Origin: a virus | Taxonomy: Duplodnaviria; Heunggongvirae; Uroviricota; Caudoviricetes | Virus record (IMG/VR): IMGVR_UViG_3300012347_000364 | Span: 158,826-222,825 of that record | Strand: one strand, 5' to 3' | DNA: 64,000 nt | Shown: positions 1-64,000 of the stretch, piece by piece | Layout of the letters: every line of letters starts with the position of its first letter | How positions within the stretch are numbered: position 1 is the first letter of the stretch | Position numbers and translations under genes: made by a program | The notes under the pieces: model-generated | The model's database searches: none | The model's input: the letters and a program-made list of their open reading frames with translations, nothing else | What the model was told of the DNA's origin: nothing

Positions 1-1111
1 CAGCAATACAGCAAACGTTGTGGGTGCAGTAGCTCTATCTAACACATTAACCGTAACAGGCAATGCTACCTTTAGTAACACAATCTCTGTTACTGGTGAA
101 GCAACGTTTGTTTCGAATGTTGCGTTTGATACTAATACTCTATTTGTAGATTCCGTTAACAATCGTGTAGGCGTTTTAACCTCCACACCAGACGCTAGTT
201 TGAGTATCAATGGTACTGCTAACGTTGCTGGAAATACGACCATTGCTGGTAAGCTAACACAGGTTGCTAATGCGACATTTAGCAATACCATTACTGTAGT
301 TGGTAATGCAACATTCAGCAACACAATCTCTGTTACTGGTGCTGCCGAGTTCCTCAATACGATTACCGGTTCTGCTAACGTCAATATCGACTCTGGTACT
401 CTATTCGTCGATACTGTAAACAATAAAGTTGGTATTGGTGACACTACCCCAGACGTAGAGTTGAAAGTTGTTGGTGATGGTGTATTCACAGCGAATGTAA
501 CAGCCAATAACCTATTGATCAACGCCGATGCTACCATCAACGGTAACTTGGCTGTTAACGGCACTCTAACCACGATTGACACAGTCAACTTGGTTGTTGA
601 AGATCCGCTATTTAAACTAGCTAAGAACAACAACGTTGCTAATAGTGCAGGTGACGTAGTCGACTCTGGTTTCTATGGTGTATATGCAAACACCACCGCG
701 GATATGTACACTGGTATGTTCCGTGACGCGACAGACGGTAAGTATAAACTGTTTACAGGTCTGACGACAGAGCCTACAACGACAGTTGATACGTCAGCAC
801 CATCGTTCAGATTCGCTACACTAACTGCGTTCTTGGAGATAGGTGGGTTTGTAGCTAATAATACAAACTTAACAGCTACTGCCAACTCAACGTACAACGT
901 TTCGTTAACTGCCAACACATTAACACTAGCTAACAAGTTAGAAGTTACGAGTGGTGGTACTGGTGTTGCTTCATTCACTACAAACGGCGTTCTGTTTGGT
1001 AATGGTAGCGCAAACCTACAAGTCACATCAGCAGGCACAACAGGTGATGTGCTGCAAGTAAATGGATCAGGAGTACCAGTATTTGGTACGCTTGACGGAG
1101 GCACTTTCTAA
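1..1111 (+). CDS. Tail-fibre-like virion protein (5'-truncated by window edge)
   Basis: Frame open from the window start; repeated GNATFSNTISVTG units and LFVD..NNRVG motifs typical of T4-like fibres; ends LDGGTF. Confidence 0.75.
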   Translation, partial: SNTANVVGAVALSNTLTVTGNATFSNTISVTGEATFVSNVAFDTNTLFVDSVNNRVGVLTSTPDASLSINGTANVAGNTTIAGKLTQVANATFSNTITVVGNATFSNTISVTGAAEFLNTITGSANVNIDSGTLFVDTVNNKVGIGDTTPDVELKVVGDGVFTANVTANNLLINADATINGNLAVNGTLTTIDTVNLVVEDPLFKLAKNNNVANSAGDVVDSGFYGVYANTTADMYTGMFRDATDGKYKLFTGLTTEPTTTVDTSAPSFRFATLTAFLEIGGFVANNTNLTATANSTYNVSLTANTLTLANKLEVTSGGTGVASFTTNGVLFGNGSANLQVTSAGTTGDVLQVNGSGVPVFGTLDGGTF

Positions 1112-1122
1112 GGAGTTTTATT

Positions 1123-1377
1123 TTGGATACTGAATTTATTAATGCATACATACAACGTATGCTTGCTTTGAACAATGACTTAACAAATAAGAACGTAATG
1201 CTTGAGACAAAATACGTGATTTTGGAAACAAAATACAACGCACTTGTCCAAGCTTACAACTCACTCGTCGAGTCATCACAACAAACTGTAGAAGAACAAC
1301 CTGTAGAAACAACGCCAGCAGTTACTACAACGAAAGCAAATAAAAAGCAAGACGACGCGCAAAATGCGTCCTTTTAA
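1123..1377 (+). CDS. Small coiled-coil hypothetical protein
   Basis: AGGAG RBS before a TTG start; heptad-like N-half. Confidence 0.65.
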   Translation: MDTEFINAYIQRMLALNNDLTNKNVMLETKYVILETKYNALVQAYNSLVESSQQTVEEQPVETTPAVTTTKANKKQDDAQNASF

Positions 1378-1426
1378 TTGATAAAACCGGGCTGCTCTAT
1401 AGTAGCCTTTAACTCTAGATAGAGAC

Positions 1427-4018
1427 ATGGCCGGAAATAAAATCCAATTAAAACGCACCAGCGTTGCTGGTCGCGTTCCAAGTAACCTCGATGTAGGCGA
1501 GTTAGCAATTAACTTAGCAGACAATCGACTGTTTACTGCCGATGGTTCAAACACAATCATCGACGTTCACGGCCAAAGTCTCAACACAACGGCTAACGTA
1601 ACCTTCCGTGACGGCGCCTTTGCTAACATTACAGCAAATGTTATTGGCGCAACGACTATAACAGGCAACGTAGACTGGTCGTATATTACATCAAAGCCAG
1701 ATCTAAAGATCGACATAACTGGTGATGTAACAGGCAACAACACTTTCACTGATCTTGCCAACGGATCTATTAATGTTACGCTCCCCAACACAGCAGTAAC
1801 AGCAGGCACGTATGGTAACTCATCAGCAATACCAGTAATTACGGTAGACGGCAAAGGTCGTATAACCTCAGCAACAACAAACACCGTAGCTGGCGTTACT
1901 GGATTTGCATACACAACTGCAAACAACACCCTTTCGATCACGACTGGTTCAGGATCGACGTATTCAGCTAACATCAACACTATTACCTCGCCAACGATTA
2001 CCAACGGTACGTTGAACGGTAATACTACAATTGCTGCAGTAATTGCCAACGGCACGGTTGGTGTAGCTGGCCAGATACTTACAACAAACGGTAGTGCGGT
2101 CTATTGGAATAATGCACCTGCTACTAGCCTAGATGCTGTTCTAGCTGTTGGAAATACAACTACAAAAGCATTGACTGTCGGCCCATTAACGGTTGGTACA
2201 GGAAACACTTCCTTAGGTAATACGACCATTACTGGATCTGCGAACGTAACTACAACGTTACAAGTCACAGGCGCAGCAACGTTTTCAAATACTGTTTCTA
2301 TTGCTGGTAATCTGACTGGCAGTGCTGCTAACGTAACTATCGTTGCGGGAAGCTTCTCAACCATTTTTGCTAATAATGGTTCAACTACCTTCCCGGGAGC
2401 TGTATCTGGCATCACAACTCTGTCGGCTGGCAATACATCTATTACCGGTAACCTGACGGTAACGAGTGGTACAACATCTCTAGGCAATACAGTAATTGCT
2501 GGTAATCTAGTTGTTACTGGTGCAACAACGTACGTCAATACTAACATATTCCAAGTCAGTGATAATATTATCACGCTTAATGCTGATGCTGCTGGAACGC
2601 CAACAGATAATGTTGGGTTTGAAGTAAATCGCGGAACATCTGCTAACACGTCACTGTTATGGGATGAGTCTATCGACAAATGGACGTTCACGAACGATGG
2701 AACGGCTTATTTTAAAATAGCATCCAACACTGATGTTGACACGGCTTATACTAATGCTATAGCATATGCTGCTTCTAACACATACGTAAACACTACGTTT
2801 GCTCCTCTAGCTGGTGCTGCATTTACCGGTAATGTCACGTTTAACGCTAATGTCACGTTTAGCAACACGCGCATTTCATCCAACGGCGGTGTTGGTACAG
2901 CAGGACAAGTTCTAACATCCGGCGGAGCGGCGGATGAGATGTATTGGTCGACTATCGTCAGCGGCAACTCATTTGGAAGAATTGCAGTTGCAGGTCAGAC
3001 TAACATTAGTGCGGATGCAGCAACTGATACATTAACGTTTGCTGCTGGTAATAACATTATCATTACTACTGACCCGAGTACTGATACTATTACGATTACA
3101 GCTTCGGGTGGCGGTGGTAATAACACGCTGTCGTCGCAGTTCTTTATTACATCGTATGAGACGTTTACGGCTAATGGTACTGCCACAACATTTACCCTTG
3201 CTCAAGAAGCAAAACACGAATATGCATTCGTAGCAGTAGATGGTTTAATACAGAAGTATTCTGATCATTACACATTCGACGGTACGTCTCTAGTTTTTGT
3301 AACTGCGCCTGTCAGTGGTGAAATTGTATCCGTATATCATATTGCAAATGATGAGCAAACGACCGAAACTACTGCGGCAATTGCTGCTATCGATACGTTC
3401 ACGGCTAACGGAACAAGCAACTCGTTTACGCTAAGCGTCGATGGTGCAGACAATACCACCCTTGTATTGGTGGATGGTCAGTTGCAGGTATATACAACCG
3501 ATTACACAATTAGCGGTACGACGCTTCAGTTTGATGCTGCCCCAACCGTTAATAGCAGTATTGCAGCTGTACACCTCAGCTCTACTGTATATGGTTATAA
3601 TATGTCTACCGATGCGTTCGTCGGTGACGGTAGCACTGCATCCTATACTACATCACGTAATGGTACTCAGTATAACTGTTTAGTGCTTGTAGACGGCATA
3701 GTTCAAAAATACACAACCGATTATACCTTTGCTGGTAATGTAATCACATTCAATGAAAATATAGGGTTAAATGAAGAGGTAGAAGTATTATTCTTCATCA
3801 ACTCACAAGCGAAGAAAACTAACTCACTTGCATATACTGGAAATGGGTCAAATACAGCGTTTACTTTGCCTTCAGCAACAGATGCTGAAAACATTCTAGT
3901 ATACGTAAACGGGTTATACTACCATCCCGGCGAAGATTATTACGTATCTGGCAATCAGTTATCTTTCTACACAGCGCCAATCAACAGTGCGAAGATTAGA
4001 GTCCGTCAGATCCGATGA
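1427..4018 (+). CDS. Tail-fibre/virion structural protein
   Basis: N-terminal IQLKRT..P..L.VGELAINLAD fibre-attachment motif; C-terminal repeats of the FTANG...F.L....V.VDG..Q....DY module. Confidence 0.8.
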   Translation: MAGNKIQLKRTSVAGRVPSNLDVGELAINLADNRLFTADGSNTIIDVHGQSLNTTANVTFRDGAFANITANVIGATTITGNVDWSYITSKPDLKIDITGDVTGNNTFTDLANGSINVTLPNTAVTAGTYGNSSAIPVITVDGKGRITSATTNTVAGVTGFAYTTANNTLSITTGSGSTYSANINTITSPTITNGTLNGNTTIAAVIANGTVGVAGQILTTNGSAVYWNNAPATSLDAVLAVGNTTTKALTVGPLTVGTGNTSLGNTTITGSANVTTTLQVTGAATFSNTVSIAGNLTGSAANVTIVAGSFSTIFANNGSTTFPGAVSGITTLSAGNTSITGNLTVTSGTTSLGNTVIAGNLVVTGATTYVNTNIFQVSDNIITLNADAAGTPTDNVGFEVNRGTSANTSLLWDESIDKWTFTNDGTAYFKIASNTDVDTAYTNAIAYAASNTYVNTTFAPLAGAAFTGNVTFNANVTFSNTRISSNGGVGTAGQVLTSGGAADEMYWSTIVSGNSFGRIAVAGQTNISADAATDTLTFAAGNNIIITTDPSTDTITITASGGGGNNTLSSQFFITSYETFTANGTATTFTLAQEAKHEYAFVAVDGLIQKYSDHYTFDGTSLVFVTAPVSGEIVSVYHIANDEQTTETTAAIAAIDTFTANGTSNSFTLSVDGADNTTLVLVDGQLQVYTTDYTISGTTLQFDAAPTVNSSIAAVHLSSTVYGYNMSTDAFVGDGSTASYTTSRNGTQYNCLVLVDGIVQKYTTDYTFAGNVITFNENIGLNEEVEVLFFINSQAKKTNSLAYTGNGSNTAFTLPSATDAENILVYVNGLYYHPGEDYYVSGNQLSFYTAPINSAKIRVRQIR

Positions 4019-4021
4019 CTG

Positions 4022-4028
4022 ATAAATA
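4022..4028 (+). promoter_or_regulatory. T4-like late promoter (ATAAATA)
   Basis: gATAAATA about 25 nt upstream of a structural gene; the same motif recurs before gp13, gp18, gp67-like, gp23 and gp3. Confidence 0.6.
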
Positions 4029-4052
4029 ACACATGGAATTCAGGATATCTTT

Positions 4053-6482
4053 ATGCGTAAATTAGACATTAATAGAATAAAAGCAGGTACGGTCAGTAAC
4101 AACCAAATCGTTGCCTATAGTAACGTGACGGGCGGCTTCGTTTCGACGAGCAATGCTGTACTTGATAATATAACTGTCAACGCCAACTTAACCGTTAATG
4201 GTACTGTTACCTTCAGCGGCTCGTTAGCGGGCATTCCAGCCGGCAATAGTTCTACTGCTGGTATATTGAAGATTGTAGATTCTACATCCAACACTAGCGC
4301 TACTATCGCCGCGTCAGCTAATGCTGTTGCTAGTTTGTCGACGTCGAAGGCTGATAAAGCCTCGCCAACGTTTACAGGAACATTGAGTGCAGCTGATGTA
4401 ACGATTACTGGTAATTTAACCGTATCAGGCAACACAACATATATCAATACCACCGAACTGAATATTGGTGATAATCTGATTGTACTTAATGCTGACCTTC
4501 CTGGCGGCACTGCACCAACACAAAACGCCGGCATTGTAATCAACCGCGGTAGTTCTACCAACGTCAGCATTTACTGGGACGAAACGAACGATTACTTTGA
4601 AACTACTGACGGATTGTCTGTAATAGGTGATGTTGTATCGAGTAATGTCGTATATGCTGAATACGTTACCGCTAATCAAGGCATCTTTTCCTACGCAGGT
4701 CTTACTGCTAATGGTGATGTTGTAGCTAATAATTTATCCGCTACATATTTAATTACGGCTACTGATGCTAGTATAAGCAACACAATCACTATTGGTTCCG
4801 CTACTGTTAACTCATCGGCGTATACCGGTACTGCAAACTCCACGACATATTTTGGCGGTCAATTAGCTGCGTACTATACAAACGCAACCAACATCGCTAC
4901 TGGAACAGTACCAACAGCTCGCCTACCCGCATCTAATACCAGCCAGGCCGGTGTTGTGCAAATGGTTGATAGCACTGGCAATACAAGCGTGACTATTGCG
5001 GCCACAGCAAACTCAGTTAAAACTGCCTATGATATGGCAATTACTGCCAACACAAATGCAGCAGCTGCATACTCAAATGCATATAATGATGCGGTGGCGT
5101 TAGCTGGAAATGCGTATTCGAATGCAGTTGCATTGGCAGCTAATGCAACTAATATCACGTCTGGGACGCTAGATACCGCACGATTACCAGCTACAGCAAA
5201 CGTAACTACTGCTATTAACGTTGGTGCTAATATAAACGTTACCACAGCTTCTATCAAAGTAGGCAATTCCACTGTAAACACAACAATGAATGCATCCACA
5301 TTCGCTGTTGGAAGCGCATATACCGTTAATAGCACTGCTATAGCAATGGCCACAGGCGCGCTGACGATTAATACAGTTTCTGCTTCAGGAACATTAGCAG
5401 TTGGTAGTAACGTAACCGTAAATACCTCAGCAATTGTTGTTGGCAATGCGTCTGTATACACACTGATTGTATCTGATCACGTACATGCTAATGGTACATA
5501 CATCACAAGCGTAGATGCAGCAACAGTCGGCGGAAATACAGCAACAACATTGCTGGCGGCATCGGATACAGCATACACAAACGCAGTAAGCGTCGCCGCA
5601 GCTGATGCTACAAGTAAGGCTAACGCAGCATATACAAACGCAGTAAGCGTCGCCTCAACGGATGCAACAAACAAAGCAGCTACCGCGTACTCAAACGCAA
5701 TTGCGTACTCTGGCAATGCTGCATTAGCGTTTGCAAACGCAGTGAGTACTGCTGCTGCGGACGCCACTAGCAAAGCAGATGCAGCATTTGCAAACGCAAT
5801 TGCAACATCTAATGCGTCACAAGCATATGCTAACGCGATTGCTTATTCTGGTAATGCAGCACTAGCATATGCCAACGCCGTCACATTTGCTACAACAAAA
5901 GCTGATGATGCGTATGCTAATGCAATTTCTTATTCGGGCAACGCTGCTCTTGCATATGCCAACGCTGCGGCATTCTCTGCAAACGCAGATAATATTGCTT
6001 CTGGCACACTCAACACAGCGAGATTGCCAGCAACAGTCAACGTAGCTACTGCATTTAATGTGGGTGCTAATGTTAAGATTACTACATCAGCCGTCCGTGT
6101 TGGTAATGCTACATCGAATGTGGAAGTCATTTCGACGGGTATAGTATTCCCCGACTCGTCTCTCCAAACGTCTGCTCCAATTGGAGGAAGTTCCAATACG
6201 CAAGTATTATTCAACGACCGTGGAAGCTCAAATGGCGCTGTAGGTTTAACATTCGTATATACTACGAATACATTAACCGTTGCTAACACTATAAATAGTA
6301 ACAACATTACAGTTAATACTGTCACGACAAACGTAATCAGTGGTTCGAATGTTACATCGACAGGTAACGTCAACGTTACAAACACATTGCGCTTAGGCAG
6401 TAATGGTGTTATGTTCTCGGACGGTAGCACGATGACGACAGCAGCTTTAGACCCAATCGCATATGCGATCGCTTTAGGATAA
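4053..6482 (+). CDS. Tail-fibre-like protein with AY(A/S/T)NA helical repeats
   Basis: Multiple AYANA/AYSNA/AYTNA repeats, three NA.NI.(S/T)GT..TARLP units; ends AYAIALG. Confidence 0.75.
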   Translation: MRKLDINRIKAGTVSNNQIVAYSNVTGGFVSTSNAVLDNITVNANLTVNGTVTFSGSLAGIPAGNSSTAGILKIVDSTSNTSATIAASANAVASLSTSKADKASPTFTGTLSAADVTITGNLTVSGNTTYINTTELNIGDNLIVLNADLPGGTAPTQNAGIVINRGSSTNVSIYWDETNDYFETTDGLSVIGDVVSSNVVYAEYVTANQGIFSYAGLTANGDVVANNLSATYLITATDASISNTITIGSATVNSSAYTGTANSTTYFGGQLAAYYTNATNIATGTVPTARLPASNTSQAGVVQMVDSTGNTSVTIAATANSVKTAYDMAITANTNAAAAYSNAYNDAVALAGNAYSNAVALAANATNITSGTLDTARLPATANVTTAINVGANINVTTASIKVGNSTVNTTMNASTFAVGSAYTVNSTAIAMATGALTINTVSASGTLAVGSNVTVNTSAIVVGNASVYTLIVSDHVHANGTYITSVDAATVGGNTATTLLAASDTAYTNAVSVAAADATSKANAAYTNAVSVASTDATNKAATAYSNAIAYSGNAALAFANAVSTAAADATSKADAAFANAIATSNASQAYANAIAYSGNAALAYANAVTFATTKADDAYANAISYSGNAALAYANAAAFSANADNIASGTLNTARLPATVNVATAFNVGANVKITTSAVRVGNATSNVEVISTGIVFPDSSLQTSAPIGGSSNTQVLFNDRGSSNGAVGLTFVYTTNTLTVANTINSNNITVNTVTTNVISGSNVTSTGNVNVTNTLRLGSNGVMFSDGSTMTTAALDPIAYAIALG

Positions 6483-6486
6483 AAAT

Positions 6487-6849
6487 ATGGCAAGCAATTT
6501 CAAACGATCATTTACAAGAAATATTGGCACAGCCAATACAACAATTTACAACCCAACGACACCTGGCGTTCAAGCAACCGTCATTGGTCTATCGCTGTGC
6601 AATATCACTAATGCAGCCGTTGAGGTATCTGTTACTTTTTCACAAGGCGCTAATTCAGCAAGCGCTGGAGCGAATACAGTATATCTAATTAAGAGCGCCA
6701 TCATTCCAGCAGGGTCATCGTTGGTGCCAATTGGTGGTGATCAAAAGTTGGTATTGGTAGCTAATACCACAACGAGCGATTATCTAGAAGTATCGAGCAA
6801 TACAGCAACATCAGTAGATGTGGTACTTTCTTCATTAGAGGTAGCATAA
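6487..6849 (+). CDS. Small virion-associated hypothetical protein
   Basis: Tightly packed in the fibre operon; beta-rich, of the type that follows AIALG-ending fibre genes. Confidence 0.6.
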   Translation: MASNFKRSFTRNIGTANTTIYNPTTPGVQATVIGLSLCNITNAAVEVSVTFSQGANSASAGANTVYLIKSAIIPAGSSLVPIGGDQKLVLVANTTTSDYLEVSSNTATSVDVVLSSLEVA

Positions 6850-6850
6850 T

Positions 6851-7369
6851 ATGGCATACGTCGGCACGCCGGTCGGGCTGTATGAAGATGGGTACGAAGC
6901 TCGCGCAGAATATTTTAATGGAAATGCTAGTAATACTGTATTTACGTTAGCGTACGCAGTTAACAGTACAACAGACGTAGAGGTTGTTGTTAATAACGTA
7001 CCACAAAACCCATTTGACAATACATATACTATTACCGACGGAACTACTTTGACGTTTGCGTCGGCGCCTTCTGCTGGTTCAAAGAATGTGTATATTCTTT
7101 ATAACGTGTTTGCACGCCGCCGTGTGTCTCCATACAGCAGTTCAGTACTTTCTGATTACCTTGCTCCACGATCTGTCACAACAGTTAAGCTGGATGATCA
7201 AGCGGTTACGACTGAGAAGGTTGCAAACAACATCACGCTAGGGACAGTGTCGTTCACTGGTCCAGTCGCATCAGCTAATAGCGTCTCTATAAATACTCGA
7301 GCTACATCAGCCAATCACGCAACGCAAAAACAATATGTGGATGCATTGACTATCATTTTCGGAGCATAA
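6851..7369 (+). CDS. Virion structural protein
   Basis: MAYVG start; F.GN.S.T.FTL...V.VNNV.Q.P module shared with 1427..4018. Confidence 0.65.
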   Translation: MAYVGTPVGLYEDGYEARAEYFNGNASNTVFTLAYAVNSTTDVEVVVNNVPQNPFDNTYTITDGTTLTFASAPSAGSKNVYILYNVFARRRVSPYSSSVLSDYLAPRSVTTVKLDDQAVTTEKVANNITLGTVSFTGPVASANSVSINTRATSANHATQKQYVDALTIIFGA

Positions 7370-7371
7370 TA

Positions 7372-10212
7372 ATGGCACGCAAGTTTGTTTCAAACTATAC
7401 TTTTACCGCAAGTACAAAAACCCTTAAAATAGCTGGATTCGTTCCTCAACACAAGTTGTTGATGGTTACACACATTCCGTCTGGTACTGTGCTGCAGCAA
7501 TTCGCTGCTCCTGATAGTGGCGTCACATCATATTCGTACGATCAATCATCTACTGCATTGGATACTGATTCGGGCGTGACCACATTCGTGCTGGAAAATC
7601 CATGCACTGGCGTAACCGATAATGACATTTTACAGATTGTAGTCGAAGAGAATCAGATCACTACTCGTCCCTTTGACTTTGGCGTAGATGCGATTGAGCG
7701 TACTCGTGTATCGAACCCTCAAAGTATGATTGACGCTGACTTTGAATATGGTCTGCAAGGTACGAAATGGCAAACATACAACTCGGTCAATAATATTCCG
7801 GGCATTTACGAATTGCCTGGTCAAGATATTACGATCACATCCATCACCACAAACAACACATCTCCATACTCTACCATCACCGTGACAGCTAACGGTCATG
7901 GTCTTGCGAACGGTAGTGCTGTTACGATGTTTGGTTTAGAAAACGATCCACCAACAGCATCGCGCGCAGAAGGCGCGTTCTTGGTTAAGACCCCAACAAC
8001 AAATACATTCACGTACGTCGCTAAGGGCTATGTTGGCCCAGCAAACAACACTGTATTGTCTACACAATATACAACGGCTCGTAAGGCTGGATTCTATTCT
8101 ACATCTAGCATTCCGTTCACGTCAATGTCGTCGAGCGGAGCAAACCCATCAGTAATTACTGTGACTACATCGGCACCACACGGTCTGGTGCCTGGCCACA
8201 CGTTGATTACTGATATATCGACTACAGGCAACAACCACCCATTAGTCGAAGGTAACTTCTTCGTTGAGTCCATTCCGTCCTCAAACAGTTTTACGTTTAC
8301 GGCGTTGTCTGGTGGTGCTGTTGGCGCCGGGCTAGCCAACTCAGTTGCTGTAGTATACTCGCGTTCAGATGCTTTCAACGTCCATCGCCCCTTCGATGGT
8401 GGTGTGTTAATTGGTCCAGATAGCCCTGCGCATGGATCGCGTGTGATGCGCTCGTCGAAAAAATATTTCCGCTACCAGTCAGGTAAAGGCTTGCTGTGGT
8501 CTTCTGGTACATTGCTGCATCCAAACTATGATGTTGAATCTGTAACAGCATCTGGTACTACAATTGGTTCGGCTATCACAATCAGAACGGAGCAAAACCA
8601 CGGCTTGCAGGCAGGCGCTACAGTCGTTTTGTCGGGTGTTGATACTTCTGGATATAACGGAACTTATGTTATAGGCACGATTGTATCTACGCAAGAATTT
8701 ACTGTGACTGCAGCAGTGGTGCTAGGATCCGCAACAGCTTCACTAAGCGCACAACCACGTATTGCTGTTACTGCATGGCATGGATCTACTATCCGTGCAG
8801 GTATGTTTGATGATCAAAACGGATTGTTCTGGGAGAGTGATGGACAGAAGGTATACGCTGTAAAGCGCAGCTCCACGTTCCAGCTAGCTGGTACAATGAG
8901 TGTAGCTAACAACAGTACTGCTGTTACGGGAACTTTGACGCGTTTTGCTGAACAGCTGCGCGCAGGTGATCGTATCGTTATTCGTGGCCAGACGCGTCTT
9001 GTCACTAGTGTAGCTAACAACACGTCAATGTATGTGTCTCCTGCTATACGTATCAGTGGTGCTGCTTCTATTGCCGGTATTAAGGCCACTCTTACCATTG
9101 ATACGCGCTATCCACAAGAGGATTTCAACCACGATCGCTTAGATGGTACAGGTGATTCTGGATTTACCTTCAACGTCAATAAGATGCAGATGTTGGCTAT
9201 CCAGTACTCGTGGTATGGTGCCGGTTTTGCTGATTTTATGATTCGTGGTATTAACGGTAACTTCGTTACAGCACATCGTATCAAGAATAACAACGTTAAT
9301 GATGAAGCATATATGCGTTCTGGTAACTTGCCAGCACGTTATGAGATTGTTAACGACACACCACGCACGTTTACAGTCGCTGCAGCCAACGCTACCGTAA
9401 ATGCAATCAGCGTATCTAATACCTACACGTTCCCATCATCTGGCACGCTGTATATTGATAATGAAATGTTATCGTATACTGGTAAGACTGCAAATACGTT
9501 TACTGGGTTGACCCGTGCTGCGTCATTGACCCAATACGCTGGCGGTTCTGGTAGAACATTTACCGCTGGGGCTGCTGCATCGCATGCTAACAACTCCGGT
9601 GTTCAATTGATTAGTTGCACATGCTCGCCGACCCTATCGCACTGGGGCTCTTCTATTATCATGGACGGTGGATTTGATAGCGATCGTGGTTACTTCTTTA
9701 ACTACGCGCAGACAAACATCGCGGTTACTGCAGCAGCAACGAAGACTGCTTTCTTAATTAGATTAGCACCAACAGTAAGTAACAGCATCCCAGGAGACAT
9801 GGGATTGCGTGAGTTGATTAACCGATCACAGATCTTGCTGGAGAGAATTGAGATTGTAAGCTCACGTAATGCTCAGATTACTGGTATTTTGAATCCGTCA
9901 GGCATCACATCCACTACATGGTCTAATCTGAACACCTCAGGGTTCGGATCACAACCATCGTTTGCTCAAGTATCTGCTTCATTCACGGGCACAGCAGCCC
10001 CAGGTGAACAGATCTTCTCTACTATAGCCTCAGCCGCTGGCGGTTTGACTACTGTAGATTTATCAGCTCTTAAAGAACTAGGCAATTCGGTAATTGGTGG
10101 TTCGAACCAGTATCCGGACGGCCCAGACGTACTTGCTATCCAGATTAAGAACTTAGACGCCCAAAACGCTACAGTTCAAATTAACTTATTCTGGTCAGAA
10201 ACACAGGCTTAA
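7372..10212 (+). CDS. Large virion structural protein
   Basis: 946 aa; RVSNPQSMIDADFEYGLQ motif and repeated ITVT...HGL domains seen in T4-like aquatic phage structural proteins. Confidence 0.7.
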   Translation: MARKFVSNYTFTASTKTLKIAGFVPQHKLLMVTHIPSGTVLQQFAAPDSGVTSYSYDQSSTALDTDSGVTTFVLENPCTGVTDNDILQIVVEENQITTRPFDFGVDAIERTRVSNPQSMIDADFEYGLQGTKWQTYNSVNNIPGIYELPGQDITITSITTNNTSPYSTITVTANGHGLANGSAVTMFGLENDPPTASRAEGAFLVKTPTTNTFTYVAKGYVGPANNTVLSTQYTTARKAGFYSTSSIPFTSMSSSGANPSVITVTTSAPHGLVPGHTLITDISTTGNNHPLVEGNFFVESIPSSNSFTFTALSGGAVGAGLANSVAVVYSRSDAFNVHRPFDGGVLIGPDSPAHGSRVMRSSKKYFRYQSGKGLLWSSGTLLHPNYDVESVTASGTTIGSAITIRTEQNHGLQAGATVVLSGVDTSGYNGTYVIGTIVSTQEFTVTAAVVLGSATASLSAQPRIAVTAWHGSTIRAGMFDDQNGLFWESDGQKVYAVKRSSTFQLAGTMSVANNSTAVTGTLTRFAEQLRAGDRIVIRGQTRLVTSVANNTSMYVSPAIRISGAASIAGIKATLTIDTRYPQEDFNHDRLDGTGDSGFTFNVNKMQMLAIQYSWYGAGFADFMIRGINGNFVTAHRIKNNNVNDEAYMRSGNLPARYEIVNDTPRTFTVAAANATVNAISVSNTYTFPSSGTLYIDNEMLSYTGKTANTFTGLTRAASLTQYAGGSGRTFTAGAAASHANNSGVQLISCTCSPTLSHWGSSIIMDGGFDSDRGYFFNYAQTNIAVTAAATKTAFLIRLAPTVSNSIPGDMGLRELINRSQILLERIEIVSSRNAQITGILNPSGITSTTWSNLNTSGFGSQPSFAQVSASFTGTAAPGEQIFSTIASAAGGLTTVDLSALKELGNSVIGGSNQYPDGPDVLAIQIKNLDAQNATVQINLFWSETQA

Positions 10213-10215
10213 TAT

Positions 10216-11544
10216 ATGGCATATATCGGTCAAGATATTGGAAGTAGAACGTCGAGAACTACTTCCACATTCACCTCAGCAAATAACCAAACAACATTCT
10301 TCCCGAATGGTGGGTATACACGAGGGTTTGTGGATGTATTCGTCGACGGAACTAAGAAACAAGACGGCGTCGACTACAACGCAAACAATAGCTTGTCTGT
10401 TGTCTTCACTAGTCCGGTGTCGAATGGAATGGTTGTCGAGACGGTAGCATACTCTCCTCTAGCATTGTGGACACACGTTGCTAGAACGGGTGATGCTATG
10501 ACAGGCGATCTAACCGTTCCTAGTCTAATCGCATCCAACAACGTCACTGGATCGAACGCTACGTTCGGTTCAATGAAGATCAACACAGGATTGACTGTTA
10601 ACAACGCACTGGTGGTAACTGGTCCGCTGACGCAAACTGGTGATGTTGCTCTTACAGGCAACTTGGTGCTTACAGGCAGTTTGATTATTACTGGTAACGC
10701 TACATCGGTTGCAACGCAATCGTTGGAAGTTGAAGATACGATCATTAAACTTGGTGCTAATAACAGTTTAGACACGCTTGACATCGGTTTCATTGGCCGA
10801 TACAGCAATGGTACTGCAAACGTGTGGTCAGGGCTTGTGCGCGATGCTTCAGAGCAGCACTATTGGCTGTTCACCGATTATACAGGCACCGTTAACAACA
10901 ACATTGACATCAACCATTCGAGTTTTGTTCTTGGAACAATGCACGCCAATTTCGAAGGTAATGTAACGTCAAACAACGTGCTCGCTACCGTAGTTAACGC
11001 TGGTAATGTCAACGTAACATCGTCATTGACAATCACCGGTGATGCTGCTGGTATTAAACAAAATACTACTACGGTATATGGTGGCGATGCTGGTGTTGGA
11101 TTTGGTCGTATCGAGTACTACAATAATGCTTGGGTATTCAACGCCGGCTCCGATAGCTCAGATGTAGCTATCTTCCAACGCGGCAACGAAGTTAAAGCTG
11201 TCATAGATAATACAGGAACATTTAGCGGCACAGCTAATAACGCATCTTATTTGGGTGGCGTTATATCTTCTAGCTATGCGCTCAAAGCCAACCCAACATT
11301 CACTGGTACTACCACTACAGCTGTTTTAGCTGCTGGCAATACTACTATCACTGGGTTCGCAAACGTTTCTACTACATTACAAGTAACTGGTGCAGCTACT
11401 TTTAGTAACACAATCAACGCTACTGGTTTGATTACCGGTACGATCACTACTGCAAACAACGCAACTTATTTAAATAGCCAAGCAGCATCTTATTACCTAG
11501 ATCTGGCTAACGCAACTGGCACTTTAAATGGGGGAACGTATTAA
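10216..11544 (+). CDS. Tail-fibre-like virion protein
   Basis: MAYIG start; shares segments with 1..1111 and 1427..4018; ends LNGGTY. Confidence 0.7.
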   Translation: MAYIGQDIGSRTSRTTSTFTSANNQTTFFPNGGYTRGFVDVFVDGTKKQDGVDYNANNSLSVVFTSPVSNGMVVETVAYSPLALWTHVARTGDAMTGDLTVPSLIASNNVTGSNATFGSMKINTGLTVNNALVVTGPLTQTGDVALTGNLVLTGSLIITGNATSVATQSLEVEDTIIKLGANNSLDTLDIGFIGRYSNGTANVWSGLVRDASEQHYWLFTDYTGTVNNNIDINHSSFVLGTMHANFEGNVTSNNVLATVVNAGNVNVTSSLTITGDAAGIKQNTTTVYGGDAGVGFGRIEYYNNAWVFNAGSDSSDVAIFQRGNEVKAVIDNTGTFSGTANNASYLGGVISSSYALKANPTFTGTTTTAVLAAGNTTITGFANVSTTLQVTGAATFSNTINATGLITGTITTANNATYLNSQAASYYLDLANATGTLNGGTY

Positions 11545-11556
11545 CGAGGATATATT

Positions 11557-12129
11557 ATGAGAGGTGAGTGGGCTTACTTTAAGGGATTTTTTAGTCCAGA
11601 AGAATGCAAGCAGATTGTTGAGGCAGGATTAAATATTCCAGCAGAAAGAGCAACAATTGGTTATGGTGATAGCAACGTTGTTGATAATGAATTTCGCCGA
11701 ACGAATATCAGATGGCTTCAGCGCAATGATAGTACGTGGGATCAATTGTATCAGGGGTTTGAATATTGTGCAAAGCGTGCCAATGAAGATTACTTTGGCG
11801 TTGAGTACAACAACTTACCATACATACAACTTGCGGAATATGATGCGAAGTTTGAAGGCGAGTATAAAAGACATGAGGATGTGTTTTGGGTAACCGACAG
11901 TCCTTATCATAGAAAATTAACGGTAGTCGTCCAACTATCAGATCCAAAAGAATACGAGGGAGGGAAGTTCGAATTTTTTGACTGCGCTCAGTATCCGGAT
12001 GCAGATGAGATCATACAACAAGGAACAGTTATTGTGTTCCCTAGTTTAAAGTTTCATGCAATGCAACCAATCACCAAAGGGGTGAGATACAGTTTAGCAG
12101 GATGGTTCGAAGGTCCAAAATGGAGATAA
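11557..12129 (+). CDS. 2OG-Fe(II) oxygenase (prolyl-hydroxylase-like)
   Basis: HxD (HED), RKLT, YEGG.F, FPS..FH...P...G.RYSL motifs. Confidence 0.9.
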
Positions 12130-12130
12130 G

Positions 12131-13279
12131 ATGCCAGCAATAATTATAAAGAACTCACAAACAGCACTATCCGTGCCAACCGCTGGTTCCCTGCAGGTCG
12201 GGGAACTAGCTATTAACACAGCTGATATTAAGATTTATTCTAAGCACAGCAATGGTTCTATTGTACAACTAGCATCAACAGGTCCGACAGGCCCTGCCGG
12301 CCCAACAGGGCCTACAGGATCGCAAGGTCCTACAGGAGCTCCTGGCCCTACTGGCCCTACAGGACCAACAGGTCCGTCTGGCGCGCCATCTAGTGTAGCC
12401 GGTCCTACTGGCCCTACAGGCCCTAGCGGACCAACAGGTCCTACCGGTACAGCTGCTACATTATCTGTAGGTACTACAACGACAGGTCCAGCTGGTGGCT
12501 CTGCAAACGTAACCAATTCAGGCAACAGCTCAGTTGCTGTTCTAAACTTTACTATCCCTACTGGCCCTACTGGCCCTACAGGACCAACTGGATCTCCTGG
12601 TCCTACTGGTTCGACAGGACCAACTGGTAGTGCTGCTACCGTTACAGTAGGTACGACTACAACTGGCCCAGCCGGTGGCGTAGCGAACGTTACCAACTCT
12701 GGTACATCAACAGCAGCAACTCTCAACTTTACAATCCCTACCGGACCATCAGGCCCTACCGGCCCTACTGGTCCGACAGGCGGTCCAGGGCCAACAGGTT
12801 CTCCAGGCCCAACAGGCCCTACCGGACCAACAGGTACAACCGGTCCTACTGGCCCCACTGGTCCTGCAGGTACTTCATATACGACTGCTTCCAACGTTCA
12901 ATTAAACTCATTGGGTATTGGTACAGCTGCATCCGCTACAGCTGGTGAAATCCGTGCGACTAACAACGTCACTGCTTATTATTCTGACGATCGTCTAAAG
13001 GTTAAGCTTGGCTTGATTGAAGATGCATTAGCCAAAGTCGAACAATTGAGCGGCTTCTATTATGAAGCAAACGAAGTAGCACAAGCGCTTGGATATAAAG
13101 TTCAGCGTGAGGTTGGTGTATCTGCACAACAAGTTCAAGGCGTAATGCCGGAAGTAGTTGCACCGGCTCCAATCGATGATAAATATCTGACAGTAAGATA
13201 CGAGAAGCTCATTCCTCTATTAATTGAGGCAATCAAAGAGCTGAAACGTGAAGTAGATATTTTGAAACAGGTGAAATAA
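12131..13279 (+). CDS. Collagen-like tail fibre with C-terminal intramolecular chaperone (peptidase S74-like) domain
   Basis: (GPT)n triplets; YYSDDRLK cleavage motif; GVSAQQV..V.PE.V and [12 protein letters not shown]. Confidence 0.85.
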
Positions 13280-13282
13280 TAC

Positions 13283-14221
13283 ATGACTCTACCAGCATCA
13301 GGTCAAATAGCATTAAGCGACGTTAACGTTGAATTGGCGCGTTCATCTACGACCCAGCTAGCAATGAACGATAGTATTGCTCGTACGTTGGCCGCTGTTC
13401 CTAGCGGCCAGATTGCTATGAGTAACTTCTATGGTAAGTCTAATAAGTTCAACTTCAGCGCAACCATTGGTCCTGCAACAGGATACAATATTCGTAGTGC
13501 TGCTGTTGCGGGTGGATGGCCGGGTGCAGTAGATGCTGCAGTTACTATTACCGTTTCTCCTGGTACAATCGTTGGTGCTAGTGGAACTGGTGCATATGCT
13601 ATGGATACTGGTACACCATGGCCAGCAGGCAGCACTATTACTGTTATTAACAATGGATCTATAATGGGTGCTGGCGGTGCTGGCGGTGCTGGCGGTACTG
13701 CAGGTTTGTCCACAGCTGCGCCTGGATCCGGCGGGTCTGCTGGCGGCCCAGCGTTTTATGCACAACGCGCCGTCATTATCACCAATAATGGAACGATTGC
13801 CGGCGGCGGCGGAGGCGGCGGTGGAGGCGGCGGTCGCTACCTAACTGGAGTTGCACCTGCGCCGCCAACAGCTGCTGGCGGTGGCGGTGGCGGCGGTGGT
13901 CAAGGATCTATAACTTCAAGCGGTGGCGCAGGCGGTGTAGCTAGCGCTGCTCCTGGTACAAAGACGCCTGGTACTGCTGGTGGTACTGGTTCTTCTGGTG
14001 CTGCTGGCGGTGGTGGAGCGGGCGGTACAGCTGGCACTGCTATTGGTGGGGCGGGCGCTGCTGGTGGTGGATTGGGGGCTGCTGGCGGTACTGGTGCTAC
14101 AGGCACTGGTGCTACGGGTGGTGGTACAGGTGCTGGTGGCGGTGGCGCTGGTAACTATATAACAGGCGGCGGGAATGCGACGTGGCCGGCCACAGGCACT
14201 CGTTTAGGTGGCGCTGGTTAA
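13283..14221 (+). CDS. Polyglycine-rich receptor-binding adhesin (T-even gp38-like)
   Basis: INNGSIMGAGGAGG, GGPA, NNGTIAGGGGGGGG and terminal GTRLG motifs; directly follows the fibre gene. Confidence 0.7.
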   Translation: MTLPASGQIALSDVNVELARSSTTQLAMNDSIARTLAAVPSGQIAMSNFYGKSNKFNFSATIGPATGYNIRSAAVAGGWPGAVDAAVTITVSPGTIVGASGTGAYAMDTGTPWPAGSTITVINNGSIMGAGGAGGAGGTAGLSTAAPGSGGSAGGPAFYAQRAVIITNNGTIAGGGGGGGGGGGRYLTGVAPAPPTAAGGGGGGGGQGSITSSGGAGGVASAAPGTKTPGTAGGTGSSGAAGGGGAGGTAGTAIGGAGAAGGGLGAAGGTGATGTGATGGGTGAGGGGAGNYITGGGNATWPATGTRLGGAG

Positions 14222-14238
14222 ACAACTAAGATTACATT

Positions 14239-14607
14239 ATGAAGACATATAGAACTAAATTAATTAGCGTTGATCGAACAAACGATACTGCGTGTGTAGA
14301 ATTTAATATAGTTGAGGACGATGAAGTCGTTTACACGTGTCATCATCACACGCCCATCAGACCTCACCCAGACTTAATCAGATGTGCCACACTCGAGTGC
14401 ATTAATAATATGGCAGCAGCAGAGCATGCGGCAAGAGATCGCACTGAGGTGTATTCCTACATCGATAGTATGTTGGGCAAGACGTTCGAATACACCGATG
14501 AAATGGTGAGGTTAGAAACAAAGCAGTGGACGAGGACTGCTGGTAACTATGACGACCGTAAAGCTCTAGTAGTTGAAGTTTTAATTGAAATGGGATTGCT
14601 GAAGTGA
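14239..14607 (+). CDS. Hypothetical protein, paralog family A
   Basis: C-terminal LVVEVLIEMGLL motif shared with 15086 and 16557. Confidence 0.65.
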   Translation: MKTYRTKLISVDRTNDTACVEFNIVEDDEVVYTCHHHTPIRPHPDLIRCATLECINNMAAAEHAARDRTEVYSYIDSMLGKTFEYTDEMVRLETKQWTRTAGNYDDRKALVVEVLIEMGLLK

Positions 14608-15089
14608 ATCTGTATGAGGGCCATTTACAGTTGTGCGTCGATTTTTTGTACGGGCGACACGGAAACACCACGCAGACCGACATAGTAATGCCATATTATG
14701 GATTTTCAGTATATAACATAGATACTAAATCTGTTATCAGTCATACGTATTATACTCGGTATGGGTCTGATCATATCAAAATAAAAAACAACAAGGTATC
14801 TGAATATTATCAGATGCAGACAAAAAACGGGCTTTCGTTTATATCATATGATGTTGATACTGGTCGCTCCCTAGAATATTACACAAGCATAGACAACGTT
14901 CAGCGTAAGTATGACTATTATACACATGAACTCATGCAAGAAAGCTTTCTCATCGATGAATATATGGAACTGCCACAAGACTTCCGCGACAACCTTAAAG
15001 GTAGTGTAGTTACACCATTAACGCCTATATTATGTTATGGTAGGAAGCCATATGGTAGAATTGTAGAGTATGTGGGGCCGCTGCCATGA
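14604..15089 (+). CDS. Hypothetical protein, paralog family B
   Basis: TRYG.DH.K, LP.DF, YG.KPYG motifs shared with 15414 and 15955. Confidence 0.65.
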   Translation: MNLYEGHLQLCVDFLYGRHGNTTQTDIVMPYYGFSVYNIDTKSVISHTYYTRYGSDHIKIKNNKVSEYYQMQTKNGLSFISYDVDTGRSLEYYTSIDNVQRKYDYYTHELMQESFLIDEYMELPQDFRDNLKGSVVTPLTPILCYGRKPYGRIVEYVGPLP

Positions 15090-15436
15090 TCGTTATAGAG
15101 GTCGTTAGCGTTAACGAGGAAGCAAAGCATATCACTGTGCGCGCACACAGAATTGATTGTGAAGAAAGCGTCTTATTAAACTTCGATGTCTCCACATGCA
15201 CTATTGATCCAATGGATTGGATCGCAGAACAGTTATATGGAATTCTTTATACACACACGCCCGAAGTTGTAAATCATACACGGAGTTGGGATTTGAGTGT
15301 GTACAGCGGCCGTCAGTACACCTATAATATGGAAGATTTGAATAGAATCAATCCAATCATTCCTAAAGATGGATCGCTTAACGATTTAAAATCAATTATC
15401 GTGGAGGTGCTCGATGAGCTCGGCATCGTCAGATGA
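15086..15436 (+). CDS. Hypothetical protein, paralog family A
   Basis: DWIAEQ and LKSIIVEVLDELGIV motifs. Confidence 0.65.
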   Translation: MIVIEVVSVNEEAKHITVRAHRIDCEESVLLNFDVSTCTIDPMDWIAEQLYGILYTHTPEVVNHTRSWDLSVYSGRQYTYNMEDLNRINPIIPKDGSLNDLKSIIVEVLDELGIVR

Positions 15437-15989
15437 GCTACTCGTATATAAGTTCTTTGCTGAGAAATATAAACTTCCAAATAAAATAGAGGACGCACCT
15501 ATAGCGTTTAAACCCGTACGTGTGTGGGACTGGTATGACGTTGACAGGCAAATAATTCATGCTAGCAATTGGCAAATTAGGTATGGCGTCGACCACGTTA
15601 AAGTAGAGAACTCGACCATAACTGATTTTTACAAGAAGACGCGACTAAACAACAAATTAATCGTCCGACGATACGATGTACATACTGGCGACTTGTACGA
15701 AAACTACATGTACGAAGGTGCGTACACACAGATAAAGCTCTCAATAGACGGTCGTGTAAAACAAACGAATATATGCGCCAGATACCCTGCGTTGCCGATA
15801 TATTTTAAAAATAAATTGGCCAGTCATCCCAACAAGCATCTTATTTGTGGTTATGGTATTAAACCGTATGGTAATATCGTCGCGTTTTGGACTAGTGAGG
15901 AGTTAATGCGTAAATACCTATACGGCTGGGCAATGCTTCCTTTAGATAATGTGATTGATGATGTTAGAATTATTAAAAGAATTATGTAA
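15414..15989 (+). CDS. Hypothetical protein, paralog family B
   Basis: YDVD, IRYGVDHVK, LP.YF, YGIKPYG motifs. Confidence 0.65.
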   Translation: MSSASSDELLVYKFFAEKYKLPNKIEDAPIAFKPVRVWDWYDVDRQIIHASNWQIRYGVDHVKVENSTITDFYKKTRLNNKLIVRRYDVHTGDLYENYMYEGAYTQIKLSIDGRVKQTNICARYPALPIYFKNKLASHPNKHLICGYGIKPYGNIVAFWTSEELMRKYLYGWAMLPLDNVIDDVRIIKRIM

Positions 15990-16560
15990 AACGCACCCGC
16001 TAACAGAAGAACATCTAACAGTATATAACTTCTTTAGTGATTGGATGGGTAGATCTCGTTGTATTACGCTAGAGCAGCTACAATCCGATGTAGCTTTGGA
16101 AGTGATACCGTTTTATGATGTTCCTCTGAAGTATTGGGAGGTGTATGACGTTGATAAGCGTCAGGCGATCAACTACTCATACATAACGAGGTTTGGCGTA
16201 TACGCATTGAAGTGTTTTAATGGTGTTGTAGGAGATGAAATATACCACTTCTCCAGAATACAATCTCCATTTTACCAAGTTAAGTATGATGTAGGTGGTT
16301 ATCCCAACCCATCCGAGGCTTATACTATTAGCTACGGCGACCTACCTACTGAGTATAAATGGAAGGTTGGCGCAAAACAATTCACACAACGTAATGCCAT
16401 CAGCACAGGATATTACCAGTTGCCGGAAGATTTCCGCAGAGACTTAGTTTCTTACTCTAATAAATATAACATTATAACATACTCCCGCAAAGTGTATGGT
16501 ACGCGGGTGGTGGTGTCGTCCCTCACAAAAATACCATTATCTTTTAATGCTTTATTATGA
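15955..16560 (+). CDS. Hypothetical protein, paralog family B
   Basis: YDVD, TRFG, LPEDF, YSRKVYG motifs; exact start uncertain. Confidence 0.6.
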   Translation: MMMLELLKELCKTHPLTEEHLTVYNFFSDWMGRSRCITLEQLQSDVALEVIPFYDVPLKYWEVYDVDKRQAINYSYITRFGVYALKCFNGVVGDEIYHFSRIQSPFYQVKYDVGGYPNPSEAYTISYGDLPTEYKWKVGAKQFTQRNAISTGYYQLPEDFRRDLVSYSNKYNIITYSRKVYGTRVVVSSLTKIPLSFNALL

Positions 16561-16961
16561 TCTCAAGCGATTTATCATATACGATTGAACAGGACGTAAA
16601 TCCTGGTAATATATTAGTCAAGTATACATGCCAAGGCCAGTCAACGTCTTTAGTGTTCGAATGCGAACAATTGCGTGTTGGCGCATATAATATTCCCGAC
16701 TATATTGCTCTCCAGGGAGCAAGGGCGTTTGCAGAGATTGCGCGCAATATTGAGTTACCCACCACCACACCTTCTGTAGAAGAGCTGAAGCAGGATCTTG
16801 TTGGTATGCAACGGTCATATACACCGCTTGAAATTTCAACAATAGATGACTTGCCTCGAGTGTCACAAGTCGCCGACCTCACTGGCATTGTATTGGAAAT
16901 CTTACAACAACAAGGTGTAATCAGCACTCAGCCTCAAGGGTTTGAAACATGGCCAAGATAG
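16557..16961 (+). CDS. Hypothetical protein, paralog family A
   Basis: DYIALQ and LTGIVLEILQQQGVI motifs. Confidence 0.6.
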   Translation: MISSDLSYTIEQDVNPGNILVKYTCQGQSTSLVFECEQLRVGAYNIPDYIALQGARAFAEIARNIELPTTTPSVEELKQDLVGMQRSYTPLEISTIDDLPRVSQVADLTGIVLEILQQQGVISTQPQGFETWPR

Positions 16962-17731
16962 TAGGTACGTTTGGTGGACTGGACCCCTCTGGAGGCGCTG
17001 GCGTCATTGCTGACGTTAAGACAATATCTCAGCTTGGTTGCTACCCCGTGACTGCATTATCTACAATCGTCCCACAAAACACCGTTAGAGTATATGGGTC
17101 GTATAATGTGTCCTACGATCAATTCGAACAACAGCTCGAATCAATATACGACGATGTGGCACCGCATGCAGTTAAGACTGGTGCTCTCGCTAGCTACATC
17201 CATGTTAAAATGATTGCTGATCGGGTAGGCGACATACCGCTGGTGCTAGATCCTGTTCTCGTAGCAAGTACAGGATCACAAATTGTCAGCGACGACACGC
17301 TCGCAGCTATTAAGGCCTTTTTAATTCCAAAAGCAACAATAATCACCCCAAACATACAAGAAGCATCCTTCTTATTAAACAGGACAATAAACACAATAGA
17401 CGAGCAACGTGATGCAGCGTATGAGTTGTTGTCGTTGGGATGCGATTATGTACTCCTTAAGGGAGGGCATGGCCACAGCGATATCATACAAGACGTGCTA
17501 GTTGGACAGGGTATCGGAGTCGCTTTTGAACATCCTAGAATCAGAACCAAAAACACCCACGGCACTGGATGCACACTATCTGCTGCAATCGCTTGTAACC
17601 TGGCAAAGGAAATGGATGTTTGCTCAGCAGTAGAATTAGCAATTGATTTTGTGTGCAATTGTATTAATCGAAGCAATGAAACGAAAATAGGGCAGGGCAT
17701 AGGACCTGTATTACAATATGAATTACAATAA
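16949..17731 (+). CDS. thiD: Hydroxymethylpyrimidine/phosphomethylpyrimidine kinase (ThiD family), copy 1
   Basis: DPSGGAG..AD.KT, QNT, VKTG, DPV.VAS.G, TPN..EA, LKGGH, HGTGCTLS, IG.G.GP. Confidence 0.9.
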   Translation: MAKIVGTFGGLDPSGGAGVIADVKTISQLGCYPVTALSTIVPQNTVRVYGSYNVSYDQFEQQLESIYDDVAPHAVKTGALASYIHVKMIADRVGDIPLVLDPVLVASTGSQIVSDDTLAAIKAFLIPKATIITPNIQEASFLLNRTINTIDEQRDAAYELLSLGCDYVLLKGGHGHSDIIQDVLVGQGIGVAFEHPRIRTKNTHGTGCTLSAAIACNLAKEMDVCSAVELAIDFVCNCINRSNETKIGQGIGPVLQYELQ

Positions 17732-18533
17732 GACTGTTATTCCTGTGCTTACTATAAGCGCATCAGAGCCAACAGGTGGCGCTGGAACTTTTGCCGATCT
17801 GAAGACCATAACAACGCACGGTTGTTATGGTACTGCTGCTATGGTGGGTATTGTTTTACAAAACACTATGTCGATAGAGGATATCGTCTTCTTCGATAGC
17901 GCTTTGGTTGATCATCAGCTTAGTGTGTTGTTTAAGGACATTCCTCCGGTTGCTATGAAGGTCAGCGATTCGGGTGGTAAAGACACTATAGACGTAATTC
18001 ACCGATATGCGAGTGGGTGTAAGAATTTCATAGTGGATCCTGTATTAGTAGCTACTACAGGGGATCTACTATCAACAGAAGAGAATATAGAATATATGAA
18101 AAAGCGATTGTTTCCAATCGCTAGGATGATTACACCAAACATCGATGAAGCTAGTTTCTTGTGTGGGTTTCCTATTAAGAATCGAGATGATATGATCAGA
18201 GCTGGCCATAAGTTGCTCGAATATGGTTCTGAGTATGTTTTAATGAAGGGTGGTCACTTAGAAGACGATGTTGTGTTGGACATACTAATGAGTAAGGATC
18301 GTATCAAGGTGTTCCATCACAACCGCATAAATACTAAAAATATGCACGGAACTGGATGTGCTCTATCTTCGTCTATAATGTGTAATTTAGCTAAAGGGTA
18401 TGACGTCGAAGCATCTACCGAGCGGGCAGTTGCTTTTGTATATAATGGACTACTACAAAGTAAAGATTTATTTTTAGGGCATGGGTTTGGTGCTGTGTCT
18501 ACTTGTAATTTGATTGAAGTTGAGAGGGTATAA
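17718..18533 (+). CDS. thiD: ThiD-family kinase, copy 2 (divergent)
   Basis: EPTGGAG..ADLKT, QNT, DPVLVATTG, TPN.DEA, KGGH, HGTGCALS. Confidence 0.85.
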   Translation: MNYNKTVIPVLTISASEPTGGAGTFADLKTITTHGCYGTAAMVGIVLQNTMSIEDIVFFDSALVDHQLSVLFKDIPPVAMKVSDSGGKDTIDVIHRYASGCKNFIVDPVLVATTGDLLSTEENIEYMKKRLFPIARMITPNIDEASFLCGFPIKNRDDMIRAGHKLLEYGSEYVLMKGGHLEDDVVLDILMSKDRIKVFHHNRINTKNMHGTGCALSSSIMCNLAKGYDVEASTERAVAFVYNGLLQSKDLFLGHGFGAVSTCNLIEVERV

Positions 18534-18534
18534 T

Positions 18535-19716
18535 ATGGGTTCGAGTTTAACGTGTCGGGATAATATTAATTTATTTTTTAATATTGGTGTGAGCATATTC
18601 TTTATTCAGATAGGGATGTTATTTTTCCCCGGGTTGAATGTAATTGATTCAGTTGTGTGTGTGTTGGCTGGTACTGTAATTGGTACATGGATGTTATCTA
18701 AAATTGCTGAGATATCGGCGACGAATAACTTAACAACGGGCGAGATCTTCAACGAGGCGTTTGGCAGTAATCTAGGCACAAATCTATTGATTGGCATCAA
18801 CGCTTTTACGGTGGTAGGTTGGGCTGTACTGGAAGTAATGATCATTCAAAGCTTGGTCGCTGACCCGTTAGGAATCAGTCCTGTATTAGTTGCAATTGCA
18901 TCGGTTGCTGTCATTGCAGTGTTGTGTTTTACTAATGTGGTAGTTGCAATTAAAAAGGCAGTAGGTAAATATATTTCTCCTATATTGTATGCTGTAATGT
19001 TGTGGTTGACAGGCGTAGCAGTCGTTAACCTCGCCAACGTCGACATTGACACACTCAAACAAAGTTTACATACTGCAACAGGCGATATGCCTTTCTGGCT
19101 GGCTATGGATTTGGTGATTGCAATGCCGGTGTCGTGGGCGTTTATTATTAGCGAAATGACCAAACACTCAACCGATGGTAAGAGTGCTTTCCGCGGATCT
19201 TTCATCGGATACGCTATTGCTAATGCATGGTGCATGCTGCTGGGCGTAGCCTTTGCAATAACATCGCCAGGCACATTAGCAACCGATGTAGTATTAGCTC
19301 TACCGCTCGGGATACTGTTGGCATTTTTGATATCGTTAGCGGAACTTGACAATGGATACTCGAATGCATTATCAGCAATTGCTCAAGTAAATACGCTAAC
19401 AAAACAAACGTCAGACAAACTAATTGCTGCTGTTGTGTGTGTTGTTGTATTAGTATTGGCATTAACGCTCGATTTCTCGATGTATCAGTCGTTTGTGTTG
19501 GCTGTTGGATCAATTGTTGTTCCTGCATTGGGTGTGGTATTATCGCATTTTATTGGTGATATTAGAGGATCTTCCAAACAAGCGTTCTTTGCTTGGGCGG
19601 TTGGCTTAGTCGTTTACCAAGTCATAGCGAACTTTTTCCCGACAATCGGTGCAACGCTGCCTTCTATTGCGATCTCGTCTAGTTTGTACTGGATAATGTC
19701 TAAGTTCAACAAGTAA
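18535..19716 (+). CDS. NCS1-family (CytX-like) hydroxymethylpyrimidine transporter
   Basis: About 12 hydrophobic segments; VGW...E, MDLVIAMPVSW, ANAW...LG and ELDN.YSN..S motifs resemble CytX; adjacent to thiD; ATG 18535 preferred over TTG 18514. Confidence 0.75.
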   Translation: MGSSLTCRDNINLFFNIGVSIFFIQIGMLFFPGLNVIDSVVCVLAGTVIGTWMLSKIAEISATNNLTTGEIFNEAFGSNLGTNLLIGINAFTVVGWAVLEVMIIQSLVADPLGISPVLVAIASVAVIAVLCFTNVVVAIKKAVGKYISPILYAVMLWLTGVAVVNLANVDIDTLKQSLHTATGDMPFWLAMDLVIAMPVSWAFIISEMTKHSTDGKSAFRGSFIGYAIANAWCMLLGVAFAITSPGTLATDVVLALPLGILLAFLISLAELDNGYSNALSAIAQVNTLTKQTSDKLIAAVVCVVVLVLALTLDFSMYQSFVLAVGSIVVPALGVVLSHFIGDIRGSSKQAFFAWAVGLVVYQVIANFFPTIGATLPSIAISSSLYWIMSKFNK

Positions 19717-19783
19717 GTAAAGCGGGGGTTCCCGCTTTCTGCGAGAAAACGCAAAGATAAATAAGCCATATTAGGAGACTTAT

Positions 19784-20527
19784 ATGGCTGTTCCTTCATC
19801 CAGATCTGAATTTAAAGAGTACTGCTTACGCGCTTTAGGTAAGCCAGTAATCGAAATTAACGTCGATGACGATCAAGTAGAAGATCGTATTGACCAAGCA
19901 TTAAAATATTATGGTGATTATCACTTCGATGCATCAGAAAAGATGTATTACAAACATCAAGTCACTGACACTGACAAAATAAACAAATACATCACGTTGC
20001 CCGAAAACATTATCGGCGCAGTAAGTATCTTTTCGATTGGTGATCCATCAGTTCGTTCGGATGACTTGTTTAATATTCGTTACCAGATTGCTCTGAACGA
20101 TCTATACACACTGACCTCCGTTTCGCTTGTCCCATATTATATGGTGATGCAACATCTAGGCGTTATTCAGGAGTTGTTGGTTGGTAAGCAACCCATCAGA
20201 TATGCACGCCACCGAAATCGCTTACATATCGATATGGATTGGAATACTTTAAATTCTGGCGAATACTTATTGGTGGAAGCGTATGAAGTTATTGATCCGG
20301 AAATTTATACTGATGTATGGGGTGATCGTTGGCTTGCAGAGTATTGTGAGCAATTGATCAAGCGCCAGTGGGGCAATAATCTTAAAAAATATAACGGCAT
20401 GCAAATGCCTGGTGGTTTGACATTTAATGGGCAGACCATATACGAGGAAGCGGACGCTGAGATTAAGCGAATCGAGCAAGAAATGATTTCAAACTACTCG
20501 CTTCCTGTAATGGATATGGTGGGCTAA
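19784..20527 (+). CDS. gp13: Neck protein gp13
   Basis: YCLRALGKPVIEINVDDDQVEDRID; QWGNNLKKY.G..MPGG.T.NG; late promoter and GGAG upstream. Confidence 0.92.
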   Translation: MAVPSSRSEFKEYCLRALGKPVIEINVDDDQVEDRIDQALKYYGDYHFDASEKMYYKHQVTDTDKINKYITLPENIIGAVSIFSIGDPSVRSDDLFNIRYQIALNDLYTLTSVSLVPYYMVMQHLGVIQELLVGKQPIRYARHRNRLHIDMDWNTLNSGEYLLVEAYEVIDPEIYTDVWGDRWLAEYCEQLIKRQWGNNLKKYNGMQMPGGLTFNGQTIYEEADAEIKRIEQEMISNYSLPVMDMVG

Positions 20528-20531
20528 TAAA

Positions 20532-21257
20532 TTGGCTACCTCATTCTACTTTAACAACTTTCAAAGCAGCATGGAGCAAGATCTCCTTGCTGACTTGGTT
20601 GCTGAGTCTATTAAAATCAATGGCATTGATGTGTTCTACCTTCCTCGCGAAACAGTAGCGCTGGATGCCATTTATACGGAAGACGCGTTGAGTGAATATC
20701 AGCGCGCAATAATGGTTGACGTCTACGTGAAGTCGTTTGATAGCTTCGGTGGCGAAGGTCAGTTCATGCAGAAGTTTAATCTCGAGATCCGAGATACTAT
20801 GACGTTCAGCATATCACAAAGAACTTTCCAGCACGAGATTACGCAACCCGTTGGTATTATTAGACCGAGAGAGGGTGACTTAATTTACTTGCCAGTTGCT
20901 AAACGTATGTTTAAAATATCATACGTTGAGAAATTCCCTGTAATGATGCCCCTAGGATCGTTACCGTTTTTTGACATGAAGTGTGAGATGTTTGAGTACA
21001 GCGGCGAGGTTATTAATACTGGTGTACGCGAAATTGATGCAATTGAAGCTAAATTTAATATTGAGCTCAACAACTTTGCAATTTCGACCGAGTCGCGCAT
21101 GGAATTGAAGGATGAGGATGGGTTCTCGTTGATGCAAGAATCATATGACATTGACGTCGTTGATCCTACTGCGCAAAATGACGAGATTCAAACTGCGTCC
21201 TTAGACTTCATAAACTTTAGCGAACGTAACCCGTTCAGTGAAGATGGGACATTTTAA
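20532..21257 (+). CDS. gp14: Neck protein gp14
   Basis: EQ.L..DLV.ESI...G.DV.YLPR; RPREGDLIY; FSERNPF. Confidence 0.92.
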   Translation: MATSFYFNNFQSSMEQDLLADLVAESIKINGIDVFYLPRETVALDAIYTEDALSEYQRAIMVDVYVKSFDSFGGEGQFMQKFNLEIRDTMTFSISQRTFQHEITQPVGIIRPREGDLIYLPVAKRMFKISYVEKFPVMMPLGSLPFFDMKCEMFEYSGEVINTGVREIDAIEAKFNIELNNFAISTESRMELKDEDGFSLMQESYDIDVVDPTAQNDEIQTASLDFINFSERNPFSEDGTF

Positions 21258-22075
21258 TGCTCGGAACAACATACTACCACGGCACCCTTAAAAAATACGT
21301 TACCTTATTTGGTACGTTATTCAATGAGGTGTACATTAACCGCATCGATGCTGCTCATAATGTTACCAATAGCATTAAGGTGCCTCTACAATATGCACCT
21401 AAAGAAAAGGTGTTGGCACGCCTCGAGTCAGATCCAAATCTAACTAATCCAGTAGCTACAGTATTGCCACGCATGGCTTTCGAGATTACTACTCTATCGT
21501 ACGCGCCAACTCGCAAGCTACCTACGATTAATCAAATCACAAAAGTGGATACTGACCCTACGAAGAAGAACTATCAATACATGCCTGTGCCGTATGATAT
21601 TTCATTCTCGTTGTATATCATGGTTAAGAACCAAGAAGACGGTACACAGATACTGGAACAAATCTTACCATACTTTACGCCTGAGTGGACTTCAACCGTC
21701 AACATACTGCCTGAGATGGGAATAATTCAAGATATCCCATTAGTGTTGCTTAACGTGACTCCACAAGATTCGTATGAAGGCAACTTCGAAGAGCGCCGTG
21801 TTATTACATGGACGCTAGACTTCATTATGAAGGGGTACTTTTATGGACCTGTGCATAAGTCAGGTATCATTACGTTGGCCAACACCAACTTCTTCGATGC
21901 GTCAAGTTACGATAATATCAGCGACGCTGTGGGGAATATAGATATTATAGATAGAGTTACAGTAACCCCTGGTCTAGACGCAAATGGCCACCCAACATCT
22001 AATGCTTCAGTGAGTGTACCTAGAAATGAAATTACAGCCAACTCCGATTACGGATTTATCGTCAAACTTGGATAG
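21257..22075 (+). CDS. gp15: Tail sheath stabilizer/terminator gp15
   Basis: FGTLFN, VPLQYAPKEK, LPRMAFE, QILEQILPYFTP. Confidence 0.92.
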   Translation: MLGTTYYHGTLKKYVTLFGTLFNEVYINRIDAAHNVTNSIKVPLQYAPKEKVLARLESDPNLTNPVATVLPRMAFEITTLSYAPTRKLPTINQITKVDTDPTKKNYQYMPVPYDISFSLYIMVKNQEDGTQILEQILPYFTPEWTSTVNILPEMGIIQDIPLVLLNVTPQDSYEGNFEERRVITWTLDFIMKGYFYGPVHKSGIITLANTNFFDASSYDNISDAVGNIDIIDRVTVTPGLDANGHPTSNASVSVPRNEITANSDYGFIVKLG

Positions 22076-22466
22076 TATTAGCCAGACATTAAATCTGGAT
22101 CCTCTACCTCCAGCTCCTCTTCCAATCGTCATCGACAGCACCCAGGTTGATGATGATTATGAGTATGCGCGTGGCAATATTATTAATACAATCGAGAAGG
22201 GCAACGAAGCGCTTCAAGGCATCTTAGATGTTGCTGGTATGGGACAACACCCTCGTGCGTATGAGGTTGCTGCCAACTTGGTTAAAACAATGGTCGATGC
22301 AAACAAAGACTTGCTCGAACTTACAAAGAAACGCAAAGAGCTGGATAAGCTCGATGGTAAGATAGGTGCTGGCACTCAGGTAACTAATAACAATATGTTT
22401 GTCGGTTCAACTGCTGAGTTACTAAAGGCATTGAAGAGCGGCAATATGAAAGATATTGAAGGCTAA
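22026..22466 (+). CDS. gp16: Terminase small subunit gp16
   Basis: DDYEYAR, HPRAYEV, NN.FVGST.EL.K motifs. Confidence 0.9.
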   Translation: MKLQPTPITDLSSNLDSISQTLNLDPLPPAPLPIVIDSTQVDDDYEYARGNIINTIEKGNEALQGILDVAGMGQHPRAYEVAANLVKTMVDANKDLLELTKKRKELDKLDGKIGAGTQVTNNNMFVGSTAELLKALKSGNMKDIEG

Positions 22467-24073
22467 TGGCATATAATGGCAATCAGAACCTTGTTTCTGT
22501 AAGAGATACATTAGAGTTCACAAAAGAACAGGTCGTTGAGTATGGCAAATGTGCTCGCGATCCTTTGTATTTTATTGAGAAATACGTTCAGATCGTTCAC
22601 GTCGATCGCGGCTTGGTGCCGTTTGAGATGTGGGACTTCCAGCGAGACATTGTCCGCTTGGTGGAAGATACACGTTATGTGATATGTAAGATGCCTCGAC
22701 AGGTCGGTAAAACTACGACTGTTGCTGCCATTCTTTTACATTACGTTCTATTCAATGAGAATTATTCTGTAGCTATCCTAGCTAACAAGTTGTCGCAAGC
22801 ACGTGAAATTCTTAGCCGTATTCAGATGGCTTTTGAATACCTACCAAAGTGGTTGCAGCAGGGTGTTGTTGAATGGAACAAAGGTTTCATTGAATTAGCT
22901 AACGGATCTAAGATCCTTGCATCTGCGACATCCTCATCTGCCATTCGTGGTACGTCCCAGAACCTGATCTATCTTGACGAGTTTGCTTTCGTCCCAAACA
23001 ACATGCAAGAAGAGTTCTTCATGTCTGTTTACCCTACTATCTCTTCTGGTAAAACAACCAAAGTCGTAATCACATCAACGCCTAATGGCTTGAATATGTT
23101 TTACAAGCTGTGGAAGGATTCGGAAGAGGGTCGTAACGACTATAAGCGTGTTGACGTTCATTGGTCCCAAGTTCCCGGAAGAGATGAAGCTTGGAAAGCT
23201 GAAACAATCCGCAACACATCTGAAGAGCAGTTCAGACAGGAATATGACTGTGAGTTTTTAGGGTCTTCTAATACTCTTATTAGTCCTACTAAGTTGAGAA
23301 TGCTTACATACTCAACACCAATCAAATCAACATCTGATATTAGGGTATATCTTGAACCGGCACAAGGCCGACTATACACATTGGTTGCAGATACGTCAAG
23401 GGCCTTGGGTCAAGACTATTCAGCATTTGTGATATTCGACGTGACCGAATTTCCATATCAGGTTGTTGCAACGTACCGGAATAACACGATATCCTCGCTG
23501 TTATACCCATCCATCATCTATCAATTCGCAAAACACTATAATGGTGCCTATTGTTTAGTGGAGTCCAACGACATTGGTAAGCAAGTCGCTGACATTTTGT
23601 ACTATGAACATGAATATGAAAATGTGTTCTATACATCATCGGACAATCGGTCTGGACAAAGGATTACAGGTGGGTTTGGTGGATCTGCACAACTTGGTGT
23701 TAAGACGTCCAGTACTGTAAAACGGATTGGATGTAGTAATTTTAAATCAATGGTCGAAAATGACAAGATCATTTTAAACGACTTTGATCTACTTCAAGAA
23801 TTGTACCGCTTCTCGGCAAAGGGCAATTCTTATGAGGCCGAAGAAGGCCACGATGACTTAGTGATGCCATGTATTTTATTTGCATGGGCTATTGAGCAAC
23901 CGTTCGTAAAAGAGCTAACAAGCACAGATTTGCGTAAACGTATCTACGACGATCAAGAGAGCTCCATGGAGGAGCATCTTGTTCCTTTTGGCATGATTGA
24001 CGACGGTCAAACAGACTTTGAGGAAGCTCCAGCCATAGCAGTACATCGTGACAACGATAACTGGCTTCTATGA
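22466..24073 (+). CDS. gp17: Terminase large subunit gp17
   Basis: PRQVGKTT Walker A, YLDEFAF Walker B, ITSTPNG, nuclease HDDLVM. Confidence 0.97.
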   Translation: MAYNGNQNLVSVRDTLEFTKEQVVEYGKCARDPLYFIEKYVQIVHVDRGLVPFEMWDFQRDIVRLVEDTRYVICKMPRQVGKTTTVAAILLHYVLFNENYSVAILANKLSQAREILSRIQMAFEYLPKWLQQGVVEWNKGFIELANGSKILASATSSSAIRGTSQNLIYLDEFAFVPNNMQEEFFMSVYPTISSGKTTKVVITSTPNGLNMFYKLWKDSEEGRNDYKRVDVHWSQVPGRDEAWKAETIRNTSEEQFRQEYDCEFLGSSNTLISPTKLRMLTYSTPIKSTSDIRVYLEPAQGRLYTLVADTSRALGQDYSAFVIFDVTEFPYQVVATYRNNTISSLLYPSIIYQFAKHYNGAYCLVESNDIGKQVADILYYEHEYENVFYTSSDNRSGQRITGGFGGSAQLGVKTSSTVKRIGCSNFKSMVENDKIILNDFDLLQELYRFSAKGNSYEAEEGHDDLVMPCILFAWAIEQPFVKELTSTDLRKRIYDDQESSMEEHLVPFGMIDDGQTDFEEAPAIAVHRDNDNWLL

Positions 24074-24090
24074 TAGCGAATTACTGAAAA

Positions 24091-24098
24091 TATAAATA
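24091..24098 (+). promoter_or_regulatory. T4 late promoter TATAAATA
   Basis: Exact consensus upstream of the tail sheath gene. Confidence 0.8.
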
Positions 24099-24141
24099 AC
24101 CGAGAAGTCAAAAAATATAACCTATCTTTGGGGAGATAATC

Positions 24142-26226
24142 ATGCCATTTCAAGTCAGTCCAGGCGTAAACGTATCTGAAATTGACCTGACTACGGTTGT
24201 TCCAGCTGTTTCAACAACGGAAGGTGCCTTAGCAGGCGTTTTCCGTTGGGGCCCAGTGAACACACGTATTCTTGTTGATTCGGAAGCTACGCTAGCAAGT
24301 CGCTTTGGTAAACCATCTAATTTCAATGCTGAAACATGGTTCACAGGCGCAAACTTTTTATCATACGGCAACAAGCTGTATATCGTGCGTACTGCAAATA
24401 CGTCAGACAACACCGGCGCTAACGGCGTTCTGACAGCTGTTGCAAACACAAGTTCTATCACAGATCCTTTATCATTCGTCGTTATTAACGAAGATGATTA
24501 TCTGAACAAAGATTCGCTTGGTCAATTTGCTACAGACTCACAAGTCAAATTCATTGCTAAGTATCCAGGTGCTTTGGGCGATTCGTTGAAGATTTCCGTT
24601 TGTGATTCCGCAAACGCATTCACGTCGTCTGCTAACTTGCTAGGTACTGGTATTGATAGCAATACAAGCGCAACCAGCTTCTCGTTAGCTGTTGGTGCTT
24701 CTAGTGCTACAATCACTATTGCTAACTCTTCTATCGGTACATCAAACAGTACTAACGCTGTTGCTGGTACTGTTCGTAGTTCCTTTATCAACGGCGATTA
24801 TATCGAAGTAGGTAACACGAGTATTGGTAAGCAATATTTGAAGATCAGCAATACAACTGCAGTATCGGTTAACACGATTACTGGCACATCTTCATTCACT
24901 GTCAATTTTGAAGACATATACACGTTGTCGACCGACTACACCGCACAAAGTGTTACCCGTTACTGGGAATACTTTAACTCGGTCGCGAAGGCACCAGGCG
25001 TGTCCGATTACCAAACAAACTTCGGTAACACATCTGCAATCGATGAAGTTCATGCTGTTGTTGTCGACCAGAATGGTGCGTTTACGGGAATCCCAGGTAC
25101 TATTCTAGAAGTATACCAAGGCATGTCTCGCGCTACGGATGCAAAGACTGTAGACGGTGCAACTAACTACTACAAAAACATCATTAACCAACAATCAAAC
25201 TATGTTTGGTTCACAAACCACAGAGCTGCTTCCGAAGCAAATACTGCGGTTAACTTGGCTACATCAGCATTCACTGCTCCATTGACATTAACCTTCACAG
25301 AAGGCGCTGATGGTGACGGTGAGACAAACGTTCCATTGAATGTGTTGGCGCAAGGCTATGATATGTTTGCATCTGCTGAAGCAGTTGACGTATCTTTAGT
25401 ATTGCAAGGTAAAGCTCGTGGCGGTTCACGTGGTGAACAGCTTGCTAACTACATCATTGACAACGTTACTGAAGCACGTAAGGATTGCGTAGCATTTGTT
25501 TCACCAGCTCGCGACACAGTCGTTAATAATGCTGGATCTGAAGCTCTTGATATCATTGCTTTCCGTAATGTGTTGCGTAACAGCTCATACGCGTTCTTGG
25601 ATACTGGTTACAAATATCAATACGACAAGTACAACGACATCTACCGCTATGTTCCTATGAACGGCGATGTTGCTGGTTTGGCTGTACGTACTGATAGTCA
25701 ACGCGATCCATGGTTCTCGCCTGCTGGTTTCAACCGCGGTGCTATTAAGAACATCATCAAGTTGGCCTACAACCCACGTCAAGCTGAACGCGATATTCTA
25801 TACAAGGCTGATGTTAACCCTGTCGTTACATTCCCTGGTCAAGGAACTATCCTGTATGGCGATAAGACGTTGCTAGGCAAGCCAAGCGCATTCGATCGTA
25901 TCAACGTACGTCGTTTGTTCATTGTCCTAGAAAAGGCAATTGCTACAGCTGCTAAATTCACATTGTTTGAATTCAACGATGGTTTCACCCGCGCTCAATT
26001 CAAGAACTTGGTAGAGCCGTTCTTGCGCGATGTGCAAGGTCGTCGTGGCATTTACGAATTCAAGGTTGTTTGCGATGAGACTAACAACACTGGACAAGTT
26101 ATCGATTCCAACCAATTTGTTGGTGACATCTATATCAAACCAGCACGTTCTATCAACTTTATCCAGTTGAACTTCGTTGCTGTGCGTACGGGTGTTGAGT
26201 TCTCTGAAGTCGTTGGTCAATTCTAA
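24142..26226 (+). CDS. gp18: Tail sheath protein gp18
   Basis: SPGV.V.EIDLT, PWFSPAG.NRG, FDRINVRRLF, KPARSINFI.LNF. Confidence 0.97.
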   Translation: MPFQVSPGVNVSEIDLTTVVPAVSTTEGALAGVFRWGPVNTRILVDSEATLASRFGKPSNFNAETWFTGANFLSYGNKLYIVRTANTSDNTGANGVLTAVANTSSITDPLSFVVINEDDYLNKDSLGQFATDSQVKFIAKYPGALGDSLKISVCDSANAFTSSANLLGTGIDSNTSATSFSLAVGASSATITIANSSIGTSNSTNAVAGTVRSSFINGDYIEVGNTSIGKQYLKISNTTAVSVNTITGTSSFTVNFEDIYTLSTDYTAQSVTRYWEYFNSVAKAPGVSDYQTNFGNTSAIDEVHAVVVDQNGAFTGIPGTILEVYQGMSRATDAKTVDGATNYYKNIINQQSNYVWFTNHRAASEANTAVNLATSAFTAPLTLTFTEGADGDGETNVPLNVLAQGYDMFASAEAVDVSLVLQGKARGGSRGEQLANYIIDNVTEARKDCVAFVSPARDTVVNNAGSEALDIIAFRNVLRNSSYAFLDTGYKYQYDKYNDIYRYVPMNGDVAGLAVRTDSQRDPWFSPAGFNRGAIKNIIKLAYNPRQAERDILYKADVNPVVTFPGQGTILYGDKTLLGKPSAFDRINVRRLFIVLEKAIATAAKFTLFEFNDGFTRAQFKNLVEPFLRDVQGRRGIYEFKVVCDETNNTGQVIDSNQFVGDIYIKPARSINFIQLNFVAVRTGVEFSEVVGQF

Positions 26227-26250
26227 GAATAGAAGATAAGGAGAAACAAC

Positions 26251-26802
26251 ATGGCATTTAACGTAAACGAAATCAGAAGTCAGCTGACCCTTGGTGGGGC
26301 ACGAAACTCTCTGTTCCAAGTTACGATTCAAAACCCAGCCAACTCGATTGCTGATTTGAAGGTGCCCTTCCTAGCGAAGGCTACCTCAATTCCAGCAGCA
26401 ACGTTGGGACTGATCGAAGTACCATACTTCGGTCGTAAAGTCCGCTTAGCTGGCGATCGTCAATTTGGCCAATGGGCTGTTACTATCATTAACGATGAGG
26501 ATTTCTTGATCCGCAACGCAATGGAAGAATGGTCGAATAGAATCAACAGCTTCCAAGGTAACCTACGTGGTTTTGGCGCTGCTAGCCCTCTACTATATAA
26601 AGCACAGGCTCAAGTAATTCAATACTCGAAGACTGGCTTACCAATCAGAACATATCAGTTCAACGGCATCTTCCCTCTCGAAGTATCCGCAATTGAACTA
26701 GATTGGAATTCAACTGATCAAATCCAAGAATTCCAAGTCGTGTTTGCATACGACTGGTGGGAAATTAGTGGTGGTATTACTGGCGACGCCGGTGGTGCTT
26801 AA
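26251..26802 (+). CDS. gp19: Tail tube protein gp19
   Basis: GGAR..LF.V, VPYFGR...AGDR.F..W..T..NDEDF, F.YDWW. Confidence 0.95.
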   Translation: MAFNVNEIRSQLTLGGARNSLFQVTIQNPANSIADLKVPFLAKATSIPAATLGLIEVPYFGRKVRLAGDRQFGQWAVTIINDEDFLIRNAMEEWSNRINSFQGNLRGFGAASPLLYKAQAQVIQYSKTGLPIRTYQFNGIFPLEVSAIELDWNSTDQIQEFQVVFAYDWWEISGGITGDAGGA

Positions 26803-26846
26803 TAATATGGAGACCGGCTTGTCCGGTCTCATTAATTGGAGATAAT

Positions 26847-28412
26847 ATGGAGTTTCTAGGCTTCGAGTTTCGTCGCAGAGGTCCTGCTCAACAGCAGAAC
26901 TTAGATGAATTCATCCCTAAACAAAACGACGATGGGTCACTAGTTGTTGCAGCTGGTGGGTCCTATGGTACCGTTGTTGATTTAGAAGGCGCTGCTAAAA
27001 ATGAAGCGGAGCTAGTTACGAAGTATCGTGAAATGGTTCAGCATGCAGAGGTCGACTCTGCTGTTGATGACATTGTCAATGAGGCTATCGTTGTAGAGAC
27101 GGAAGATATCATTTCCGTTAATATGGATGGTACAAATCTCCCAGACAACGTCAAGAAAGTAATTGACCAGGAATTCAAAAACATTCTTGGGCTATTAGAT
27201 TTTAATCATCAAGGGTATGATGTATTCCGTCGTTGGTACGTTGATGGTCGCTTATACTATCATGCAATCATTGATAAGAACAATCCAAAAGACGGCATCC
27301 AAGAATTGCGTTATATTGATCCTCGCAAGATCAAAAAAGTTAAAGAACAGAAGCGTAAGAAGGTTAATGCTACCAATACGTCTGCTGAAGTAACTGTAGG
27401 CCAAAACGAGTACTACATTTACAACGATAAGGGTTGGGGCGGCCGCCCAAGTGCTGGTCCTACATCCGCGACAGCTACAACAGGTCTAAAGATTGCTAAA
27501 GACAGTATCCTATACTGTACGTCAGGCCTGCTTGATAAAACTAATTCCCTCGTCATCTCATATCTGCATAAGGCGATCAAGCCGTTAAACCAGTTAAGAG
27601 CGCTTGAAGACGCTACAATCATCTACCGTATTAGTCGAGCTCCAGAGCGTCGTATTTTTTACATCGACGTAGGTAACCTTCCCAAGATGAAGGCAGAGCA
27701 GTATTTACGCGATATGATGGTCCGCCATAAGAACAAAGTCGTGTATGATGCATCGTCTGGTGAAATACGTGACGATCGTAAGTTTATGACAATGCTAGAA
27801 GATTTCTGGTTGCCACGCCGCGAAGGCAATCGTGGAACCCAAATCGAGACATTGCCAGGAGGCCAAAACCTCGGCGAAATGACTGACGTAGAGTACTTCC
27901 AAAAGATTTTATATCGTTCGTTGAACGTACCAGTTGCTCGTACACAAAATGATGCTGCGTTCGGTATCGGCCGTGCTACAGAGATTTCAAGAGACGAAGT
28001 TAAGTTCTCAAAGTTCATCGACCGTTTGCGCGCTCGTTTCAATCACCTATTCCTCAAAGCACTTGAGAAGCAATTGGTATTGAAACAAGTCATTACGATC
28101 GATGAGTGGAAATCTATTGCTGCCTCTATCAAATTCGTATATGCAAAAGACAACTACTTCTCAGAGCTTAAGGCTTATGAAGTATTGAACGAAAAACTGA
28201 ATGTGTATCAGGCACTATTAAATACTGGTGCTGTTGGAAAATATTACTCTAACAAGTGGGTTAGATCAAACATATTTACACAGGATGCTGAGTTCATGGA
28301 ACAGATGAATGATGAGATCAAAGCAGAAGCAAACGATCCACAATTTAATCCTGTAATGCCAGGCGATGTGAGCGCTCCTACTGCAGGACCTAGCGCACCA
28401 CAACAAAATTAA
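26847..28412 (+). CDS. gp20: Portal protein gp20
   Basis: WYVDGR, YRISRAPERRIFYIDVGNLPK.KAEQY, EDFWLPRREG.RGT. Confidence 0.97.
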   Translation: MEFLGFEFRRRGPAQQQNLDEFIPKQNDDGSLVVAAGGSYGTVVDLEGAAKNEAELVTKYREMVQHAEVDSAVDDIVNEAIVVETEDIISVNMDGTNLPDNVKKVIDQEFKNILGLLDFNHQGYDVFRRWYVDGRLYYHAIIDKNNPKDGIQELRYIDPRKIKKVKEQKRKKVNATNTSAEVTVGQNEYYIYNDKGWGGRPSAGPTSATATTGLKIAKDSILYCTSGLLDKTNSLVISYLHKAIKPLNQLRALEDATIIYRISRAPERRIFYIDVGNLPKMKAEQYLRDMMVRHKNKVVYDASSGEIRDDRKFMTMLEDFWLPRREGNRGTQIETLPGGQNLGEMTDVEYFQKILYRSLNVPVARTQNDAAFGIGRATEISRDEVKFSKFIDRLRARFNHLFLKALEKQLVLKQVITIDEWKSIAASIKFVYAKDNYFSELKAYEVLNEKLNVYQALLNTGAVGKYYSNKWVRSNIFTQDAEFMEQMNDEIKAEANDPQFNPVMPGDVSAPTAGPSAPQQN

Positions 28413-28435
28413 AATGTATAAATAATGGAGAGAAT

Positions 28436-28744
28436 ATGACTACTACAACCTATACGCCCGCTGATATCGTTGGTTTTGCTGCTGAAAGAGATGCAGCAAA
28501 TATTTCCAACGCGTTTAGTGATTTGATTGGCCAACGCATCCAAGATGCTATTCAGGCCAAAAAGGTAGAATTAGCACAATCGATGTTTGCAGATCCTGTA
28601 GAGCAAGAAGTTGAACAACCAGCAGAGCAAGAAGTTGCCGCTGACGCGACCGAAGATGAGACTCAAGAACAGGAAGAAGCTAGCGACGAACAATCACAAG
28701 AAGAATCCGAGGAATCTAATGAAAACGCTGAAGAACATAACTGA
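28436..28744 (+). CDS. Acidic prohead core protein (gp67-like)
   Basis: Position after portal, very Glu-rich C-terminus; TATAAATA upstream. Confidence 0.6.
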   Translation: MTTTTYTPADIVGFAAERDAANISNAFSDLIGQRIQDAIQAKKVELAQSMFADPVEQEVEQPAEQEVAADATEDETQEQEEASDEQSQEESEESNENAEEHN

Positions 28745-29591
28745 AGCTATTAAAGGCGGCTTTCAAGGCCCGAAGCATAATCAAGGTATACGTCAGCCTA
28801 ACGAGACTGGCCCAGCTAAGAAGTTTATTGGCAACACCCCAGTATCTAAGACTGGCAATGCTGTAGCTCCTTCAGAAGGTACACAGGAATTTGTTAACGA
28901 CCACGAAATTGAAGTAATTGCAGACCGCAACGGTAATGGTGATGAAGTGTTTAAGGGTAGCGTCGTTAAGACTGTCGATCGCAAGAAAGAAAAGCACGGC
29001 TACAATGCTAAAGAAAGCGAAGATGTCAACGAACGTCGTTTGACAATGAAAGAGCTTTCAAAGCGTGAAGAAGTTGCAAAAGCAATCGAGCGTGAAAATC
29101 CAGGCATTGATATGTCTAAGAAAATGGCTATCGCAACTGCTACAGCAAAGAAAGTTGCAGAAGCATTAGATCCGCATGCAAAGGCTAAAGAGAACGTTGA
29201 GTTCCACCACGGACAAGCAACCGACTATGCTAAAGAAATTGGTAGCATGTTAGGTGACTATAAAAAGCATCTCAAGGGCGAAAAGCATGTTGGTGAATAT
29301 CATGCAGTTGATATTGCACAAATTCACGGCGGTCTAAAGCAAGTGCATGATGCACTAAAGTATGCTGTAATGGGCATTAAGCCTGTTAAGACGTCTGTTG
29401 CTATTGCAGAAGAAGTCGAACAGCAAGACCAAGATGCTGATATCGTTGAAGCATATGCGGTTGTGCTCGAGTCAGTATACGAGAGCTTGGAAGAAGAAGC
29501 AGACAAAGAAGCATTCTTAGAGATGCTCGAATCCGACGACGCATTTGATGAGTTGATGGATTTGGTACAAGAAACATTAGGAGCTGAGTAA
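28719..29591 (+). CDS. Putative prohead core/internal head protein
   Basis: Between portal and prohead protease; MKTLKNITEA start (T/S-E-A-type protease sites); KMAIATATAKK motif; ATG 28719 preferred. Confidence 0.55.
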   Translation: MKTLKNITEAIKGGFQGPKHNQGIRQPNETGPAKKFIGNTPVSKTGNAVAPSEGTQEFVNDHEIEVIADRNGNGDEVFKGSVVKTVDRKKEKHGYNAKESEDVNERRLTMKELSKREEVAKAIERENPGIDMSKKMAIATATAKKVAEALDPHAKAKENVEFHHGQATDYAKEIGSMLGDYKKHLKGEKHVGEYHAVDIAQIHGGLKQVHDALKYAVMGIKPVKTSVAIAEEVEQQDQDADIVEAYAVVLESVYESLEEEADKEAFLEMLESDDAFDELMDLVQETLGAE

Positions 29592-29953
29592 TGGCTGTCA
29601 CAGTAGTAAACCAACCTGGTAATAAAGTTATTATTCGCGGTTCGGCAAACGCATCATACCAGATGTCTGACTTTGCTGTAGGCTCTGAGACTGTTAATTC
29701 TGCAACACTATCACACATTTACTGCTCGTCTGAGGGTGGCGGTTCTGTTGTAGTGTATCGCGCAAACACAACGGATGCTAATAACGCAATTGTGCGTATT
29801 GCATCACAAGATAATGCATTCTATGATTTCGCTGGATATGGTATTGTTCCAGATTATGATAAGAAGACAGCAAACGTAGTTATCACTGTAACTGGTGCAA
29901 ACACGAACTATATTGTTGTACTACATAAACAATCAACAGCATCGGCAGCATAA
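29591..29953 (+). CDS. Hypothetical head-region protein
   Basis: Coupled ORF (TAATG overlap) preceding gp21. Confidence 0.6.
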   Translation: MAVTVVNQPGNKVIIRGSANASYQMSDFAVGSETVNSATLSHIYCSSEGGGSVVVYRANTTDANNAIVRIASQDNAFYDFAGYGIVPDYDKKTANVVITVTGANTNYIVVLHKQSTASAA

Positions 29954-29954
29954 C

Positions 29955-30608
29955 ATGAAACTATTTACAGAACTCGTCGAAGACGTACAATACATCGTCG
30001 AAGAAAAGAACGGGAAAAAGGATCTTTACATTACCGGCATTTATATGCAGGCAGAGCAAAAGAACGGTAACGGTCGTGTATACCGTCTTCCTATCCTAGA
30101 GCGCGAAGTCGCTCGCTACACAAAACAATACATCGATTCAAACAGAGCTCTTGGTGAGTTGGGACATCCAAACGGTCCATCTATTAACCTAGATCGCGTA
30201 TCACATAAGATCGTTGAATTGAAACAAGACGGCAATAACTTCATTGGTAAAGCTAAGATTCTTAGCACACCTATGGGCGACATTGCTAAGAATTTACTTG
30301 AAAGCGGCGTACAGCTAGGCGTTTCTACACGCGGCATGGGTTCATTGAAAGAAGTGAACGGTGTTATGGAAGTTCAAAGCGACTTCTATCTTGCAACTGC
30401 TGCTGACATTGTTGCTGATCCATCGGCTCCTGATGCTTTCGTTCAAGGCATTATGGAAGGCGTTGAGTGGGTGTGGGATAATGGTATTCTGCAACAGCAC
30501 CAACTAGAAAGCTATAAGCAAACCATACAAAAAGCTAGCAAGAAAGATCTTGAGTCTACTGCTATTAACGTGTGGGAACATTTCTTAAAATCGCTTTCTA
30601 ATAAATAA
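29955..30608 (+). CDS. gp21: Prohead protease gp21
   Basis: ALGELGHP, LGVSTRGMGSL, DIVADPSAPDAFV; ATG 29955 preferred. Confidence 0.95.
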   Translation: MKLFTELVEDVQYIVEEKNGKKDLYITGIYMQAEQKNGNGRVYRLPILEREVARYTKQYIDSNRALGELGHPNGPSINLDRVSHKIVELKQDGNNFIGKAKILSTPMGDIAKNLLESGVQLGVSTRGMGSLKEVNGVMEVQSDFYLATAADIVADPSAPDAFVQGIMEGVEWVWDNGILQQHQLESYKQTIQKASKKDLESTAINVWEHFLKSLSNK

Positions 30609-30649
30609 CCCATATAAATAATTCTAGCCTCAATTAATCAGGAGAAAAT

Positions 30650-31666
30650 ATGTCTCAAAAAGAACTTTTAGAAAAAGCATCTGACCCAGTTGGTGGTGGC
30701 GCTACAGGCGTTACTAAATCAGCTGATCCAGTCGCTACAGGAAATGCAAGTGCTAATCGCGATGCTGACAAGCAGCAAGGCGATACAGCTACTAAGAAAC
30801 TAGACGGTACAGTACAAGATACTGATATGCAGAACAACACAGCACCAACAGGTGATGCTGCTGCATCTAACGCTGCTACAATCAAAACTAAGCCAAGCGC
30901 TGCTTCTGCTTCTGTTAAAGAAGAGATCGACGGTTTGTTCGGTGAAGATTTGTCGGAAGACTTCAAATTGAAGGCTACTACAATTTTTGAAGCTGCTGTT
31001 GCTGGCCGTATCGCTGAAGAGCGTGCTACTCTTGAAGAAGAGTTTGCTGCTGCTAAAGTTGAATTGGAAGAATCATTTGAAGCTGCTCGTGCAGAACTAG
31101 TCGAAGAATTGTCTACGCAAGTAAGCGATTATCTTGACTACGTCGTTGAGCAGTGGATGGCTGAGAACCAAGTTGCTATCGAGTCTTCATTGAATGCTCA
31201 GATTGCAGAAGAGTTCATGGGCAAGTTGAAGACTTTGTTTGCAGAGTCATACATTCACGTCCCAGAAGAAAAGATTGATGTTGTTGAAGAGCTTGCTGCT
31301 AAATTGGAAGAAATCGAATCCAAGTATAACAGCGTAGTTGAAGAAAACATCGAATTGCGTGGTATTGTTGAAACCAACACTCAAAGTGAAATCTTTGATG
31401 AAGTTTCAGAAGGCCTAGTAATGACACAAGTCGAGAAGTTCCGTACTTTGGCTGAAGGTGTGTCGTTTGACAGTGCTGATACATATCGCAAGAAGCTTGA
31501 GATCGTTAAAGAGCAATACTTCGCTGAGAAGAAAGCTGACGTTAAAGAGATCGTAGAGCAAGAGATGGTTGAATTGGATGAAGAAGTACAACATGCACCA
31601 GCAGCTAAGTCTACAGGTCCTGTTGCTAACTACGTTTCAGCAATTTCAAGAACAGCCAAGAAATAA
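30650..31666 (+). CDS. gp22: Prohead scaffold gp22
   Basis: LSEDFK.KATTIFEAAV, YLDYVVEQW..EN. Confidence 0.92.
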   Translation: MSQKELLEKASDPVGGGATGVTKSADPVATGNASANRDADKQQGDTATKKLDGTVQDTDMQNNTAPTGDAAASNAATIKTKPSAASASVKEEIDGLFGEDLSEDFKLKATTIFEAAVAGRIAEERATLEEEFAAAKVELEESFEAARAELVEELSTQVSDYLDYVVEQWMAENQVAIESSLNAQIAEEFMGKLKTLFAESYIHVPEEKIDVVEELAAKLEEIESKYNSVVEENIELRGIVETNTQSEIFDEVSEGLVMTQVEKFRTLAEGVSFDSADTYRKKLEIVKEQYFAEKKADVKEIVEQEMVELDEEVQHAPAAKSTGPVANYVSAISRTAKK

Positions 31667-31720
31667 GTTTTATAAATAAGTTTAGAACCCAATATTTTTA
31701 ACAAGGAAAGGGAAACCACA

Positions 31721-33040
31721 ATGTACTTATCAGAAGACATTCAAAACAAATGGAAGCCTGTCGTCGAGCACGCAGACCTACCTAAGATCACTGACGCTCA
31801 CAAGCGTGGCGTAACTGCTGTTCTTTTAGAGAACACAGAGCGCGCGTTGCGTGAAAGCGGTGGCCGTAGCCAAGGTTCGTTGTTGTCCGAAGCAGCTCCA
31901 GCAAACGCAACAGGCAATGACATCGACAATTTCGACCCAGTGTTGATTTCGTTGGTTCGCCGTGCAATGCCTAACTTGATCGCTTATGACATCTGCGGCG
32001 TACAACCGATGACTGGCCCAACAGGCTTGATCTTCGCTATGCGCGCTAAGTATGGCACACAAGCAAACAACGCAACTGAATCGTTCTACAACGAAGTTAA
32101 CACACAGTACTCTTCTGTTACTGGTGGTGCTAACACGCTTGGTGACAAGCACGTTGGTGGCGTTCCAGGCGTTGCAAACAACGCTGAAGCTGGCCTGTAT
32201 AACTACGGTGCTGGTATGTCTTTGGCTCAAGGCGAAGCTTTGGGTACATCTGGCAACACAGCGTTCCCAGAAATGGCATTCTCCATCGAGAAAGTATCTG
32301 TAACTGCAAAGACTCGTGCTTTGAAGGCAGAATACACAATGGAATTGGCACAAGACTTGAAGGCTATCCACGGTCTTGACGCTGAAACAGAATTGTCAAA
32401 CATCTTGACAACAGAAATCTTGGCTGAAATTAACCGTGAAGTCGTTCGTACTATCGCTGTTACAGCTACTCAAGGTGCTTCTTCCGGTACTACAACTGCA
32501 GGTCGTTTCGACTTGGACGTTGATGCTAACGGTCGTTGGTCTGTTGAAAAGTTCAAGGGCTTGATGTTCCAAGTTGAACGCGAAGCTAACCAAATTGCCA
32601 AGTCCACACGTCGTGGTAAGGGTAACATCATCATTTGTTCTTCGGACGTCGCTTCCGCATTGCAAATGGCTGGTGTTTTGGACTACGCTCCTGCATTGAA
32701 CAGCAACAACTTGCAAGTTGATGACACAGGCGCTACATTCGCTGGCGTGTTGAACGGCCGTATCAAGGTTTATATCGACCCATATGCAACTGGCAACTAC
32801 ATGGTTGTTGGCTACAAGGGCGCATCTAGCTTTGACGCTGGTTTGTTCTACTGCCCATACGTTCCATTGCAAATGGTTCGTGCTGTCGATCAAGGTTCTT
32901 TCCAACCTAAGATCGGCTTCAAGACTCGCTACGGCATGGTTGCAAACCCATTTGCTGAAGGTGCTACAGCTGGTCTAGGCGCATTGACAAAAGACTCTAA
33001 CGTGTACTACCGTCGCGTTCTAGTTGACAACATTCTTTAA
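31721..33040 (+). CDS. gp23: Major capsid protein gp23
   Basis: DPVLISLVRR.MPNLIAYD.CGVQPM.GPTGLIFAMR; FQPKIGFKTRYG; TATAAATA at 31671. Confidence 0.98.
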   Translation: MYLSEDIQNKWKPVVEHADLPKITDAHKRGVTAVLLENTERALRESGGRSQGSLLSEAAPANATGNDIDNFDPVLISLVRRAMPNLIAYDICGVQPMTGPTGLIFAMRAKYGTQANNATESFYNEVNTQYSSVTGGANTLGDKHVGGVPGVANNAEAGLYNYGAGMSLAQGEALGTSGNTAFPEMAFSIEKVSVTAKTRALKAEYTMELAQDLKAIHGLDAETELSNILTTEILAEINREVVRTIAVTATQGASSGTTTAGRFDLDVDANGRWSVEKFKGLMFQVEREANQIAKSTRRGKGNIIICSSDVASALQMAGVLDYAPALNSNNLQVDDTGATFAGVLNGRIKVYIDPYATGNYMVVGYKGASSFDAGLFYCPYVPLQMVRAVDQGSFQPKIGFKTRYGMVANPFAEGATAGLGALTKDSNVYYRRVLVDNIL

Positions 33041-33101
33041 TTAGAATGGGCCACCGAAAGGTGGCGTCAATTAAAATTAAGTCCCCGAAGAGGGATGATT
33101 T

Positions 33102-33129
33102 AAAGAGGCTCCAAGTGGGCCTCTTTTTT
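33102..33129 (+). terminator. Rho-independent terminator after gp23
   Basis: AGAGGCTC/GGGCCTCT stem followed by a T run. Confidence 0.8.
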
Positions 33130-33158
33130 CGTCTGGATAAATAGTAACAGGAGATTAT

Positions 33159-33665
33159 ATGGCAACTGCAAATATCAACAAGAACTTTTTATCCCCGTTA
33201 GGGTTCCGTTTTTCTATTAAGAAGACGCCTAACATAAACTACTTCGTTCAATCGGTCAATGTACCGTCGGTTGCATTAGGCCAAGTTTCCGTTCCTACTC
33301 CATTTTCACGTATTCCGTTAGCTGGCGATCATGTCGAGTATGGTGACCTCACCATATCCTTCAAGGTTGATGAAGAGATGAAGAACTACATGGAAATATA
33401 CAATTGGATTCAAGCAATTGGGTTTCCTGATAATTTTAGCCAGTATAATGATATTACAAGAGCACAGATGGGTGATGGTGTATACTCCGATCTGACCCTA
33501 ACTATACTGACGAGTGCTATGAATCCAAAGCACATAATCACATATGTTGATGCGTATCCTATTAGTTTGACTGACCTTGAATTTGATTCGAGAATGCCAG
33601 ATGTAGAGTATATTGAAGCGACAGCTACATTCAGATGTCGAAAGTTTAACATAGAAACGTTGTAA
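33159..33665 (+). CDS. gp3: Tail completion protein gp3-like
   Basis: NFLSP.GF.F...K.P...YF.Q..N.P, F.VDE.M.NY.EI.NW; position after gp23. Confidence 0.8.
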   Translation: MATANINKNFLSPLGFRFSIKKTPNINYFVQSVNVPSVALGQVSVPTPFSRIPLAGDHVEYGDLTISFKVDEEMKNYMEIYNWIQAIGFPDNFSQYNDITRAQMGDGVYSDLTLTILTSAMNPKHIITYVDAYPISLTDLEFDSRMPDVEYIEATATFRCRKFNIETL

Positions 33666-33724
33666 CTTAACACTTTATGAGGGATAATGTGAATTAACTT
33701 TGTCCTTTTTATACTGATGATATT

Positions 33725-34159
33725 ATGAAACTTGATGAAATCCAAATGATGTGGGAGCGTGATGCGCAAGTCGACCGAACAGAACTCGGTGAAGAAGCGC
33801 TGCGTATTCCTATGCTCCACTCCAAATATTTTAAAGTATTCTCTGCTGAGCGCTTATTGCTGCGTAAGCTTGAGGCAGACTTTAAAACAACATACCGAGA
33901 CAAGTATGAGTGGTACAACGGTACTATCTCAGAAGAGACACTCAAAGCCCACGAATGGGAACCTAATCCGTTGAAGATCCTACGTACAGATATTCCAATG
34001 CACTTGGAAGCTGATAGAGATATTCAAACCATTGCATTGAAGATTGAAATGCAAAAGGAAAAGGTCGACTTTGTGGAATCTATCATCAAAAGCTTGACCG
34101 CTCGAGGGTTTAACATTAAGTCAGCCATCGAATGGGAGCGATTCAAAATGGGTGCTTGA
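33725..34159 (+). CDS. uvsY: Recombination mediator UvsY
   Basis: W..D..D...L..E...IP.LHSKY; R.F.IK.AIEW..F..G. Confidence 0.9.
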   Translation: MKLDEIQMMWERDAQVDRTELGEEALRIPMLHSKYFKVFSAERLLLRKLEADFKTTYRDKYEWYNGTISEETLKAHEWEPNPLKILRTDIPMHLEADRDIQTIALKIEMQKEKVDFVESIIKSLTARGFNIKSAIEWERFKMGA

Positions 34160-35619
34160 TGGCTGACCTAATTATAGAAAAGTACAACTCTGTATACAAT
34201 AAAGTCCATTGCGACACAGCAATTGGATATGAGCTAGGAGAGTATTTTACTTTTCAAGTACCAGGTGCGCGTTTTATTCCTGCTGTAAGAGCTAAGAAGT
34301 GGGATGGTAAAGTTCGTTTATTTAATACTGGTACGCATTTGATATACGGTGGATTGAACCATTATATTGAAGCATTTGCAAAAGAACGCAATTATGAGGT
34401 CGGTTGTCTCACAGACTTCTCACCTAAAGAATTCACAATTGATGATGCTAAGAAGTTCATTGCTAAACTCGATTTAACAATGCAGCCTAGAGATTATCAG
34501 TTAGAAGCATTTGTTCACGCTGTACAGGAACAAAGAACGCTGTTATTATCGCCTACTGCGTCTGGTAAGTCTTTCATCATCTTCTTGTTGATGTGTTATG
34601 CTATGACAAAGACGGACGGTAAGTGTTTGGTTATCGTCCCTACAACATCACTTGTTCATCAAATGGTATCAGACTTCGCGTCTTACACTACAAATGAATA
34701 CCTACAAAACATGGCACATAAAATCATGTATGGGTATGATACTGAATCAGATAAGCGAGTATTCGTTTCTACGTGGCAGTCAATTTACAAGATGCCAAAG
34801 AAGTGGTTCGAAAAGTTTGGTTGTGTTATTGGTGATGAGGCTCATCTGTTTAAAGCTAATAGCTTGACGGGTATAGTTAATAAGATGGTTGATTGTGATT
34901 TTAGATTTGGATTCACAGGTACGCTCGATGGTTCACATACGCACAAACTTGTTCTAGAAGGGCTATTTGGCGCTGTACGCAAGGTTACGACAACTGCCAC
35001 GCTGATTGAGCAGAAACACCTTGCTGCGTTCGATATCAAGTGCATTGTGCTCAAATACCCCGACAAAGCTCGTGAGCTGATGAAGAAAGCTGATTATCAG
35101 GATGAGATTGATTGGATTGTCCGCCACGATGGTCGTAACAAATTCATTAAGAATCTTGCAATGTCTCTAAAGGGAAACACATTGATTCTGTTTCAATTTG
35201 TCGAGAAGCATGGTAAAGTGCTCCATACGTTATTCGATGGATGTGGTAGAGATGTGGTTCTCGTACACGGTGAAGTTGATTCGTTAGTGCGTGAAGAGGT
35301 ACGTCAGGTAGCAGAAAAGAACAATGATATGATTATCGTTGCCTCGTATGGTACGTTCTCTACAGGCGTTAACATCAAGAACCTACATAATGTTATATTT
35401 GCGAGCCCTTCTAAATCACGCGTTCGTAACTTGCAATCTATCGGTCGTGGATTGCGTAAGAGCGACACAAAGACATCGGCTACGTTATATGATATTGCAG
35501 ACGACCTTAGCTGGAAGTCACACAAAAACCATACACTCCTGCACTTCGCAGAACGTATTAAAATTTACGGCGAAGAACAATTCGAATACAAGATCTTCAC
35601 TGTAGATCTGAAAGGATAA
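34159..35619 (+). CDS. uvsW: DNA helicase UvsW
   Basis: WDGK.RLF, PRDYQ, SPTASGKS, DEAH, LQSIGRGLR. Confidence 0.95.
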   Translation: MADLIIEKYNSVYNKVHCDTAIGYELGEYFTFQVPGARFIPAVRAKKWDGKVRLFNTGTHLIYGGLNHYIEAFAKERNYEVGCLTDFSPKEFTIDDAKKFIAKLDLTMQPRDYQLEAFVHAVQEQRTLLLSPTASGKSFIIFLLMCYAMTKTDGKCLVIVPTTSLVHQMVSDFASYTTNEYLQNMAHKIMYGYDTESDKRVFVSTWQSIYKMPKKWFEKFGCVIGDEAHLFKANSLTGIVNKMVDCDFRFGFTGTLDGSHTHKLVLEGLFGAVRKVTTTATLIEQKHLAAFDIKCIVLKYPDKARELMKKADYQDEIDWIVRHDGRNKFIKNLAMSLKGNTLILFQFVEKHGKVLHTLFDGCGRDVVLVHGEVDSLVREEVRQVAEKNNDMIIVASYGTFSTGVNIKNLHNVIFASPSKSRVRNLQSIGRGLRKSDTKTSATLYDIADDLSWKSHKNHTLLHFAERIKIYGEEQFEYKIFTVDLKG

Positions 35620-35620
35620 G

Positions 35621-36025
35621 ATGCTAGCATTAATAAAATTACAAAATGGCCAAGAGATGATTGGTAATGTTTTGGAGGAAAGTGTTGCTAAAATAACGGT
35701 CGAAGATCCTTTACAGATCAACTATAGATTGGTTGCTACCCAACCAATGCCTACAGTTAGCGTTAGTCGCTATATGCCATTCTCTAATGATACTGTGTTC
35801 ACGTTTGACAAACTCGATTTGCTTCATGTAGTGGAACCAAAGAAAGCGATGGCTGAGTATTACAAAAACGCCTTGATCAACTACAAGGAAGTGATCGACG
35901 ATAGTGTTGAACAAGAGTTGATGAGTGCTTCTGCATCTGATGAATTTGAGGGTAGTGAAGATGAGATGAACGATGCGTATAGTGCGTTGTTGGAGAGAAT
36001 TAACCTAAAGGGTCCACTAAACTAG
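35621..36025 (+). CDS. Hypothetical protein (conserved position between uvsW and gp55)
   Basis: IKL.NG.E.IG Sm-like start; AGGA RBS. Confidence 0.65.
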   Translation: MLALIKLQNGQEMIGNVLEESVAKITVEDPLQINYRLVATQPMPTVSVSRYMPFSNDTVFTFDKLDLLHVVEPKKAMAEYYKNALINYKEVIDDSVEQELMSASASDEFEGSEDEMNDAYSALLERINLKGPLN

Positions 36026-36082
36026 TTGACTTTTGGGCTACTTTGTTTTATGCTTACCTTAGTTTACATTTAAGGAGTTTTG

Positions 36083-36676
36083 ATGGCGACACATTATGTC
36101 GATAATAAGCAGCTATACGCATGCATCGTTGATTATAGAGAGCGCGTGCTAGCAGCCAAGGAAAATGGCACAGAGCGACCGATCATCCCCAATTATATCG
36201 GGGAGTGCATTCTTATGATTGCTAATAGGCTTTCTACTAAGCCTAACTTCATCAACTATTCATATAGAGAAGAGATGATTTCCGATGGAGTCGAGAATTG
36301 TATTTGTTATATTGATAATTTTGATCCTCTTAAAAGTACTAACCCCTTCGCCTACTTTACCCAAATCATCTACTATGCCTTCTTACGTCGTATTCTGAAG
36401 GAAAAGAAACAAGTCTATATCAAACACAAGATGTTTGAAAATAGCATGTTGATGAATGAGCTCATTGAGCAGAGTGAGTATGATGAGAAGGATATGGCTC
36501 CTTCATACATCGATATGGAAAACGATAACGTGTTCGACTTTATCAAAACATTCGAGGACAATCTCTTAGCCAAGAAAAAGAAACGCAAAAAAGGTATTGA
36601 GAATTTCTTAGAAGAAGAACAAATCCCCGCGACAGGCGAACAGGATCTAATGATCGACCCCGACTTGGAGGATTAA
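36083..36676 (+). CDS. gp55: Late-transcription sigma factor gp55
   Basis: HYVDNK, NYIGEC...IA..LS.KPNF.NY.YREEMI.DG.ENC, NPFAYFTQI.YYAF.RRI.KEK. Confidence 0.95.
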   Translation: MATHYVDNKQLYACIVDYRERVLAAKENGTERPIIPNYIGECILMIANRLSTKPNFINYSYREEMISDGVENCICYIDNFDPLKSTNPFAYFTQIIYYAFLRRILKEKKQVYIKHKMFENSMLMNELIEQSEYDEKDMAPSYIDMENDNVFDFIKTFEDNLLAKKKKRKKGIENFLEEEQIPATGEQDLMIDPDLED

Positions 36677-36677
36677 T

Positions 36678-37739
36678 ATGAAGGTTGCAATTTTAGGTGA
36701 CACACATTTCGGCGCACGTAACGACAATCTTAGCTTTCATGCTTTCTTCGAGAAGTTCTATAGAGATACGTTCTTCCCCTACCTCGAAGAACATGGTATT
36801 ACAGAAGTAATTCAATTGGGAGATGTGTTCGACCGCCGGAAGTATATCAACTTCCAAACGCTTCGTTCGTGTCGCGACTACTTCTTCCAACCAATGGTTG
36901 ATCGAGGTATTACTGCCCATATCATTGTTGGCAACCACGACACCTACTATAAGAACACTAACGATGTAAACTCATTGAACCTTCTTCTCCAAGAATACAA
37001 GAACGTTAAAGTATATGAGAAGCCTACTCATATTGAGTTTGAAGACTTTAAGATGTTGATGGTACCTTGGATCTGCCAAGACAACGAAAAAGAATGCCTC
37101 GATGCTATTGTAACAACCGATGCTAAGATGGTGGTCGGCCACTTTGAGATTAGTGGGTTCGAAATGTATCGCGGCGCGTTGTGCGACGAAGGTATGGACA
37201 TGAAGTTGTTTAGAGAAGGGCTCCCAGTCATCTCTGGTCACTTCCATCACAAGTCGTCACATGGTTCGATTCACTATCTCGGTACACCATACGAAATTAC
37301 GTGGTCCGATTATAGCGACATGAAAGGTTTCCATATATTGGACACAGACACTGAGACGCTGACGTTCGTTCAGAACCCTAACGTAATGTTCCATAAAGTT
37401 CATTACGATGATCTTGATATGTCTCTTAACGAGATCCTCGATGTAGACTTTGAGCAGTATCGTAGCACGATTGTTAAAATCATTGTACGCAACAAGACGA
37501 ATCCGCATTGGTTTGATATGTACGTCGACAAGCTCGAGAAGGCTGGCGTACTAGACATGCAGGTGGTGGAAGACCACTTCCATTTAGATCTTGAAGCGGA
37601 TGATGATATTGTTAATGAAGCAGAAGACACGTTGACTATTTTAAACAAGTATGTTGATTCTATGCAAATACAAGGTGACCGTCAAAGACTTGACAATTTG
37701 ATGAGAACGTTGTACCATGATGCGTTGACTTTGGAGTAA
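36678..37739 (+). CDS. gp47: Recombination endonuclease subunit gp47 (Mre11/SbcD-like)
   Basis: GDTHFG, LGD.FD.RK, GNHD, SGHFH. Confidence 0.93.
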   Translation: MKVAILGDTHFGARNDNLSFHAFFEKFYRDTFFPYLEEHGITEVIQLGDVFDRRKYINFQTLRSCRDYFFQPMVDRGITAHIIVGNHDTYYKNTNDVNSLNLLLQEYKNVKVYEKPTHIEFEDFKMLMVPWICQDNEKECLDAIVTTDAKMVVGHFEISGFEMYRGALCDEGMDMKLFREGLPVISGHFHHKSSHGSIHYLGTPYEITWSDYSDMKGFHILDTDTETLTFVQNPNVMFHKVHYDDLDMSLNEILDVDFEQYRSTIVKIIVRNKTNPHWFDMYVDKLEKAGVLDMQVVEDHFHLDLEADDDIVNEAEDTLTILNKYVDSMQIQGDRQRLDNLMRTLYHDALTLE

Positions 37740-37742
37740 TGA

Positions 37743-39458
37743 TTGATCTATTTTAAATGTATTCGTTGGAAGAACTTGTTAAGTACAGGTAACGTCTTTA
37801 CGGAAATTGTATTTGATAAGCATAAAACGACTTTGATTGTCGGTGAGAATGGTGCAGGTAAGTCTACGATCCTGGACGCGTTGTCGTTTGGTTTGTATGG
37901 AACACCGTTTCGCAGGGTCAACAAGAACCAACTAATCAATACAGTCAACGGTAAGGGTACTGTTGTTGAATTGGAATTCAGCGTAGGACGTAAAGAGTAT
38001 AAGATTGTTCGAGGTATCAAACCAAATGTGTTTGAAATTTACAGCGACGGTACTCTGGTTGACCAGCATGCTGATGCAAAAGAATATCAGGAGATGTTAG
38101 AATCTCAGATCCTCAAACTCAATCAGAAATCGTTTGCACAGATTGTTATCTTAGGATCAGCCTCCTTCGTTCCGTTCATGCAGTTAAAGACGGCTCATAG
38201 ACGTGAGATTGTGGAAGATTTGCTAGACATTGGTATCTTCTCAACGATGAATAGCTTATTGAAGGATAAGATTGCAGTCAACCGAATCAAATCAACAGAT
38301 GCTGATTACAAAGTCAAGAGCAATGCTGATAAGATTGAGATGCATAAGAAGCATATCGATTCACTAAAGCAAAATAACGACGAACTGATTGCACAGAAGC
38401 AACAGCAGCTAACTAAGCTCAACGAAGATATCGATTCTGCTAATGGTGATGTTGCAAAGATTAGTAGTGAAATTGACACGCTCTCTAGCACGATTGACGA
38501 CCAAGATAAGGTGCGAACAAAGCTAGAGAAAATCAGACAGATCTCAGCAAAAGTCGACAGCCGTCTAGACAAGATTAAGAAAGACATCCAGTTCTTCGAC
38601 GCCCATGATGACTGCCCAACTTGCCGTCAGGGTATTGCTCACGACCATAAGGCTGAAATTCTTGAAAAGAATAACACTCAGGTCGACGAAATCGAGCAAG
38701 GCAAGTCGCAAATTGCAGCTGAACTGAATAGTATCAATACCAGGCTTGCTGAAATTACAAGCGTCTCTTCTATGATATCCTCTAAGAACAGAGAAGTATC
38801 AGACCTCCTCGTGCAGGTCCGAACATGGACTTCGTTCGTGAAAGGCATTAATAAGGAGATTGAAGATCTTTCCAAGAACACTAAACAGATCGACGCTAAC
38901 AATGATGAGATCAACAACTTGAAGGAAGCTCTTAAACAAGCTATTCAGGAGAAGGAAGATCTAGCGCGCGACAAGCAAGTGTATGATATTGCTGCTACGT
39001 TATTGAAGGATACTGGCATCAAAACGAAGATCATCAAACAATATGTTCCCGTGATCAATAAACTGATCAACAAATATCTTGCAGCAATGGACTTCTTTGT
39101 CAGCTTCGAGCTTGATGAGAATTTTGAAGAAACTATTAAATCGAGGTTCCGCGATGAGTTTACATACGACAGCTTCTCTGAAGGAGAAAAGATGCGAATC
39201 GACTTGGCTTTGTTATTCGCTTGGCGCGCAGTTGCGAAATTACGCAATAGTGCTTCTACCAATCTACTCATCATGGACGAAGTGTTTGACAGTTCTTTAG
39301 ACTCAACAGGAACGGATGAGTTTTTGAAGATTCTGAATGGTATTACTGGCGATACTAATACGTTCATCATTAGTCACAAAGGTGACCAGTTATTTGAAAA
39401 GTTTGAGCACGTAATTAAGTTTGAGAAGCATAAGAATTTTAGTAGGATCGCGTCATGA
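37743..39458 (+). CDS. gp46: Recombination ATPase gp46 (Rad50/SbcC-like)
   Basis: GENGAGKST, CPTC hook, SFSEGEK signature, DEVFD. Confidence 0.95.
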   Translation: MIYFKCIRWKNLLSTGNVFTEIVFDKHKTTLIVGENGAGKSTILDALSFGLYGTPFRRVNKNQLINTVNGKGTVVELEFSVGRKEYKIVRGIKPNVFEIYSDGTLVDQHADAKEYQEMLESQILKLNQKSFAQIVILGSASFVPFMQLKTAHRREIVEDLLDIGIFSTMNSLLKDKIAVNRIKSTDADYKVKSNADKIEMHKKHIDSLKQNNDELIAQKQQQLTKLNEDIDSANGDVAKISSEIDTLSSTIDDQDKVRTKLEKIRQISAKVDSRLDKIKKDIQFFDAHDDCPTCRQGIAHDHKAEILEKNNTQVDEIEQGKSQIAAELNSINTRLAEITSVSSMISSKNREVSDLLVQVRTWTSFVKGINKEIEDLSKNTKQIDANNDEINNLKEALKQAIQEKEDLARDKQVYDIAATLLKDTGIKTKIIKQYVPVINKLINKYLAAMDFFVSFELDENFEETIKSRFRDEFTYDSFSEGEKMRIDLALLFAWRAVAKLRNSASTNLLIMDEVFDSSLDSTGTDEFLKILNGITGDTNTFIISHKGDQLFEKFEHVIKFEKHKNFSRIAS

Positions 39459-40075
39459 TTTATAGTTTAGAGCCGCACAATATACAGCTCGGCACAACCC
39501 TTTGTCCTCCATATGCTTGGTGGGATGGTGGTTTTACGGAAGAAGACCTGGCTAAGCTGGATGATATGTTCAAAAACTCCAAACTTGACAAGGGTGTTGT
39601 CGGTACAGGTGATGGTGCAGCTGGGGGATCGCGCGTCGATCTGAATATACGGAATAGTGATGTGGGATTTAAATACACCACTCACGACGATGTGTGGTTC
39701 CTCGATAGAGTCAAGGGATATATAAATTCATTGAACCGAGATTATTATAGATTTGATCTGCGCGCAATCGAGTGTATGCAGTTTACGACCTACAATGGTG
39801 ATGAGAAAGGTCATTATGGTTGGCACACCGACTCTGGGTTTGGTTTGAGTACTAACAATACACGCAAGCTATCGTTTGTCATGTTTATGTCTAATCCGTC
39901 AGAATATGAAGGCGGCCAGTTTCAAATACTAATTGACAATGATCCTATCAACGTCGAGCAGATAAAAGGACGAATTGTAGTATTTCCATCTCATACGCTT
40001 CACCGCGTTACTCCCGTCACGAAGGGTATAAGAAAGAGTATTGTTACGTGGTCTACAGGCCCGTTGTTTGTATAG
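39455..40075 (+). CDS. 2OG-Fe(II) oxygenase
   Basis: WHTD, RKLS, YEGG, FPS..LH.VTPVTKG.R.S. Confidence 0.88.
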   Translation: MIYSLEPHNIQLGTTLCPPYAWWDGGFTEEDLAKLDDMFKNSKLDKGVVGTGDGAAGGSRVDLNIRNSDVGFKYTTHDDVWFLDRVKGYINSLNRDYYRFDLRAIECMQFTTYNGDEKGHYGWHTDSGFGLSTNNTRKLSFVMFMSNPSEYEGGQFQILIDNDPINVEQIKGRIVVFPSHTLHRVTPVTKGIRKSIVTWSTGPLFV

Positions 40076-40086
40076 AAAGTTATAAC

Positions 40087-40668
40087 ATGATTTTAAAATT
40101 AGTAGAACCAGGGCACCCTGCCCTATTGAAAGAAATCGAAGATTTTGATTTCGCAAATCCACCATGCGACCCTGTGCAATTAGCTAACGACTTAATTGAG
40201 ACAATGCATGCTAATAAAGGTATCGGGTTGGCTGCAAACCAATGTGGTCTACCATTTCGAGCATTTGCATTGTGGTCGCAAGAGCCATTGGTGATGTTCA
40301 ATCCTCGTATCGTCGATCAGACGACCGAACTCGTTTCTTTGGACGAAGGGTGCTTGACTTTTCCTAACTTATTCGTTAAAATCAAACGGCCGAAAGCTGT
40401 CAAGGTTCGTTATCAAGATGTTGATGGCAACGTTATTACTGAAAAGTATATTGGAATGACGGCACGAGGAATCCTACATGAGCTCGATCATTTGAACGGA
40501 GTCATGTACACTAAGCGCGCATCGACTGTACTTCTGGCTAGAGCACAGAATCAGAAGAAGCAATTGGATCGTAAACTGAAGCGTGGCGAAGTATACTACA
40601 AGCCTTCTGAGCTACCACCTGTTAATGTTAATTTGAATGGACAAGAGAATGAAAATCAGAGTATCTGA
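40087..40668 (+). CDS. def: Peptide deformylase
   Basis: GIGLAANQ, EGCLT and HELDH motifs. Confidence 0.93.
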   Translation: MILKLVEPGHPALLKEIEDFDFANPPCDPVQLANDLIETMHANKGIGLAANQCGLPFRAFALWSQEPLVMFNPRIVDQTTELVSLDEGCLTFPNLFVKIKRPKAVKVRYQDVDGNVITEKYIGMTARGILHELDHLNGVMYTKRASTVLLARAQNQKKQLDRKLKRGEVYYKPSELPPVNVNLNGQENENQSI

Positions 40669-41548
40669 AATGTTTTATAGCTTCCAAGGCGAAGCTCTGC
40701 ACGCTGGTAAACCAAGCGCTTGGATTCGTTTCTTCGGATGTAATCTAGAATGTAACGGCTTCGGTCAAGATGACCCTACCAATCCTGAAACGTACGTCTT
40801 GCCATACCAGACGTTTAACATCGAATCAATTAAGAGAGTAGAAGACTTGCCCGTCTGGCAGCATGGTTGCGACTCTTCATACTCATGGTCTGCAAAGTAT
40901 AAGCACCTTGTAAGCGATTATAAAGCTACCGATATCGCGGATAAGCTAACTGATATGATGCGTCACGATACGAATCCGGACGGTAAATGGGTACATCCAA
41001 TTACAAAGACGGATACGCAATTATGCTTTACGGGTGGCGAACCGATGATGTGGCAGAAAGCAATGGTTGCTATTGTCAAGGAGTTTGAGGAGCGTGGTGA
41101 TAAGCCTAAACTCATTACTATCGAGACTAATGCCACACAAAAGATCTTGCCGTTCATGGCACAAATGATCGACTACTCTGGTATCGATATTCATTTCGCT
41201 ATGTCGCCGAAGCTGTTTACGGTCTCTGGTGAGAAGGATGCAGTTGTACCATCGATAATTGCTTCATACATCCATTCTGGCTTTTCGCATGTGATTAAAT
41301 TCGTTGTTAACGGAACAGAAGCATGTTGGGCAGAAGTTGATCAAGCCGTTAAAGACATTCGCGAAGCCGTTGCAGCCCAGGCACCAGGTTTAGGCGACCC
41401 ACAATTCTGGGTAATGCCTGTTGGAGCAACGAAGGATCAACAAGAAGATGTCCAGGTTGCTAATATCAGTATGGAAGCTATGAAGCGTGGGTTCAACGTT
41501 GCTACGCGTAACCATTGCTATGTGTTCGGTAACGTGATCGGAAAATAA
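40637..41548 (+). CDS. queE: 7-carboxy-7-deazaguanine synthase (radical SAM)
   Basis: E.FYSFQGE, RFFGCNLEC...GCDS.Y, FTGGEP, IETN, SPKL; start may be 40649. Confidence 0.85.
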   Translation: MDKRMKIRVSEMFYSFQGEALHAGKPSAWIRFFGCNLECNGFGQDDPTNPETYVLPYQTFNIESIKRVEDLPVWQHGCDSSYSWSAKYKHLVSDYKATDIADKLTDMMRHDTNPDGKWVHPITKTDTQLCFTGGEPMMWQKAMVAIVKEFEERGDKPKLITIETNATQKILPFMAQMIDYSGIDIHFAMSPKLFTVSGEKDAVVPSIIASYIHSGFSHVIKFVVNGTEACWAEVDQAVKDIREAVAAQAPGLGDPQFWVMPVGATKDQQEDVQVANISMEAMKRGFNVATRNHCYVFGNVIGK

Positions 41549-41549
41549 T

Positions 41550-41996
41550 ATGTACTATGACGTAAAACAATTTCAGATTGACCTCAAACATATTGCCGAT
41601 CAAATCGTTGCGTCAGGTAAGACCTATGACTATTTGGTTGGGATAGTGCGAGGAGGGTGTATCCCTGCCGTGTATCTGTCCCACCGTTTAGGTATCCCTA
41701 TGCGAACTGTATCATGGTCCACGTTTCATAAGGAACAGATGCGTGAATGTGCAATGGATATTGCAGAGGATGTACATGATGGTAAGAAGATATTGCTGGT
41801 CGACGACATTTTAGATTCAGGACGCACACTCAAGGAACTATTTGATGACTGGGGCTGCGCTCGTGATAAAGTAGACCTTTCTGTATTAATTTACAATAAA
41901 GCCCAATCAATTGTTCCTGATTTTTATGGGACTGTGATCGATCGTGATGTGAGCCAAGACTGGGTTACGTTTTGGTGGGAAGACGACGCGCGTTGA
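41550..41996 (+). CDS. Type I phosphoribosyltransferase (Gpt-like)
   Basis: GI.RGG..PA..LSH, LLVDDILDSGRT PRPP-binding loop, WV.F.WE. Confidence 0.88.
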   Translation: MYYDVKQFQIDLKHIADQIVASGKTYDYLVGIVRGGCIPAVYLSHRLGIPMRTVSWSTFHKEQMRECAMDIAEDVHDGKKILLVDDILDSGRTLKELFDDWGCARDKVDLSVLIYNKAQSIVPDFYGTVIDRDVSQDWVTFWWEDDAR

Positions 41997-42021
41997 CATT
42001 TATAAAAGGTCATTGTACAAT
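41993..42021 (+). promoter_or_regulatory. Sigma70-type promoter
   Basis: TTGACA-17 nt-TACAAT. Confidence 0.75.
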
Positions 42022-42027
42022 TGATAC

Positions 42028-42780
42028 ATGGACCTGATATCAACTTTAGCCTCGACTGCCATCTCTGCTGCTCTTCGTATGAATGATGGCAGTTTCGAGG
42101 CTACTGGTGTGTACCACTACTCACCGCAAATATCTCAAGTAGAAGCATGTAAGCGCGCTGAAGAGAAAGCGAAGCTAGCAATTATTCATAAAGTTGCAGG
42201 GCACGAGTTTACGTCCGATAAAATTTCATCCTGCTCAGAATCGAAGCAGGACCAAAGTTGTAAGTTTTACGACACCTCTTATGAGTCTAGTAAGGGGTAT
42301 ATTAAATCCGTAATAAGTCGTAGTGAGTCGGTTAAAGATTGGACGTGTAGCGTTACCGTCAAAGCTACTGTAGGCAAAACTGACTATAACGTCGACCCAG
42401 ATTTTGATTTGGACATGATTTTTCCAATCACACTCCTGAAGACTAACGAGACCTTAAAATTTACAGTCACGCCCAATTCGCTGGGATACCTGTATGTTTA
42501 TGCATACAATCCATCAGAAAACAAACTGACCAAAATATTCCCCGCCAAATATCAGCGTCCTGTGGCGTTAGCGCGAACTCCTATTAACATCAATGCGATA
42601 GATTATAGGCTAACGCTGCCTCCAGAAAAGGACAGCGAGGAAAGATACATCTTCGCTTTTGTAGTAGGTCATTTTATGAGTCCTCTGGATAATTACCAGT
42701 TGAACTCTTTCTATGAAATGTGGGATAATATCAAGGCCAGAAAACGAATGGTCAAGCGTGGGTTTGTAATAACGAGGTAA
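42028..42780 (+). CDS. Hypothetical exported/periplasmic-type protein
   Basis: 250 aa; paired cysteines in the N-half, GYLY.Y......KIFP C-terminal domain. Confidence 0.6.
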   Translation: MDLISTLASTAISAALRMNDGSFEATGVYHYSPQISQVEACKRAEEKAKLAIIHKVAGHEFTSDKISSCSESKQDQSCKFYDTSYESSKGYIKSVISRSESVKDWTCSVTVKATVGKTDYNVDPDFDLDMIFPITLLKTNETLKFTVTPNSLGYLYVYAYNPSENKLTKIFPAKYQRPVALARTPININAIDYRLTLPPEKDSEERYIFAFVVGHFMSPLDNYQLNSFYEMWDNIKARKRMVKRGFVITR

Positions 42781-42782
42781 TT

Positions 42783-43442
42783 ATGAAAAAAGTTTTATTA
42801 TGTACAGCAGTGTTAGTTAGTCTTGTTGGTTGCTCAAGCAATCCACTAAAGCTAAGTGACAAAACACACTCCTTTGAAAGCTACAAGGAAGCCAACTTCG
42901 AATTTCCGGATTGGTACATGAACCCTCCTAAGGAGGATAGTGCGATCTATGCAGCAGCTACCGAGATCTCTTCCGATCTTCAATTCTCGATCGACAAATC
43001 GTTGCTATCAGCTCAGCGTGAAATTGCTTTCAAACTGAGTAACGATGTCAACCAGAAGTTTAAAGAGTACACAACAGAAACTAACTACTCTAAAGATGAG
43101 CAGACGAGCAAGCAACATGAACGGTTGACTATTGCGAATAGCCAAGGCGTGAACTTGGTTGGTGTTCAGCGTGTCAAGACTTCTGTAATTCGCGAAGGTA
43201 ACAAATACCGATCGTTTGTTTTAGTCCGCTACGGTCTCGATGAGTCCAATAAGATTCACATGAACTACATCGTAAAAGAGCGTCGCGCAAAAGCAAACAA
43301 AGAGCTAGATAAATTTGACGAGGAGTTGAAAGGCCGTGATAAGCCGGAAGCTTCGATCTCCAATAACCCAGTATTACAAGAACGTGTGGCTAAAGTGATG
43401 GAAAAGCCGAACGCTGTAATGATTCGTGAGACTGTAAGATGA
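42783..43442 (+). CDS. Lipoprotein
   Basis: MKK + hydrophobic stretch + LVGC lipobox; PDWY..PP motif. Confidence 0.8.
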   Translation: MKKVLLCTAVLVSLVGCSSNPLKLSDKTHSFESYKEANFEFPDWYMNPPKEDSAIYAAATEISSDLQFSIDKSLLSAQREIAFKLSNDVNQKFKEYTTETNYSKDEQTSKQHERLTIANSQGVNLVGVQRVKTSVIREGNKYRSFVLVRYGLDESNKIHMNYIVKERRAKANKELDKFDEELKGRDKPEASISNNPVLQERVAKVMEKPNAVMIRETVR

Positions 43443-43714
43443 TAACGAGTGAACAATATAACGACGTAGTAGCAGAACAACTCAAACGGTATGATGGCGT
43501 CGTTCCTAGTTTTAGAATGTATAAGCATGCGCCGAATGGTGTGTATGATTATTCTGACCACCAAACGCGTGTATTCGTATATGAAGGGTTTGGTTTTATG
43601 ATAGCCACGAGAACGTGGGTTGAAGATCCTGTTGCTAACATACAATTGCCGGTATGGATGCGAGAGCCGTGGAATGCATACCCCGATATGCCGCCAAAAC
43701 CCGCCAAGAAGTAA
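43439..43714 (+). CDS. Hypothetical protein
   Basis: ATGA-coupled to the lipoprotein gene. Confidence 0.55.
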   Translation: MITSEQYNDVVAEQLKRYDGVVPSFRMYKHAPNGVYDYSDHQTRVFVYEGFGFMIATRTWVEDPVANIQLPVWMREPWNAYPDMPPKPAKK

Positions 43715-43717
43715 GTC

Positions 43718-43750
43718 AACACAGCCCGCCTTTGTGCGGGCTGTTCCTTT
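43718..43750 (+). terminator. Probable terminator hairpin
   Basis: ACAGCCCGC/GCGGGCTGT stem, TTCCTTT tail. Confidence 0.6.
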
Positions 43751-43843
43751 GCGTGGACAACGCGTTCATGCGGTTATTTGATGTGTTGACCTTTTACTAT
43801 GTAACGCGTATAATTAGTTGATTGAACGGAGAGGAATATTATT

Positions 43844-44164
43844 ATGAAGCAATGGGATGAGTTGACTAAAGCGGAACAGTTATACAGCCACTGGTCAGAT
43901 TACCATAAAGAATTCTACGGGGTTCGTCCTCGAGGCGTGACATCGGAACAGCTAAACGATGAAAAATACTTACAGGATCAGATCAATAAAATTGATGATG
44001 AGTTTGCTTTGTTGAAGGGTACGTTTGCAGGACGTGAACACTTGCGTGAGAATGGATGGATTATTGAGGAGACGGAGCCGCACCTAATCGAAAAGGCTGC
44101 GCTGTTGGCTGTAGAGCGTGAACGGTTGTATAATGAGTGGATGGCTAAATGGGAGATTGTATAA
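43844..44164 (+). CDS. Hypothetical protein
   Basis: SDYHKEFYGVRPR motif; GAGG RBS; TTGACC..TATAAT promoter just upstream. Confidence 0.7.
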   Translation: MKQWDELTKAEQLYSHWSDYHKEFYGVRPRGVTSEQLNDEKYLQDQINKIDDEFALLKGTFAGREHLRENGWIIEETEPHLIEKAALLAVERERLYNEWMAKWEIV

Positions 44165-44430
44165 TGTGGTATGCTGTATTAAATCAAGAGCTGAATTTAA
44201 AGGATGAGTTTGAGGGCAAGCCCCACAAAGTCCAAGCCGGCTCCATTTACGCTGTTCGTAAATACGCAAACGATGTGTTAGCAAAGCCCGTCGAAGGAAT
44301 GTCCGCAAAAGCATTTGGGCCAATTGAACTGACTCGAGCTGAGGCGCGCCGAGTGTTTACCAAACCAACGATGTCTTTTTCGGACGCGATTGAACAGAGC
44401 ATCATGCAATGTGAAGCAAATTACTGTTAA
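44164..44430 (+). CDS. Hypothetical protein
   Basis: TAATG coupling with the upstream ORF. Confidence 0.55.
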   Translation: MWYAVLNQELNLKDEFEGKPHKVQAGSIYAVRKYANDVLAKPVEGMSAKAFGPIELTRAEARRVFTKPTMSFSDAIEQSIMQCEANYC

Positions 44431-44449
44431 ATTAATTTTAAAATACTCG

Positions 44450-44478
44450 TTGACTTTTAGTCTGCGTTCAAATACAAT
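44450..44478 (+). promoter_or_regulatory. Sigma70-type promoter
   Basis: TTGACT-17 nt-TACAAT with an AT-rich UP element. Confidence 0.7.
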
Positions 44479-44578
44479 AGCATCCTAGTGGTGCTATTTT
44501 TTTCATATAAGTATAGTACCGGGATAATTTTATTCTGGTGGTCCTTGACCTTTCCACCGACAATCTGAAAGGAAATAA

Positions 44579-45271
44579 ATGTCACATCCAGCGCATAAGG
44601 CTAACTCACAACTCGGCCTTGCAGTTCATCAGCACCTCGTATCTAAAGGCTTGGAGACGCCAATCACCGATAAAGTGAATCGTCTGGCAGAAGATAAGAT
44701 TGCTGAAATCGCTCCTCACTTCAAACAGATTATGGACATCCTCGGTCTAGACTTGACCGACGATTCATTGGAAGATACGCCTAACCGCGTAGCTAAGATG
44801 TATGTCAATGAAATCTTCTGGGGTTTGGATTACACTAAGTTTCCGAAGTGTACTACTATCGAAAACAAAATGGATTATGCTCACTCATTCGTTCTCGAGC
44901 GAAATGTGAATGTACAGTCAAACTGCGAACATCACTTCGTTGTGATCGACGGTATGGCAACTGTTGCATACATTCCAAAGAAGAAAGTACTAGGCCTCTC
45001 TAAACTTAACCGCATTGTTGAGTTTTTTGCGAAGCGCCCACAAGTACAAGAACGCTTGACAGAGCAAATCTGTGAAGCTATTGCATTCATTACAGAAACA
45101 GACGATGTTGCTGTTTACATCGATGCATCCCATTACTGTGTTAAGAGCCGTGGTATTCAAGATACTGGTTCATCGACCGTAACCTTATCAACTCGTGGTT
45201 TGTTTGCAGCTGCCGATTCAGAAGTGCGTCGTGAGTTCTTGAACATTGCCCGAATTGGTTCAACAAAATAA
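44579..45271 (+). CDS. folE: GTP cyclohydrolase I
   Basis: DTPNRVAKM, SNCEHH, GLSKLNR, RPQVQERLT, HYCVKSRG. Confidence 0.96.
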   Translation: MSHPAHKANSQLGLAVHQHLVSKGLETPITDKVNRLAEDKIAEIAPHFKQIMDILGLDLTDDSLEDTPNRVAKMYVNEIFWGLDYTKFPKCTTIENKMDYAHSFVLERNVNVQSNCEHHFVVIDGMATVAYIPKKKVLGLSKLNRIVEFFAKRPQVQERLTEQICEAIAFITETDDVAVYIDASHYCVKSRGIQDTGSSTVTLSTRGLFAAADSEVRREFLNIARIGSTK

Positions 45272-45359
45272 TTGTTGACTTTACGCTTCTACTGTGATAC
45301 AGTAGAGGCTCTGGTGTGTTCCAGTATTATGTTTTTTTATTTTTAATTGAGGTGATTAT

Positions 45360-45620
45360 ATGAATCAGAAGTCTAAAGTTTTGGCAATCTTGAAAGAAGG
45401 TCGTGAAGTTACTGCTAAGCAGTTGTCTGGCCAGTATGGCGTCGGTTCGCCTACTAAAGTTATTTCGATGTTGCGCCGTGAAGGTTACGCAATCTATTTG
45501 AACAAGCATGTTGATACTGTTGGTCGCGAGACTAGCAAGTACCGCTTGGGCACACCAAAGCGCTCAATGGTTGCCTTGGCAGCTCATGTGTTGGGTGCTT
45601 CTGCTTTTGCACGCGCTTAA
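45360..45620 (+). CDS. Small winged-helix DNA-binding protein
   Basis: VL..L..G...TAKQ....YG..SP...IS.LR.EGY.IY.N; YRLG.P. Confidence 0.7.
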   Translation: MNQKSKVLAILKEGREVTAKQLSGQYGVGSPTKVISMLRREGYAIYLNKHVDTVGRETSKYRLGTPKRSMVALAAHVLGASAFARA

Positions 45621-45635
45621 TCGCATAGATTAATT

Positions 45636-45675
45636 TAAGCCTACATCCTTCAATGGGTGTGGGCTTTTTTTGTTT
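45636..45675 (+). terminator. Rho-independent terminator
   Basis: AAGCCTACATCC/GGGTGTGGGCTT stem plus T run. Confidence 0.75.
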
Positions 45676-45685
45676 TGGAGTTTTT

Positions 45686-46078
45686 GTGAAAGTATACCTA
45701 GCACGCTTTGAGAAGAATGGTAAGTTCGCCTATAAGATTGGACATACCAAGTACTTCTATCCGATCAAGAGATTTACCGGTCAGGAATATCACGATCAGT
45801 ATAAGATCTTCGAAGAGATTATTATTCTCGACGACATTAATGTTCAGCACGAGAATGCTCTAATCGCTAGACAGATGGCGCAGATGGTTGAAGCATGCAT
45901 TCAAGGTGTCTTTCCTAAAAACTTTATGTTGGAGCCCTACTTTCTAACAGAAGAAAAAGCGTTTGAGGGGTTGTCTGGTATTACAGAAATGTTTATACTG
46001 GAAGAGAATCAAACACAGCAGCACGTATGCAATACGTTTGCTAGAATTAAGAAACGAGTGGAGAAGTTGAAATGGTAA
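45686..46078 (+). CDS. Hypothetical protein (possibly GIY-YIG-like)
   Basis: GGAG RBS with GTG start; KVYL...YKIGHT and terminal G.TE.F pattern. Confidence 0.5.
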   Translation: MKVYLARFEKNGKFAYKIGHTKYFYPIKRFTGQEYHDQYKIFEEIIILDDINVQHENALIARQMAQMVEACIQGVFPKNFMLEPYFLTEEKAFEGLSGITEMFILEENQTQQHVCNTFARIKKRVEKLKW

Positions 46079-46539
46079 CTGAGGAGAATAATAGTATGAC
46101 CGTAAATCTTGCACAAAATAATAGTAGCGTGTCTATCACAAAGGCACCGAAGTCTTTTATCTGGGTAACATTCCAGAAAGAAGGCATCCACAGATACCCA
46201 GCAGCAGCAACTGATCCTAAGTTGAAGACAGGTGATTGGCTCGATGTTAGCTTCTTGGGCGTACCACACCGTCACATTTTCCACTTCCGTGTAGAGATGG
46301 AAGTATTCCACGACGACCGTGATGTTGAGTTCATCCAAGCAAAGCGATGGATGGAAAGCTGGTACCAGGATGGCACGTTAGCGCTTGATTTTAAATCATG
46401 TGAGATGATGGCTAAAGAACTTTTTGCAAAATGCAATTCACAGTGGCCCGATCGCGATTATGTGATCGAAGTATCAGAAGATGGTGAGAATGGCTGCCGG
46501 ATGTACTTCCATCGCCCAGAACCAATCACAACACGCTGA
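46072..46539 (+). CDS. QueD-paralog T-fold protein (DpdL-like CDG decarboxylase)
   Basis: EG.H..P, LGVPHRHIF (LxxxHRHxF in place of QueD CxxxHGH), DRDVEFI, SCEM.A, V.EDGENG; start may be 46096. Confidence 0.7.
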   Translation: MVTEENNSMTVNLAQNNSSVSITKAPKSFIWVTFQKEGIHRYPAAATDPKLKTGDWLDVSFLGVPHRHIFHFRVEMEVFHDDRDVEFIQAKRWMESWYQDGTLALDFKSCEMMAKELFAKCNSQWPDRDYVIEVSEDGENGCRMYFHRPEPITTR

Positions 46540-46543
46540 TCAT

Positions 46544-46738
46544 ATGATTACGAAGAACAAACTCAAACATCACATCAAGCATCTCGAGGATCAGCATAGA
46601 GAGGTTGATGAGCAAATTGAGCGTGAGTATTCTCATTTCGGGCAAGATGCTGTAGTTACTAGACTGAAGAAACGAAAGCTAGAGCTGAAGGATGATATCG
46701 AATTAATGAAAAGGAAATTAAATGACGCAGTTGAATAA
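46544..46738 (+). CDS. YdcH/DUF465-like small coiled-coil protein
   Basis: L...H..VD..I.......RLKKRKL.LKD.I. Confidence 0.7.
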   Translation: MITKNKLKHHIKHLEDQHREVDEQIEREYSHFGQDAVVTRLKKRKLELKDDIELMKRKLNDAVE

Positions 46739-47606
46739 GAATGTCGGCGACTCTGTAAAGTTCTGCCACATCGCCCCTACACACTTCTTAGAGAAGTACA
46801 CTAAAGACAATGGAGCTCACCTGTTGTTGGCTCATTTGGTAGAAGAAGATCCTGCATATGCAGAATTCTATCTGAACCTTAAAGATGGTAAAGTCAAAAT
46901 CATGGACAACTCTGCTTTCGAGATGTTCAAGCAAGGTCGGCCAATGTACGACTCCAATAAGCTGATTGATATGGGTAAGCGTTGTGGAGCTGACGTTATT
47001 GTGATGTCTGACTATCCAAAAGAACCATGGCAGAAGACGCAGCAAGCTGCACAGAAGATGATCCCAGAACTGAAAGCGGCTGGGTTTGGTACATTCTATG
47101 TTCCGCAGGGTGAGTTTGGTGACTTAGAAGGCGTACTGCAATCGTTTAAGTGGGCTATTGAGAACCCAGATGTCGATTTGATCGGCGTGTCTATCCTCAC
47201 TTGCCCTATTGCGTTTGAGGTTGATGAGTCTAAGCATGGAGACGGTCAACGCCACCAAGCATACTCACTACAACGCTTCTTGTCTCGTTGGAAGATGTTT
47301 AAGGCATTAGACGATGCAGGCTTGTTGACTGTTGGCGCTTTAAAGAAGTTCCACTGCTTAGGAATGACAGACGGCCCTAATGAAGTAGAATTGTTGAGAG
47401 AGTACCACCCATACATCTACTCGTGGGATTCGTCTGCAGCTATTTGGGCTGGCTTGAATGGTATCGGTTTTGACAACTCACCATCTGGTTTGCAGTATGG
47501 TAAAGTTGAGAAAGAAGTTGACTTCAATCACAAACATGAAGTACAATCGCTACTCAAATTAGTTGAATCCAATATTAGTTATATTAACGGCTTATGTCAA
47601 AAATAA
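46722..47606 (+). CDS. TGT-fold base-exchange protein (DpdA-like)
   Basis: IMDNSAFE, MSDYP, VPQG, HCLG, SWDSS motifs parallel the TGT/DpdA catalytic segments; clustered with folE/queE. Confidence 0.65.
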   Translation: MTQLNKNVGDSVKFCHIAPTHFLEKYTKDNGAHLLLAHLVEEDPAYAEFYLNLKDGKVKIMDNSAFEMFKQGRPMYDSNKLIDMGKRCGADVIVMSDYPKEPWQKTQQAAQKMIPELKAAGFGTFYVPQGEFGDLEGVLQSFKWAIENPDVDLIGVSILTCPIAFEVDESKHGDGQRHQAYSLQRFLSRWKMFKALDDAGLLTVGALKKFHCLGMTDGPNEVELLREYHPYIYSWDSSAAIWAGLNGIGFDNSPSGLQYGKVEKEVDFNHKHEVQSLLKLVESNISYINGLCQK

Positions 47607-48157
47607 TTGCACTAACAGGTGCTAAGGGTAGCGGTAAAGATACTGTCGCTACCCTAATTAAATCAAAATTCGAAAACGTCGAGACGATTGCGTTTGCTGA
47701 TCCTATTAAGAAGGTAATTCAAAACATATTCGGCCTCGACAATCGTAACAATAAAGAGTACGACGACTTTAAACGTACTACCCTAACCTTCGATTTACCG
47801 TCTTCACGAATGGCAGCTGCTCATGGCAGACACGTCGTACGTGAGATCGGTATGTTGATGAGGTACTACGACAGTAAACAATTCACAGAGTATGTGAAAG
47901 AACAAATTGCACAACAACCGCACAAGATCTGGATCATTACAGATCTACGGTTTGATAACGAATATACCGTACTTAAACGGATGGGTGCAAAGATTGTAAA
48001 GATTAATCGGCCATCGTATCAATATGATGGCCACATTACCGAGCGTGGATTCGACGATCACTTAGTTGATCATATACTGTTGAATGATGGATCGGTAGAT
48101 TTTTTAGACGCGAGAGTGGATATTGTAATGAAGCATATTTTAGAGGAATGGAAATGA
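47594..48157 (+). CDS. Deoxynucleoside monophosphate kinase (T4 gp1-like)
   Basis: GAKGSGKDT, FADPIK, ITDLRFDNE. Confidence 0.85.
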   Translation: MSKIIALTGAKGSGKDTVATLIKSKFENVETIAFADPIKKVIQNIFGLDNRNNKEYDDFKRTTLTFDLPSSRMAAAHGRHVVREIGMLMRYYDSKQFTEYVKEQIAQQPHKIWIITDLRFDNEYTVLKRMGAKIVKINRPSYQYDGHITERGFDDHLVDHILLNDGSVDFLDARVDIVMKHILEEWK

Positions 48158-48654
48158 AGCACATTATGGGTAAGGAATCACGTTCGACACTAACGAATGT
48201 GGTAGAGGGAGATGTACAGCCTAACGCAGTTGATTTGCGTTTGGGTCAAGTATTTAAAATAAAGACAGATCTGTTCGAGGTGTCTAACGAGCATAAGAAA
48301 CATCGCGGCACAGATTATGAACTGAAGCCAGATCCAGAAGGTTATTTTAACCTACCTCAAGGTAGCTATGAGGTTGTGATGGAGAACATCATCCACGTCG
48401 GCGACAACGAAGCTGGTTGGGTCATTACTCGCTCTACGTTGAACCGTAATGGTTTGTTCCTGACTTCTGGTCTGTATGATTCTGGTTATCATGGTGTAAT
48501 GGCTGGCGTACTACACGTCAACATTGGCAATGCTCGTATCAAGCAAGGTACGCGTATTGGACAATATCTATCGTTTAATGCTGAAGCGTTGCATAAATAT
48601 GATGGTGACTATGGTATTGGTAAAACGCATGATAACAAATATGGAGTGAATTGA
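48154..48654 (+). CDS. dUTPase/dCTP deaminase superfamily protein
   Basis: QPNAVDLRL, TRSTLNRNG, YDSGYHG, RIGQ. Confidence 0.85.
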   Translation: MKHIMGKESRSTLTNVVEGDVQPNAVDLRLGQVFKIKTDLFEVSNEHKKHRGTDYELKPDPEGYFNLPQGSYEVVMENIIHVGDNEAGWVITRSTLNRNGLFLTSGLYDSGYHGVMAGVLHVNIGNARIKQGTRIGQYLSFNAEALHKYDGDYGIGKTHDNKYGVN

Positions 48655-48656
48655 TC

Positions 48657-49505
48657 ATGGAAATTAAAGTAGAAATCTCTGAGTTGCAAAAACTTAAACT
48701 GTTTGTAGCAACTCCAATGTATGGTGGTGCATGTGCTGGTATGTACACTCGCTCGATCGCTGATCTGTCAGCAATCTGTGCTAAGTACCAAATCCCACTA
48801 CAACTATACTTCTTGTTTAACGAGTCGTTGATTACACGCGCTCGTAACTATTGCGTCGATGAGTTTTTGCGCTCTGGTGCAACCCACTTGATGTTTATCG
48901 ACTCAGACATCGGTTTCAATCCTCAAGACGTCCTTGCGTTGTTGGCGATGATGACGGAAGAAAGCCCTTATGATGTTATGGGTGGACCATACCCTAAGAA
49001 GTGCATCTCTTGGGAAAAGATCAAGATGGCTGTCGACAAAGGTGTTGCAGACAAGGATCCTAACGTACTCGAGAAGTTCGTCGGCGACTATGTGTTTAAC
49101 CCTAAGGGCTCACAAAAAGAAATCCCAATCGGCGCTCCTGTCGAGGTGATGGAAATCGGTACAGGCTTCATGATGGTTCGTCGCAAGACATTCGAGGACT
49201 ATGCAAAAGCATACCCACATCAATCTTATAAGCCAGATCACGTTCGTACAGAACACTTCGATGGTACACGTGAGATCATTGCATACTTCGATTGTATCAT
49301 CGATCCAGTATCTAAGCGTTATTTGTCGGAAGACTATATGTTCTGCTACAACGTTGAGAAGATGGGTGGCCGAGTTTGGTTCTGCCCATGGATGCAATTG
49401 CAACACGTTGGTAGCTACGTCTTTGGCGGTAGCTTGGCTGACCTAGCATCGATCGGTGCATCTGCTACAGCAGACGTCGGCAAACTAAACAAATCAAAGA
49501 AGTAA
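48657..49505 (+). CDS. GT-A-fold glycosyltransferase-like protein
   Basis: ATPMYGG, SLITRARN, FIDSD (DxD), GTGFM, LSEDY.FC. Confidence 0.7.
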   Translation: MEIKVEISELQKLKLFVATPMYGGACAGMYTRSIADLSAICAKYQIPLQLYFLFNESLITRARNYCVDEFLRSGATHLMFIDSDIGFNPQDVLALLAMMTEESPYDVMGGPYPKKCISWEKIKMAVDKGVADKDPNVLEKFVGDYVFNPKGSQKEIPIGAPVEVMEIGTGFMMVRRKTFEDYAKAYPHQSYKPDHVRTEHFDGTREIIAYFDCIIDPVSKRYLSEDYMFCYNVEKMGGRVWFCPWMQLQHVGSYVFGGSLADLASIGASATADVGKLNKSKK

Positions 49506-49523
49506 ACCAGGAGAATTTATATT

Positions 49524-50189
49524 ATGAAACTTGAAGGCAGAACCCTTTCTATCCTCAAGAACTTTGCATCGATTAACCCTTCGATCATGTTCCGTCCAGG
49601 TGACGTGCTTAAAACCATGTCACCCAACAAAACAATCTTGGCTCATGCTAAGTTGAAGGAAGATGTCGAGGGTCAATTTGCGATCTACGATCTCAGCAAA
49701 TTCCTCAGTGTGCTTAGTTTGTTTGAAAAGCCAGCACTAACAGTGCAAGAACGCTTTATGACTATTAAGGATGGTAATCAGCGTGTTAACTACACGTTTG
49801 CTGATCCTAAAATGATCGTACAAGCTTCGGATAAAACTCCTAAGGTTGACAATCCTGAAATCGAATTTCAGTTAACACAAGCTACACTCGATCGCGTTCA
49901 AAAAGCGATGGGCGTGTTGAAGATGCCAGAACTTGCTATCGTCGGTAATGGATCTGAAGTGTTTGTAGAAGCTATCGATTCTAAAAACCCATCCGGCGAC
50001 AACTTCGCAGTTCAAGTCGGTACTACCTCCCATAAGTTCAAGATGATTTTCAAATCAGAAAACATCAAGGTTATTATGGGTGATTATGATGTAGCAATTT
50101 CTAGCAAGGGCATCTCTCATTTTAAAGGTGAAGATGTTGACTACTGGATCGTTGCTGAAGCTAATTCTTCTTTTGAGGCAGGAAACTAA
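49524..50189 (+). CDS. gp45: Sliding clamp gp45
   Basis: TL.ILKNFASIN.S, F.IYDL..FL, YDV.IS.KGI.HF, YWI..E. Confidence 0.93.
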   Translation: MKLEGRTLSILKNFASINPSIMFRPGDVLKTMSPNKTILAHAKLKEDVEGQFAIYDLSKFLSVLSLFEKPALTVQERFMTIKDGNQRVNYTFADPKMIVQASDKTPKVDNPEIEFQLTQATLDRVQKAMGVLKMPELAIVGNGSEVFVEAIDSKNPSGDNFAVQVGTTSHKFKMIFKSENIKVIMGDYDVAISSKGISHFKGEDVDYWIVAEANSSFEAGN

Positions 50190-50353
50190 TGAAACCAACT
50201 TCAACATTTAAGTTGAGCAAACAATCTAAGCGCTTGATGGCGACGATTGTTGATCGCCACGCACGTGGTGCTTTTAAGCGTGGAGCAATCCAAGCTGAAC
50301 TCGCAGCCGAAGCGGCACGACACGCTAAAGTTGACAAATCTCATAAAGACTGA
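50189..50353 (+). CDS. Small basic hypothetical protein (54 aa, below ORF-track cutoff)
   Basis: TAATG-coupled to gp45; MKPTSTFKLSKQSKRLMA...KSHKD*. Confidence 0.6.
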   Translation: MKPTSTFKLSKQSKRLMATIVDRHARGAFKRGAIQAELAAEAARHAKVDKSHKD

Positions 50354-50360
50354 GTATAAT

Positions 50361-50504
50361 ATGGATCGGCGAGTACAAGACGAAATCTGCGAGTTGGAAG
50401 AAGTCGTAGCCTCGCTTATTCATTATGATTATAATGCTGACGTAGTTGCAGAACTACGAATTGAAATTGAACGACTGAAGGAGTTAGATCGTCAGTCAAA
50501 TTGA
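50361..50504 (+). CDS. Small acidic hypothetical protein
   Basis: MDRRVQDEICELEE...; fills the gap before gp44. Confidence 0.4.
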   Translation: MDRRVQDEICELEEVVASLIHYDYNADVVAELRIEIERLKELDRQSN

Positions 50505-50517
50505 GGAGTTTTTTATT

Positions 50518-51459
50518 ATGATGGGTGAACACTTTCTTTGGGTCGAGAAATATCGTCCGAAGACAATTAGTGATGCGATTCTACCGCATTCCCTTAAAGC
50601 TGTATTTCAGCAATTCGTCGATGATGGCGTAATCCCAAACCTTTTGCTTAGTGGTAAAGCTGGTACGGGCAAAACAACAGTAGCACGTGCTATGTTGGAA
50701 GAACTTGGTTGTGACTACATCGTTATTAACGGCAGTATGAATGGAAACATTGATACTTTGCGTAACGATATTTCCAACTTCGCTTCGAGTGTGTCTCTTT
50801 CTGGCGGTCGCAAGTATGTGATCTTAGATGAAGCAGATTACCTCAATCCTAATTCCACACAACCAGCTCTTCGTAACTTTATGGAAGAGTTCAGTAAGAA
50901 CTGTGGATTCATCCTTACTTGCAACTTTAAGAACCGAATCATCGAACCATTGCACTCACGTTGTAGTGTAGTTGAGTTTACGATCCCGTCCGTCGAAAAG
51001 CCAAAGATGGCTGCAGGATTCTATAAGCGTTGTATTGATATTCTTAATCAAGAGAATGTGACGGCTGAGCCGAAGGCTGTTGCAGCTGTTGTTGAGAAAC
51101 ACTTCCCTGATTTCCGCCGTACATTGAATGAACTTCAGCGTTACAGTGCAACGGGCAAGATTGATGCCGGTATCCTGGTAAACGTGCAGGAAACGTCTTT
51201 AAAAGAGCTCATTGGCTACTTGAAGACTAAAGACTTCACTCACGTACGTAAATGGGTCGGTGAGAACTTGGATACTGATCCAGTAGTGCTTTTCCGTAAG
51301 TTTTATGACACAGCATCAGAGATGATGAAGACTGCGTCTATCCCTCAGTTGGTCTTGTTGATCGCTGAGTATCAATATAAACAAGCGTTCGTGGCTGATA
51401 GTGAAATCAACATGGTCGCCTTCTTAACCGAAGTAATGGTAGAATGTGAGTTTAAGTAA
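50518..51459 (+). CDS. gp44: Clamp loader large subunit gp44
   Basis: LWVEKYRP, GKAGTGKTT, DEAD, PL.SRC. Confidence 0.95.
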   Translation: MMGEHFLWVEKYRPKTISDAILPHSLKAVFQQFVDDGVIPNLLLSGKAGTGKTTVARAMLEELGCDYIVINGSMNGNIDTLRNDISNFASSVSLSGGRKYVILDEADYLNPNSTQPALRNFMEEFSKNCGFILTCNFKNRIIEPLHSRCSVVEFTIPSVEKPKMAAGFYKRCIDILNQENVTAEPKAVAAVVEKHFPDFRRTLNELQRYSATGKIDAGILVNVQETSLKELIGYLKTKDFTHVRKWVGENLDTDPVVLFRKFYDTASEMMKTASIPQLVLLIAEYQYKQAFVADSEINMVAFLTEVMVECEFK

Positions 51460-51638
51460 TGGAAGAAGGTTTCGAAGTTCAGCCAAAGGATCCTAGCAAG
51501 GGTCACTTTTATGTAAGCCTCGTAAAGAGTGGGTTTAGAATCGGTGCAGGTATTGCATTAGTTCGAGGACATCTAGTTACTGCTGGTGCGTTATTGATAT
51601 TTGCAGAACTCCTAGGTATCCTAGAAGAATTGGTGTAA
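51459..51638 (+). CDS. Small membrane protein (59 aa, below ORF-track cutoff)
   Basis: TAATG-coupled; HFYVSLVKSGFRI...AELLGILEELV*. Confidence 0.6.
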   Translation: MEEGFEVQPKDPSKGHFYVSLVKSGFRIGAGIALVRGHLVTAGALLIFAELLGILEELV

Positions 51639-51646
51639 GACTAAGC

Positions 51647-51937
51647 ATGAACGACATTTTAATAAACACCTTTGGATGGATTAAGGATGATTATAGAACT
51701 CACCCTTTACGCTTTTGTATGGAGTTGCTCGCTTGGGCTATTAGTATTGGGTGTTCAATTACTATGGCGACGACAGTACCGACACCGCCTCTTATTATCC
51801 TTTATCCTATCTGGATCACTGGGTGTGCTATCTACGCTTGGGCTGCTTACACTCGAAAGTCGTTTGGGATGCTGGCTAACTACATCCTGCTGACAACTAT
51901 CGACACAATTGGCTTGGTAAGGATGCTAACGCAATGA
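51647..51937 (+). CDS. Small membrane protein
   Basis: Three hydrophobic helices. Confidence 0.65.
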   Translation: MNDILINTFGWIKDDYRTHPLRFCMELLAWAISIGCSITMATTVPTPPLIILYPIWITGCAIYAWAAYTRKSFGMLANYILLTTIDTIGLVRMLTQ

Positions 51938-52332
51938 ACCCGTTTGACTTTGTAAATGCAATCAACCTGTCTAAAAAAGATATTATGACAGGTACTGAGA
52001 ATGATGAGCTCGCGGAGAAGGGGTATGTGCCGTTTGTTGTTAATCGTGCACTTTCCTACTTTCCAGACACTGTGATGTATGCTAACCATATGAACATACA
52101 TCACATCCTCGACAATAAACCCCAATTTCACTATCTGCTAAATAGCATTCGTCCAGGGAAGAGATTCTCCAAATGGGCAAAGAGGGAAGATAGTGATCTC
52201 CAACTTGTAATGCAATACTTCTCGTATGGGATTGATAAAGCTAAACAAGTGTTACCATTGCTATCAGTTGAACAACTATCCATGATAAAAACAACATTAC
52301 AAAGTGGAGTTGAGGATGACAATACTCGATAG
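51934..52332 (+). CDS. gp62: Clamp loader small subunit gp62
   Basis: PF.F.N.IN..K, Y.PF.VNR.LS.F.DT, KRFSKWAK. Confidence 0.9.
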   Translation: MNPFDFVNAINLSKKDIMTGTENDELAEKGYVPFVVNRALSYFPDTVMYANHMNIHHILDNKPQFHYLLNSIRPGKRFSKWAKREDSDLQLVMQYFSYGIDKAKQVLPLLSVEQLSMIKTTLQSGVEDDNTR

Positions 52333-52711
52333 CTTAGTCGAAGTAAAATTAAACAATGAAGATGACTTCTTGAAGGTTCGTGAAACACTGACACGGATAG
52401 GAGTTGCATCAAAAAAAGATCAGAAACTTTATCAGTCATGCCATATCCTGCATAAGCAGGGGCGTTACTACATTGTACACTTCAAAGAATTATTTGCCTT
52501 AGATGGCAAACCGACGGACATTTCAGAAGATGATCTGTCACGCCGTAATACGATTGCCAACTTGATGGCGGAGTGGGGATTGGTCACATTGGTTGAGGAA
52601 ACCAAGAGTGCAACGCCAGTCGCTCCTCTATCTCAAATCAAGGTCCTAGCCTTTAAAGAAAAGGACCAGTGGGAATTAGTAGCCAAGTACAACATAGGCC
52701 GTAAGAAATAA
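52316..52711 (+). CDS. regA: Translational repressor RegA
   Basis: DDFLKVRETLTRIG, LYQSCHILHKQG.YYIVHFKELF.LDG. Confidence 0.96.
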   Translation: MTILDSLVEVKLNNEDDFLKVRETLTRIGVASKKDQKLYQSCHILHKQGRYYIVHFKELFALDGKPTDISEDDLSRRNTIANLMAEWGLVTLVEETKSATPVAPLSQIKVLAFKEKDQWELVAKYNIGRKK

Positions 52712-52754
52712 AAGCCTGTTGACTTTATTTTTGAGATGTATATAATTGACCGTA

Positions 52755-53186
52755 ATGAATAACAAATGGCATTCACGTTTCTTTGAGTTAGCTGAGCATG
52801 TTTCAGGATGGTCGCAAGACCCTTCTACTGTGGTTGGCGCTTGTATTGTAAACGATGATAAACAAGTACTAAGTCTCGGATTCAACGGATTTCCGCGTGG
52901 GGTCGAAGATCTCACTGAGAGATACGCAGATAAAGAGACAAAATACAAATTTGTATCACATGCTGAACGTAATGCACTAGATAATGCTTATGTTGACGTT
53001 AAGGGTGCAACGTTGTATAGTACGCTATTCCCATGCAACGAGTGTGCAAAAGGAATTATTCAAAAAGGGATCAAGGAAGTCGTAACGATTAAACCAGATC
53101 TCAATAGGGTGCACAACAGTGTTGATGTGTCCTTAAAGATGTTTGAAGAAGCTGGTGTCAAAATTAGCTACTACGAAAATCTTTAA
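52755..53186 (+). CDS. dCMP deaminase
   Basis: S.DP...VGA, G.NG.PRG, HAE.NA, PC.EC. Confidence 0.92.
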   Translation: MNNKWHSRFFELAEHVSGWSQDPSTVVGACIVNDDKQVLSLGFNGFPRGVEDLTERYADKETKYKFVSHAERNALDNAYVDVKGATLYSTLFPCNECAKGIIQKGIKEVVTIKPDLNRVHNSVDVSLKMFEEAGVKISYYENL

Positions 53187-53204
53187 AATAATTTTAAAAA
53201 ACCG

Positions 53205-53233
53205 TTGACTTGTTCGATAAATTATCTTACAAT
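53205..53233 (+). promoter_or_regulatory. Sigma70-type promoter heading the tRNA region
   Basis: TTGACT-17 nt-TACAAT with an AT-rich UP element. Confidence 0.75.
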
Positions 53234-53310
53234 AGACACTTAGACAGAAATAAATTAGAAATATTTTGTTTCTGACGTCTTCAACCTTAGAAAGTTAGCT
53301 ATATACTAAC

Positions 53311-53424
53311 ATGAAAACAATTTCTTTAAACCTCTTGGCGACATATCGCCAGCCCGCTGAGCATAATAATGGCTCATGGGATTGCTTTACCCCAAGTATT
53401 GGGGTTGCGGGGTCTAAAGGATAA
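53311..53424 (+). CDS. Putative attenuator leader peptide (37 aa, all 20 amino acids)
   Basis: MKTISLNLLATYRQPAEHNNGSWDCFTPSIGVAGSKG*; its 3' end is complementary to the 5' arm of the downstream terminator; no clear SD. Confidence 0.6.
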   Translation: MKTISLNLLATYRQPAEHNNGSWDCFTPSIGVAGSKG

Positions 53425-53460
53425 GTTTAGTGTAAGTATACACCTAGATTCTTTCTAAGG

Positions 53461-53493
53461 ACCCCCGAAGACGCAAGTTTCCGGGGGTTTTTT
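53461..53493 (+). terminator. Intrinsic terminator of the putative attenuator
   Basis: ACCCCCG-A-AGAC[GCAA]GTTT-C-CGGGGGT followed by TTTTT. Confidence 0.8.
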
Positions 53494-53587
53494 GTTGGGT
53501 TAGAAGTTTTTGGCATACCAACTAAGTTGGTGCTGTTTTAGTAAAAACGTTCTTCGGAACAACGATCATTCACAATTTGGATCACAT

Positions 53588-53662
53588 ACTCGATTCGTCT
53601 ATCGGTTAGGACATCAGGTTTTCAACCTGAGAAGAGGGGTTCGACTCCCCTATCGAGTGCCA
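53588..53662 (+). tRNA. tRNA-Glu(TTC)
   Basis: Cloverleaf, TCAGG-TTTTCAA-CCTGA, CCA end. Confidence 0.9.
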
Positions 53663-53755
53663 TATTTAAGCATGTTGGCTTGAACATGGGGTAATACCTT
53701 TGCCTAACGGCTCTCGGATACGCCCCTCAGTATTTCCAATATGTTTAAATATGGC
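53659..53755 (+). ncRNA. Long-stem CCAUA element 1
   Basis: GCCATATTTAAGCATGTTGG pairs with CCAATATGTTTAAATATGGC. Confidence 0.6.
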
Positions 53756-53756
53756 G

Positions 53757-53785
53757 TTGACTTTAAAAAGTCTTTATGTTATAAT
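53757..53785 (+). promoter_or_regulatory. Sigma70-type promoter (internal to tRNA array)
   Basis: TTGACT-17 nt-TATAAT with extended -10 TG. Confidence 0.8.
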
Positions 53786-53793
53786 AAACGCAT

Positions 53794-53867
53794 GCGGGAT
53801 TAGTTTAGTGGTAAAACACTTTCCTTCCAAGTAAGAGTTGCCGGTTCGATTCCGGCATCCCGCTCCA
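53794..53867 (+). tRNA. tRNA-Gly(TCC)
   Basis: Cloverleaf, loop CTTCCAA, CCA; U-U mismatch in anticodon stem. Confidence 0.9.
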
Positions 53868-53872
53868 ACAAT

Positions 53873-53947
53873 GCCCTTGTATCCTTAGTGGTAGAGGTCC
53901 TGTTTTGTAAGCAGGGTGTGGTGGTTCGATTCCATCCTGGGGCACCA
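53873..53947 (+). tRNA. tRNA-Thr(TGT)
   Basis: CCTGT-TTTGTAA-GCAGG, CCA. Confidence 0.88.
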
Positions 53948-54090
53948 TATTGAAGTATATTATTATCGCTCGTAAGGCGACCACCCGTGATAACATGGAT
54001 CATTCTTCGATGTTATCAATGCGAACACAAGGTGATGACTCCCCAAGATATAGAGAATGTGAGAGGGAGATGGTAGTGTATTTCAATATG
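53946..54090 (+). ncRNA. Long-stem CCAUA element 2
   Basis: CATATTGAAGTATATTATTATC pairs with GATGGTAGTGTATTTCAATATG. Confidence 0.6.
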
Positions 54091-54188
54091 ATGTGAATTC
54101 ATTGTGGCTATAGTGTGTACGGGCTGCGTCTCCATGCGGCTGCGGAGACTCATCTGGAGATGGCGACCAGACACATCATAAACAATTT

Positions 54189-54264
54189 GCGGCATTAGCT
54201 CAATCGGGAGAGCACAGCACTGTCACTGCTGAGGTAAGGGGATCGAAACCCCTATGTCGCGCCA
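54189..54264 (+). tRNA. tRNA-Asp(GTC)
   Basis: CAGCA-CTGTCAC-TGCTG, GCCA. Confidence 0.9.
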
Positions 54265-54274
54265 AGTATTTTTT

Positions 54275-54348
54275 ACCTGGATAGTTAAATGGCATAACAG
54301 TCGGCTGATAACCGGCCATCACAAGTTCGATTCTTGTTCTAGGTACCA
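54275..54348 (+). tRNA. tRNA-Ile(GAT)
   Basis: GTCGG-CTGATAA-CCGGC, ACCA. Confidence 0.9.
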
Positions 54349-54361
54349 GGGAAAGTTTTAT

Positions 54362-54437
54362 ACCGTAGAGTTCACCTGATGGTGATACTTCACTGTCTAT
54401 GAAGATGCGGCGGGTTTGATTCCCGTCTACGGTGCCA
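54362..54437 (+). tRNA. tRNA-Asp(GTC), atypical second copy
   Basis: CTTCA-CTGTCTA-TGAAG (U37); T-loop TTTGATT; GCCA. Confidence 0.75.
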
Positions 54438-54444
54438 AGTTTGT

Positions 54445-54523
54445 TGCGGGGTAGAGGAGTCCGGTCGTCCTCGCCAGTCTCATAAGCTGGAGATCGCAGG
54501 TTCAAATCCTGCCCCCGCTACCA
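54445..54523 (+). tRNA. tRNA-Met(CAT), initiator-like
   Basis: 1:72 mismatch, GCGGGG acceptor, loop CTCATAA; lacks the three G-C anticodon-stem pairs. Confidence 0.8.
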
Positions 54524-54530
54524 GTTTTAT

Positions 54531-54605
54531 TCCGAAGTAGCACAGCGGTAGTGCAGTTGACTGTTAATCAATTGGTCGCTGGTTCGATCCCAGCCTTCGG
54601 AGCCA
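54531..54605 (+). tRNA. tRNA-Asn(GTT)
   Basis: GTTGA-CTGTTAA-TCAAT, GCCA. Confidence 0.92.
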
Positions 54606-54610
54606 AATAT

Positions 54611-54684
54611 GCGTGGTTAGTTTAATGGTAAAATCAGACGTTGCCAACGTTTAGTTAAGAGTTCGATTCTCTTACCCCGCACCA
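54611..54684 (+). tRNA. tRNA-Gly(GCC)
   Basis: AGACG-TTGCCAA-CGTTT, ACCA. Confidence 0.85.
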
Positions 54685-54778
54685 AGTTATGAGGTGACGC
54701 TACAGTCGTAACTGCTCGAGCAGGAGAAGACAAAAAGCCTAAGCATGCAGATGAGCTCGCATGGCCTCGATTAGTTTT

Positions 54779-54837
54779 AGGATAGTTACAGCAATTAAAA
54801 AGCTAACTATGGTTGTCTAGCGACAAAAGCTATCCTG
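54779..54837 (+). ncRNA. AGGAU-clamp RNA 1 (minimal insert)
   Basis: AGGATAGTT-ACAGCAA ... AGCTATCCTG. Confidence 0.6.
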
Positions 54838-54846
54838 TTATTTTAT

Positions 54847-54928
54847 GGATGAGATGCTCTAATGGTAGGGCAGCAGGCTGTAACCCTGTGGCTTCGGCAA
54901 GTAGGTTCGATCCCTACCTCATCCACCA
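54847..54928 (+). tRNA. tRNA-Tyr(GTA)
   Basis: GCAGG-CTGTAAC-CCTGT, long V arm, ACCA. Confidence 0.88.
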
Positions 54929-54933
54929 CTCGT

Positions 54934-55019
54934 GGAGTCGTAGGAAAATTGGTAACCCCAGTGGACTGTAAATCCGCCGCCCTTGTGCACTACTGGTTCA
55001 ACTCCAGTCGGCTCCACCA
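54934..55019 (+). tRNA. tRNA-Tyr(GTA), second copy
   Basis: GTGGA-CTGTAAA-TCCGC, long V arm, ACCA. Confidence 0.88.
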
Positions 55020-55024
55020 ATTAT

Positions 55025-55098
55025 CTCGGATTAGTTTAGTGGTAAAACTCGTGGTTTGGGACCATGGGTCGGGTGTTCGATTCACCCATCCGAGACCA
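55025..55098 (+). tRNA. tRNA-Pro(TGG)
   Basis: CGTGG-TTTGGGA-CCATG, ACCA. Confidence 0.88.
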
Positions 55099-55266
55099 AG
55101 AATTAGTCGGCGTAATTAACCGAAAAGTAAGTAGTAGACGATCTTGCCACTTCGGTCGTCTTTGCAGTGTATACTGCGTCAGCAAAGGGCAACTGGATGC
55201 TGAGAAACACTGGGGTAAGAGTCCCAATTGATGGTGTGCACTAATTTAACGCAAAGAGAATTCTTT

Positions 55267-55346
55267 GCTCCGTAGAATCCGAGCCAGGTGCACGGACTTG
55301 ACTGTTAATCAATGACTAGCTGGGTTCGAGTCCCAGATACGGAGCA
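55267..55346 (+). tRNA. Atypical tRNA-Asn(GTT)-like RNA without encoded CCA
   Basis: TTGA-CTGTTAA-TCAA, T arm CTGGG-TTCGAGT-CCCAG; acceptor helix extends to about 14 bp. Confidence 0.6.
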
Positions 55347-55359
55347 AAGAGTTTTTAAT

Positions 55360-55434
55360 GGGGGCAGTAGAGGGCTACGGTGGTTCCTTGCAAGAATCAT
55401 GTCTAGATCGGTTCGATACCGACGGTCTCCACCA
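55360..55434 (+). tRNA. tRNA-Ala(TGC), atypical D arm
   Basis: GGTTC-CTTGCAA-GAATC, G3-U70, ACCA. Confidence 0.72.
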
Positions 55435-55473
55435 ATTTTATACTCGATTATAGTAAAGTATAGTCGATTATAC

Positions 55474-55548
55474 ACCCGGTTAGCTCAGGGGTAGAGCACA
55501 CGCTTGATAAGCGTTAGGTCGCAAGTTCAAATCTTGCACTGGGTACCA
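55474..55548 (+). tRNA. tRNA-Ile(GAT), second copy
   Basis: ACGC-TTGATAA-GCGT, ACCA. Confidence 0.88.
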
Positions 55549-55553
55549 GTTTT

Positions 55554-55620
55554 AGGATAGGTTCTGCAATCTTATAGAACACCAAACTTTTAATTTGACA
55601 CGTTCGTCAACACTATCCTG
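55554..55620 (+). ncRNA. AGGAU-clamp RNA 2 enclosing a Lys(UUU)-like anticodon stem-loop
   Basis: AGGATAG..CTGCAA ... CAAA-CTTTTAA-TTTG ... CTATCCTG. Confidence 0.6.
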
Positions 55621-55630
55621 TTGTATTTGT

Positions 55631-55706
55631 GGGGGTATAGCTCATCTGGTAGAGCAGGTGCTTTGCAAGCATCAGGTGGCGGGTTCGAGTCCTGTTGCCT
55701 CCACCA
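55631..55706 (+). tRNA. tRNA-Ala(TGC)
   Basis: Canonical cloverleaf, G3-U70, ACCA. Confidence 0.92.
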
Positions 55707-55804
55707 AGGTTTCGGCCGAAAGAAAACTGTTCGACGGGCTCTATGGGGTCGGAGCGTCCTAGAAAAGAACAGGGGTACGAGTCCCAAGTTCCCGCCAAAT
55801 TTAT

Positions 55805-55879
55805 GTACCATTAGACTTCTGGTGAGGTCATCACCCTTTCAAGGTGACTAGACGGGATCGTAACCCGTATGGTACTCCA
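55805..55879 (+). tRNA. tRNA-Glu(TTC), second copy
   Basis: TCACC-CTTTCAA-GGTGA; T-loop ATCGTAA. Confidence 0.82.
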
Positions 55880-55880
55880 A

Positions 55881-56178
55881 GGCAAATAGTAATCTTGTTT
55901 TGATGCATGGTTACTCAATGTTTGTTAGTTTCAATGGGTGCTATAGAAACTAACCCAAACACTAAGACAACACTTAGTAAGATGAGTAGACGGAAACCGA
56001 CCCAGGAGAGACTTCCTGGGCTTCACAGTGCGTGGACACGATGAGAAACGCAAGGTGACGAACGATAAGCAAAGTCGGTCCAGTAGGGGTAAGAAAAGTG
56101 TTGTCGGCGGAAAGAACTGCCGGACGTCAGAAGTTATGAGTGCGCTAGCATTTGATAACGCCGTGTATACGTACCACA
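55881..56178 (+). ncRNA. Candidate ~300-nt structured ncRNA of unknown class
   Basis: No credible ORF; long-range pair GACAACACTT/AAGTGTTGTC and several local hairpins. Confidence 0.45.
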
Positions 56179-56179
56179 T

Positions 56180-56254
56180 GGATTGTAAACTTTGAAGATG
56201 AAGTCCCGGCTCTTAACCGGCGAGAAGACAGTTTGAGTCTGTCACGATCCACCA
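56180..56254 (+). tRNA. tRNA-Lys(CTT), atypical D/T loops
   Basis: CCGG-CTCTTAA-CCGG; T-loop TTTGAGT; ACCA. Confidence 0.75.
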
Positions 56255-56404
56255 TATTATAATACATTTTTGTCTACATGCGGGGTAAGGTTCCTCGGTA
56301 GGTGTGCCAGAACGAGAATAGTCTTGCAAGGTAAAGCTCGTGGTAACACATCAAAAACCTACAGATGGCGTTGACAACCATTTGGGAGTGTATTATAATA
56401 TGGT
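56251..56404 (+). ncRNA. Long-stem CCAUA element 3
   Basis: ACCATATTATAATACATTTTT pairs with GGGAGTGTATTATAATATGGT. Confidence 0.6.
56371..56399 (+). promoter_or_regulatory. Consensus sigma70 promoter overlapping the 3' arm of element 3
   Basis: TTGACA-17 nt-TATAAT. Confidence 0.8.
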
Positions 56405-56409
56405 ATAAT

Positions 56410-56483
56410 CTGGGTATAGGATAATGGTAGTCAGTGAGTCTTGGATACTCGCAGCGCAAGTTCGATTCTTGCTACCCAGACCA
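56410..56483 (+). tRNA. tRNA-Pro(TGG), second copy with A37
   Basis: TGAGT-CTTGGAT-ACTCG, ACCA. Confidence 0.8.
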
Positions 56484-56492
56484 AAAGAATTA

Positions 56493-56568
56493 GCTCGCGA
56501 AGTATTAGTTGGTGGTATGCCGCCCTCGTAACGCGGAGGATTGGGTTCGAGGCCCGACGTGAGCACCA
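56493..56568 (+). tRNA. tRNA-Thr(CGT)
   Basis: CCGCC-CTCGTAA-CGCGG, ACCA. Confidence 0.75.
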
Positions 56569-56571
56569 AGT

Positions 56572-56762
56572 TTTGTAAGTGTTAGCAAGTTGAAGTACGT
56601 TGAAAAGATTCTTCGAAGGTCTTTAGATGAAAAAAGGTTCGGGTGCGATTCCCCTTGTCCCTAGGATGGAGAACTTATGGATACCCAAGTAACGTACCGA
56701 ACTCCCTGTGCACATAACTGATGGGTGAATGGTTCCGATAACGTGGTGGAACAGCTTACAAA
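56572..56762 (+). ncRNA. Structured RNA with tRNA-like arms (possible clamp-family relative)
   Basis: Closing stem TTTGTAAGT/GCTTACAAA, TAGCAA after the 5' arm, AAGATT-CTTCGAA-GGTCTT and GGG-TGCGATT-CCC hairpins. Confidence 0.45.
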
Positions 56763-56770
56763 TTTAATAT

Positions 56771-56854
56771 GCCCCTGTGGTGGAATGGCAGACACGCTGG
56801 TCTTAGAAACCAGTGCCGAAAGGCGTGCGAGTTCGAGTCTCGCTGGGGGCACCA
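56771..56854 (+). tRNA. tRNA-Leu(TAG)
   Basis: CTGGT-CTTAGAA-ACCAG, long V arm, ACCA. Confidence 0.92.
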
Positions 56855-56972
56855 TATTGAAGTATTCTTGGCATAAGTCAAAGCGGGAGAAGACGTTTAG
56901 TATCTGCAGATGCGAATGCGTCAGTGGATCTATCCCCTCCTATGCCTGCATTCGAGAGTATTTCAATATGGT
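56851..56972 (+). ncRNA. Long-stem CCAUA element 4
   Basis: ACCATATTGAAGTATTCTTG pairs with CGAGAGTATTTCAATATGGT. Confidence 0.6.
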
Positions 56973-57042
56973 AGGCGTAGTTGCAACGTGAAGGGTTCCA
57001 TGGACCTGGAAGCCTACCACCAAATTTTAATATAAGGACAGT

Positions 57043-57303
57043 ATGAATATTATTCCAATTCGTGATAAGGTTGCAGTTGTGCAATTGAAAAACAGCACAA
57101 CTACCGACAGTGGTATTATTTTACAAGGCGATGTCTCGCAAGAAGCGAAGCGCGGTAAGGTAATCGCAGTCGGTCCAGAAGTACAAGATGTTAAGGAAGG
57201 CGACGTAGTCTTACTTGACTGGGTACATGCAATTCAATCCAAGATTGAGAATATCCCATTCTTCCTTATTAAAGAACAGCACGTGATTGCTGTTGTAGAG
57301 TAA
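57043..57303 (+). CDS. groES: Co-chaperonin GroES (Cpn10)
   Basis: P..DKV.V, T.SGII mobile loop, G.V.AVGP, VK.GD.V, E..V.AV. Confidence 0.9.
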   Translation: MNIIPIRDKVAVVQLKNSTTTDSGIILQGDVSQEAKRGKVIAVGPEVQDVKEGDVVLLDWVHAIQSKIENIPFFLIKEQHVIAVVE

Positions 57304-57308
57304 TTTAA

Positions 57309-57384
57309 GCCCTTGTAGCTCAGGTGGTAGAGCAGTGGATTGAAAATCCATGTGTCGGCGGTTCGACTCCGTCCAGGGGCACCA
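57309..57384 (+). tRNA. tRNA-Phe(GAA)
   Basis: GTGGA-TTGAAAA-TCCAT, ACCA. Confidence 0.93.
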
Positions 57385-57509
57385 AGTTTTGTAGAGACAC
57401 GTATTGCCAATCTGTTGCAAGTAATACACAGTATGAAAGCTTCGCCGGTGTGTCCCGTCTATGTTCAGAGTTTGGCACTGGACTTACTACAAATTAGTTT
57501 AGACCATTT

Positions 57510-57628
57510 AGGTTCATTTCAGCAACTACAAATAATCTTTCTATGAAAAAGAGGGTCTGGGTTCGAATCCCAGCTCAGGTTTGGTCTCCTGATGTGGTGT
57601 AATGGTAGCACGATAAAAGTTGAACCTG
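57510..57628 (+). ncRNA. AGGAU-clamp RNA 3: circularly permuted tRNA body (anticodon ATG)
   Basis: AGGTTCA..CAGCAA, then anticodon arm, T arm, loop-closed acceptor, D arm, then TGAACCTG. Confidence 0.75.
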
Positions 57629-57632
57629 TTAT

Positions 57633-57706
57633 ATCTCGGTAGTGTAATGGCAGCATACCAGTCTCCAAAACTGTTGGTCGGGGTTCGAGTCCCTGCCGGG
57701 ATGCCA
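57633..57706 (+). tRNA. tRNA-Trp(CCA) with 4-bp anticodon stem
   Basis: CCAGT-CTCCAAA-ACTGT (C27-U43 mismatch); U11-A24; GCCA. Confidence 0.88.
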
Positions 57707-57713
57707 AGAATAT

Positions 57714-57805
57714 GGATAGTGATGCAGCTGGGTTGGTCCGGCGACGAGCCTTGAAAACTCGGTTCTCAGAAATGGGATGGGGTTCGACTCCTCCGCTATC
57801 CGCCA
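57714..57805 (+). tRNA. tRNA-Ser(TGA), 8/4-type fold
   Basis: Acceptor GGATAGTG/CGCTATCC, T stem GGGG/CCTC, long V arm, GCCA. Confidence 0.78.
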
Positions 57806-57872
57806 TGTTATGGGACAAAAATATAATTCTGTAAAGAATTTATTCTGCAATTTAAATTGTCCCGCCATTTTT

Positions 57873-57989
57873 AGGATACTTACAGCAATGTCTATTAGAC
57901 ACGTTGGTTCGAATCCAACATTTGGGGCTTCCCAAATTCGCTCAGCGGTTGAGCAAACGACTTATAATCGTTCACTAAAAAGTATCCTG
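57873..57989 (+). ncRNA. AGGAU-clamp RNA 4: circularly permuted tRNA body (anticodon TAT)
   Basis: AGGATACTT-ACAGCAA, T arm, ATTTGGG[GCTT]CCCAAAT acceptor, D arm, AACGA-CTTATAA-TCGTT, AAGTATCCTG. Confidence 0.8.
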
Positions 57990-57998
57990 TTGTTTTGT

Positions 57999-58076
57999 TC
58001 CCCCTTCGCCTAGTCTGGCCTAAGGCACTGGTCTTTGAAATCAGTATCGTTGGTTCGAATCCAACAGGGGGTGCCA
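57999..58076 (+). tRNA. tRNA-Gln(TTG)
   Basis: CTGGT-CTTTGAA-ATCAG, weak 1:72 pair, GCCA. Confidence 0.88.
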
Positions 58077-58085
58077 ATGTTTTAT

Positions 58086-58200
58086 GTCGCGGTGGTGTAA
58101 TGGTAGCACGCTATAAAGGTGATCCTGATTAGGATACGTGCAGCATACATTTTCCACTGTCAATGGAGATGACCAGGTTCGATTCCTGGCCGCGACGCCG
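58086..58200 (+). tRNA. tRNA-Asp(GTC)-like RNA with a ~41-nt clamp-motif insertion between D and anticodon arms
   Basis: Acceptor GTCGCGG/CCGCGAC, D arm, insert containing ATCCTG-ATT-AGGATAC-GTG-CAGCA, TTCCA-CTGTCAA-TGGAG, T arm; ends GCCG. Confidence 0.7.
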
Positions 58201-58466
58201 ATCATGTCATGGTGTAATGAGAATGCACGGGATCGCCACATAAGTCCGTCGAAGATAAGGCGGTGGAACAAGGTTCAGGTGTGGTAGGAACCCACAACGA
58301 CATACAATTTTTCGAGATAGACGTAGAGGTTGAGTCCCTTGTATTCTAGTGCCCTTAACTTGAGCATGACACGCCAGTAGAATTGTACAAGGTAGTCTTA
58401 AACTCCCTCATACGAGACAACCCAGCGAGTCCTTGAGAAAGATAGCTGGTCTCTCGAAACCCTTTT

Positions 58467-58570
58467 AGGATGACTGCTGCAACATAAAATTACTTCCACC
58501 ATAATCGGGAGGCCAGCCCGCAGGGGGCATTGTCGTAGGGTTCGAGTCCCGGTCTTGACAAATCATCCTG
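58467..58570 (+). ncRNA. AGGAU-clamp RNA 5
   Basis: AGGATGA..CTGCAA ... GGG-TTCGAGT-CCC T-loop hairpin ... TCATCCTG. Confidence 0.6.
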
Positions 58571-58579
58571 TTATACGAT

Positions 58580-58670
58580 GGAAGGTATAGTCGATGTGGT
58601 ATCGACGCCCGCCTGGAAAGCGGGAGACTGGTTAACGCCGGTCAGAGTTCGACTCTCTTACCTTCCTCCA
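58580..58670 (+). tRNA. tRNA-Ser(GGA), 8/4 fold with 6-bp D stem (allo-tRNA-like)
   Basis: GGAAGGTA/TACCTTCC, GTCGAT/ATCGAC, CCCGC-CTGGAAA-GCGGG, AGAG/CTCT. Confidence 0.78.
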
Positions 58671-58797
58671 TATTCAAACATACTCATCATTGGTAGCAGA
58701 CTTCGAGCAACTTGGTTAATAGTTGAGTCTCGCTATGAAGCAGCCTAACCAGCGCGGTGAAAATCCCCCTGACGGAGAGAGTGTGTTTGAATATGGA
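58667..58797 (+). ncRNA. Long-stem CCAUA element 5
   Basis: TCCATATTCAAACATACTC pairs with GAGTGTGTTTGAATATGGA. Confidence 0.6.
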
Positions 58798-58830
58798 TAG
58801 CGCGTTGCTAGATTGAAATAATTGAAGTAG

Positions 58831-58859
58831 TTGCCTTTTGAGGTGACTCGTTGTATAAT
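58831..58859 (+). promoter_or_regulatory. Sigma70-type promoter
   Basis: TTGCCT-17 nt-TATAAT, ending 8 nt before tRNA-Ser(CGA). Confidence 0.6.
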
Positions 58860-58867
58860 AATTAATT

Positions 58868-58955
58868 GGAAGATTAACTGAGTGGGACTCAGCGCTGTTT
58901 CGAAAGCAGTTGGACTCAGCAATGGGTTGGGGCTCGGGACCTCATTCTTCCGCCA
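58868..58955 (+). tRNA. tRNA-Ser(CGA), atypical D and T arms
   Basis: GCTGT-TTCGAAA-GCAGT, D stem CTGAGT/ACTCAG, T-loop CTCGGGA, GCCA. Confidence 0.7.
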
Positions 58956-58986
58956 CAATAACAATAACAATAACAAGGGAGCTACT

Positions 58987-59127
58987 ATGTCACGTAAAGA
59001 TACGCTAAACAAAGCATATGGTAGCATACCAAAAGAGGTGTACGCTGGTTTCAATACGGATTGGATACCAGAGTTTCGTGGAATAAAGTTTATATGGGTA
59101 AAGACTAAAAGGTTCTTTACTCGTTGA
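58987..59127 (+). CDS. Small hypothetical protein (46 aa)
   Basis: AAGGGAG RBS; MSRKDTLNKAYGSIPKEV... Confidence 0.55.
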   Translation: MSRKDTLNKAYGSIPKEVYAGFNTDWIPEFRGIKFIWVKTKRFFTR

Positions 59128-59134
59128 GATAGAT

Positions 59135-59224
59135 GGAGCGTGGGCCGGATGGTAAGGCAGCGGATTGCTAATCCGTACAATCACGAAAGTGGTTGATAGG
59201 GTTCGACTCCCTAACGCTCCGCCA
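59135..59224 (+). tRNA. tRNA-Ser(GCT)
   Basis: GCGGA-TTGCTAA-TCCGT, long V arm, GCCA. Confidence 0.9.
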
Positions 59225-59294
59225 AATTGTGTCGCGACTAATCAGGGGTGCTTGCGTTCTCGCCCTGTTAAAAATAAAAATATGACGCAGCCAC

Positions 59295-59386
59295 ACCTCG
59301 ATAGTTTAATGGTAAAACGGCGGATTTATATCCCGTAAGCAACAGATAATTGGTTCATCCGAGTTCGAATCTCGGTCGAGGTACCA
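59295..59386 (+). tRNA. tRNA-Ile(TAT)-like with long variable region
   Basis: ACCTCGA/TCGAGGT acceptor, loop TTTATAT, 22-nt variable region, ACCA. Confidence 0.7.
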
Positions 59387-59387
59387 A

Positions 59388-59570
59388 TCACTTTTTAATC
59401 TTCGCCATTAGTTTGTGGCGGATGTTAGAATCATTATATGAAAGAGATGCCAGCAGTCCAATCAGGTATCCTTTTTCATATAATGATTTAGCACGTTCAT
59501 TATTGAATGTACGCTTACTGCATGCTTTGTCGAGCAGTTTGTGGATTAGTTGTACGTGCATGTCAAACAT
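59388..59570 (-). CDS. Small antisense-orientation hypothetical protein (60 aa)
   Basis: MFDMHVQLIHKLL...LYEKGYLIGLLASL...; fills the gap between two tRNAs; CATAAATA late-promoter-like motif 5 nt upstream on the - strand. Confidence 0.5.
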   Translation of the reverse strand: MFDMHVQLIHKLLDKACSKRTFNNERAKSLYEKGYLIGLLASLSYNDSNIRHKLMAKIKK

Positions 59571-59582
59571 AGAAATATTTAT

Positions 59583-59669
59583 GTCTGGGTGGCAGAGCGA
59601 TCGAATGCGACGGATTGCAAATCCGTATCCGAAAGGGCACCGTCGGTTTAAATCCGACCCCAGATTCCA
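59583..59669 (+). tRNA. tRNA-Cys(GCA) with long variable arm
   Basis: ACGGA-TTGCAAA-TCCGT, U73 discriminator, V arm TCC-GAAA-GGG. Confidence 0.78.
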
Positions 59670-59674
59670 AACAT

Positions 59675-59758
59675 GCGAGAGTGGTGGAATGGCATACACA
59701 GCAGACTTAAAATCTGCCGCCGAAAGGCTTGCGGGTTCGAGTCCCGCCTCTCGCACCA
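59675..59758 (+). tRNA. tRNA-Leu(TAA)
   Basis: GCAGA-CTTAAAA-TCTGC, long V arm, ACCA. Confidence 0.92.
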
Positions 59759-59764
59759 AGTTTT

Positions 59765-59962
59765 AGGATCCTTTCAGCAACACAAATGCATTGAAAGCCT
59801 CGTGTCGGTGGTGCGAATCCACCCTCCTCCACTAAGAGTACATTATGGAGTTTACCCGCTACACTACTAAAGGATCGCAACCTGTAGTAATAAAAAACGT
59901 GTGGTATTGTACTCTTAGTGGAGGAGTAGCTCAGTTAGTAGAGCAGAGTAAAGTGGATCCTG
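59765..59962 (+). ncRNA. AGGAU-clamp RNA 6: permuted tRNA with acceptor extended by a long stem
   Basis: AGGATCC..CAGCAA, 3' tRNA half (..GCCTC GTGTC GGTGG TGCGAAT CCACC CTCCTCCA), long hairpin, 5' half (GGAGGAG TA GCTC AGTTAGTA GAGC A GAG), GGATCCTG. Confidence 0.75.
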
Positions 59963-59971
59963 TTGTTTAAT

Positions 59972-60048
59972 GCGTCTTTAGCTTAACTGGAGAAAGCACT
60001 GGCCTACGAAGCCGGGGGATGGGGATTCGAATTCCTCAGGACGCACCA
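59972..60048 (+). tRNA. tRNA-Arg(ACG)
   Basis: CTGGC-CTACGAA-GCCGG, ACCA. Confidence 0.88.
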
Positions 60049-60052
60049 ATTT

Positions 60053-60129
60053 GCCTCTTTAGCTCAACTGGATAGAGTCCTGTCCTTCGAAGTCAGTTGT
60101 TGGGGGTTCGAATCCCTCAGGGGGCACCA
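60053..60129 (+). tRNA. tRNA-Arg(TCG)
   Basis: CTGTC-CTTCGAA-GTCAG, ACCA. Confidence 0.85.
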
Positions 60130-60130
60130 T

Positions 60131-60205
60131 GGTGGTATGGCGTAGATGGATGCGCACCGGCTTCATAAGCCGAGGAGGTTGGATCGATACCAACTACCAC
60201 CACCA
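60131..60205 (+). tRNA. tRNA-Met/Ile2(CAT)
   Basis: CGGC-TTCATAA-GCCG, ACCA; elongator Met vs lysidine-Ile not resolvable by eye. Confidence 0.8.
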
Positions 60206-60225
60206 ATTAGCGAATAAGTGTCATG

Positions 60226-60253
60226 TTGACATTTGTTCAAATCAATGTATAAT
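60226..60253 (+). promoter_or_regulatory. Sigma70-type promoter
   Basis: TTGACA-16 nt-TATAAT. Confidence 0.7.
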
Positions 60254-60274
60254 TAATGTTTTAGAGGAACGAAA

Positions 60275-60406
60275 ATGAAGACGAAACCGATCGTCAAGGA
60301 ACGTAACTGCTTCGTTCGCTTGGCACTATTCCGAAAAGCAGGGTCGCACCGCAAGTCCAATAAGGCTTTGCGTAAAGCGGCAAACCAAATGCCTTTGGGT
60401 CTATAG
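60275..60406 (+). CDS. Small basic protein (43 aa) whose stop codon lies inside tRNA-Lys
   Basis: GAGGA RBS; MKTKPIVKERNCFVRLALFRKAGSHRKSNKALRKAANQMPLGL*; TAG equals tRNA positions 8-10. Confidence 0.6.
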   Translation: MKTKPIVKERNCFVRLALFRKAGSHRKSNKALRKAANQMPLGL

Positions 60407-60474
60407 TTTAACGGCATAAAACATCCGGCTTTTAACCGGTAAGACTCTCGGTTCGAATCCGAGTAGACCCACCA
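60397..60474 (+). tRNA. tRNA-Lys(TTT)
   Basis: GGGTCTA/TAGACCC, CCGG-CTTTTAA-CCGG, ACCA. Confidence 0.88.
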
Positions 60475-60556
60475 TATAAAAACATACTCGCTGAAGTTGG
60501 TTCAGTTAGACAGGGAGATCCAATTGCCTATGTTGTTGAGTGTGTTTTTATATGGT
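60471..60556 (+). ncRNA. Long-stem CCAUA element 6
   Basis: ACCATATAAAAACATACTC pairs with GAGTGTGTTTTTATATGGT. Confidence 0.6.
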
Positions 60557-60605
60557 TAATGTTATCGGCCGGTAACAACCATATTCGGAAGTCATGACTC
60601 CGAAG

Positions 60606-60681
60606 AACTCGCGGTCTTCTAATGGTAGGAAATCCTCGCTAAAGAGGCTAATGCAGGTTCGATTCCTGTCCGCAATGAGTT
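60606..60681 (+). ncRNA. Degenerate tRNA-like RNA
   Basis: D loop TAATGGTA, CCTC-GCTAAA-GAGG arm, GCAGG-TTCGATT-CCTGT T arm, bulged acceptor, no CCA. Confidence 0.45.
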
Positions 60682-60683
60682 TG

Positions 60684-60786
60684 CATATAAAAGTGCATCG
60701 AGCCAAGACGTCGTACTCTTGGTCTTCGAGATAATGTTCGGTGAGCGTTAGCACAATAACTGATCTAATCGGTGTACTTTTATATG
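60684..60786 (+). ncRNA. Long-stem element 7
   Basis: CATATAAAAGTGCATCGA pairs with TCGGTGTACTTTTATATG. Confidence 0.55.
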
Positions 60787-60832
60787 GTAGTCTCTTAGTA
60801 CAATGGTCACACGCCCTTGCTAAGATGTTATT

Positions 60833-60927
60833 GCCATAGTTGAATACATTCCCGTACTGATGAGGGTGGTAGCCTCATATCGTGCAGGACTAAAGAACTA
60901 CTACGTCTGAATGTATTCACCTATGGT
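60833..60927 (+). ncRNA. Long-stem element 8
   Basis: GCCATAGTTGAATACATTC pairs with GAATGTATTCACCTATGGT. Confidence 0.55.
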
Positions 60928-60930
60928 TAT

Positions 60931-61008
60931 GCCCACATGGACAAATTGGCAAAGTCGCTTCTCTCAAAAGGAAGAGCTCTCTCGGTTCGACTCCGAGTGT
61001 GGGTACCA
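60931..61008 (+). tRNA. tRNA-Leu(CAA) lacking the long variable arm
   Basis: CTTCT-CTCAAAA-GGAAG, 6-nt V region, ACCA. Confidence 0.8.
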
Positions 61009-61011
61009 ACT

Positions 61012-61080
61012 TTATACACAGATGTTAGTTCGATTCTAACCCTGATGAAGAGTAGCATAATATGGTAATGCAGTGTATAA
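61012..61080 (+). ncRNA. Permuted tRNA-elbow mimic (YrlA-like topology)
   Basis: Closing stem TTATACAC/GTGTATAA encloses T arm, short loop-closed acceptor and D arm; no anticodon loop. Confidence 0.65.
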
Positions 61081-61130
61081 TTCGAGGCCTCGCGCTGACT
61101 TGTCGCGTATAATGAGATAAATTACAAGTC

Positions 61131-61236
61131 ACTTTTCTAGAACACAATGAGGCGAACGCGACGCCTTTATGTGGAGCATAGCTGGGCCCTTGGCCTGGTC
61201 ACCAGTTCAATTCTGGTAATTGTGTTCTAGAAAAGT
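61131..61236 (+). ncRNA. tRNA-like module within an 18-bp stem
   Basis: ACTTTTCTAGAACACAAT/ATTGTGTTCTAGAAAAGT perfect inverted repeat enclosing an ACCAG-TTCAATT-CTGGT T arm. Confidence 0.5.
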
Positions 61237-61237
61237 C

Positions 61238-61311
61238 GCTTCCGTAGTTCAATGGTAGAACGATGCTTTGACATGGCATAGACAGAAGTTCAATTCTTCT
61301 CGGAAGCACCA
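61238..61311 (+). tRNA. tRNA-Val(GAC)
   Basis: ATGCT-TTGACAT-GGCAT, ACCA. Confidence 0.85.
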
Positions 61312-61318
61312 AACAGGT

Positions 61319-61431
61319 TTTGCGCATTAGTGTAACGGTAGCATTGCCCCGAGAGGGTTGCTTTTACGGTTCAATTCCGTTTGATGGTGGTCCAAGCAAA
61401 TTGAGGATAGGGTTCAATTCCCTAGCGCAAA
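61319..61431 (+). ncRNA. tRNA-like RNA with two T-loop hairpins
   Basis: TTTGCGC/GCGCAAA closing stem, D arm GTGT-AACGGTA-GCAT, ACGG-TTCAATT-CCGT and TAGGG-TTCAATT-CCCTA. Confidence 0.5.
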
Positions 61432-61439
61432 TTAATTAT

Positions 61440-61514
61440 GGTGGCTATAGTGTAGTGGAAGCACCCGAGTCTGTGAAACTCGTAGTACGGGATCGTTACC
61501 CGTTAGTCACCCCA
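61440..61514 (+). tRNA. tRNA-His(GTG)
   Basis: G-1/C73, CGAGT-CTGTGAA-ACTCG, CCA. Confidence 0.88.
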
Positions 61515-61525
61515 AGTATAAGTAT

Positions 61526-61756
61526 ATGATGTATAAAGTAAAAGGTTCAGTAGTAACATTCGATGTAATGACATTGGATGAAGCGATGCATACTGCTAAG
61601 ATAATGAACGAGTTTGTGACTATCACAGGTCCGGAGTTTGAAGTCGTAGGCATGTTCGGTGTAGATACTGTTAAGGACGGTAAGTGTCCGGACGGTGTTG
61701 CATACGACTGGAATAAAGCATCTAGAATAGGTGCTCCAAAAAGAGTAAGAGCATGA
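61526..61756 (+). CDS. Hypothetical protein
   Basis: 76-aa ORF, ATGA-coupled to the next gene. Confidence 0.6.
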   Translation: MMYKVKGSVVTFDVMTLDEAMHTAKIMNEFVTITGPEFEVVGMFGVDTVKDGKCPDGVAYDWNKASRIGAPKRVRA

Positions 61757-61920
61757 AATCCCCAGTCTTCGGTGCGCGTGCCGGTAACGTCAAGCTCAGA
61801 GGTAAGAAGACAAAGTTGATGTCGTGCAAGTGTTGCCACATGATCAACTGTAAATGGGAACATCGCTTTAAACAAGCAGAAAAAGAAATCAAGGAGAGCT
61901 CTAATGAAACGAGTAATTGA
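61753..61920 (+). CDS. Small basic Cys-containing protein (55 aa)
   Basis: MKSPVFGARAGNVKLRGKKTKLMSCKCC...; overlaps both neighbours. Confidence 0.5.
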   Translation: MKSPVFGARAGNVKLRGKKTKLMSCKCCHMINCKWEHRFKQAEKEIKESSNETSN

Positions 61921-62581
61921 GATTCGAGCCGCTGAAGGCGGAGAAGACAGTAAGTTGTTTGTGACCGATTTAGCACAAGCATACCAACGTTTAGGAACGA
62001 AGTTCGGCTGAACTACCCGCCTGATAGATGTACGTCTTGGCGAGTGTAGTTTAGAAGTTCAAGGCGCAGATCTATCCGGCTTAGATAACGAGCCAGGAGG
62101 ACACCGTATTCAGCGTGTACCTCCAACAGAACGTAAAGGTCGCGTTCATACAAGTACAGTCACTGTTGCCGTAATCGATGGTGAAAATAAGTACCAAACA
62201 TCCAACATCAAAGACTCTGACCTACGAGTCGAATGGTACTCTGGTACTGGCGCTGGTGGTCAACACCGTAATAAGCATCAGAACAGCTGTAGAATCACCC
62301 ATATACCATCGAACACTGTCGCGACGGCACAATGCCGCAGTAGACAGAATAGTTACAATGAAGCGATGGCTTCTATCCGCAGCCGTGTTGACTTTTCCAA
62401 CGAGATGCGTTATAATCAGAGTGTAGCGATCGATAGAAAGCTTCAAGTTGGTTCTGGTATGCGTGGCGACAAAATGCGCACTTATCGATTCCAGGATGAT
62501 GTTGTTAAAGATCACCAAACCAATCGATCTGCTAGTGTCAAGAAAGTGCTAGCGGGTAATTTTAATTTATTGTGGAGCTAA
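61904..62581 (+). CDS. Class I peptide chain release factor (RF1-like, no domain 1) with in-frame UGA at codon 36
   Basis: AGGAG RBS; IEIRAAEGGEDS.LF...L...Y, TGA 62009-62011, then E.GGHRIQRVPPTERKGRVHTSTVTVAV, GTGAGGQH.NK..NS.RITHIPS, RSR.NS, GSG.RGDK.RTY.F..D.V.DH. Confidence 0.85.
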
Positions 62582-62582
62582 T

Positions 62583-63092
62583 ATGGAAACGATTCGTTGG
62601 ATCGAAAACATTGCTTGGGACGACTGTAAGAACGGCTGGCATATGGATGCTGGTCCCAATGCTATGTTGATTCAGATTATGGATCCATGTAGCACATTCC
62701 CTACTCCTAAGCGTGAGTTTAAGGAGGTCCATCAGTTTGAATTTCTAGACATTGAGGATTCGGACGTTAAGATGGATCCTAATATGGGAGAATTTGCAAT
62801 TACAGACGAACAAGCACAAAAACTTGTTGACTTATTGCAAAAAGCAAAAGACAATAGCATGAATGTGATCGTTCATTGCTTTGCAGGTATCTGCCGAAGT
62901 GGTGCTGTATGTGAGTTGGGTGTAATGCTTGGCTTCACGGCTACAGATCGTTACAGACAACCTAACCTCCGAGTCAAACACAAAATGATGAAGTGCTTGG
63001 GTTGGACTTATGACGAAGATGAAAAATCAGTCGGCACCGGTGGAAGCATCAGTGCCGGTGGGATTCTTATCCCTTATAAAGATATGGAGTAA
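62583..63092 (+). CDS. Cys-based (PTP/DSP-fold) phosphatase
   Basis: VHCFAGICRSGAV (CX5R) loop; F.D acid loop. Confidence 0.85.
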   Translation: METIRWIENIAWDDCKNGWHMDAGPNAMLIQIMDPCSTFPTPKREFKEVHQFEFLDIEDSDVKMDPNMGEFAITDEQAQKLVDLLQKAKDNSMNVIVHCFAGICRSGAVCELGVMLGFTATDRYRQPNLRVKHKMMKCLGWTYDEDEKSVGTGGSISAGGILIPYKDME

Positions 63093-63095
63093 TAT

Positions 63096-63707
63096 ATGTC
63101 AAACGTGTTCGTTGTAAGCGATACGCACTTCGGTCACGTTGGCGTATGTCGCTTCATGCAAAATGATGGAGTAACTAAACTCCGTCCCTGGGACAGTCCG
63201 GAAGAAATGGATGAGGCAATGGTTAAGTCTTGGAACGAGACTGTTGGCCCAAACGATAAAGTATATCATCTCGGTGATGTGGTAATTAACCGACGTGCTC
63301 TTAGCACTGTTGCAAGACTTAATGGTGACAAGGTCCTTATTAAAGGGAACCACGACATCTTCCGTCTTGAAGAGTATACTACATACTTCAGAGATGTTAG
63401 AGCGTATCATGTGATGAGTGGAATGATCCTCAGCCACATTCCGGTTCACGCCGATAGCCTTGCTAGATTTGGCTGCAACATCCATGGCCACCTTCACGCC
63501 AACCGTGTAATGAAGCCAATCGGTGTTGATGCTCGAACTGGTGTGGTAAAGTATGGCAATCAAATTGATCCTAGATACTTCAACGTCTCTGTCGAGCAGA
63601 TTGGTTTTAAGCCAATTGCCCTCGAAGAGCTCAAGAAGCGTATTATTGAGCAGGGTGGTGAAATATCTTTCCGTCAAGGAAATGGTTCAGCACCCGTTGT
63701 CATGTAA
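63096..63707 (+). CDS. Calcineurin-like metallophosphoesterase
   Basis: SDTHFGH, HLGD, GNHD, SH.P, HGHLH. Confidence 0.9.
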   Translation: MSNVFVVSDTHFGHVGVCRFMQNDGVTKLRPWDSPEEMDEAMVKSWNETVGPNDKVYHLGDVVINRRALSTVARLNGDKVLIKGNHDIFRLEEYTTYFRDVRAYHVMSGMILSHIPVHADSLARFGCNIHGHLHANRVMKPIGVDARTGVVKYGNQIDPRYFNVSVEQIGFKPIALEELKKRIIEQGGEISFRQGNGSAPVVM

Positions 63708-63723
63708 CCTATAAGGATATATA

Positions 63724-63915
63724 ATGTCTGAGAAGTATTCAAAGTTTGAAGAAGTTGTTTTGTCAATGAAAGACGACTTCGAAAAGTTTTATGATAAAGA
63801 AAATAATGCTGCCGGTGCTCGCGTCCGTAAGCACTTGCAGACTTTAGCAGTTCTCTGTAAAGAAGGTCGTAAAGACGTTACAGAAGTTAAGGCCGCTCGC
63901 GCTGCTGCTAAGTAA
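63724..63915 (+). CDS. Histone H1-like (Hc1-type) small protein
   Basis: DFEKFY.K.N.AAG.R.RK.LQ.L...K..RK.V pattern. Confidence 0.7.
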   Translation: MSEKYSKFEEVVLSMKDDFEKFYDKENNAAGARVRKHLQTLAVLCKEGRKDVTEVKAARAAAK

Positions 63916-63923
63916 CTATTAAT

Positions 63924-63998
63924 GCCTTGTTAGCTCAGGGGTAGAGCGTCTCCTTTACACGGAGAGGGTCGGCGGTTCGAAACCGTCACAAGGTACCA
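63924..63998 (+). tRNA. tRNA-Val(TAC)
   Basis: TCTCC-TTTACAC-GGAGA, ACCA. Confidence 0.92.
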
Positions 63999-64000
63999 AA

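Follow-up and report, generated by a model that had tools for sequence, protein, structure and literature searches.

A putative cassette for vitamin B1 precursor uptake and activation, with two ThiD-family kinases, in a T4-like phage

The 64,000-nucleotide stretch of DNA analysed here (the window) is part of a 222.8-kb T4-like phage record with DTR and a CheckV completeness of 100%, whose TerL is approximately 55% identical to those of Melnitz, Mosig and the cyanomyoviruses. An earlier sequence-only reading of the window described two tandem ThiD kinases followed by an NCS1-type permease, lying between tail adhesin genes and gp13, and our analysis bears out both the genes and their position. 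The cassette spans 16949-19716, immediately 5' of gp13, and comprises three ORFs on the + strand: ThiD-1 (16949..17731, 260 aa), ThiD-2 (17718..18533, 271 aa) and a CytX-like permease (18535..19716, 393 aa from its ATG). On its 5' side are six ORFs without an assigned function and a collagen-like fibre gene, whilst directly downstream is the gene for the gp13 neck protein, a head-tail adaptor (19784..20527, + strand; phrog_211 at an E-value of 8e-41 and PF26809, Phage_T4_gp13), followed by gp14, gp15, TerL, sheath, tube and portal. The GC content of the cassette equals that of its flanks.

Both kinases can be placed in the ThiD family, ThiD-1 as an HMP/HMP-P kinase that represents the accessory, faster-evolving copy and ThiD-2 as the core kinase of the cassette. 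Each passes the TIGR00097 equivalog model (cut-off 204.95 bits) with an alignment that runs from end to end, scoring 244.5 bits for ThiD-1 and 239.1 bits for ThiD-2, and each matches Pfam Phos_pyr_kin (PF08543; E-values of 1.5e-77 and 2.3e-68 respectively), with full-length matches to ThiD at E-values from 1e-41 to 1e-56. The two copies are 39% identical to one another, and the best cellular protein is no more than 46% identical to ThiD-1 and no more than 42% identical to ThiD-2. A match to PfkB is limited to residues 100-239, and the N-terminal half is not shared with the PfkB sugar kinases. Pyridoxal, which had been suggested as one possible substrate, now seems unlikely, given that the model for PdxK of the Bacillus/Staphylococcus type (NF009077, cut-off 385 bits) scores 158.9 and 134.8 bits for the two copies, which both fail. 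ThiD homodimers are known, and 1JXH/1JXI, 1UB0, 4JJP and 7R8Y are structures of this family.

The permease begins 1 nt past the ThiD-2 stop codon. Its ORF extends over 18514-19716, and the ATG at 18535 is favoured over the TTG at 18514 by the gene callers and by alignment to the homologue in L119, one of three related phage fragments considered below. No other model fits this protein nearly as well as TIGR02358 (thia_cytX), which matches at 147.9 bits and an E-value of 4.5e-43 over model positions 2-383 of 386, compared with 1.4e-5 for the generic NCS1 model; the score nevertheless falls short of the TIGR02358 cut-off of 309.85 bits, and none of the PHROG families matches the permease. The AF2 model (pLDDT 86.6, pTM 0.86) has CodB (7QOA; TM-scores of 0.81/0.79) and Mhp1 (2JLN; TM-score of 0.77) as its top folds, and so the phage protein is predicted to share the 12-helix LeuT-type fold of the CodB cytosine/Na+ symporter and Mhp1 over its whole length. 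Sequence identity to these two transporters is just 16-18%, however, and the profiles place the permease with CytX. The closest relative is that in L119 (39%), with 27-32% identity to riboswitch-linked bacterial CytX and at most 31% to cellular CytX proteins. Judged on its sequence, the permease is a complete but divergent CytX-like NCS1 protein and a putative HMP transporter, though its score well under the CytX cut-off and its low identity to cellular CytX count against HMP as the substrate.

Some of the neighbouring ORFs appear to travel with the kinases. A 201-aa ORF (15955..16560, + strand) belongs to a tandem set of three paralogues, together with those at 14604-15089 and 15414-15989, and it has homologues 5' of the kinase in all three related fragments, at 51% identity in L121, 38% in L119 and a weak 22% in L120. 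Its AF2 model (pLDDT 84) consists of three helices and around ten beta strands, and has no counterpart in Foldseek at E <= 1e-3; its sequence matched no family either, and its best VIA Z-score of 6.3, to the ABBA prenyltransferases, is inside the noise range of that tool. The following 134-aa ORF (16557..16961, + strand), which overlaps the start of ThiD-1 by 13 nt, has no family match but does have a 37% identical homologue in L121, and in L119 and L120 the corresponding place is taken by ORFs of 111-125 aa. At the other end, an 8-bp GC-rich hairpin with a weak T tail (19719..19738, + strand) lies directly 3' of the permease stop codon, and the T4-type late-promoter-like motif GATAAATA (19756..19763, + strand), 20 nt before gp13, forms the downstream boundary of the cassette. 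ATAAATA sites in the window fall on the + strand in 14 of 15 cases, several of them just 5' of structural genes. We found no dedicated promoter for the cassette, and Rfam gave no match at gathering score in the whole window; within 14000-20500, nothing matched even at E <= 1.

A block of metabolic genes in a phage record inevitably raises the question of whether it represents mis-assembled host DNA or a recent passenger without function. The other ThiD matches in phage collections come for the most part from contigs that are small or unannotated, some of them at contig ends, which would fit such an origin. However, the block recurs at 99.3-100% identity in four further contigs, each from a different sample, and the junctions on both sides are identical in all five assemblies from the five samples, which rules out a chimeric assembly. 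An exhaustive search also recovered three more distant phage fragments that carry the cassette along with its neighbours: L119 and L120, each with one ThiD-2-type kinase linked to CytX, and L121, with a ThiD-1/ThiD-2 tandem. Taken together with the matching GC content and the low identity of all three proteins to any cellular counterpart, these data leave the host-DNA explanation barely credible, and the earlier description of the module as phage-borne and non-chimeric holds. The viral record is complete, viral genes lie on both sides and the block recurs across assemblies, as expected of auxiliary metabolic genes.

Scans of IMG/VR with single sequences and bacterial profiles revealed neither a tandem ThiD pair nor a ThiD and CytX pair beyond this phage's own record, the matches being limited to 26 ThiD genes that stand alone and two CytX-like genes located at contig ends, and a scan of IMG/VR and the JGI metagenome collection with an alignment of phage-type CytX gave nothing further. 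When the IMG/VR ThiD loci were probed with true ThiE halves, a ThiE neighbour was found only at L029; in the fusion P0059, it is the ThiD half that makes up the C-terminal part. GenBank phages contain no relative of the cassette, and so the suspicion that this module is unfamiliar in T4-like phages agrees with what we see both there and in IMG/VR. We likewise found no report in the literature of vitamin B1 precursor genes or an NCS1 permease in a phage.

Comparison between the lineages suggests how the cassette may have arisen. ThiD-2 groups with the kinases of L119 and L120 in a clade with a support of 0.97, and the ancestral unit would have been one ThiD-2-type kinase together with the permease; the second kinase, ThiD-1, would then have been retained in the source lineage and one other, with the copies diverging in their substrate half. 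The rates at which the two copies have changed are very unequal. The ThiD-2 orthologue in L121 is 78% identical (dN 0.16) whilst that of ThiD-1, P0297, is 49% identical (dN 0.49), so that ThiD-2 has evolved approximately 3x slower than its neighbours and ThiD-1 approximately 3x faster than ThiD-2. Synonymous sites are saturated (pS 0.74-0.93) and yet the ORFs are all intact. Since the cassette is invariant among the five assemblies, dN/dS could not be calculated there. Contig L006 carries a Tyr169-to-stop variant in ThiD-2 (window position 18224), and this premature stop counts against the use of the cassette that we propose below.

The kinases share the ATP and catalytic motifs of canonical ThiD, including GTGC and KGGH, and indeed GGAG, QNT, DPV, TPN..E, KGGH, HGTGC and GxGxG are present in both window copies. 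Where they differ from canonical ThiD is in the N-terminal half, which in the ribokinase fold forms the substrate site, and here they are altered at positions where 95-100% of 350 homologues share the same residue (conservation was judged first on 237 homologues and then on 350), with the changes kept across phage lineages. Considering the near-invariant ThiD residues of this half, Q-N-T is retained but both copies depart from the A-G-x-D loop and from K-x-G-M. In ThiD-1 the loop reads G-G-L-D and K-T-G-A replaces K-x-G-M, whereas in ThiD-2 the loop reads S-A-S-E, with Glu17 for the invariant Asp, and K-V-S-D, which includes S83-D84, replaces K-x-G-M. The loop Asp is found in 350/350 other homologues and its replacement by Glu in 0/350, yet Glu is what the CytX-adjacent phage kinases carry, along with Ala or Cys at a position that is Gly in 347/350. 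The Gly of K-x-G-M, again found in 350/350 other homologues, is Ser in ThiD-2; the change of Met to Ala is seen in ThiD-1 and the L119 kinase, and that of G-M to S-D in the ThiD-2 of both tandem lineages, only where ThiD-1 is present. The Gln that follows GGAG has become a hydrophobic residue in all four phage-clade kinases aligned, and the C-terminal His is gone from both window kinases (Gln in ThiD-1, Thr in ThiD-2). Going by the 1JXI structure, the A-G-x-D and K-x-G-M residues probably contact HMP, and the assignment of the pocket rests also on the Pfam domain split. The contrast of GGLDPSGG with SASEPTGG that had been quoted for the two copies is correct, and the remark that copy 2 lacks K.G is right if K-x-G-M was meant, since KGGH is kept in both. 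The functional difference suspected on these grounds is thus strengthened by changes conserved between lineages at otherwise invariant positions, and by the unequal rates.

Departures at positions as constrained as these mean that a different substrate is possible. If this is the case, then the same chemistry would be directed elsewhere, with the permease importing, and the kinases phosphorylating or pyrophosphorylating, some pyrimidine or vitamer that is not HMP, to an end other than thiamine supply; candidates include an HMP analogue (a degradation product, or one that is bacimethrin-like), 5-hydroxymethylcytosine, 5-hydroxymethyluracil or a B6 vitamer. The replacements of the loop Asp and Gly, of G-M and of the Gln after GGAG would all fit this proposal, as they lie within the N-terminal half and outside the region shared with PfkB, and so would the fact that the nearest solved fold for the permease is a cytosine transporter, with its identity to riboswitch-linked CytX so low. 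We nevertheless consider it unlikely, if by no means negligible, because the ThiD model is the sole one that the kinases pass, with PdxK-type models far under their cut-offs, QNT and the cysteine of GTGC are retained, and the pairing of thiD with cytX is a classic one of the bacterial thiamine regulon. There is also no ThyA-type hydroxymethylase to supply 5-hydroxymethyl pyrimidine nucleotides: a search of the phage for genes of the ThyA or dCMP-hydroxymethylase family found none, and a role in hydroxymethyl-pyrimidine DNA modification was rejected as far as these two families go.

It may instead be that ThiD-2 and the permease suffice, with ThiD-1 redundant and drifting to loss, or serving as a non-catalytic partner, such that the two phosphorylation steps are not divided. 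A single ThiD-2-type kinase is sufficient in two of the four lineages, the rate of ThiD-1 is three times that of ThiD-2, and in its L121 orthologue both the N-T-H-G-T-G-C context and the GxGxGP motif are partly gone, all of which would be expected of a dispensable copy. However, two lineages keep ThiD-1 intact in spite of the saturated synonymous divergence, and in the source phage it has every catalytic motif, whilst the occurrence of S-D in ThiD-2 only alongside ThiD-1 fits reciprocal specialisation. We therefore think it quite improbable that ThiD-1 is dispensable, and a division of labour, for example with one copy for HMP and the other for HMP-P, would be the most likely arrangement. A precedent for splitting the kinase steps is provided by known ThiDs, whose activity is much weaker on HMP-P than on HMP (PMC2766623). 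A more speculative suggestion, to which we attach little probability, is that a phage-specific kinase subfamily marked by Glu for Asp, and by S-D in the tandem lineages, acts on a different pyrimidine or splits the phosphorylations in a new phage pathway that goes beyond vitamin salvage, with a pyrimidinyl-methyl diphosphate product that is perhaps used by host ThiE and also by the co-travelling beta-barrel proteins of approximately 190 aa. The one structural resemblance of these proteins, a weak one, is to the ABBA prenyltransferases, which use diphosphates.

The bacterial loci in which cytX is found support a thiamine-pyrimidine role, since the gene is typically linked there to a single thiD and to a TPP riboswitch. 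Exactly one thiD lies within 6 kb in 58/80 bacterial cytX loci and two thiD genes in 0/80, and a TPP riboswitch is present upstream in 6/10 of the loci checked. The thiD-cytX salvage loci of Polaromonas, Rhodoferax and Limnohabitans thus pair a CytX-type NCS1 permease with a ThiD-family kinase just as the phage does, and a few bacterial loci (L092, L107) have the same gene order of thiD then cytX. They differ in possessing one kinase and a TPP riboswitch, where the phage has two kinases, no riboswitch and a position among the structural genes of a lytic T4-like genome; their permeases are 27-32% identical to that of the phage, and their kinases reach 46% at most. CytX has been predicted as an HMP importer by comparative genomics, and the plant homologue PLUTO has been shown to carry HMP (PMC5874261). 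That HMP transport by bacterial CytX is so far a prediction (PMC5874261, PMC11452348) does count against extending this function to the phage.

On balance, we lean towards a reading in which the phage drives HMP uptake and its conversion to HMP-PP for host ThiE, the two kinases having diverged in function. The auxiliary uptake-plus-activation unit put forward by the sequence-only reading is in keeping with this, as the identities of the genes, their phage setting and the bacterial cytX-thiD precedent agree. The permease would bring HMP into the infected cell, and the two kinases would convert it to HMP-P and then to HMP-PP. ThiE, TenA, ThiM and ThiC were all searched for in the phage and none was found, and so the kinase product must feed host enzymes; host ThiE, together with the thiazole branch and ThiL, would turn HMP-PP into thiamine diphosphate, which would raise the activity of TPP-dependent host enzymes and so feed phage replication. 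Both host ThiE and host HMP auxotrophy are assumptions here. The hosts of the cultured relatives, Pelagibacter and OM43-type Methylophilales, are streamlined auxotrophs, and in plankton no other form of B1 auxotrophy is as frequent as that for HMP, which is present there in dissolved form at 0.1-50 pM (PMC11452348). With the TPP riboswitch brake of bacterial cytX and thiD lost, uptake would follow the phage transcription programme whatever the B1 status of the cell. The phage itself encodes no TPP-dependent enzyme, transketolase included, and this counts against the proposal; psbA and transaldolase are also missing.

The cassette resembles the cofactor and nutrient auxiliary genes of the Kyanoviridae, which are likewise host-derived metabolic genes in a variable slot between the tail genes and gp13; in HTVC008M, a cluster with ferrochelatase and a 2OG-oxygenase occupies the same slot before gp13. 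Such genes presumably ease a bottleneck in the infected host. Most aquatic bacterioplankton are unable to make HMP, the pyrimidine half of vitamin B1, and compete for it at picomolar levels, and this phage would bring its own importer and kinases to that competition free of the riboswitch brake, the importer being a rare example of a phage-encoded secondary transporter. The cassette offers a compact, testable system of one permease and two kinases, and a natural experiment in ThiD specificity, in which positions invariant in cells have been changed and then fixed across phage lineages and the kinase copies have diverged asymmetrically after duplication. If our preferred reading is correct, then the production of viruses in nature is limited by the supply of B1, and infection changes who takes up a traded vitamin precursor, linking viruses to the cycling of vitamins in natural waters.

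Profile searches bore out the sequence-only reading of the cassette as two ThiD kinases followed by a CytX-like NCS1 permease. Both kinases are full-length members of the ThiD family on the + strand, ThiD-1 at 16949-17731 (Pfam Phos_pyr_kin, E 1.5e-77) and ThiD-2 at 17718-18533 (E 2.3e-68), and their TIGR00097 scores of 244.5 and 239.1 bits both exceed the equivalog cut-off of 204.95 bits. A pyridoxal kinase identity is unlikely for either protein, as PdxK-type models score far under their own cut-offs. The permease (18514/18535-19716, + strand), for which gene callers and the closest homologue prefer the ATG at 18535, gave no match in Pfam or PHROG and only 24 bits with the generic NCS1 model. 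The model for CytX, a putative transporter of HMP (the pyrimidine half of vitamin B1), covers it from end to end (TIGR02358, E 4.5e-43), at a score of 147.9 bits that lies under the 309.85 cut-off. Its AlphaFold model, built with 30 sequences in the alignment, is confident (pLDDT 86.6, pTM 0.86); along its entire length it can be superposed on CodB, a cytosine symporter (TM 0.81), and on Mhp1. The three reading frames leave almost no space between them: neighbours overlap by 13-14 nt or are separated by a single nucleotide.

The source record is a 222,825 bp virus with direct terminal repeats, estimated to be complete. Downstream of the cassette lie gp13, gp14, gp15, the small and large terminase subunits, sheath, tube and portal; upstream are six ORFs without assigned function, a fibre gene that has collagen repeats and an S74 chaperone domain, and a gene for a 2OG-Fe(II) oxygenase. 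In its large terminase the virus shares 53-57% identity with Methylophilales phage Melnitz, Pelagibacter phage Mosig and cyanomyoviruses, and the GC content of the cassette is that of its flanks. A chimeric, host-derived assembly had been considered; the block recurs with identical junctions, at 99.3-100% identity, in four further contigs, each from a separate sample (two in JGI, two in Logan), and such a chimera is therefore excluded. These assemblies vary only in the fibre region, 8.5-14.5 kb, and the cassette is invariant except in L006, a 7.4-kb assembly. There, two substitutions six bases apart (T>A and C>A, window 18224 and 18229) fall in ThiD-2 (L006:3896-4711); the first converts Tyr169 to a stop and splits the predicted gene into 168 and 96 aa. 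Either the allele is a rare null or the assembly is in error. Against a second contig, L003, all 137 mismatches lie in the fibre/adhesin region and none at 14.5-29.7 kb, except for a 3-nt indel at 16675; window 8500-14500 forms a hypervariable block for host recognition with sharp boundaries. Within it, at 11557-13279, the oxygenase (PF13640, prolyl-hydroxylase-like) lies directly 5' of the collagen-repeat fibre gene with its Peptidase_S74 domain, and the two could be an enzyme-substrate pair. Elsewhere, at 53588-63995, there are 31 tRNA genes, all on the + strand (Rfam, gathering score).

In Melnitz the tail fibre genes directly abut gp13, whereas HTVC008M carries a ferrochelatase and four 2OG oxygenases in the same slot; the position is therefore already known to vary and to receive auxiliary genes. 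An Rfam search found neither a TPP riboswitch nor any other Rfam element at the cassette. A hairpin follows the permease stop codon and a late-promoter-like motif, GATAAATA, lies upstream of gp13; no such motif is present in an intergenic gap ahead of the cassette, whose genes are probably transcribed together with the ORFs upstream.

Bacterial cytX loci offer a point of comparison. The permease is 27-32% identical to the products of 80 such loci, mostly from Burkholderiales. Exactly one thiD lies within 6 kb of cytX in 58 of the 80 and two in none, and a TPP riboswitch precedes cytX or the thiD-cytX operon at six of ten loci checked. This linkage matches the published prediction of CytX as an HMP importer, which was drawn from gene clustering and presence in thiC-less genomes; HMP transport has been shown for its plant homologue PLUTO (PMC5874261), and the HMP specificity of bacterial CytX is described as putative (PMC11452348). 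The phage cassette differs from the bacterial arrangement of one thiD, often with a riboswitch, in having two kinases and no riboswitch. At several Burkholderiales-type loci we also observed a tRNA gene of near-equal score (68.4-68.7 bits), either about 100 bp or less from the cytX end (L092:5241-5313, L107:7248-7320) or 0.3-1.8 kb past a convergent thiD (L038:8157-8229, L087:9785-9857, L090:8310-8382), which might mark a site where mobile elements insert near this salvage locus. A Marinobacter contig carries group II intron RNA domains just 5' of cytX (L054:4344-4650).

The suggested search of phage databases for the triad did not find it in GenBank or, apart from the record of this phage itself, in IMG/VR. 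GenBank phages hold ThiD homologues of 30-41% identity, mainly in unannotated fragment records, and one weak CytX match; profile scans of IMG/VR returned 26 solitary ThiD genes and, at the ends of contigs, two genes resembling CytX, with no case there of two kinases or of a kinase adjoining a permease. Among 5.8 billion proteins the nearest non-self sequences were 31% (permease), 42% (ThiD-2) and 45-46% (ThiD-1) identical. An exhaustive HMMER search with ThiD-2 did reveal relatives: two proteins scored 238 and 229 bits, with the rest at or below 198, and a third was a ThiD-1 orthologue (P0297). They led to three small fragments of diverged, related phages (L119, L120 and L121; GC 34-37%). L119 has a homologue of the window ORF at 15955-16560, a 111-aa ORF, a single kinase of ThiD-2 type (44%), a permease of 39% identity and a gene that belongs to a PHROG family; two more of its ORFs have homologues at other places in the window's phage genome. 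L120 keeps this order as far as the beginning of a permease of 53% identity. L121 is collinear with the window through three upstream ORFs (37-51%) and then orthologues of ThiD-1 (49%) and ThiD-2 (78% over 181 residues). A small phage lineage has thus conserved the cassette, whose core consists of one ThiD-2-type kinase and the permease; two kinases in tandem occur in at least two lineages, the window and L121.

A family of ~190-aa proteins with the motif LP.DF...Y.RK.YG travels with the kinases, as tandem paralogues at 14604-15089, 15414-15989 and 15955-16560 and 5' of the kinases in all three relatives. It matches no known family. Its confident model (pLDDT 84) combines three helices with some ten beta strands, is unlike TenA or ThiE and drew no Foldseek match at E <= 1e-3. 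VIA ranks ABBA prenyltransferases and lipocalin-like barrels highest, at Z 5-6.3, within the noise range of the tool. The family's link to the cassette may be purely positional.

The window and L121 have diverged to saturation at synonymous sites (pS 0.74-0.93), and every ORF is still open. ThiD-2 is under the tightest constraint in the block, with a non-synonymous divergence of 0.16 against 0.49 for ThiD-1 and 0.47-0.66 for flanking ORFs, which contradicts its being a decaying copy. That the two copies differ at their N-termini had been noticed from the sequence; judged against 237 and later 350 homologues, the changes prove to lie at near-invariant A-G-x-D and K-x-G-M positions. Both kinases keep GGAG, the next Asp and Lys, QNT, DPV, TPN..E, KGGH, HGTGC and GxGxG. 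The A-G-x-D loop, with Asp in 350/350 and Gly in 347/350 other homologues, reads S-A-S-E in ThiD-2, G-A-N-E in L119, G-C-F-E in L120 and S-A-P-E in the L121 ThiD-2; ThiD-1 and its L121 orthologue retain the Asp. K-x-G-M (Gly 350/350, Met 331/350) ends in S-D in ThiD-2 of both tandem lineages, in G-A in ThiD-1, its orthologue and L119, and in G-M in L120. The residue after GGAG, usually Gln, is hydrophobic in all four phage-clade proteins aligned (ThiD-1, ThiD-2, L119 and L120). A C-terminal His is lost from both window kinases. We place the loop, K-x-G-M and post-GGAG changes in the N-terminal half, which in ribokinase-fold enzymes forms the substrate site and which a PfkB sugar-kinase profile match, spanning residues 100-239, leaves uncovered. 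The changed positions presumably correspond to Ala10, Gly11, Asp13, Gln21, Gly79 and Met80 of the Salmonella ThiD-HMP structure. Because the permease and, in the kinases, the substrate half are both so divergent, the main rival reading is that the cassette handles a different pyrimidine, which we consider rather unlikely.

In trees, ThiD-2 groups with the L119 and L120 kinases (support 0.97) and ThiD-1 with P0297 (0.98), the two clades being sisters (0.94), all on long branches; long-branch effects are possible. This topology therefore indicates duplication within the phage lineage, or loss of ThiD-1 in L119 and L120. The S-D change is limited to lineages with a second kinase, a pattern that fits reciprocal specialisation after duplication. 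P0297 (L121:1377-2156) has V-E-V-H-G-S-G-C in place of the N-T-H-G-T-G-C context and lacks the last Gly-Pro of GxGxGP, which hints at an accessory kinase under looser or different constraint. A further reading, that only ThiD-2 matters of the two, seems to us improbable. Known ThiDs act on HMP-P far less well than on HMP (PMC2766623), which offers a rationale for keeping two diverged kinases.

Host-derived auxiliary genes are well known in aquatic T4-like phages. We found no paper on phage thiD or cytX genes, or on any phage NCS1 permease; PHROG holds no family for the permease, and the ThiD homologues fall in phrog_8986, of unknown function. New here are the predicted content (import and activation of a B1 precursor), the transporter, and substitutions fixed at otherwise invariant positions of ThiD. 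The phage genome encodes no ThiE, TenA, ThiM or ThiC and no transketolase or other TPP-enzyme domain, so the kinase product must go to host enzymes; ThyA-type hydroxymethylase, psbA and transaldolase are also absent. A heterotrophic host is probable. Much of the bacterioplankton is unable to make HMP, which is present at 0.1-50 pM (PMC11452348). The best-supported reading, which we hold with somewhat better than even confidence, is that in a host likewise unable to make HMP the permease would import this scarce precursor and the kinases would turn it into HMP-PP for host ThiE, with HMP uptake and activation released from riboswitch control.

Follow-up and report, generated by a model that had tools for sequence, protein, structure and literature searches.

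A probable, conserved leader-peptide attenuator with a near-complete amino-acid alphabet ahead of phage tRNA arrays

Why phages carry tRNA genes has been asked for decades. According to the leading recent answer, phage tRNAs replace host tRNAs destroyed by defences (PMC10264068; see also PMC11555353, PMC12409363). The locus described here raises a narrower question: what does a short open reading frame (ORF) that encodes every amino acid do between a promoter and an intrinsic terminator, ahead of a tRNA array? It lies in a 64,000-nucleotide stretch of DNA (the window), which is the final 64 kb of a 222.8-kb virus record that has terminal repeats and is rated complete. The genes upstream of the leader are T4-like (clamp loader, RegA and dCMP deaminase), and among cultured phages the closest clamp loaders are those of Stenotrophomonas phage DLP6 (66%) and of the Methylophilales Melnitz phages (64%). 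The carrier is a large uncultured T4-like phage. We consider it probable that the locus is a transcription attenuator that depends on ribosomes: its leader ORF would sample nearly all of the tRNA pool, and the switch would raise transcription into the tRNA array.

Switch anatomy and leader content in the window

The elements named in a preliminary description of this DNA were all recovered (Table 1): a sigma-70-like promoter, two upstream hairpins (TGAGC/GCTCA and ACCCCAA/TTGGGGT), a GNRA-capped terminator, which had been placed at 53461-53493, and an antiterminator that excludes it. In the terminator, a C-run (53462-53466) pairs with a G-run (53483-53487) around a GCAA loop (53473-53476), followed by a U-tract (53488-53493). 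The two alternative folds of 53400-53493 are similar in strength, at -26.9 kcal/mol for the terminator and -28.1 kcal/mol for the antiterminator, and the folding of the region has a z-score of -7.55. A further pairing, between 53285-53294 and 53451-53460, favours the terminating fold in untranslated RNA and was not seen in relatives. The hairpin at 53389-53405 is a candidate polymerase pause hairpin. On the plus strand of 52700-64000 we found no second strong intrinsic terminator, and none interrupts the tRNA array.

Table 1. Coordinates of the leader, its switch and the downstream region in the window
Feature	Position	Strand	Remarks
Sigma-70-type promoter of leader	53205-53233	+	10/12 consensus match; predicted start near 53240
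5' UTR segment	53285-53294	+	perfect 10-base complement to 53451-53460; from folding
Leader ORF	53311-53424	+	37 codons, all 20 amino acids; without Shine-Dalgarno; predicted sensing zone codons 2-29
Segment 1, anti-antiterminator	53321-53334	+	pairs with segment 2 in naked RNA; from consensus fold of 5 homologues
Hairpin inside ORF	53358-53376	+	stem invariant across 5 homologues, thus offering no covariation evidence
Hairpin inside ORF	53389-53405	+	maintained by two-sided changes
Segment 2, antiterminator 5' strand (G-run)	53409-53421	+	last five codons of ORF
Segment 3	53450-53466	+	partner of segment 2 (antiterminator) or segment 4 (terminator)
Intrinsic terminator	53462-53493	+	GNRA loop and U-tract
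Degenerate boxA-like element	53564-53575	+	9/12; candidate rrn-type antitermination signal for read-through RNA
tRNA array	53588-63998	+	34 genes in window plus 3 more at start of genome record; all 20 amino acids covered
tRNA-Glu(TTC)	53588-53662	+	first gene behind switch
Strong internal promoter	53757-53785	+	11/12, TG extension; after first tRNA, just ahead of tRNA-Gly; bypasses switch
Long stems	53659-53755, 53943-54093, 56251-56404, 56851-56972, 58667-58797, 60471-60556, 60684-60786, 60834-60926		
GroES-like gene	57043-57303		
Dual-specificity phosphatase-like gene	62583-63092		
Metallophosphoesterase gene	63096-63707		
Hc1 histone-like gene	63724-63915		

The leader ORF translates as first reported, with 19 amino acids in its first 26 codons. 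The chance calculation proposed along with that report puts all 20 amino acids in 37 codons at ~0.1-0.5% (0.3-0.5% of random sense-codon strings, 0.11% of protein windows). As the leader is one of 243 short ORFs in the window, among which roughly one of this kind may be expected by chance, the all-20 content of this single ORF is not beyond chance; it is the comparative data that make this content non-random. The count of 30 different codons was also correct, but it is what chance gives for this peptide (null mean 29.8, P = 0.58) and no sign of design. Of 36 leader codons, 13 match a phage anticodon exactly, against 52% genome-wide, and four have no phage tRNA reader under strict wobble; on these grounds we rejected codon-level design of this leader. 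Additionally, with a single codon for each amino acid, several isoacceptors go unsampled, which counts against a pool sensor.

We agree that the leader ORF lacks a clear Shine-Dalgarno sequence, which counts against its translation, but this absence is normal for the class: a simple test found one in only 6 of the 58 related leaders described below. A possible second -10 box in the window ends just 3 nt before the leader ATG, which likewise tells against attenuation by this ORF. In about one quarter of the related leaders a -10 box ends 5-10 nt before the ATG, which suggests leaderless starts there. A T4 late promoter at the leader ATG was rejected, as the genome's version, TATAAATA, is absent there. 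The leader peptide has no match in Pfam or NCBIfam and, in a search for a host origin, no relative in GTDB genomes; 1.84 billion protein representatives gave one whole-profile match of 49 amino acids, which we take as a family member.

Leaders ahead of tRNA arrays in other phages

Close relatives were fetched by their dCMP deaminase, and four loci (L001, L002, L004 and L006) carry a homologous leader between this gene and tRNA-Glu. Their leaders have 39 codons with 19, 19, 17 and 19 amino acids, respectively, so none has 20, a point against a whole-pool sensor. The ORF start, frame and stop region are kept in all four, indels are whole codons, and L001, L002 and L006 have a promoter of similar kind in the same place. 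The G-run and both terminator arms co-vary, including a C-G to U-A change in L004 that is mirrored upstream. The consensus fold of the five homologues pairs a segment at codons 4-8 with the G-run region and retains the terminator, which is the 1:2 and 3:4 layout of an attenuator. Thus, a short ORF conserved in frame lies between a promoter and the genes it would regulate, together with an exclusive, co-varying antiterminator. In two further loci (L003:3429 and L005:3472; dCMP deaminase 78-79%) tRNA-Glu comes straight after the gene and a leader is absent; evidently the element can disappear or change place.

Leaders of other sequence were fetched via RegA or via the terminator alone. They include L081 (38 codons, 20 amino acids), L083 (43 codons, 20), L137 (27 codons, 19) and L180-182 (51-58 codons, 20), and the antiterminator is present in all of them. 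All stand before tRNA arrays except L137, which lies 356 nt from its contig end. We then scanned viral contigs with a pattern made of the antiterminator, terminator arms and U-tract only, and chose ORFs by a rule blind to composition. There were 118 viral matches, 60 of them before tRNA genes (a tRNA within 1.5 kb). Each of the 60 has a short ORF whose stop falls within the switch; in 36 of them this ORF encodes all 20 amino acids, compared with 2 of 28 ORFs without tRNAs. Among the first 80 matches, all 39 that were tRNA-linked had such an ORF, 19 of them with all 20 amino acids against an expectation of 0.65-0.85, and none of 21 ORFs without tRNAs was complete. The 38 held-out matches, unseen when the rule was set, gave 17 complete leaders among 21 that were tRNA-linked.

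The pattern is biased towards Gly and Val at the 3' end, so the test was run again with only the codons before the G-run and with the initiator removed. The 58 usable leaders fall into 29 families at a rough alignment threshold; with one leader tested per family, completeness has a Stouffer z of 8.4, against mean z values of -0.02 for ORFs without tRNAs and 0.46 for other frames. Some families may share a distant ancestor, which makes 29 the maximum number of independent origins. Leaders use Cys, Trp and His about twice as often as phage proteins do, and an internal Met occurs in 48 of 58. Thus, the near-complete sets that the preliminary description proposed to look for are kept in both homologous and unrelated leaders. 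The covarying pairing it also proposed appears at antiterminator positions that the search left free, where 36 of 48 pairs are Watson-Crick, evenly split between C-G and U-A, compared with 8 of 30 and 35 of 119 in controls. In 57 of 58 leaders the distance from the stop to the terminator arm that follows is 21-32 nt. Dozens of unrelated phages place the same design before tRNAs. Some leaders are very compact (L260:2685-2759, L257, L137 and L246), with 19 amino acids in 25-27 codons or 20 in 31.

These comparisons bear on whether the ORF matters at all. A stand-alone structured non-coding RNA of ~255 nt, with the ORF as a by-product, could account for the strong folding z-score, the missing Shine-Dalgarno sequence and the synonymous sites that are invariant in the conserved core of the peptide. 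We regard it as very improbable, given frame-keeping indels, the lack of an Rfam family, an ORF-plus-switch layout common to unrelated sequences, and completeness that is specific to the reading frame.

Additionally, leader content tracks tRNA content. The L229 leader is built on Ser, Leu, Cys and Tyr and is followed by Cys, Tyr, Leu and Ser tRNAs only, and the incomplete leaders of L235, L284 and L227 likewise match partial tRNA blocks. Where the leader is incomplete (14 loci), the array much more often lacks those amino acids that the leader lacks too (odds ratio 7.5, with non-independent cells and arrays that may be cut by locus ends). The match is imperfect, as L006 lacks Val in its leader yet has a tRNA-Val in its array. 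In the window, leader codons and products correspond at the amino-acid level, the array covering all 20. The same switch layout was seen with shorter alphabets matched to the block behind them in L229, L235/L251, L284, L227 and L210.

Among the 120 bacterial matches listed for the RNA pattern used on viral contigs, none was both tRNA-linked and complete; they include a few classical-looking ilv/leu leaders and one 59-codon all-20 ORF without tRNAs. Searches for a cultured carrier (tblastn/blastn with three leader families and with window and L081 DNA) gave no match, and the stretches around tRNA genes of nine cultured phages, including DLP6, held no such leader, although some of these stretches may miss the array start.

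Modelled ribosome position, likely trigger and reach into the array

The ribosome footprint was modelled at the point where polymerase has released the terminator 5' arm but not yet the 3' arm, an equilibrium treatment of a kinetic switch. In L001, L002, L004 and L081 a ribosome stalled anywhere between codon 2 and about codon 29-31 leaves the modelled antiterminator free to form, whereas a footprint on the G-run abolishes it; in the shorter L137 the antiterminator forms for stalls up to codon 19. Window RNA starting at the ATG gives the same switch, at codons 30-31; counting the relatives and window RNA with its 5' part masked, the clean switch falls at codons 30-32. When the whole 71-nt UTR is included, the model works for a single ribosome at codons 2-13 only; at codons 14-29 the window-specific 10-bp helix between 53285-53294 and 53451-53460, together with 1:2 pairing, outcompetes the antiterminator, a point against the mechanism. 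The switch returns if the RNA behind the ribosome is masked too, for instance by a second ribosome in a queue, and the untranslated long RNA folds towards termination. Once the hairpin is complete, equilibrium folding is uninformative, as the terminator nearly always wins; thus, the switch must be kinetic.

The model narrows what can be sensed. The preliminary description proposed that a ribosome reaching the stop masks the antiterminator and that a stall lets transcription through; the switch anatomy, with its conservation and covariation in relatives, agrees with this, whereas the predicted sensing zone shrinks to codons 2-29. These codons encode 18 amino acids (P 0.007-0.009) and lack Val and an internal Met: Val32 sits where the ribosome would already be covering the antiterminator strand, and the sole Met is the initiator. 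On this modelling, 'all 20' holds for the ORF and not for the sensor.

Because any stall before codon 30 yields the same fold, the attenuator might instead be a general gauge of translation speed or coupling, responsive to antibiotics, ribosome damage or elongation-factor toxins, with the broad alphabet only spreading stall sites. The whiB7, toiL and PA5471.1 leaders react to a range of ribosome inhibitors, and a lone codon is a weaker stall site than the codon runs in trpL or hisL, both of which count for such a gauge. However, it does not need a near-complete alphabet, and leaves unaccounted for the shrinking of the alphabet with partial tRNA blocks (for example L229) the enrichment of rare residues and the internal Met in 48 of 58 leaders. 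We judge it unlikely, and continue with a leader that samples the tRNA pool.

In the mechanism we propose, host RNA polymerase would start at the 53205 promoter and a ribosome would follow on the leader. A ribosome at codon 30 or beyond would cover the G-run, letting the terminator form and stopping transcription at ~53493. A lag anywhere in codons 2-29, where a tRNA is cut, uncharged or scarce, would allow the G-run to capture the terminator 5' arm, and polymerase would then continue beyond the boxA-like site to transcribe tRNA-Glu and the remaining array. Such read-through would add to the basal output of internal promoters until phage tRNAs restore decoding and the switch closes. Extra tRNA is no cure for amino-acid starvation, and hosts deplete tRNAs on infection, notably by anticodon nucleases (PMC10264068); thus, we infer that loss of host tRNAs is a likelier trigger than amino-acid starvation.

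How far the switch controls the array is a separate matter. The switch does stand before the array, but to describe it as gating the tRNA region was an overstatement, given the bypass promoter at 53757 and promoters between the terminator and the first tRNA in 28 of 58 related leaders. As the preliminary description itself had cautioned, internal promoters are predicted to give independent downstream expression, from 53757 and from others further on. Between the terminator and tRNA-Glu no promoter exceeds 7/12, so tRNA-Glu depends on read-through, and the strong promoter after this first tRNA points to a booster rather than a gate. We infer basal transcription from internal promoters, joined by an inducible long transcript from the leader promoter. 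BoxA elements of at least 10/12 occur in the terminator-to-tRNA gap of 22 of 58 related leaders, against 0.5 in shuffles, an enrichment that suggests Nus-factor antitermination of phage tRNA operons. Elements of rrn type, some perfect, were noted before the phage tRNA arrays of L214, L238, L253, L256, L223, L279 and L282.

Bypass promoters also fit a different account, in which the ORF makes a functional small peptide or arrest peptide, the hairpin is a plain terminator insulating the tRNA array, and the tRNAs rely on their own promoters. The peptide core from E17 to I30, which is conserved among the five close relatives, agrees with this. Yet completeness, spacing and antiterminator pairing are shared by ~29 families without a common motif, the peptide lacks relatives outside its family in Pfam, NCBIfam and protein searches, and in some leaders the gap before the first tRNA is nearly zero (9-10 nt in L246, L265 and L289). 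We think this account improbable.

With attenuation as the preferred reading, the phage probably makes extra tRNAs when a shortage of almost any tRNA stalls translating ribosomes. We give an even chance to a broader proposal: that large phages have repeatedly evolved a one-of-each 'pangram' leader as an anti-defence sensor, in which a ribosome would stall at the codon of almost any single host tRNA that is cleaved or lost, so that the attenuator opens and a full replacement tRNA set floods the cell, under negative feedback. If a whole-pool sensor is wired to the array in this manner, phage tRNAs would be made on demand, upon decoding failure. This idea is directly testable by a 300-nt reporter, and the leader alphabet predicts which tRNA losses are detectable. 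It would also extend trp-style attenuation to tRNA genes and to viruses, and provide a compact reporter for tRNA-targeting defence systems.

Known systems and neighbouring genes

We conclude that this is most likely a real, conserved leader-peptide attenuator of a kind that we did not find in print, which would work like the whiB7 upstream ORF (uORF), has the layout of trp/his leaders and belongs to neither. Our literature search, the coverage of which was mostly of journals outside subscription, found no paper on attenuation of phage tRNA arrays. The whiB7/wblC uORF of Actinobacteria is likewise short and diverse and overlaps an antiterminator before an intrinsic terminator, with stalling leading to read-through. 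In M. smegmatis it contains every amino acid except Cys, and its composition sets the starvations sensed; removal of its single Trp codon weakens the response to Trp deprivation (10.1101/2023.06.02.543512), a precedent that one codon can suffice. It differs in being Ala-enriched, in controlling a host transcription factor and in not being reported as selected for completeness. In contrast, the phage leader has its own full tRNA set as target, is complete across ~29 sequence families and tracks the tRNA block in content. Membership of whiB7/wblC was rejected, as the downstream gene is tRNA-Glu and Ala is not enriched (3 of 37 codons in the window leader; 5.8% across leader families); the predicted mechanism alone is alike.

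The trpL, hisL, pheL, leuL, thrL and ilv leaders and pheM-pheST have a four-segment layout (1:2, 2:3, 3:4), a stop shortly before the terminator and codons matched to the product, all of which the phage leader shares. Those leaders use runs of one to three amino acids and target enzymes, whereas the phage leader has about one codon each of 18-20 amino acids and targets viral tRNA genes. A classical amino-acid operon leader was rejected on the lack of a codon run, the tRNA targets and Rfam scores far below cut-off; no Rfam family matched above cut-off, His_leader and PyrR appearing only far below it.

The leaders of the armZ (RtcB-like) operon in Pseudomonas aeruginosa, PA5471.1, and of E. coli toiL also report translation stress and induce downstream genes. 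Both are described as antibiotic sensors (PMC12057347 and PMC12121999, respectively), toiL working by translational occlusion and Rho; unlike the phage leader, they are not reported to be alphabet-complete or to control tRNA genes. T-box riboswitches similarly link tRNA status to antitermination, but bind one uncharged tRNA directly, without a ribosome, and T-box membership was rejected because there was no Rfam match at E up to 10.

Several further features were noted around the array. Six elements (at 54773, 55548, 57504, 57867, 58461 and 59759) share a TAGGAT...CAGCAA start; those at 54773 and 55548 close with CCTGTT, and some of the six enclose sequence like a tRNA T-arm. They match no Rfam family, the 54773 element being weakly like Dictyostelium class I RNA (E 0.2). 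There are also long stems (16-25 bp) around unrelated loops of ~50-120 nt, and several of these stems begin in the CCA end of a tRNA. Elsewhere in the genome (G000) are a tRNA with a CTA anticodon, a possible amber suppressor, just past the continuation of the array (C1:130-204), and a permuted tmRNA with a 10-residue tag (C1:113486-113987). A release-factor-like gene at 61904-62581, with PCRF and RF-1 domains and GGQ and PPT motifs, has an in-frame TGA at 62009-62011 with PCRF similarity on both sides, and may be read through or broken. Proteins encoded in or after the array are GroES-like, dual-specificity phosphatase-like, a metallophosphoesterase and Hc1 histone-like, and phosphoesterase genes of similar kind lie downstream of the leaders in L276, L277 and L299.

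Follow-up and report, generated by a model that had tools for sequence, protein, structure and literature searches.

The region analysed here appears, on balance, to be a modular, stress-gated translation-support locus, in which a leader-gated tRNA platform carries independently assorting cargo, and two of the cargo modules are gated by themselves. It lies at the end of the window, by which we mean the whole stretch of 64,000 nucleotides that was analysed. The three sensors that a first-pass annotation had proposed are present, strongly conserved, under selection and non-random: the leader encodes all 20 amino acids in 20/28 related array starts, the stop codon of a basic peptide follows a tRNA 5' end in 55/59 homologues versus 1/315 control genes, and an in-frame UGA is kept in 81/81 phage copies of a release factor (RF) gene. 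The same annotation had joined these elements into one coordinated counter-defence island; that part of its model is only partly borne out by comparison with related phages.

Genome context and layout of the locus

The source phage is a T4-like, freshwater-type phage with a circular genome of 223 kb, and its host is probably betaproteobacterial. The leader, peptide gene, RF gene and tRNAs share one orientation (+) in a span of 11 kb, and no terminator follows position 53493. Because the genome is circular, the locus extends beyond the end of the window, and a tRNA with a CUA anticodon, a tRNA-Thr, a handle RNA and a Ro60-fold gene (positions 1498-2922 of the source genome) are found at the genome's start. 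GroES, Hsp20 and AhpC/D genes occur in the neighbourhood. The RNA ligase (77 kb), kinase (82 kb) and tmRNA (113 kb) genes are far from the array, and no RtcB was found in the source genome. UAA is the main stop codon of the phage and TGA is an ordinary one; genetic code 4 (TGA as Trp) was rejected, since 71 of 220 long ORFs terminate at TGA and Trp is otherwise encoded by TGG (671 codons). The tRNA platform comprises the following elements.

53205..53233 (+), sigma-70-type promoter of the leader, 10/12 match
53311..53424 (+), leader ORF, 37 codons of 30 different kinds, all 20 amino acids
53409..53465 (+), antiterminator; the final codons of the leader (53409-53424) form pairs with 53448-53465, the terminator 5' arm; fold z -3.0
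53457..53493 (+), intrinsic terminator, hairpin and U-run ending at 53493; no other strong one from 53.2 to 64 kb
53588..61514 (+), tRNA array, 33 ARAGORN genes that together serve all 20 amino acids
53757..53785 (+), internal promoter, extended -10, 11/12
56371..56399 (+), internal promoter, 12/12
57043..57303 (+), GroES-like ORF within the array (Pfam Cpn10, E 2e-13)
57633..57706 (+), tRNA-Trp(CCA) with a C27-U43 mismatch and U11-A24
63724..63915 (+), Hc1 histone-H1-like ORF, own promoter at 63697
63924..63998 (+), tRNA-Val(UAC), last element of the window

ARAGORN detected 34 tRNAs in all, covering the 20 amino acids, and the tRNA set is thus full, as had been claimed. The array also contains degenerate tRNA-like elements, several of which end in CCA, and stems of 20-25 bp that begin at CCA ends.

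An all-amino-acid leader heads the tRNA array

The probability that a 37-codon leader such as that of the window contains 20/20 amino acids by chance is 0.2% with proteome composition and 1.8% with uniform composition. The 28 related array starts had been collected without selection on amino-acid composition; the 8 leaders that lack the complete set have 18-19 amino acids, and the chance expectation for a complete set is about 1% (0.03-2%). Nearly all related large tRNA arrays begin with a leader of this design, although the leaders are unrelated in sequence, and all 10 of the near-complete genomes examined that have large arrays contain one. The 33 leaders compared form 15 sequence clusters and are 25-57 codons long, and the distance from the stop codon to the U-run is kept at 52-72 nt. 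Single copies of W, C, H and Y are the rule, and 29/33 cover more wobble classes than expected; the leader samples all amino acids and the majority of wobble classes. A promoter lies within 260 nt of 26/33 leaders. The antiterminator duplex is common to the family (-18.8 versus -6.7 kcal/mol for other leader windows). The leader therefore has the anatomy of an attenuator, with a short translatable ORF, a terminator at fixed spacing and an antiterminator that excludes it. No Rfam family matches it.

A 1:2 protector (pause) helix is predicted in the window, but it is not conserved: in the family it does not exceed synonymous shuffles (mean z 0.14). In equilibrium folding with a stalled ribosome, predicted termination falls modestly (family median 0.62-0.93 versus 1.0; 0.60-0.96 in the window). 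A promoter directly follows the terminator in about a third of arrays, and in the window the one at 53757 is predicted to restart transcription one tRNA past the terminator. Together with those at 56371, 60226, 62388 and 63697, five internal sigma-70 promoters bypass the attenuator, which is therefore not the master gate of the window's array.

A basic peptide gene with its stop codon inside tRNA-Lys

60226..60253 (+), internal promoter immediately before the peptide gene, 12/12
60275..60406 (+), basic peptide gene, 43 aa, family RN..V..AL.RKAG.H.K..KA.R, stop within tRNA-Lys
60397..60474 (+), tRNA-Lys(UUU) containing the stop codon of the peptide

The TAG of the peptide gene forms positions 8-10 of tRNA-Lys(UUU), and after a cut at the 5' end of the tRNA, 40 codons remain with no stop. 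The tRNA is a classic target of anticodon nucleases (PrrC, colicin-type tRNases). The 55/59 homologues in which the tRNA 5' end precedes the stop thus have the programmed non-stop design of ArfA/BrfA-like adaptors; the 315 control genes were other genes of the arrays. The stops occupy nine different tRNA positions, in different frames, and an internal promoter precedes just 13/61 homologues. In the cultured phages ACP17 and V45v66 the homologues lie outside tRNA arrays and their stop is intact. The family motif is RKAG.H.K. Searches with ArfA, BrfA and ArfT profiles gave no match for the peptide, and neither it nor 10 homologues matched Pfam, NCBIfam or PDB; membership of the ArfA family (PF03889) was rejected for the lack of a profile match and of the KGKGS motif.

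A release factor gene interrupted by UGA

61526..61756 (+), conserved 76-aa ORF (ORF76), no assigned fold, adjoining RF in 67/80 loci
61904..62581 (+), RF1-type release factor gene lacking domain 1, PPT at 62120, GGQ at 62255
62583..63092 (+), CX5R (DSP/PTP-fold) phosphatase-like ORF, own promoter at 62388
63096..63707 (+), calcineurin-like metallophosphoesterase, after the phosphatase-like ORF

The sole interruption of the RF frame is an in-frame TGA (62009-62011) at codon 36, a Trp position. The 81 phage copies that keep it are at 67-77% identity, and it is also kept in RF genes of six bacterial contigs (identity down to 45%) and two plasmids. Two distant copies differ: the gate is displaced by about 10 codons in a Variovorax plasmid copy, and CTT-TAG-C stands in its place in a Hahella MAG (L090). 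Codons 39 and 41 are nearly invariant in DNA sequence. The features of tRNA-Trp (C27-U43, U11-A24) show no tracking with the UGA-interrupted gene.

The gene begins at RF1 residue ~107-115. PxT and GGQ are present, but without domain 1 and with a prfA score of 182-189 bits (cut-offs 400-423) the product is not a full RF1 equivalog. PrfH was rejected (TIGR03072, 35 bits versus a cut-off of 167; no RtcB in the genome), as was a prfB-type frameshift, because the frame runs continuously through GGY-TGA and CUU-stop-C occurs only in the Hahella copy. The phosphatase-like ORF lies at most 10 kb from RF in 72/80 loci. RNA end healing, as proposed by the first-pass annotation, is a candidate role of the phosphatase-like ORF and the phosphoesterase that their fold families suggest.

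Handle RNAs and a Ro60-fold gene

The array contains seven handle ("clamp") RNAs, which have tRNA parts in permuted or partial form.

54779..54837 (+), handle RNA, short form
55554..55620 (+), handle RNA, Lys(UUU)-type anticodon loop
57510..57628 (+), handle RNA around a circularly permuted tRNA (anticodon, T, closed acceptor, D arm)
57873..57989 (+), handle RNA around a tRNA permuted elsewhere (T, closed acceptor, D, anticodon arm)
58086..58200 (+), linear tRNA-Asp carrying an inside-out handle between its D and anticodon arms
58467..58570 (+), handle RNA with anticodon, variable and T arms
59765..59962 (+), handle RNA, permuted tRNA, acceptor closed by a long hairpin

The handle is a 7-bp helix plus CAGCAA, and helix positions 6-7 covary among the 111 handle elements analysed. 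A canonical anticodon loop is present in 30/51 short handle RNAs versus 1.1 in shuffles, and the displayed loops are enriched for Lys, Thr, Arg and Asn. The tRNA mimics described earlier are real, but "unchargeable" may not apply to all tRNA-like elements in view of the CCA ends mentioned above. They are Y-RNA-like RNAs that track the Ro60-fold gene just beyond the window end: the exact handle occurs in 4/4 complete genomes with this gene and in 0/5 without it (9/9 concordant), and the gene lies near handle RNAs, as expected if these are Y-RNA-like partners of its product. In structure comparison of DUF2828, the best 13 matches are all Ro60 proteins. Identity with YrlA Y RNA (RF02553) was rejected (best 25 bits versus 69; GNCGAA in 0/111).

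Distribution of the modules

Among 11 near-complete phage genomes, two have both RF and peptide, four RF only, four the peptide only and one neither; this sample is small and was collected via the genes themselves, and the counts ignore kinship. RF is present in 3/40 peptide loci with 8 kb of downstream sequence, and tRNAs in 17/18 RF loci with 8 kb of upstream sequence. The Ro60-like module is distributed independently of RF and of the peptide. The cargo is thus largely distributed independently, which the first-pass annotation had itself named as evidence against its model. Since related phages mix and match the parts, we regard the locus as a modular toolkit with no single fixed rescue machine; since all cargo lies in leader-headed tRNA arrays, the shared theme of translation support holds. 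The arrays of G025 and Gemmobacter caeni combine a leader-like ORF, the peptide and the UGA-RF, and the latter additionally has Pth2-like and Thg1-like genes. Cultured carriers of parts are Gemmobacter caeni DSM 21823, Variovorax plasmids and phage ACP17. RF genes of several alphaproteobacteria have no tRNA array.

Proposed mechanism and alternative explanations

In the platform, a ribosome reaching the leader stop would cover the antiterminator strand and transcription would end, and a ribosome slowed at any leader codon would let the antiterminator form, adding array transcription to the output of the internal promoters. Three cargo modules insert into such arrays independently, two of them bringing their own gate. 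Excision of tRNA-Lys by RNase P would produce a non-stop peptide mRNA, so that tmRNA tagging would destroy the product unless trans-translation were saturated; the surviving 40-mer would most likely be an ArfA/BrfA/ArfT-like adaptor working with a host release factor. In the cassette ORF76-RF-phosphatase-phosphoesterase, UGA is read only by RF2, and full-length RF1-type protein would therefore be made when RF2-dependent termination weakens, backing up termination at UAA. The handle RNAs, displaying anticodon loops or permuted tRNAs, would be ligands of the Ro60-fold DUF2828/DUF7788 protein and serve as decoys or as scaffolds for repair. The common trigger would be lost decoding capacity, with tRNA-cleaving host defence as its likeliest cause among others that are possible.

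A stronger version of this scheme, which we offer tentatively and consider possible rather than probable, is a layered sensing kit carried by large phages and by mobile proteobacterial tRNA arrays. The ribosome itself would read failures of host elongation, trans-translation and RF2-dependent termination, each inducing its matching remedy, namely the full tRNA set, a rescue adaptor of a new class translated from a non-stop mRNA that tRNA processing creates, and a minimal RF1-type factor arising from UGA readthrough; a second family of Ro60/Y-RNA-like particles would add anticodon loops as nuclease decoys.

The sequence of the locus holds nothing that favours host defence over starvation or the phage's own tRNA demand, and the switches could instead fit tRNA and factor output to demand, either in starved, slow-growing freshwater hosts or following the phage's own degradation of host RNA. 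A leader that tests amino acids and wobble classes evenly is what a starvation sensor should look like, and the mycobacterial whiB7 uORF acts in this manner (10.1101/2023.06.02.543512). The elements follow array size (leader and peptide with 28 tRNAs, none found with 4-11), and the nearby GroES, Hsp20 and AhpC/D genes suggest general stress. Starvation nevertheless leaves unexplained the RNAs displaying Lys/Thr/Arg/Asn anticodon loops and the constant association of the peptide with tRNA-Lys(UUU), an anticodon-nuclease target; moreover, phage tRNAs, ligases and ROT/TROVE proteins have been interpreted as counter-defence (PMC7824862). We consider supply homeostasis in either setting unlikely.

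It is less likely still that the UGA, the stop inside the tRNA and the terminator are dosing devices keeping toxic or sub-stoichiometric products low and constant, with RF or peptide perhaps disturbing host translation instead of rescuing it. Of the bacterial stops UGA is the leakiest, strong ribosome-binding sites and promoters lie ahead of both the RF and peptide genes, peptide homologues with normal stops exist, and RF1-type specificity means no direct feedback on a UGA. A weak ribosome-binding site would be a simpler way to dose, however; the gates have been independently rebuilt as stop-dependent devices (the moved UGA, CTT-TAG-C), and the 20-amino-acid content of unrelated leaders would be meaningless for constant dosing. 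The least probable explanation is the single island with the attenuator as master switch and peptide, RF, mimics and phosphatases cooperating, for example peptide and RF as a two-part rescue machine. The co-orientation of the parts, the lack of a terminator after 53493, the G025 and Gemmobacter arrays and the tRNAs at RF loci speak for it, but the rarity of RF and peptide together, the independence of the Ro60 module, the five internal promoters, the remote ligase, kinase and tmRNA genes and the failure to find RtcB argue against it.

It has long been asked why phages have tRNA arrays and under what conditions they use them, and the switches of the modular locus make this question directly testable: the leader would be a natural reporter of the decoding failures that the phage expects, and each gate predicts its own inducing condition. 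If confirmed, the locus would give tRNA genes a universal-codon attenuator and add a fourth family to the RF-dependent rescue factors, one under RNase P regulation. It would also provide a minimal release factor gated by readthrough, and DUF2828 would gain a function as a paralogue of Ro60 that has its own RNA family. The UGA gate also accounts for thousands of truncated or mis-coded database entries for RF.

Comparison with known systems

No paper was found on the leader, peptide, RF or handle-RNA parts of the locus. A survey in which phage tRNAs, ligases, phosphoesterases, ROT/TROVE, Pth2 and Thg1 are read as counter-measures to host tRNases describes no leader attenuator, non-stop peptide or stop-gated release factor (PMC7824862). 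The jumbo-phage systems of RNA repair and tRNA provisioning likewise have tRNA sets and phosphoesterases (PMC7824862, section 3.4.9), whereas in the source phage the ligase and kinase genes lie apart from the array.

The leader resembles the actinobacterial whiB7/wblC uORF and the trpL/hisL/thrL leaders in its short ORF and in an antiterminator that overlaps the terminator 5' arm; these are read through upon ribosome stalling, as the phage leader is predicted to be. The M. smegmatis uORF contains 19/20 amino acids, and its composition determines what it senses (10.1101/2023.06.02.543512). Unlike these types, the phage leader has each rare amino acid about once and a broad coverage of wobble classes, precedes tRNA arrays and is bypassed by internal promoters. 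The peptide, like ArfA (PF03889), BrfA and ArfT, has about 40 residues, is strongly basic and has K.G followed by His and Lys, with H-x-K where that class has a KH motif. ArfA and BrfA are made from non-stop mRNA (PMC8012679, PMC6881298, PMC6299226), as the gene design predicts for the peptide; theirs arises by RNase III or a terminator, whereas that of the peptide would arise by tRNA excision.

The RF2 gene prfB is likewise gated by an in-frame stop, but it uses a +1 frameshift and regulates itself, whereas zero-frame readthrough at a Trp position is predicted for the phage gate and an RF2 codon controls an RF1-type PxT product. PrfH also lacks domain 1 (PMC6514570) and pairs with RtcB; the phage RF scores 35 bits to prfH versus 182-189 to prfA, and no RtcB partner was found. 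Finally, Ro60/Rsr with YrlA (RF02553; PMC4201824; phage phiLo, PMC12135203) likewise places a Ro60-fold protein alongside RNAs that have a 5'-3' closing helix, permuted tRNA domains and closed acceptor stems. The phage protein belongs to DUF2828/DUF7788, whereas Ro60/Rsr belongs to TROVE (PF05731), and unlike YrlA the handle RNAs keep anticodon arms and occur in many copies with varied cargo.

Genomic context of the region

The source record is a complete, circular phage genome of 222.8 kb, and the window comprises its last 64 kb. Genes for a sliding clamp, a clamp loader, RegA and dCMP deaminase, recognised from sequence, lie upstream of the studied region and mark the phage as T4-like. The phage encodes a two-piece tmRNA of the betaproteobacterial type at 113.5 kb of the genome (970-1450 of the genome piece L082), which suggests a betaproteobacterial host. 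Genetic code 11 is in use: among 220 long ORFs, 71 end in TGA and 133 in TAA, and the TGA endings rule out a genome-wide reading of TGA as tryptophan (code 4). TAG is a rare stop. An amber-reading tRNA with a CUA anticodon and a CCA end lies directly beyond the window end (genome positions 130-204, also L081:130-204); among the loci, such a tRNA was otherwise found only in L107 and L154. The stress cluster continues at L081:3002-6003 with RNase H-like (PF04308), AhpC, AhpD-like and Hsp20 genes, within which a weak ROSE_3 match was observed (L081:5236-5298). The RNase H-like gene was found in 40 of 80 loci fetched with the peptide described below.

The main features of the region, in window coordinates, are:
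53311-53424, leader ORF of 37 codons
53457-53493, terminator
53588-61514, tRNA array
60275-60406, peptide ORF of 43 amino acids
61526-61756, ORF76
61904-62581, RF1-type release factor (RF) gene interrupted by TGA at codon 36 (62009-62011)
62583-63092, CX5R phosphatase-like ORF

The leader and the tRNA array

All 20 amino acids occur within the 37 codons of the leader, for which the chance is 0.2% given the proteome composition, and folding pairs its final codons with the 5' arm of the downstream terminator. A set of 160 loci, obtained via the peptide and via the RF, was searched for the design. Terminators with an ATG frame upstream were picked blind to composition at 28 array starts; the frames contained 20 amino acid types in 20 cases, 19 in four and 18 in four, and seven further frames with all 20 precede weaker terminators. 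The 33 leaders analysed form 15 clusters with no sequence similarity between them; throughout, the spacing from stop to U-run is kept at 52-72 nt, and the antiterminator duplex reaches -18.8 kcal/mol, compared with -6.7 in other windows of the same ORFs. Trp, Cys, His and Tyr are mostly present once each per leader, and 27.0 of the 32 wobble classes are covered (25.1 expected). The leader is present in all ten examined near-complete genomes with large arrays, and Rfam contains no known family for it. New here is this design of a single leader that samples every amino acid, found in 15 sequence clusters unrelated to one another. As for its putative switching, equilibrium folding predicts only partial antitermination by stalled ribosomes, and a conserved 1:2 protector helix was unsupported across the leader family. 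The closest leader homologue by clamp-loader kinship (L215:3290) has only 17 amino acid types; a promoter sits directly behind its terminator, and the switch is perhaps decaying.

Within the array, near-perfect stems of 20-25 bp, most of which begin in a tRNA CCA end, each surround a different structured loop, and may serve as sites of RNase III-like processing or as cassettes for small RNAs:
53659-53756, stem
53944-54095, stem
56251-56405, stem
56851-56972, stem
58667-58800, stem
60471-60560, stem
60668-60790, stem
60824-60930, stem
61130-61238, stem

Degenerate or atypical tRNA-like elements are missed at default thresholds; several carry a CCA end, and these may be functional:
54361-54437, tRNA-like element
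55269-55345, tRNA-like element
55360-55434, tRNA-like element
56165-56255, tRNA-like element
57713-57803, tRNA-like element
58868-58955, tRNA-like element
60608-60677, tRNA-like element

Eight or more other arrays contain homologues of a 45-amino-acid ORF that lies within this array (58990-59127) and has no family match.

A peptide whose stop lies inside a tRNA

The 43-amino-acid peptide is one of a family without annotation that spans at least 671 clusters and has the invariant residues R, N, V, RKAG, H, K, K and R. In 55 of 59 distinct loci the 5' end of a tRNA, nearly always tRNA-Lys(UUU), precedes the peptide stop, which falls between tRNA positions 6 and 28, in frames that differ; for eight other array genes, used as a control, the stop lies inside a tRNA in 1 of 315 cases. 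In Gemmobacter caeni the peptide frame reads through tRNA-Leu and into tRNA-Tyr. The gate is not universal, since homologues in the cultured phages ACP17 and V45v66 have intact stops away from tRNAs. An atlas search gave only a weak DUF7230 lead (0.87), and comparison with the ArfA profile gave no membership. The phage's own tmRNA could itself hold the non-stop peptide in an off state.

A cultured model is available in G. caeni DSM 21823, where a 34-tRNA array is preceded by about 400 nt by a 50-amino-acid ORF with all 20 amino acids (L088, L206:2365-2517, minus strand) that lacks a U-rich terminator. The same array also contains the peptide and YqeY-, Pth2-, RF- and Thg1-like genes.

The UGA-gated release factor

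When the TGA is read as Trp, a frame of 225 amino acids results that matches domains 2-4 of RF1; in the alignment, Thermotoga RF1 also carries Trp at the position of the TGA. The TGA is present in 81 of 81 phage copies, whose other Trp positions are TGG, and in six bacterial contigs at 45-60% identity; the Bosea and Rhizobium plasmid copies have it too. A pseudogene is ruled out by this identical stop in every phage copy, together with three full-length database proteins that all need TGA to be read as Trp, and re-initiation finds no in-frame ATG, GTG or TTG ahead of GGQ in the window copy. A repeat scan returned the same 80 loci. On a Variovorax megaplasmid carrying 42 tRNAs, the usual site is lost, a TGA lies about 10 codons later and the gene is annotated as two (L303:13959-14663), and in a Hahella metagenome-assembled genome codon 36 is TGG and codons 41-42 form a CTT-TAG-C +1 frameshift site (L090:8102-8765). 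A gate that is moved or replaced in this way argues for selection on a stop-dependent gate, not on one nucleotide. On the Rhizobium plasmid, the UGA-interrupted gene is followed by two partial C-terminal duplicates (L304:14001-16916).

Past the UGA, the DNA sequence of codons 37-41 (62012-62026) is fixed, with CGC at codon 39 and ATA at codon 41 in 64 of 67 copies each; these two codons vary far less than synonymous positions elsewhere in the gene. ATA makes up 16% of the Ile codons of this phage. Such fixation points to a cis signal. CTG-ATA, CTA-ATA and TTG-ATA after the UGA also give a +1-frame stop (59 of 67 copies). The phage tRNA-Trp was considered as a dedicated UGA suppressor and rejected, as its 27:43 mismatch shows no link to the RF (6 of 18 RF-linked compared with 10 of 36 peptide-locus tRNAs), and U11-A24 is general.

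UAA and UAG are read by RF1-type factors, and UGA by RF2 only. The simplest logic of the gate is thus cross-sensing, in which a shortage of RF2 would lead to production of the RF as a backup for UAA, the main stop of the phage.

Handle RNAs and a Ro60-fold gene

The tRNA mimics of the first-pass annotation are present, but its island left out the key gene just past the window end. Seven elements in the locus share a handle of a 7-bp helix plus CAGCAA, and differ in what they enclose: part of a tRNA, an anticodon loop or a permuted tRNA whose break point varies. The helix positions covary (111 elements), and 30 of 51 short elements contain a canonical anticodon loop, compared with 1.1 in shuffles. 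On the circular genome, directly beyond the end of the window, one handle RNA lies 76 nt upstream of a DUF2828/DUF7788 gene; about half of the 24 loci of this kind show the same spacing. The 13 best matches to the predicted structure of this protein are all Ro60 proteins, with the phage phiLo protein first. A TROVE (PF05731) search of the genome was empty. The exact handle occurs in 4/4 complete genomes with the gene and 0/5 without it (Fisher p 0.008, uncorrected for kinship). Considering the co-occurrence, the spacing and the fold, the handle RNAs, which have no known Rfam family, are best read as putative Y-RNA-like partners that would bind the Ro60-fold protein.

Assortment of the modules

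The first-pass annotation had joined, as a hypothesis, three sensors (the leader, the peptide and the RF), a tRNA set, mimics and candidate end-healing enzymes into one coordinated translation-rescue island. The sensors are real: each gate is under selection and conserved across many genomes, a stronger case than a single genome could make. A single island also agrees with the co-orientation of all parts, with the lack of a terminator after 53493 and with the presence of tRNAs in 17 of the 18 RF loci for which a long upstream stretch was available. The modules are, however, not obligately linked across related phages. Among 11 near-complete genomes, two carry both RF and peptide, four the RF alone, four the peptide alone and one neither; the sample is small and was chosen through these very genes, so it shows absence of obligate linkage and not strict independence. 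Of 40 peptide loci that extend 8 kb downstream, just 3 contain the RF, and the presence of the Ro60 module depends on neither gene. Moreover, five internal promoters of the phage early-promoter type, the first lying one tRNA on, bypass the terminator, and homologous arrays have such promoters in 26 of 33 cases, about ten directly behind the terminator. This genome-level test of module assortment is likewise new here.

The RF tends to be accompanied by the phosphatase and ORF76, though not strictly: they lie near it in 72 and 67 of 80 loci, respectively, compared with 3 and 8 of 80 peptide loci. A fold search with ORF76 gave a best Z of 4.0, too low to be informative. The proposed link to end-healing enzymes comes down to a fold-level guess, because the RNA ligase, kinase and tmRNA genes lie far from the array and an RtcB search of the genome was empty; a T4 Rnl1 search, run without a positive control, was also empty. 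What stands is the theme of translation under stress, with co-oriented parts and leader-headed arrays, and the data partly support a tRNA platform gated by the leader, with exchangeable cargo that carries its own gates and whose putative rescue activity may be triggered by host defence.

Comparison with known systems

In the literature, with sparse coverage of subscription journals, we found no description of the leader, the peptide gate, the UGA-gated RF or the handle RNAs. The handle RNAs fall outside YrlA: they lack GNCGAA, and their Rfam score is 25 compared with 69. In its gene design the peptide resembles ArfA and BrfA, with expression from a non-stop mRNA that in the phage would arise by tRNA excision, whereas ArfT, like the ungated homologues in ACP17 and V45v66, has no such gate (PMC8012679, PMC6881298, PMC6299226). 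Among tested systems, the whiB7 uORF comes closest to the leader; in M. smegmatis it contains 19 of the 20 amino acids (10.1101/2023.06.02.543512).

What the first reader, a model, noticed from the sequence alone, without database searches (positions are those of the whole stretch)
60226..60474. Basic peptide gene made non-stop by tRNA processing: candidate ribosome-rescue factor
Seen: own promoter, GAGGA RBS and a 43-aa K/R-rich ORF whose TAG lies at positions 8-10 of tRNA-Lys(TTT). RNase P cleavage at 60396/60397 would remove the stop. Known: ArfA and BrfA are short basic rescue factors made from non-stop mRNAs, so they accumulate only when trans-translation fails, and they recruit a release factor. 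Inference: an analogous sensor using tRNA maturation, possibly partnering the phage RF 1.5 kb downstream. I see no clear sequence identity to ArfA, so this rests on architecture.
Basis: inference. Interest (0 to 1): 0.72.

Follow-up and report, generated by a model that had tools for sequence, protein, structure and literature searches.

The report
Stop-less basic peptide gene at tRNA-Lys
A large freshwater-type phage carries a real, conserved gene for a tiny basic peptide that runs straight into a lysine tRNA, so cutting out the tRNA should leave a message with no stop codon; many relatives lose their stop by a hairpin or terminator instead, which is how bacteria build back-up factors that free stuck ribosomes, but the function is untested.

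Summary
Observation confirmed: consensus promoter, RBS, 43-codon basic ORF, TAG at tRNA-Lys(UUU) positions 8-10. The peptide belongs to an uncatalogued family (596 representatives) of phages and Proteobacteria, under purifying selection (pN/pS 0.23). In 112 of 113 distinct loci with a tRNA just downstream, the ORF enters the tRNA unstopped, in all three frames. Other genes abutting tRNAs in these arrays mostly stop before them (13 of 120 overlap). Homologs without the tRNA often have a long RNase III-type stem or a terminator before the stop (16 of 34 cellular loci, control 4%), and 7 of 34 directly follow rtcB. This is the expression layout of ArfA and BrfA, with RNase P as a new route. It is not a member of either family by sequence; only a weak link to DUF7230 was found. 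Against: one Comamonadaceae clade and some phages keep their own stop, and no activity is shown. The phage release factor is not an obligate partner (1 of 9 complete carrier genomes has one). Best reading: a trans-translation-gated rescue factor using a host release factor (about 0.55). The scan found this family before on other DNA; I found no paper on it.

The parts
60226..60253 (+). sigma-70-type promoter (TTGACA-16-TATAAT), just after tRNA-Met
   Evidence: 12/12 consensus match; present in a minority of homologs
60264..60268 (+). Shine-Dalgarno GAGGA, 6 nt before ATG
   Evidence: sequence; an SD-like word in 63 of 67 viral tRNA-linked homologs
60275..60406 (+). 43-codon ORF for a K/R-rich peptide; predicted helix 12-19, loop, helix 29-38
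   Evidence: pN/pS 0.23
60302..60373 (+). conserved core, residues 10-33 (RN..V..A..RKAGxHxKSxKAxR); N11, G23, H25, K27, K30, R33 invariant in alignment A2
60396..60397 (+). predicted RNase P cut; leaves 40 codons plus 2 nt, i.e. a non-stop message
   Evidence: tRNA 5' end; cleavage itself inferred from established tRNA maturation
60397..60474 (+). tRNA-Lys(UUU), the only Lys tRNA found in the genome; holds the ORF's last codons and TAG (60404-60406)
60471..60557 (+). long stem beginning in the tRNA's CCA end (-32.7 kcal/mol); its 5' arm recurs after tRNA-Lys in most homologs; possible 3' processing signal
61904..62581 (+). RF1-like release-factor gene lacking domain 1, in-frame TGA at 62009-62011; neighbour, not shown to be part of the unit

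Best explanation
The gene encodes a small basic back-up factor for stalled ribosomes, gated by trans-translation. Step 1 (sequence shown, cleavage inferred): peptide gene and tRNA-Lys are one transcript, and RNase P maturation of the tRNA removes the stop. Step 2 (inferred from established trans-translation): the ribosome stalls after codon 40, tmRNA tags the peptide and it is degraded. Step 3 (inferred): when tmRNA is saturated or disabled, for example when host nucleases cut tRNA or mRNA during infection, the untagged 40-residue peptide accumulates. Step 4 (inferred by analogy to ArfA, BrfA, ArfT): its basic part binds the empty mRNA channel and lets a host class-I release factor free the nascent chain. 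The same transcript resupplies tRNA-Lys.
For: Real protein: 108 close hits, 596 representatives, pN/pS 0.23. No stop before the tRNA in 112 of 113 loci versus 13 of 120 in control families; tRNA starts 45-71 nt after the motif in all three frames, first stop anywhere from tRNA position 5 to beyond the tRNA, so the tail is not conserved; the cut always falls 15 or more codons after the motif glycine, sparing the core. Two other routes at about the same place or later: stems of 15-26 Watson-Crick pairs in 14 phage or metagenome loci and 3 cellular ones, terminators in 13 cellular ones; 16 of 34 evenly sampled cellular loci versus 27 of 679 control ORFs. A rough tree needs repeated switches between routes. 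These are the arfA and brfA layouts (PMC8012679). rtcB lies directly upstream in 7 of the 34 loci and within 1.5 kb in 2 more; bacterial copies sit in long tRNA arrays with HNH and rtcB, an array type induced by translational stress (PMC8421152). The phage also encodes a tmRNA.
Against: No detectable homology to ArfA or BrfA (p 0.35); no Lys-His motif, no KGKGS; the isolated model has no strand like the one ArfA and BrfA add to RF2. Many members keep their own stop with no element before it: 79 cellular loci (61 of them from one pattern-biased search, nearly all Burkholderiales) and about 11 phage or metagenome loci, including cultured phages ACP17 and V45v66; 42 of 90 after dereplication. The tRNA-Lys link may be largely one ancestral event, so the 112 loci are not independent. 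No expression data could be obtained.
Confidence: 0.55

Rival explanations
1. Non-stop gating is real, but the peptide does another translation-stress job: a cofactor of RtcB or tRNA repair, a ribosome protector or silencer, or an inhibitor of a host nuclease or of tmRNA-SmpB.
For: Two-gene rtcB-peptide units without prfH in varied contexts; end of ada-alkA/ogt/eamA operons in Comamonadaceae; no rescue-factor motif; hosts checked also carry a third, short RF-1-domain protein, probably ArfB.
Against: The known small basic proteins made from programmed non-stop mRNA are rescue factors (PMC8012679, PMC6881298); most carriers have no rtcB next door; the likely relative DUF7230 ends in a Lys-His motif like ArfA and BrfA.
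Confidence: 0.22
2. Genome packing: the peptide has a dispensable tail, lost its stop once next to tRNA-Lys and is translated to the borrowed stop before RNase P acts; the overlap is tolerated, not regulatory.
For: U8-A9-G10 offers a ready stop; one frame and spacing (56 nt, stop at 8) is the commonest class, 35 loci; many members have their own stop; a few control families overlap sometimes.
Against: Neighbouring genes under the same packing pressure stop 1-14 nt before their tRNA; linkers have stops in the other two frames (28 and 12 of 98) but not in the reading frame; 27 loci read through the whole tRNA; packing does not explain terminators and stems inside cellular copies.
Confidence: 0.12
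3. Cis-acting leader: translation of a Lys-rich ORF senses charged tRNA-Lys, and ribosomes entering the tRNA block its maturation, so tRNA-Lys is made only when it is scarce.
For: The overlapped tRNA is Lys(UUU) in 111 of 112 cases; the ORF is Lys-rich; ribosomes at positions 8-28 would melt the acceptor stem.
Against: Invariant non-Lys residues and pN/pS 0.23 show selection on the protein; no AAA bias, 305 AAA to 297 AAG; homologs occur with no tRNA at all.
Confidence: 0.06
4. The peptide works specifically with the phage's UGA-interrupted release factor as a two-part rescue module.
For: Both genes lie 1.5 kb apart here; the RF's in-frame TGA is kept in 78 of 78 homologs, so it is also a conditional gene.
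Against: RF-1 domain in only 4 of 25 carrier records and 1 of 9 complete ones; peptide found upstream of only 2 of 23 RF loci with 6 kb or more of flank; cellular copies have no such RF beside them.
Confidence: 0.05

Closest known systems
ArfA (YhdL, Pfam PF03889), RF2-dependent rescue factor of E. coli
   Same: Short basic protein; conserved N-terminal part with dispensable, unconserved tail; stop removed by a stem (RNase III or termination) in some members of our family; PL(F/L)R-like word after an N-capped helix in some members
   Different: No significant profile match; no KGKGS or Lys-His motif; main route here is a tRNA and RNase P; function untested
BrfA (YqkK) of Bacillus subtilis, PDB 6SZS
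   Same: Intrinsic terminator before the stop, as in 13 cellular members; by eye a Phe..Gly..Lys-Ser-x-Lys run leading into a short helix
   Different: Resemblance not above shuffles (p 0.35); BrfA's His34/Arg36 and Lys49-His50 not matched; different phylum
ArfT of Francisella tularensis
   Same: About 40 residues, basic; not regulated by stop removal (PMC8327144), a precedent for members that keep their stop
   Different: Sequence not obtained, so not compared; no KKGGS-like word in our family
DUF7230 (Pfam PF23876), uncharacterised
   Same: Collinear 27-column profile alignment (E about 0.003; 3/100, 0/40, 0/40 shuffles as high); language-model neighbour at 0.87; phage and proteobacterial; some members have a stem or terminator over the stop
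   Different: No member reaches the Pfam model; DUF7230 ends in Lys-His and 37 of 41 phage copies keep their own stop; its function is also unknown
rtcB-prfH operons and long stress-induced tRNA arrays (Anabaena trn operon)
   Same: rtcB and HNH neighbours, tRNA arrays, translation-stress context
   Different: A 40-residue non-catalytic peptide follows rtcB instead of a release-factor homolog

Membership tests
ArfA (PF03889) | match to the family profile | tested here: not met
   no member of A1 or A2 hits PF03889; profile-profile score within shuffles
ArfA (PF03889) | KGKGS and Lys-His motifs | tested here: not met
   column conservation against ArfA rows
ArfA (PF03889) | gene layout that removes the stop codon | tested here: met
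   met for this gene and most phage copies, not for all members
ArfA (PF03889) | SsrA tagging; RF2-dependent peptidyl-tRNA hydrolysis; synthetic lethality with ssrA | not testable with these tools
   needs experiments
BrfA (YqkK) | sequence similarity incl. Arg25, Phe31, His34, Arg36, Lys49-His50 | tested here: not met
   PDB chain read; profile against it p 0.35; no PDB hit at E 10
BrfA (YqkK) | terminator before the stop | tested here: met
   13 cellular homologs; not this locus
ArfT | sequence similarity | not tested
   no sequence was available from the tools
DUF7230 (PF23876) | match over the Pfam cut-off | tested here: not met
DUF7230 (PF23876) | remote homology at profile level | tested here: inconclusive
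   collinear, above most shuffles, but probability only 6-11%; ungapped test p 0.05-0.09
release-factor-dependent rescue factors as a functional class | fold like ArfA or BrfA on the ribosome | tested here: inconclusive
   39-residue two-helix model, pTM 0.32; no informative fold match
ribosomal protein bS21 (PF01165) | profile match | tested here: not met
   (4 columns, within shuffles); Pfam scans

The most novel reading that the evidence does not exclude
A further, unrelated family of release-factor-recruiting ribosome rescue factors, spread through phages, bacterial stress tRNA arrays and rtcB operons, whose phage form uses RNase P maturation of an overlapping tRNA-Lys to make its own non-stop mRNA, coupling tRNA resupply and ribosome rescue as a counter to tRNA-cleaving defences.
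Probability: 0.4. Interest if true: 0.88.

Novelty: new variant of a known kind. Interest (0 to 1): 0.72.

Why it matters
Reviews expect more small rescue factors that sequence search cannot find (PMC8012679, PMC6881298). This family can be picked out by gene layout alone and occurs in 32 of 201 sampled Burkholderiales genomes, where ArfA was found in 3. If the function holds, it adds RNase P to the ways a programmed non-stop mRNA is made, gives phages a feedback-controlled rescue tool next to their tRNAs, ties rtcB to non-stop rescue, and may give DUF7230 (which includes an unannotated T4 gene) a function. Each step is testable with standard genetics.

Tried and rejected
Pfam, PHROGs, NCBIfam and PDB sequence scans: no family. 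Foldseek and VIA-align on the 39-residue model: nothing informative. Complex prediction of a cellular member with RF2 of the same genome: no answer, score 0.01, neither for nor against. Recalled likeness to T4 gp30.9 was wrong; likeness to bS21 and BrfA did not beat shuffles. The weak DUF7230 hit on E. coli arfA (E 0.96) and DUF7230-ArfA profile scores (7/100 shuffles) are leads only. Mutual exclusion with ArfA: no overlap in 201 and 250 genomes, but counts are too small to mean anything. A recoded genetic code was rejected: long ORFs end in TAA 133, TGA 71, TAG 16. tmRNA co-occurrence across carrier phages could not be scored, because the standard model rang on tRNAs. Ten literature searches found no description of the family or of RNase P-made non-stop mRNA; the library is incomplete.

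Full report
1. Observation. The window is the end of a complete 222,825-base phage genome with a near-complete tRNA set. The genome also holds a beta-type permuted tmRNA at 113,469-113,949 (137.6 bits, cut-off 84), which suggests a betaproteobacterial host (inference).

2. The ORF is a real gene. It has 108 close relatives and 596 representatives at E 0.001 or better. The core RN..V..A..RKAGxHxKSxKAxR is nearly invariant and pN/pS against the window copy is 0.23, uncorrected. No Pfam, PHROG, NCBIfam or PDB family matches. The model is helix 12-19, loop, helix 29-38 (pLDDT 85, pTM 0.32). Homologs occur in freshwater-type phages, three cultured phage records, bacterial tRNA arrays and chromosomes of Burkholderiales and other Gammaproteobacteria.

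3. The missing stop is conserved, the stop codon itself is not. Of 113 distinct loci with a tRNA starting within 90 nt of the motif glycine, only one stops before the tRNA. The tRNA is Lys(UUU) in 111 and Tyr in one; it starts 45-71 nt after the glycine in all three frames, and the first stop lies at tRNA positions 5 to 28 or, in 27 loci, beyond the tRNA. The tails are therefore chance translations of tRNA. The cut always leaves at least 15 codons after the glycine, so the core survives. Control: 14 other conserved ORF families abutting tRNAs in the same arrays overlap them in 13 of 120 junctions and usually stop 1-14 nt before. The linkers hold stops in the other two frames in 28 and 12 of 98 cases. 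Caveat: these loci share ancestry, so the counts overstate independence.

4. Two other routes to the same end. Fourteen phage or metagenome loci and three cellular ones have a near-perfect stem of at least 15 Watson-Crick pairs (up to 26) starting just after the core, with the stop inside or behind it. Thirteen cellular loci have an intrinsic terminator before the stop. In the 34 loci from evenly drawn genome samples this is 16 of 34, against 27 of 679 control ORFs (the control includes shadow frames). A rough tree on 34 columns needs at least 4-5 changes of the stem and tRNA labels on well-supported branches. A stem cut by RNase III or causing termination is the arfA design and a terminator before the stop is the brfA design (PMC8012679; PMC6881298). 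RNase III cleavage of the stems here is inferred, not shown.

5. Limits of that pattern. Seventy-nine cellular loci, 61 of them from one pattern-biased search and nearly all Burkholderiales (largely Comamonadaceae and Thiomonas), and about 11 phage or metagenome loci keep an ordinary stop; after dereplication 42 of 90 do. ArfT is a precedent for an unregulated rescue factor (PMC8327144), but the gating is not a family-wide rule. The own promoter is also a local feature: most viral copies sit some 15-30 nt behind another tRNA, so their mRNA would be a spacer cut out of a tRNA precursor.

6. Neighbours. rtcB ends directly before the gene in 7 of the 34 sampled cellular loci, and lies within 1.5 kb in 2 more, with no prfH beside it in six regions read. 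I took this lead from an earlier scan note and tested it. Bacterial tRNA-linked copies lie in long tRNA arrays that end in HNH and rtcB genes; such arrays are induced by translational stress in Anabaena (PMC8421152). Comamonadaceae copies close an ada-alkA, ogt, eamA operon. The adjacent phage release factor is conditional too (in-frame TGA in 78 of 78 homologs) but travels separately: 1 of 9 complete carrier genomes has an RF-1 domain and only 2 of 23 RF loci show the peptide upstream.

7. Mechanism. Shown: gene, conservation, overlap, alternative elements, neighbours. Inferred from established pathways: RNase P cuts at 60396/60397, the ribosome stalls after codon 40 with 2 nt in the A site, tmRNA tags the product, and free peptide appears only when trans-translation fails. 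Inferred by analogy: the peptide binds the empty mRNA channel and activates a host release factor. I put this at 0.55; another translation-stress function under the same gating 0.22; neutral packing 0.12; a cis-acting Lys leader 0.06 (no AAA bias); a dedicated partnership with the phage RF 0.05. Why the tRNA is nearly always Lys is unexplained: ancestry suffices, but tRNA-Lys(UUU) is a known target of anticodon nucleases such as PrrC (own knowledge), which would make tRNA resupply plus rescue a coherent counter-defence unit.

8. Comparison with known families. It works like ArfA and BrfA in layout but is a member of neither: profile scores against ArfA are within shuffles, BrfA gives p 0.35, and the KGKGS and Lys-His motifs are absent. 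The nearest family is DUF7230: a collinear 27-column alignment above nearly all shuffles but with low probability, and two language-model searches point the same way. DUF7230 ends in Lys-His and a few members have stems over the stop, but 37 of 41 phage copies do not; its link to ArfA is only a lead.

9. Novelty. No paper in the library describes the family or a non-stop mRNA made by tRNA maturation. The scan has reported the same family and layout from other genomes; those notes are not independent support. Verdict: new variant of a known kind, interest 0.72, function untested.

Noticed in passing
window 61904-62581: RF1-like release factor (PPT and GGQ motifs, no domain 1) with an in-frame TGA at codon 36 kept in 78 of 78 viral homologs, in a Gly-TGA-(A/G)C context; a likely read-through switch sensing RF2 activity.
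   Followed up: partly
G000 113469-113949 (L505 570-1050): Phage-encoded permuted, beta-type tmRNA with tag ending in ALAA, above the Rfam cut-off.
   Followed up: partly
G000 130-204 (L506 130-201): tRNA with CUA anticodon (amber suppressor-like; Rfam 47.8 bits) although TAG still ends 16 long ORFs; it could read through the peptide's TAG in unprocessed transcripts.
   Followed up: no
L147 1495-1611, minus strand (T4 NC_000866 about 161587-161703): Unannotated 39-codon DUF7230 gene in phage T4 directly upstream of arn, its stop overlapping the arn start.
   Followed up: partly
L534, L535, L545: DUF7230 members near tRNA genes with a Tyr-x-Arg-Lys-Gly-Lys word like ArfA's and a long stem before the stop: possible bridge between DUF7230 and ArfA.
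   Followed up: no
window 60471-60557: Long stem starting in the CCA end of tRNA-Lys; the 5' arm recurs after tRNA-Lys in most homologous loci.
   Followed up: partly
L142 3950-4130 (Acidovorax phage ACP17, about 151750-151880): Family member that is unannotated in the RefSeq record, with its own stop overlapping the next gene.
   Followed up: partly
L324 about 2570-2680: tRNA-Lys appears reduced to a 5' fragment joined to ACCA and the trailer stem, leaving the stop at the foot of a long stem.
   Followed up: no
L313, L315, L321, L329, L338: The long stem over the stop encloses a TTGACA/TATAAT-like promoter for the next tRNA, so one sequence may serve as DNA promoter and RNA processing stem.
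   Followed up: no
L184-L209, L218, L243: Bacterial-GC long tRNA arrays (up to 22 tRNAs in 5 kb) with HNH and rtcB genes, carrying the peptide gene in front of tRNA-Lys.
   Followed up: partly
window 57043-57303, 62583-63092, 63096-63707, 63724-63915: GroES, a tyrosine/dual-specificity phosphatase, a metallophosphoesterase and an Hc1 histone-like gene embedded in the tRNA region; GroES and Hc1 stop 6 and 9 nt before the next tRNA.
   Followed up: partly
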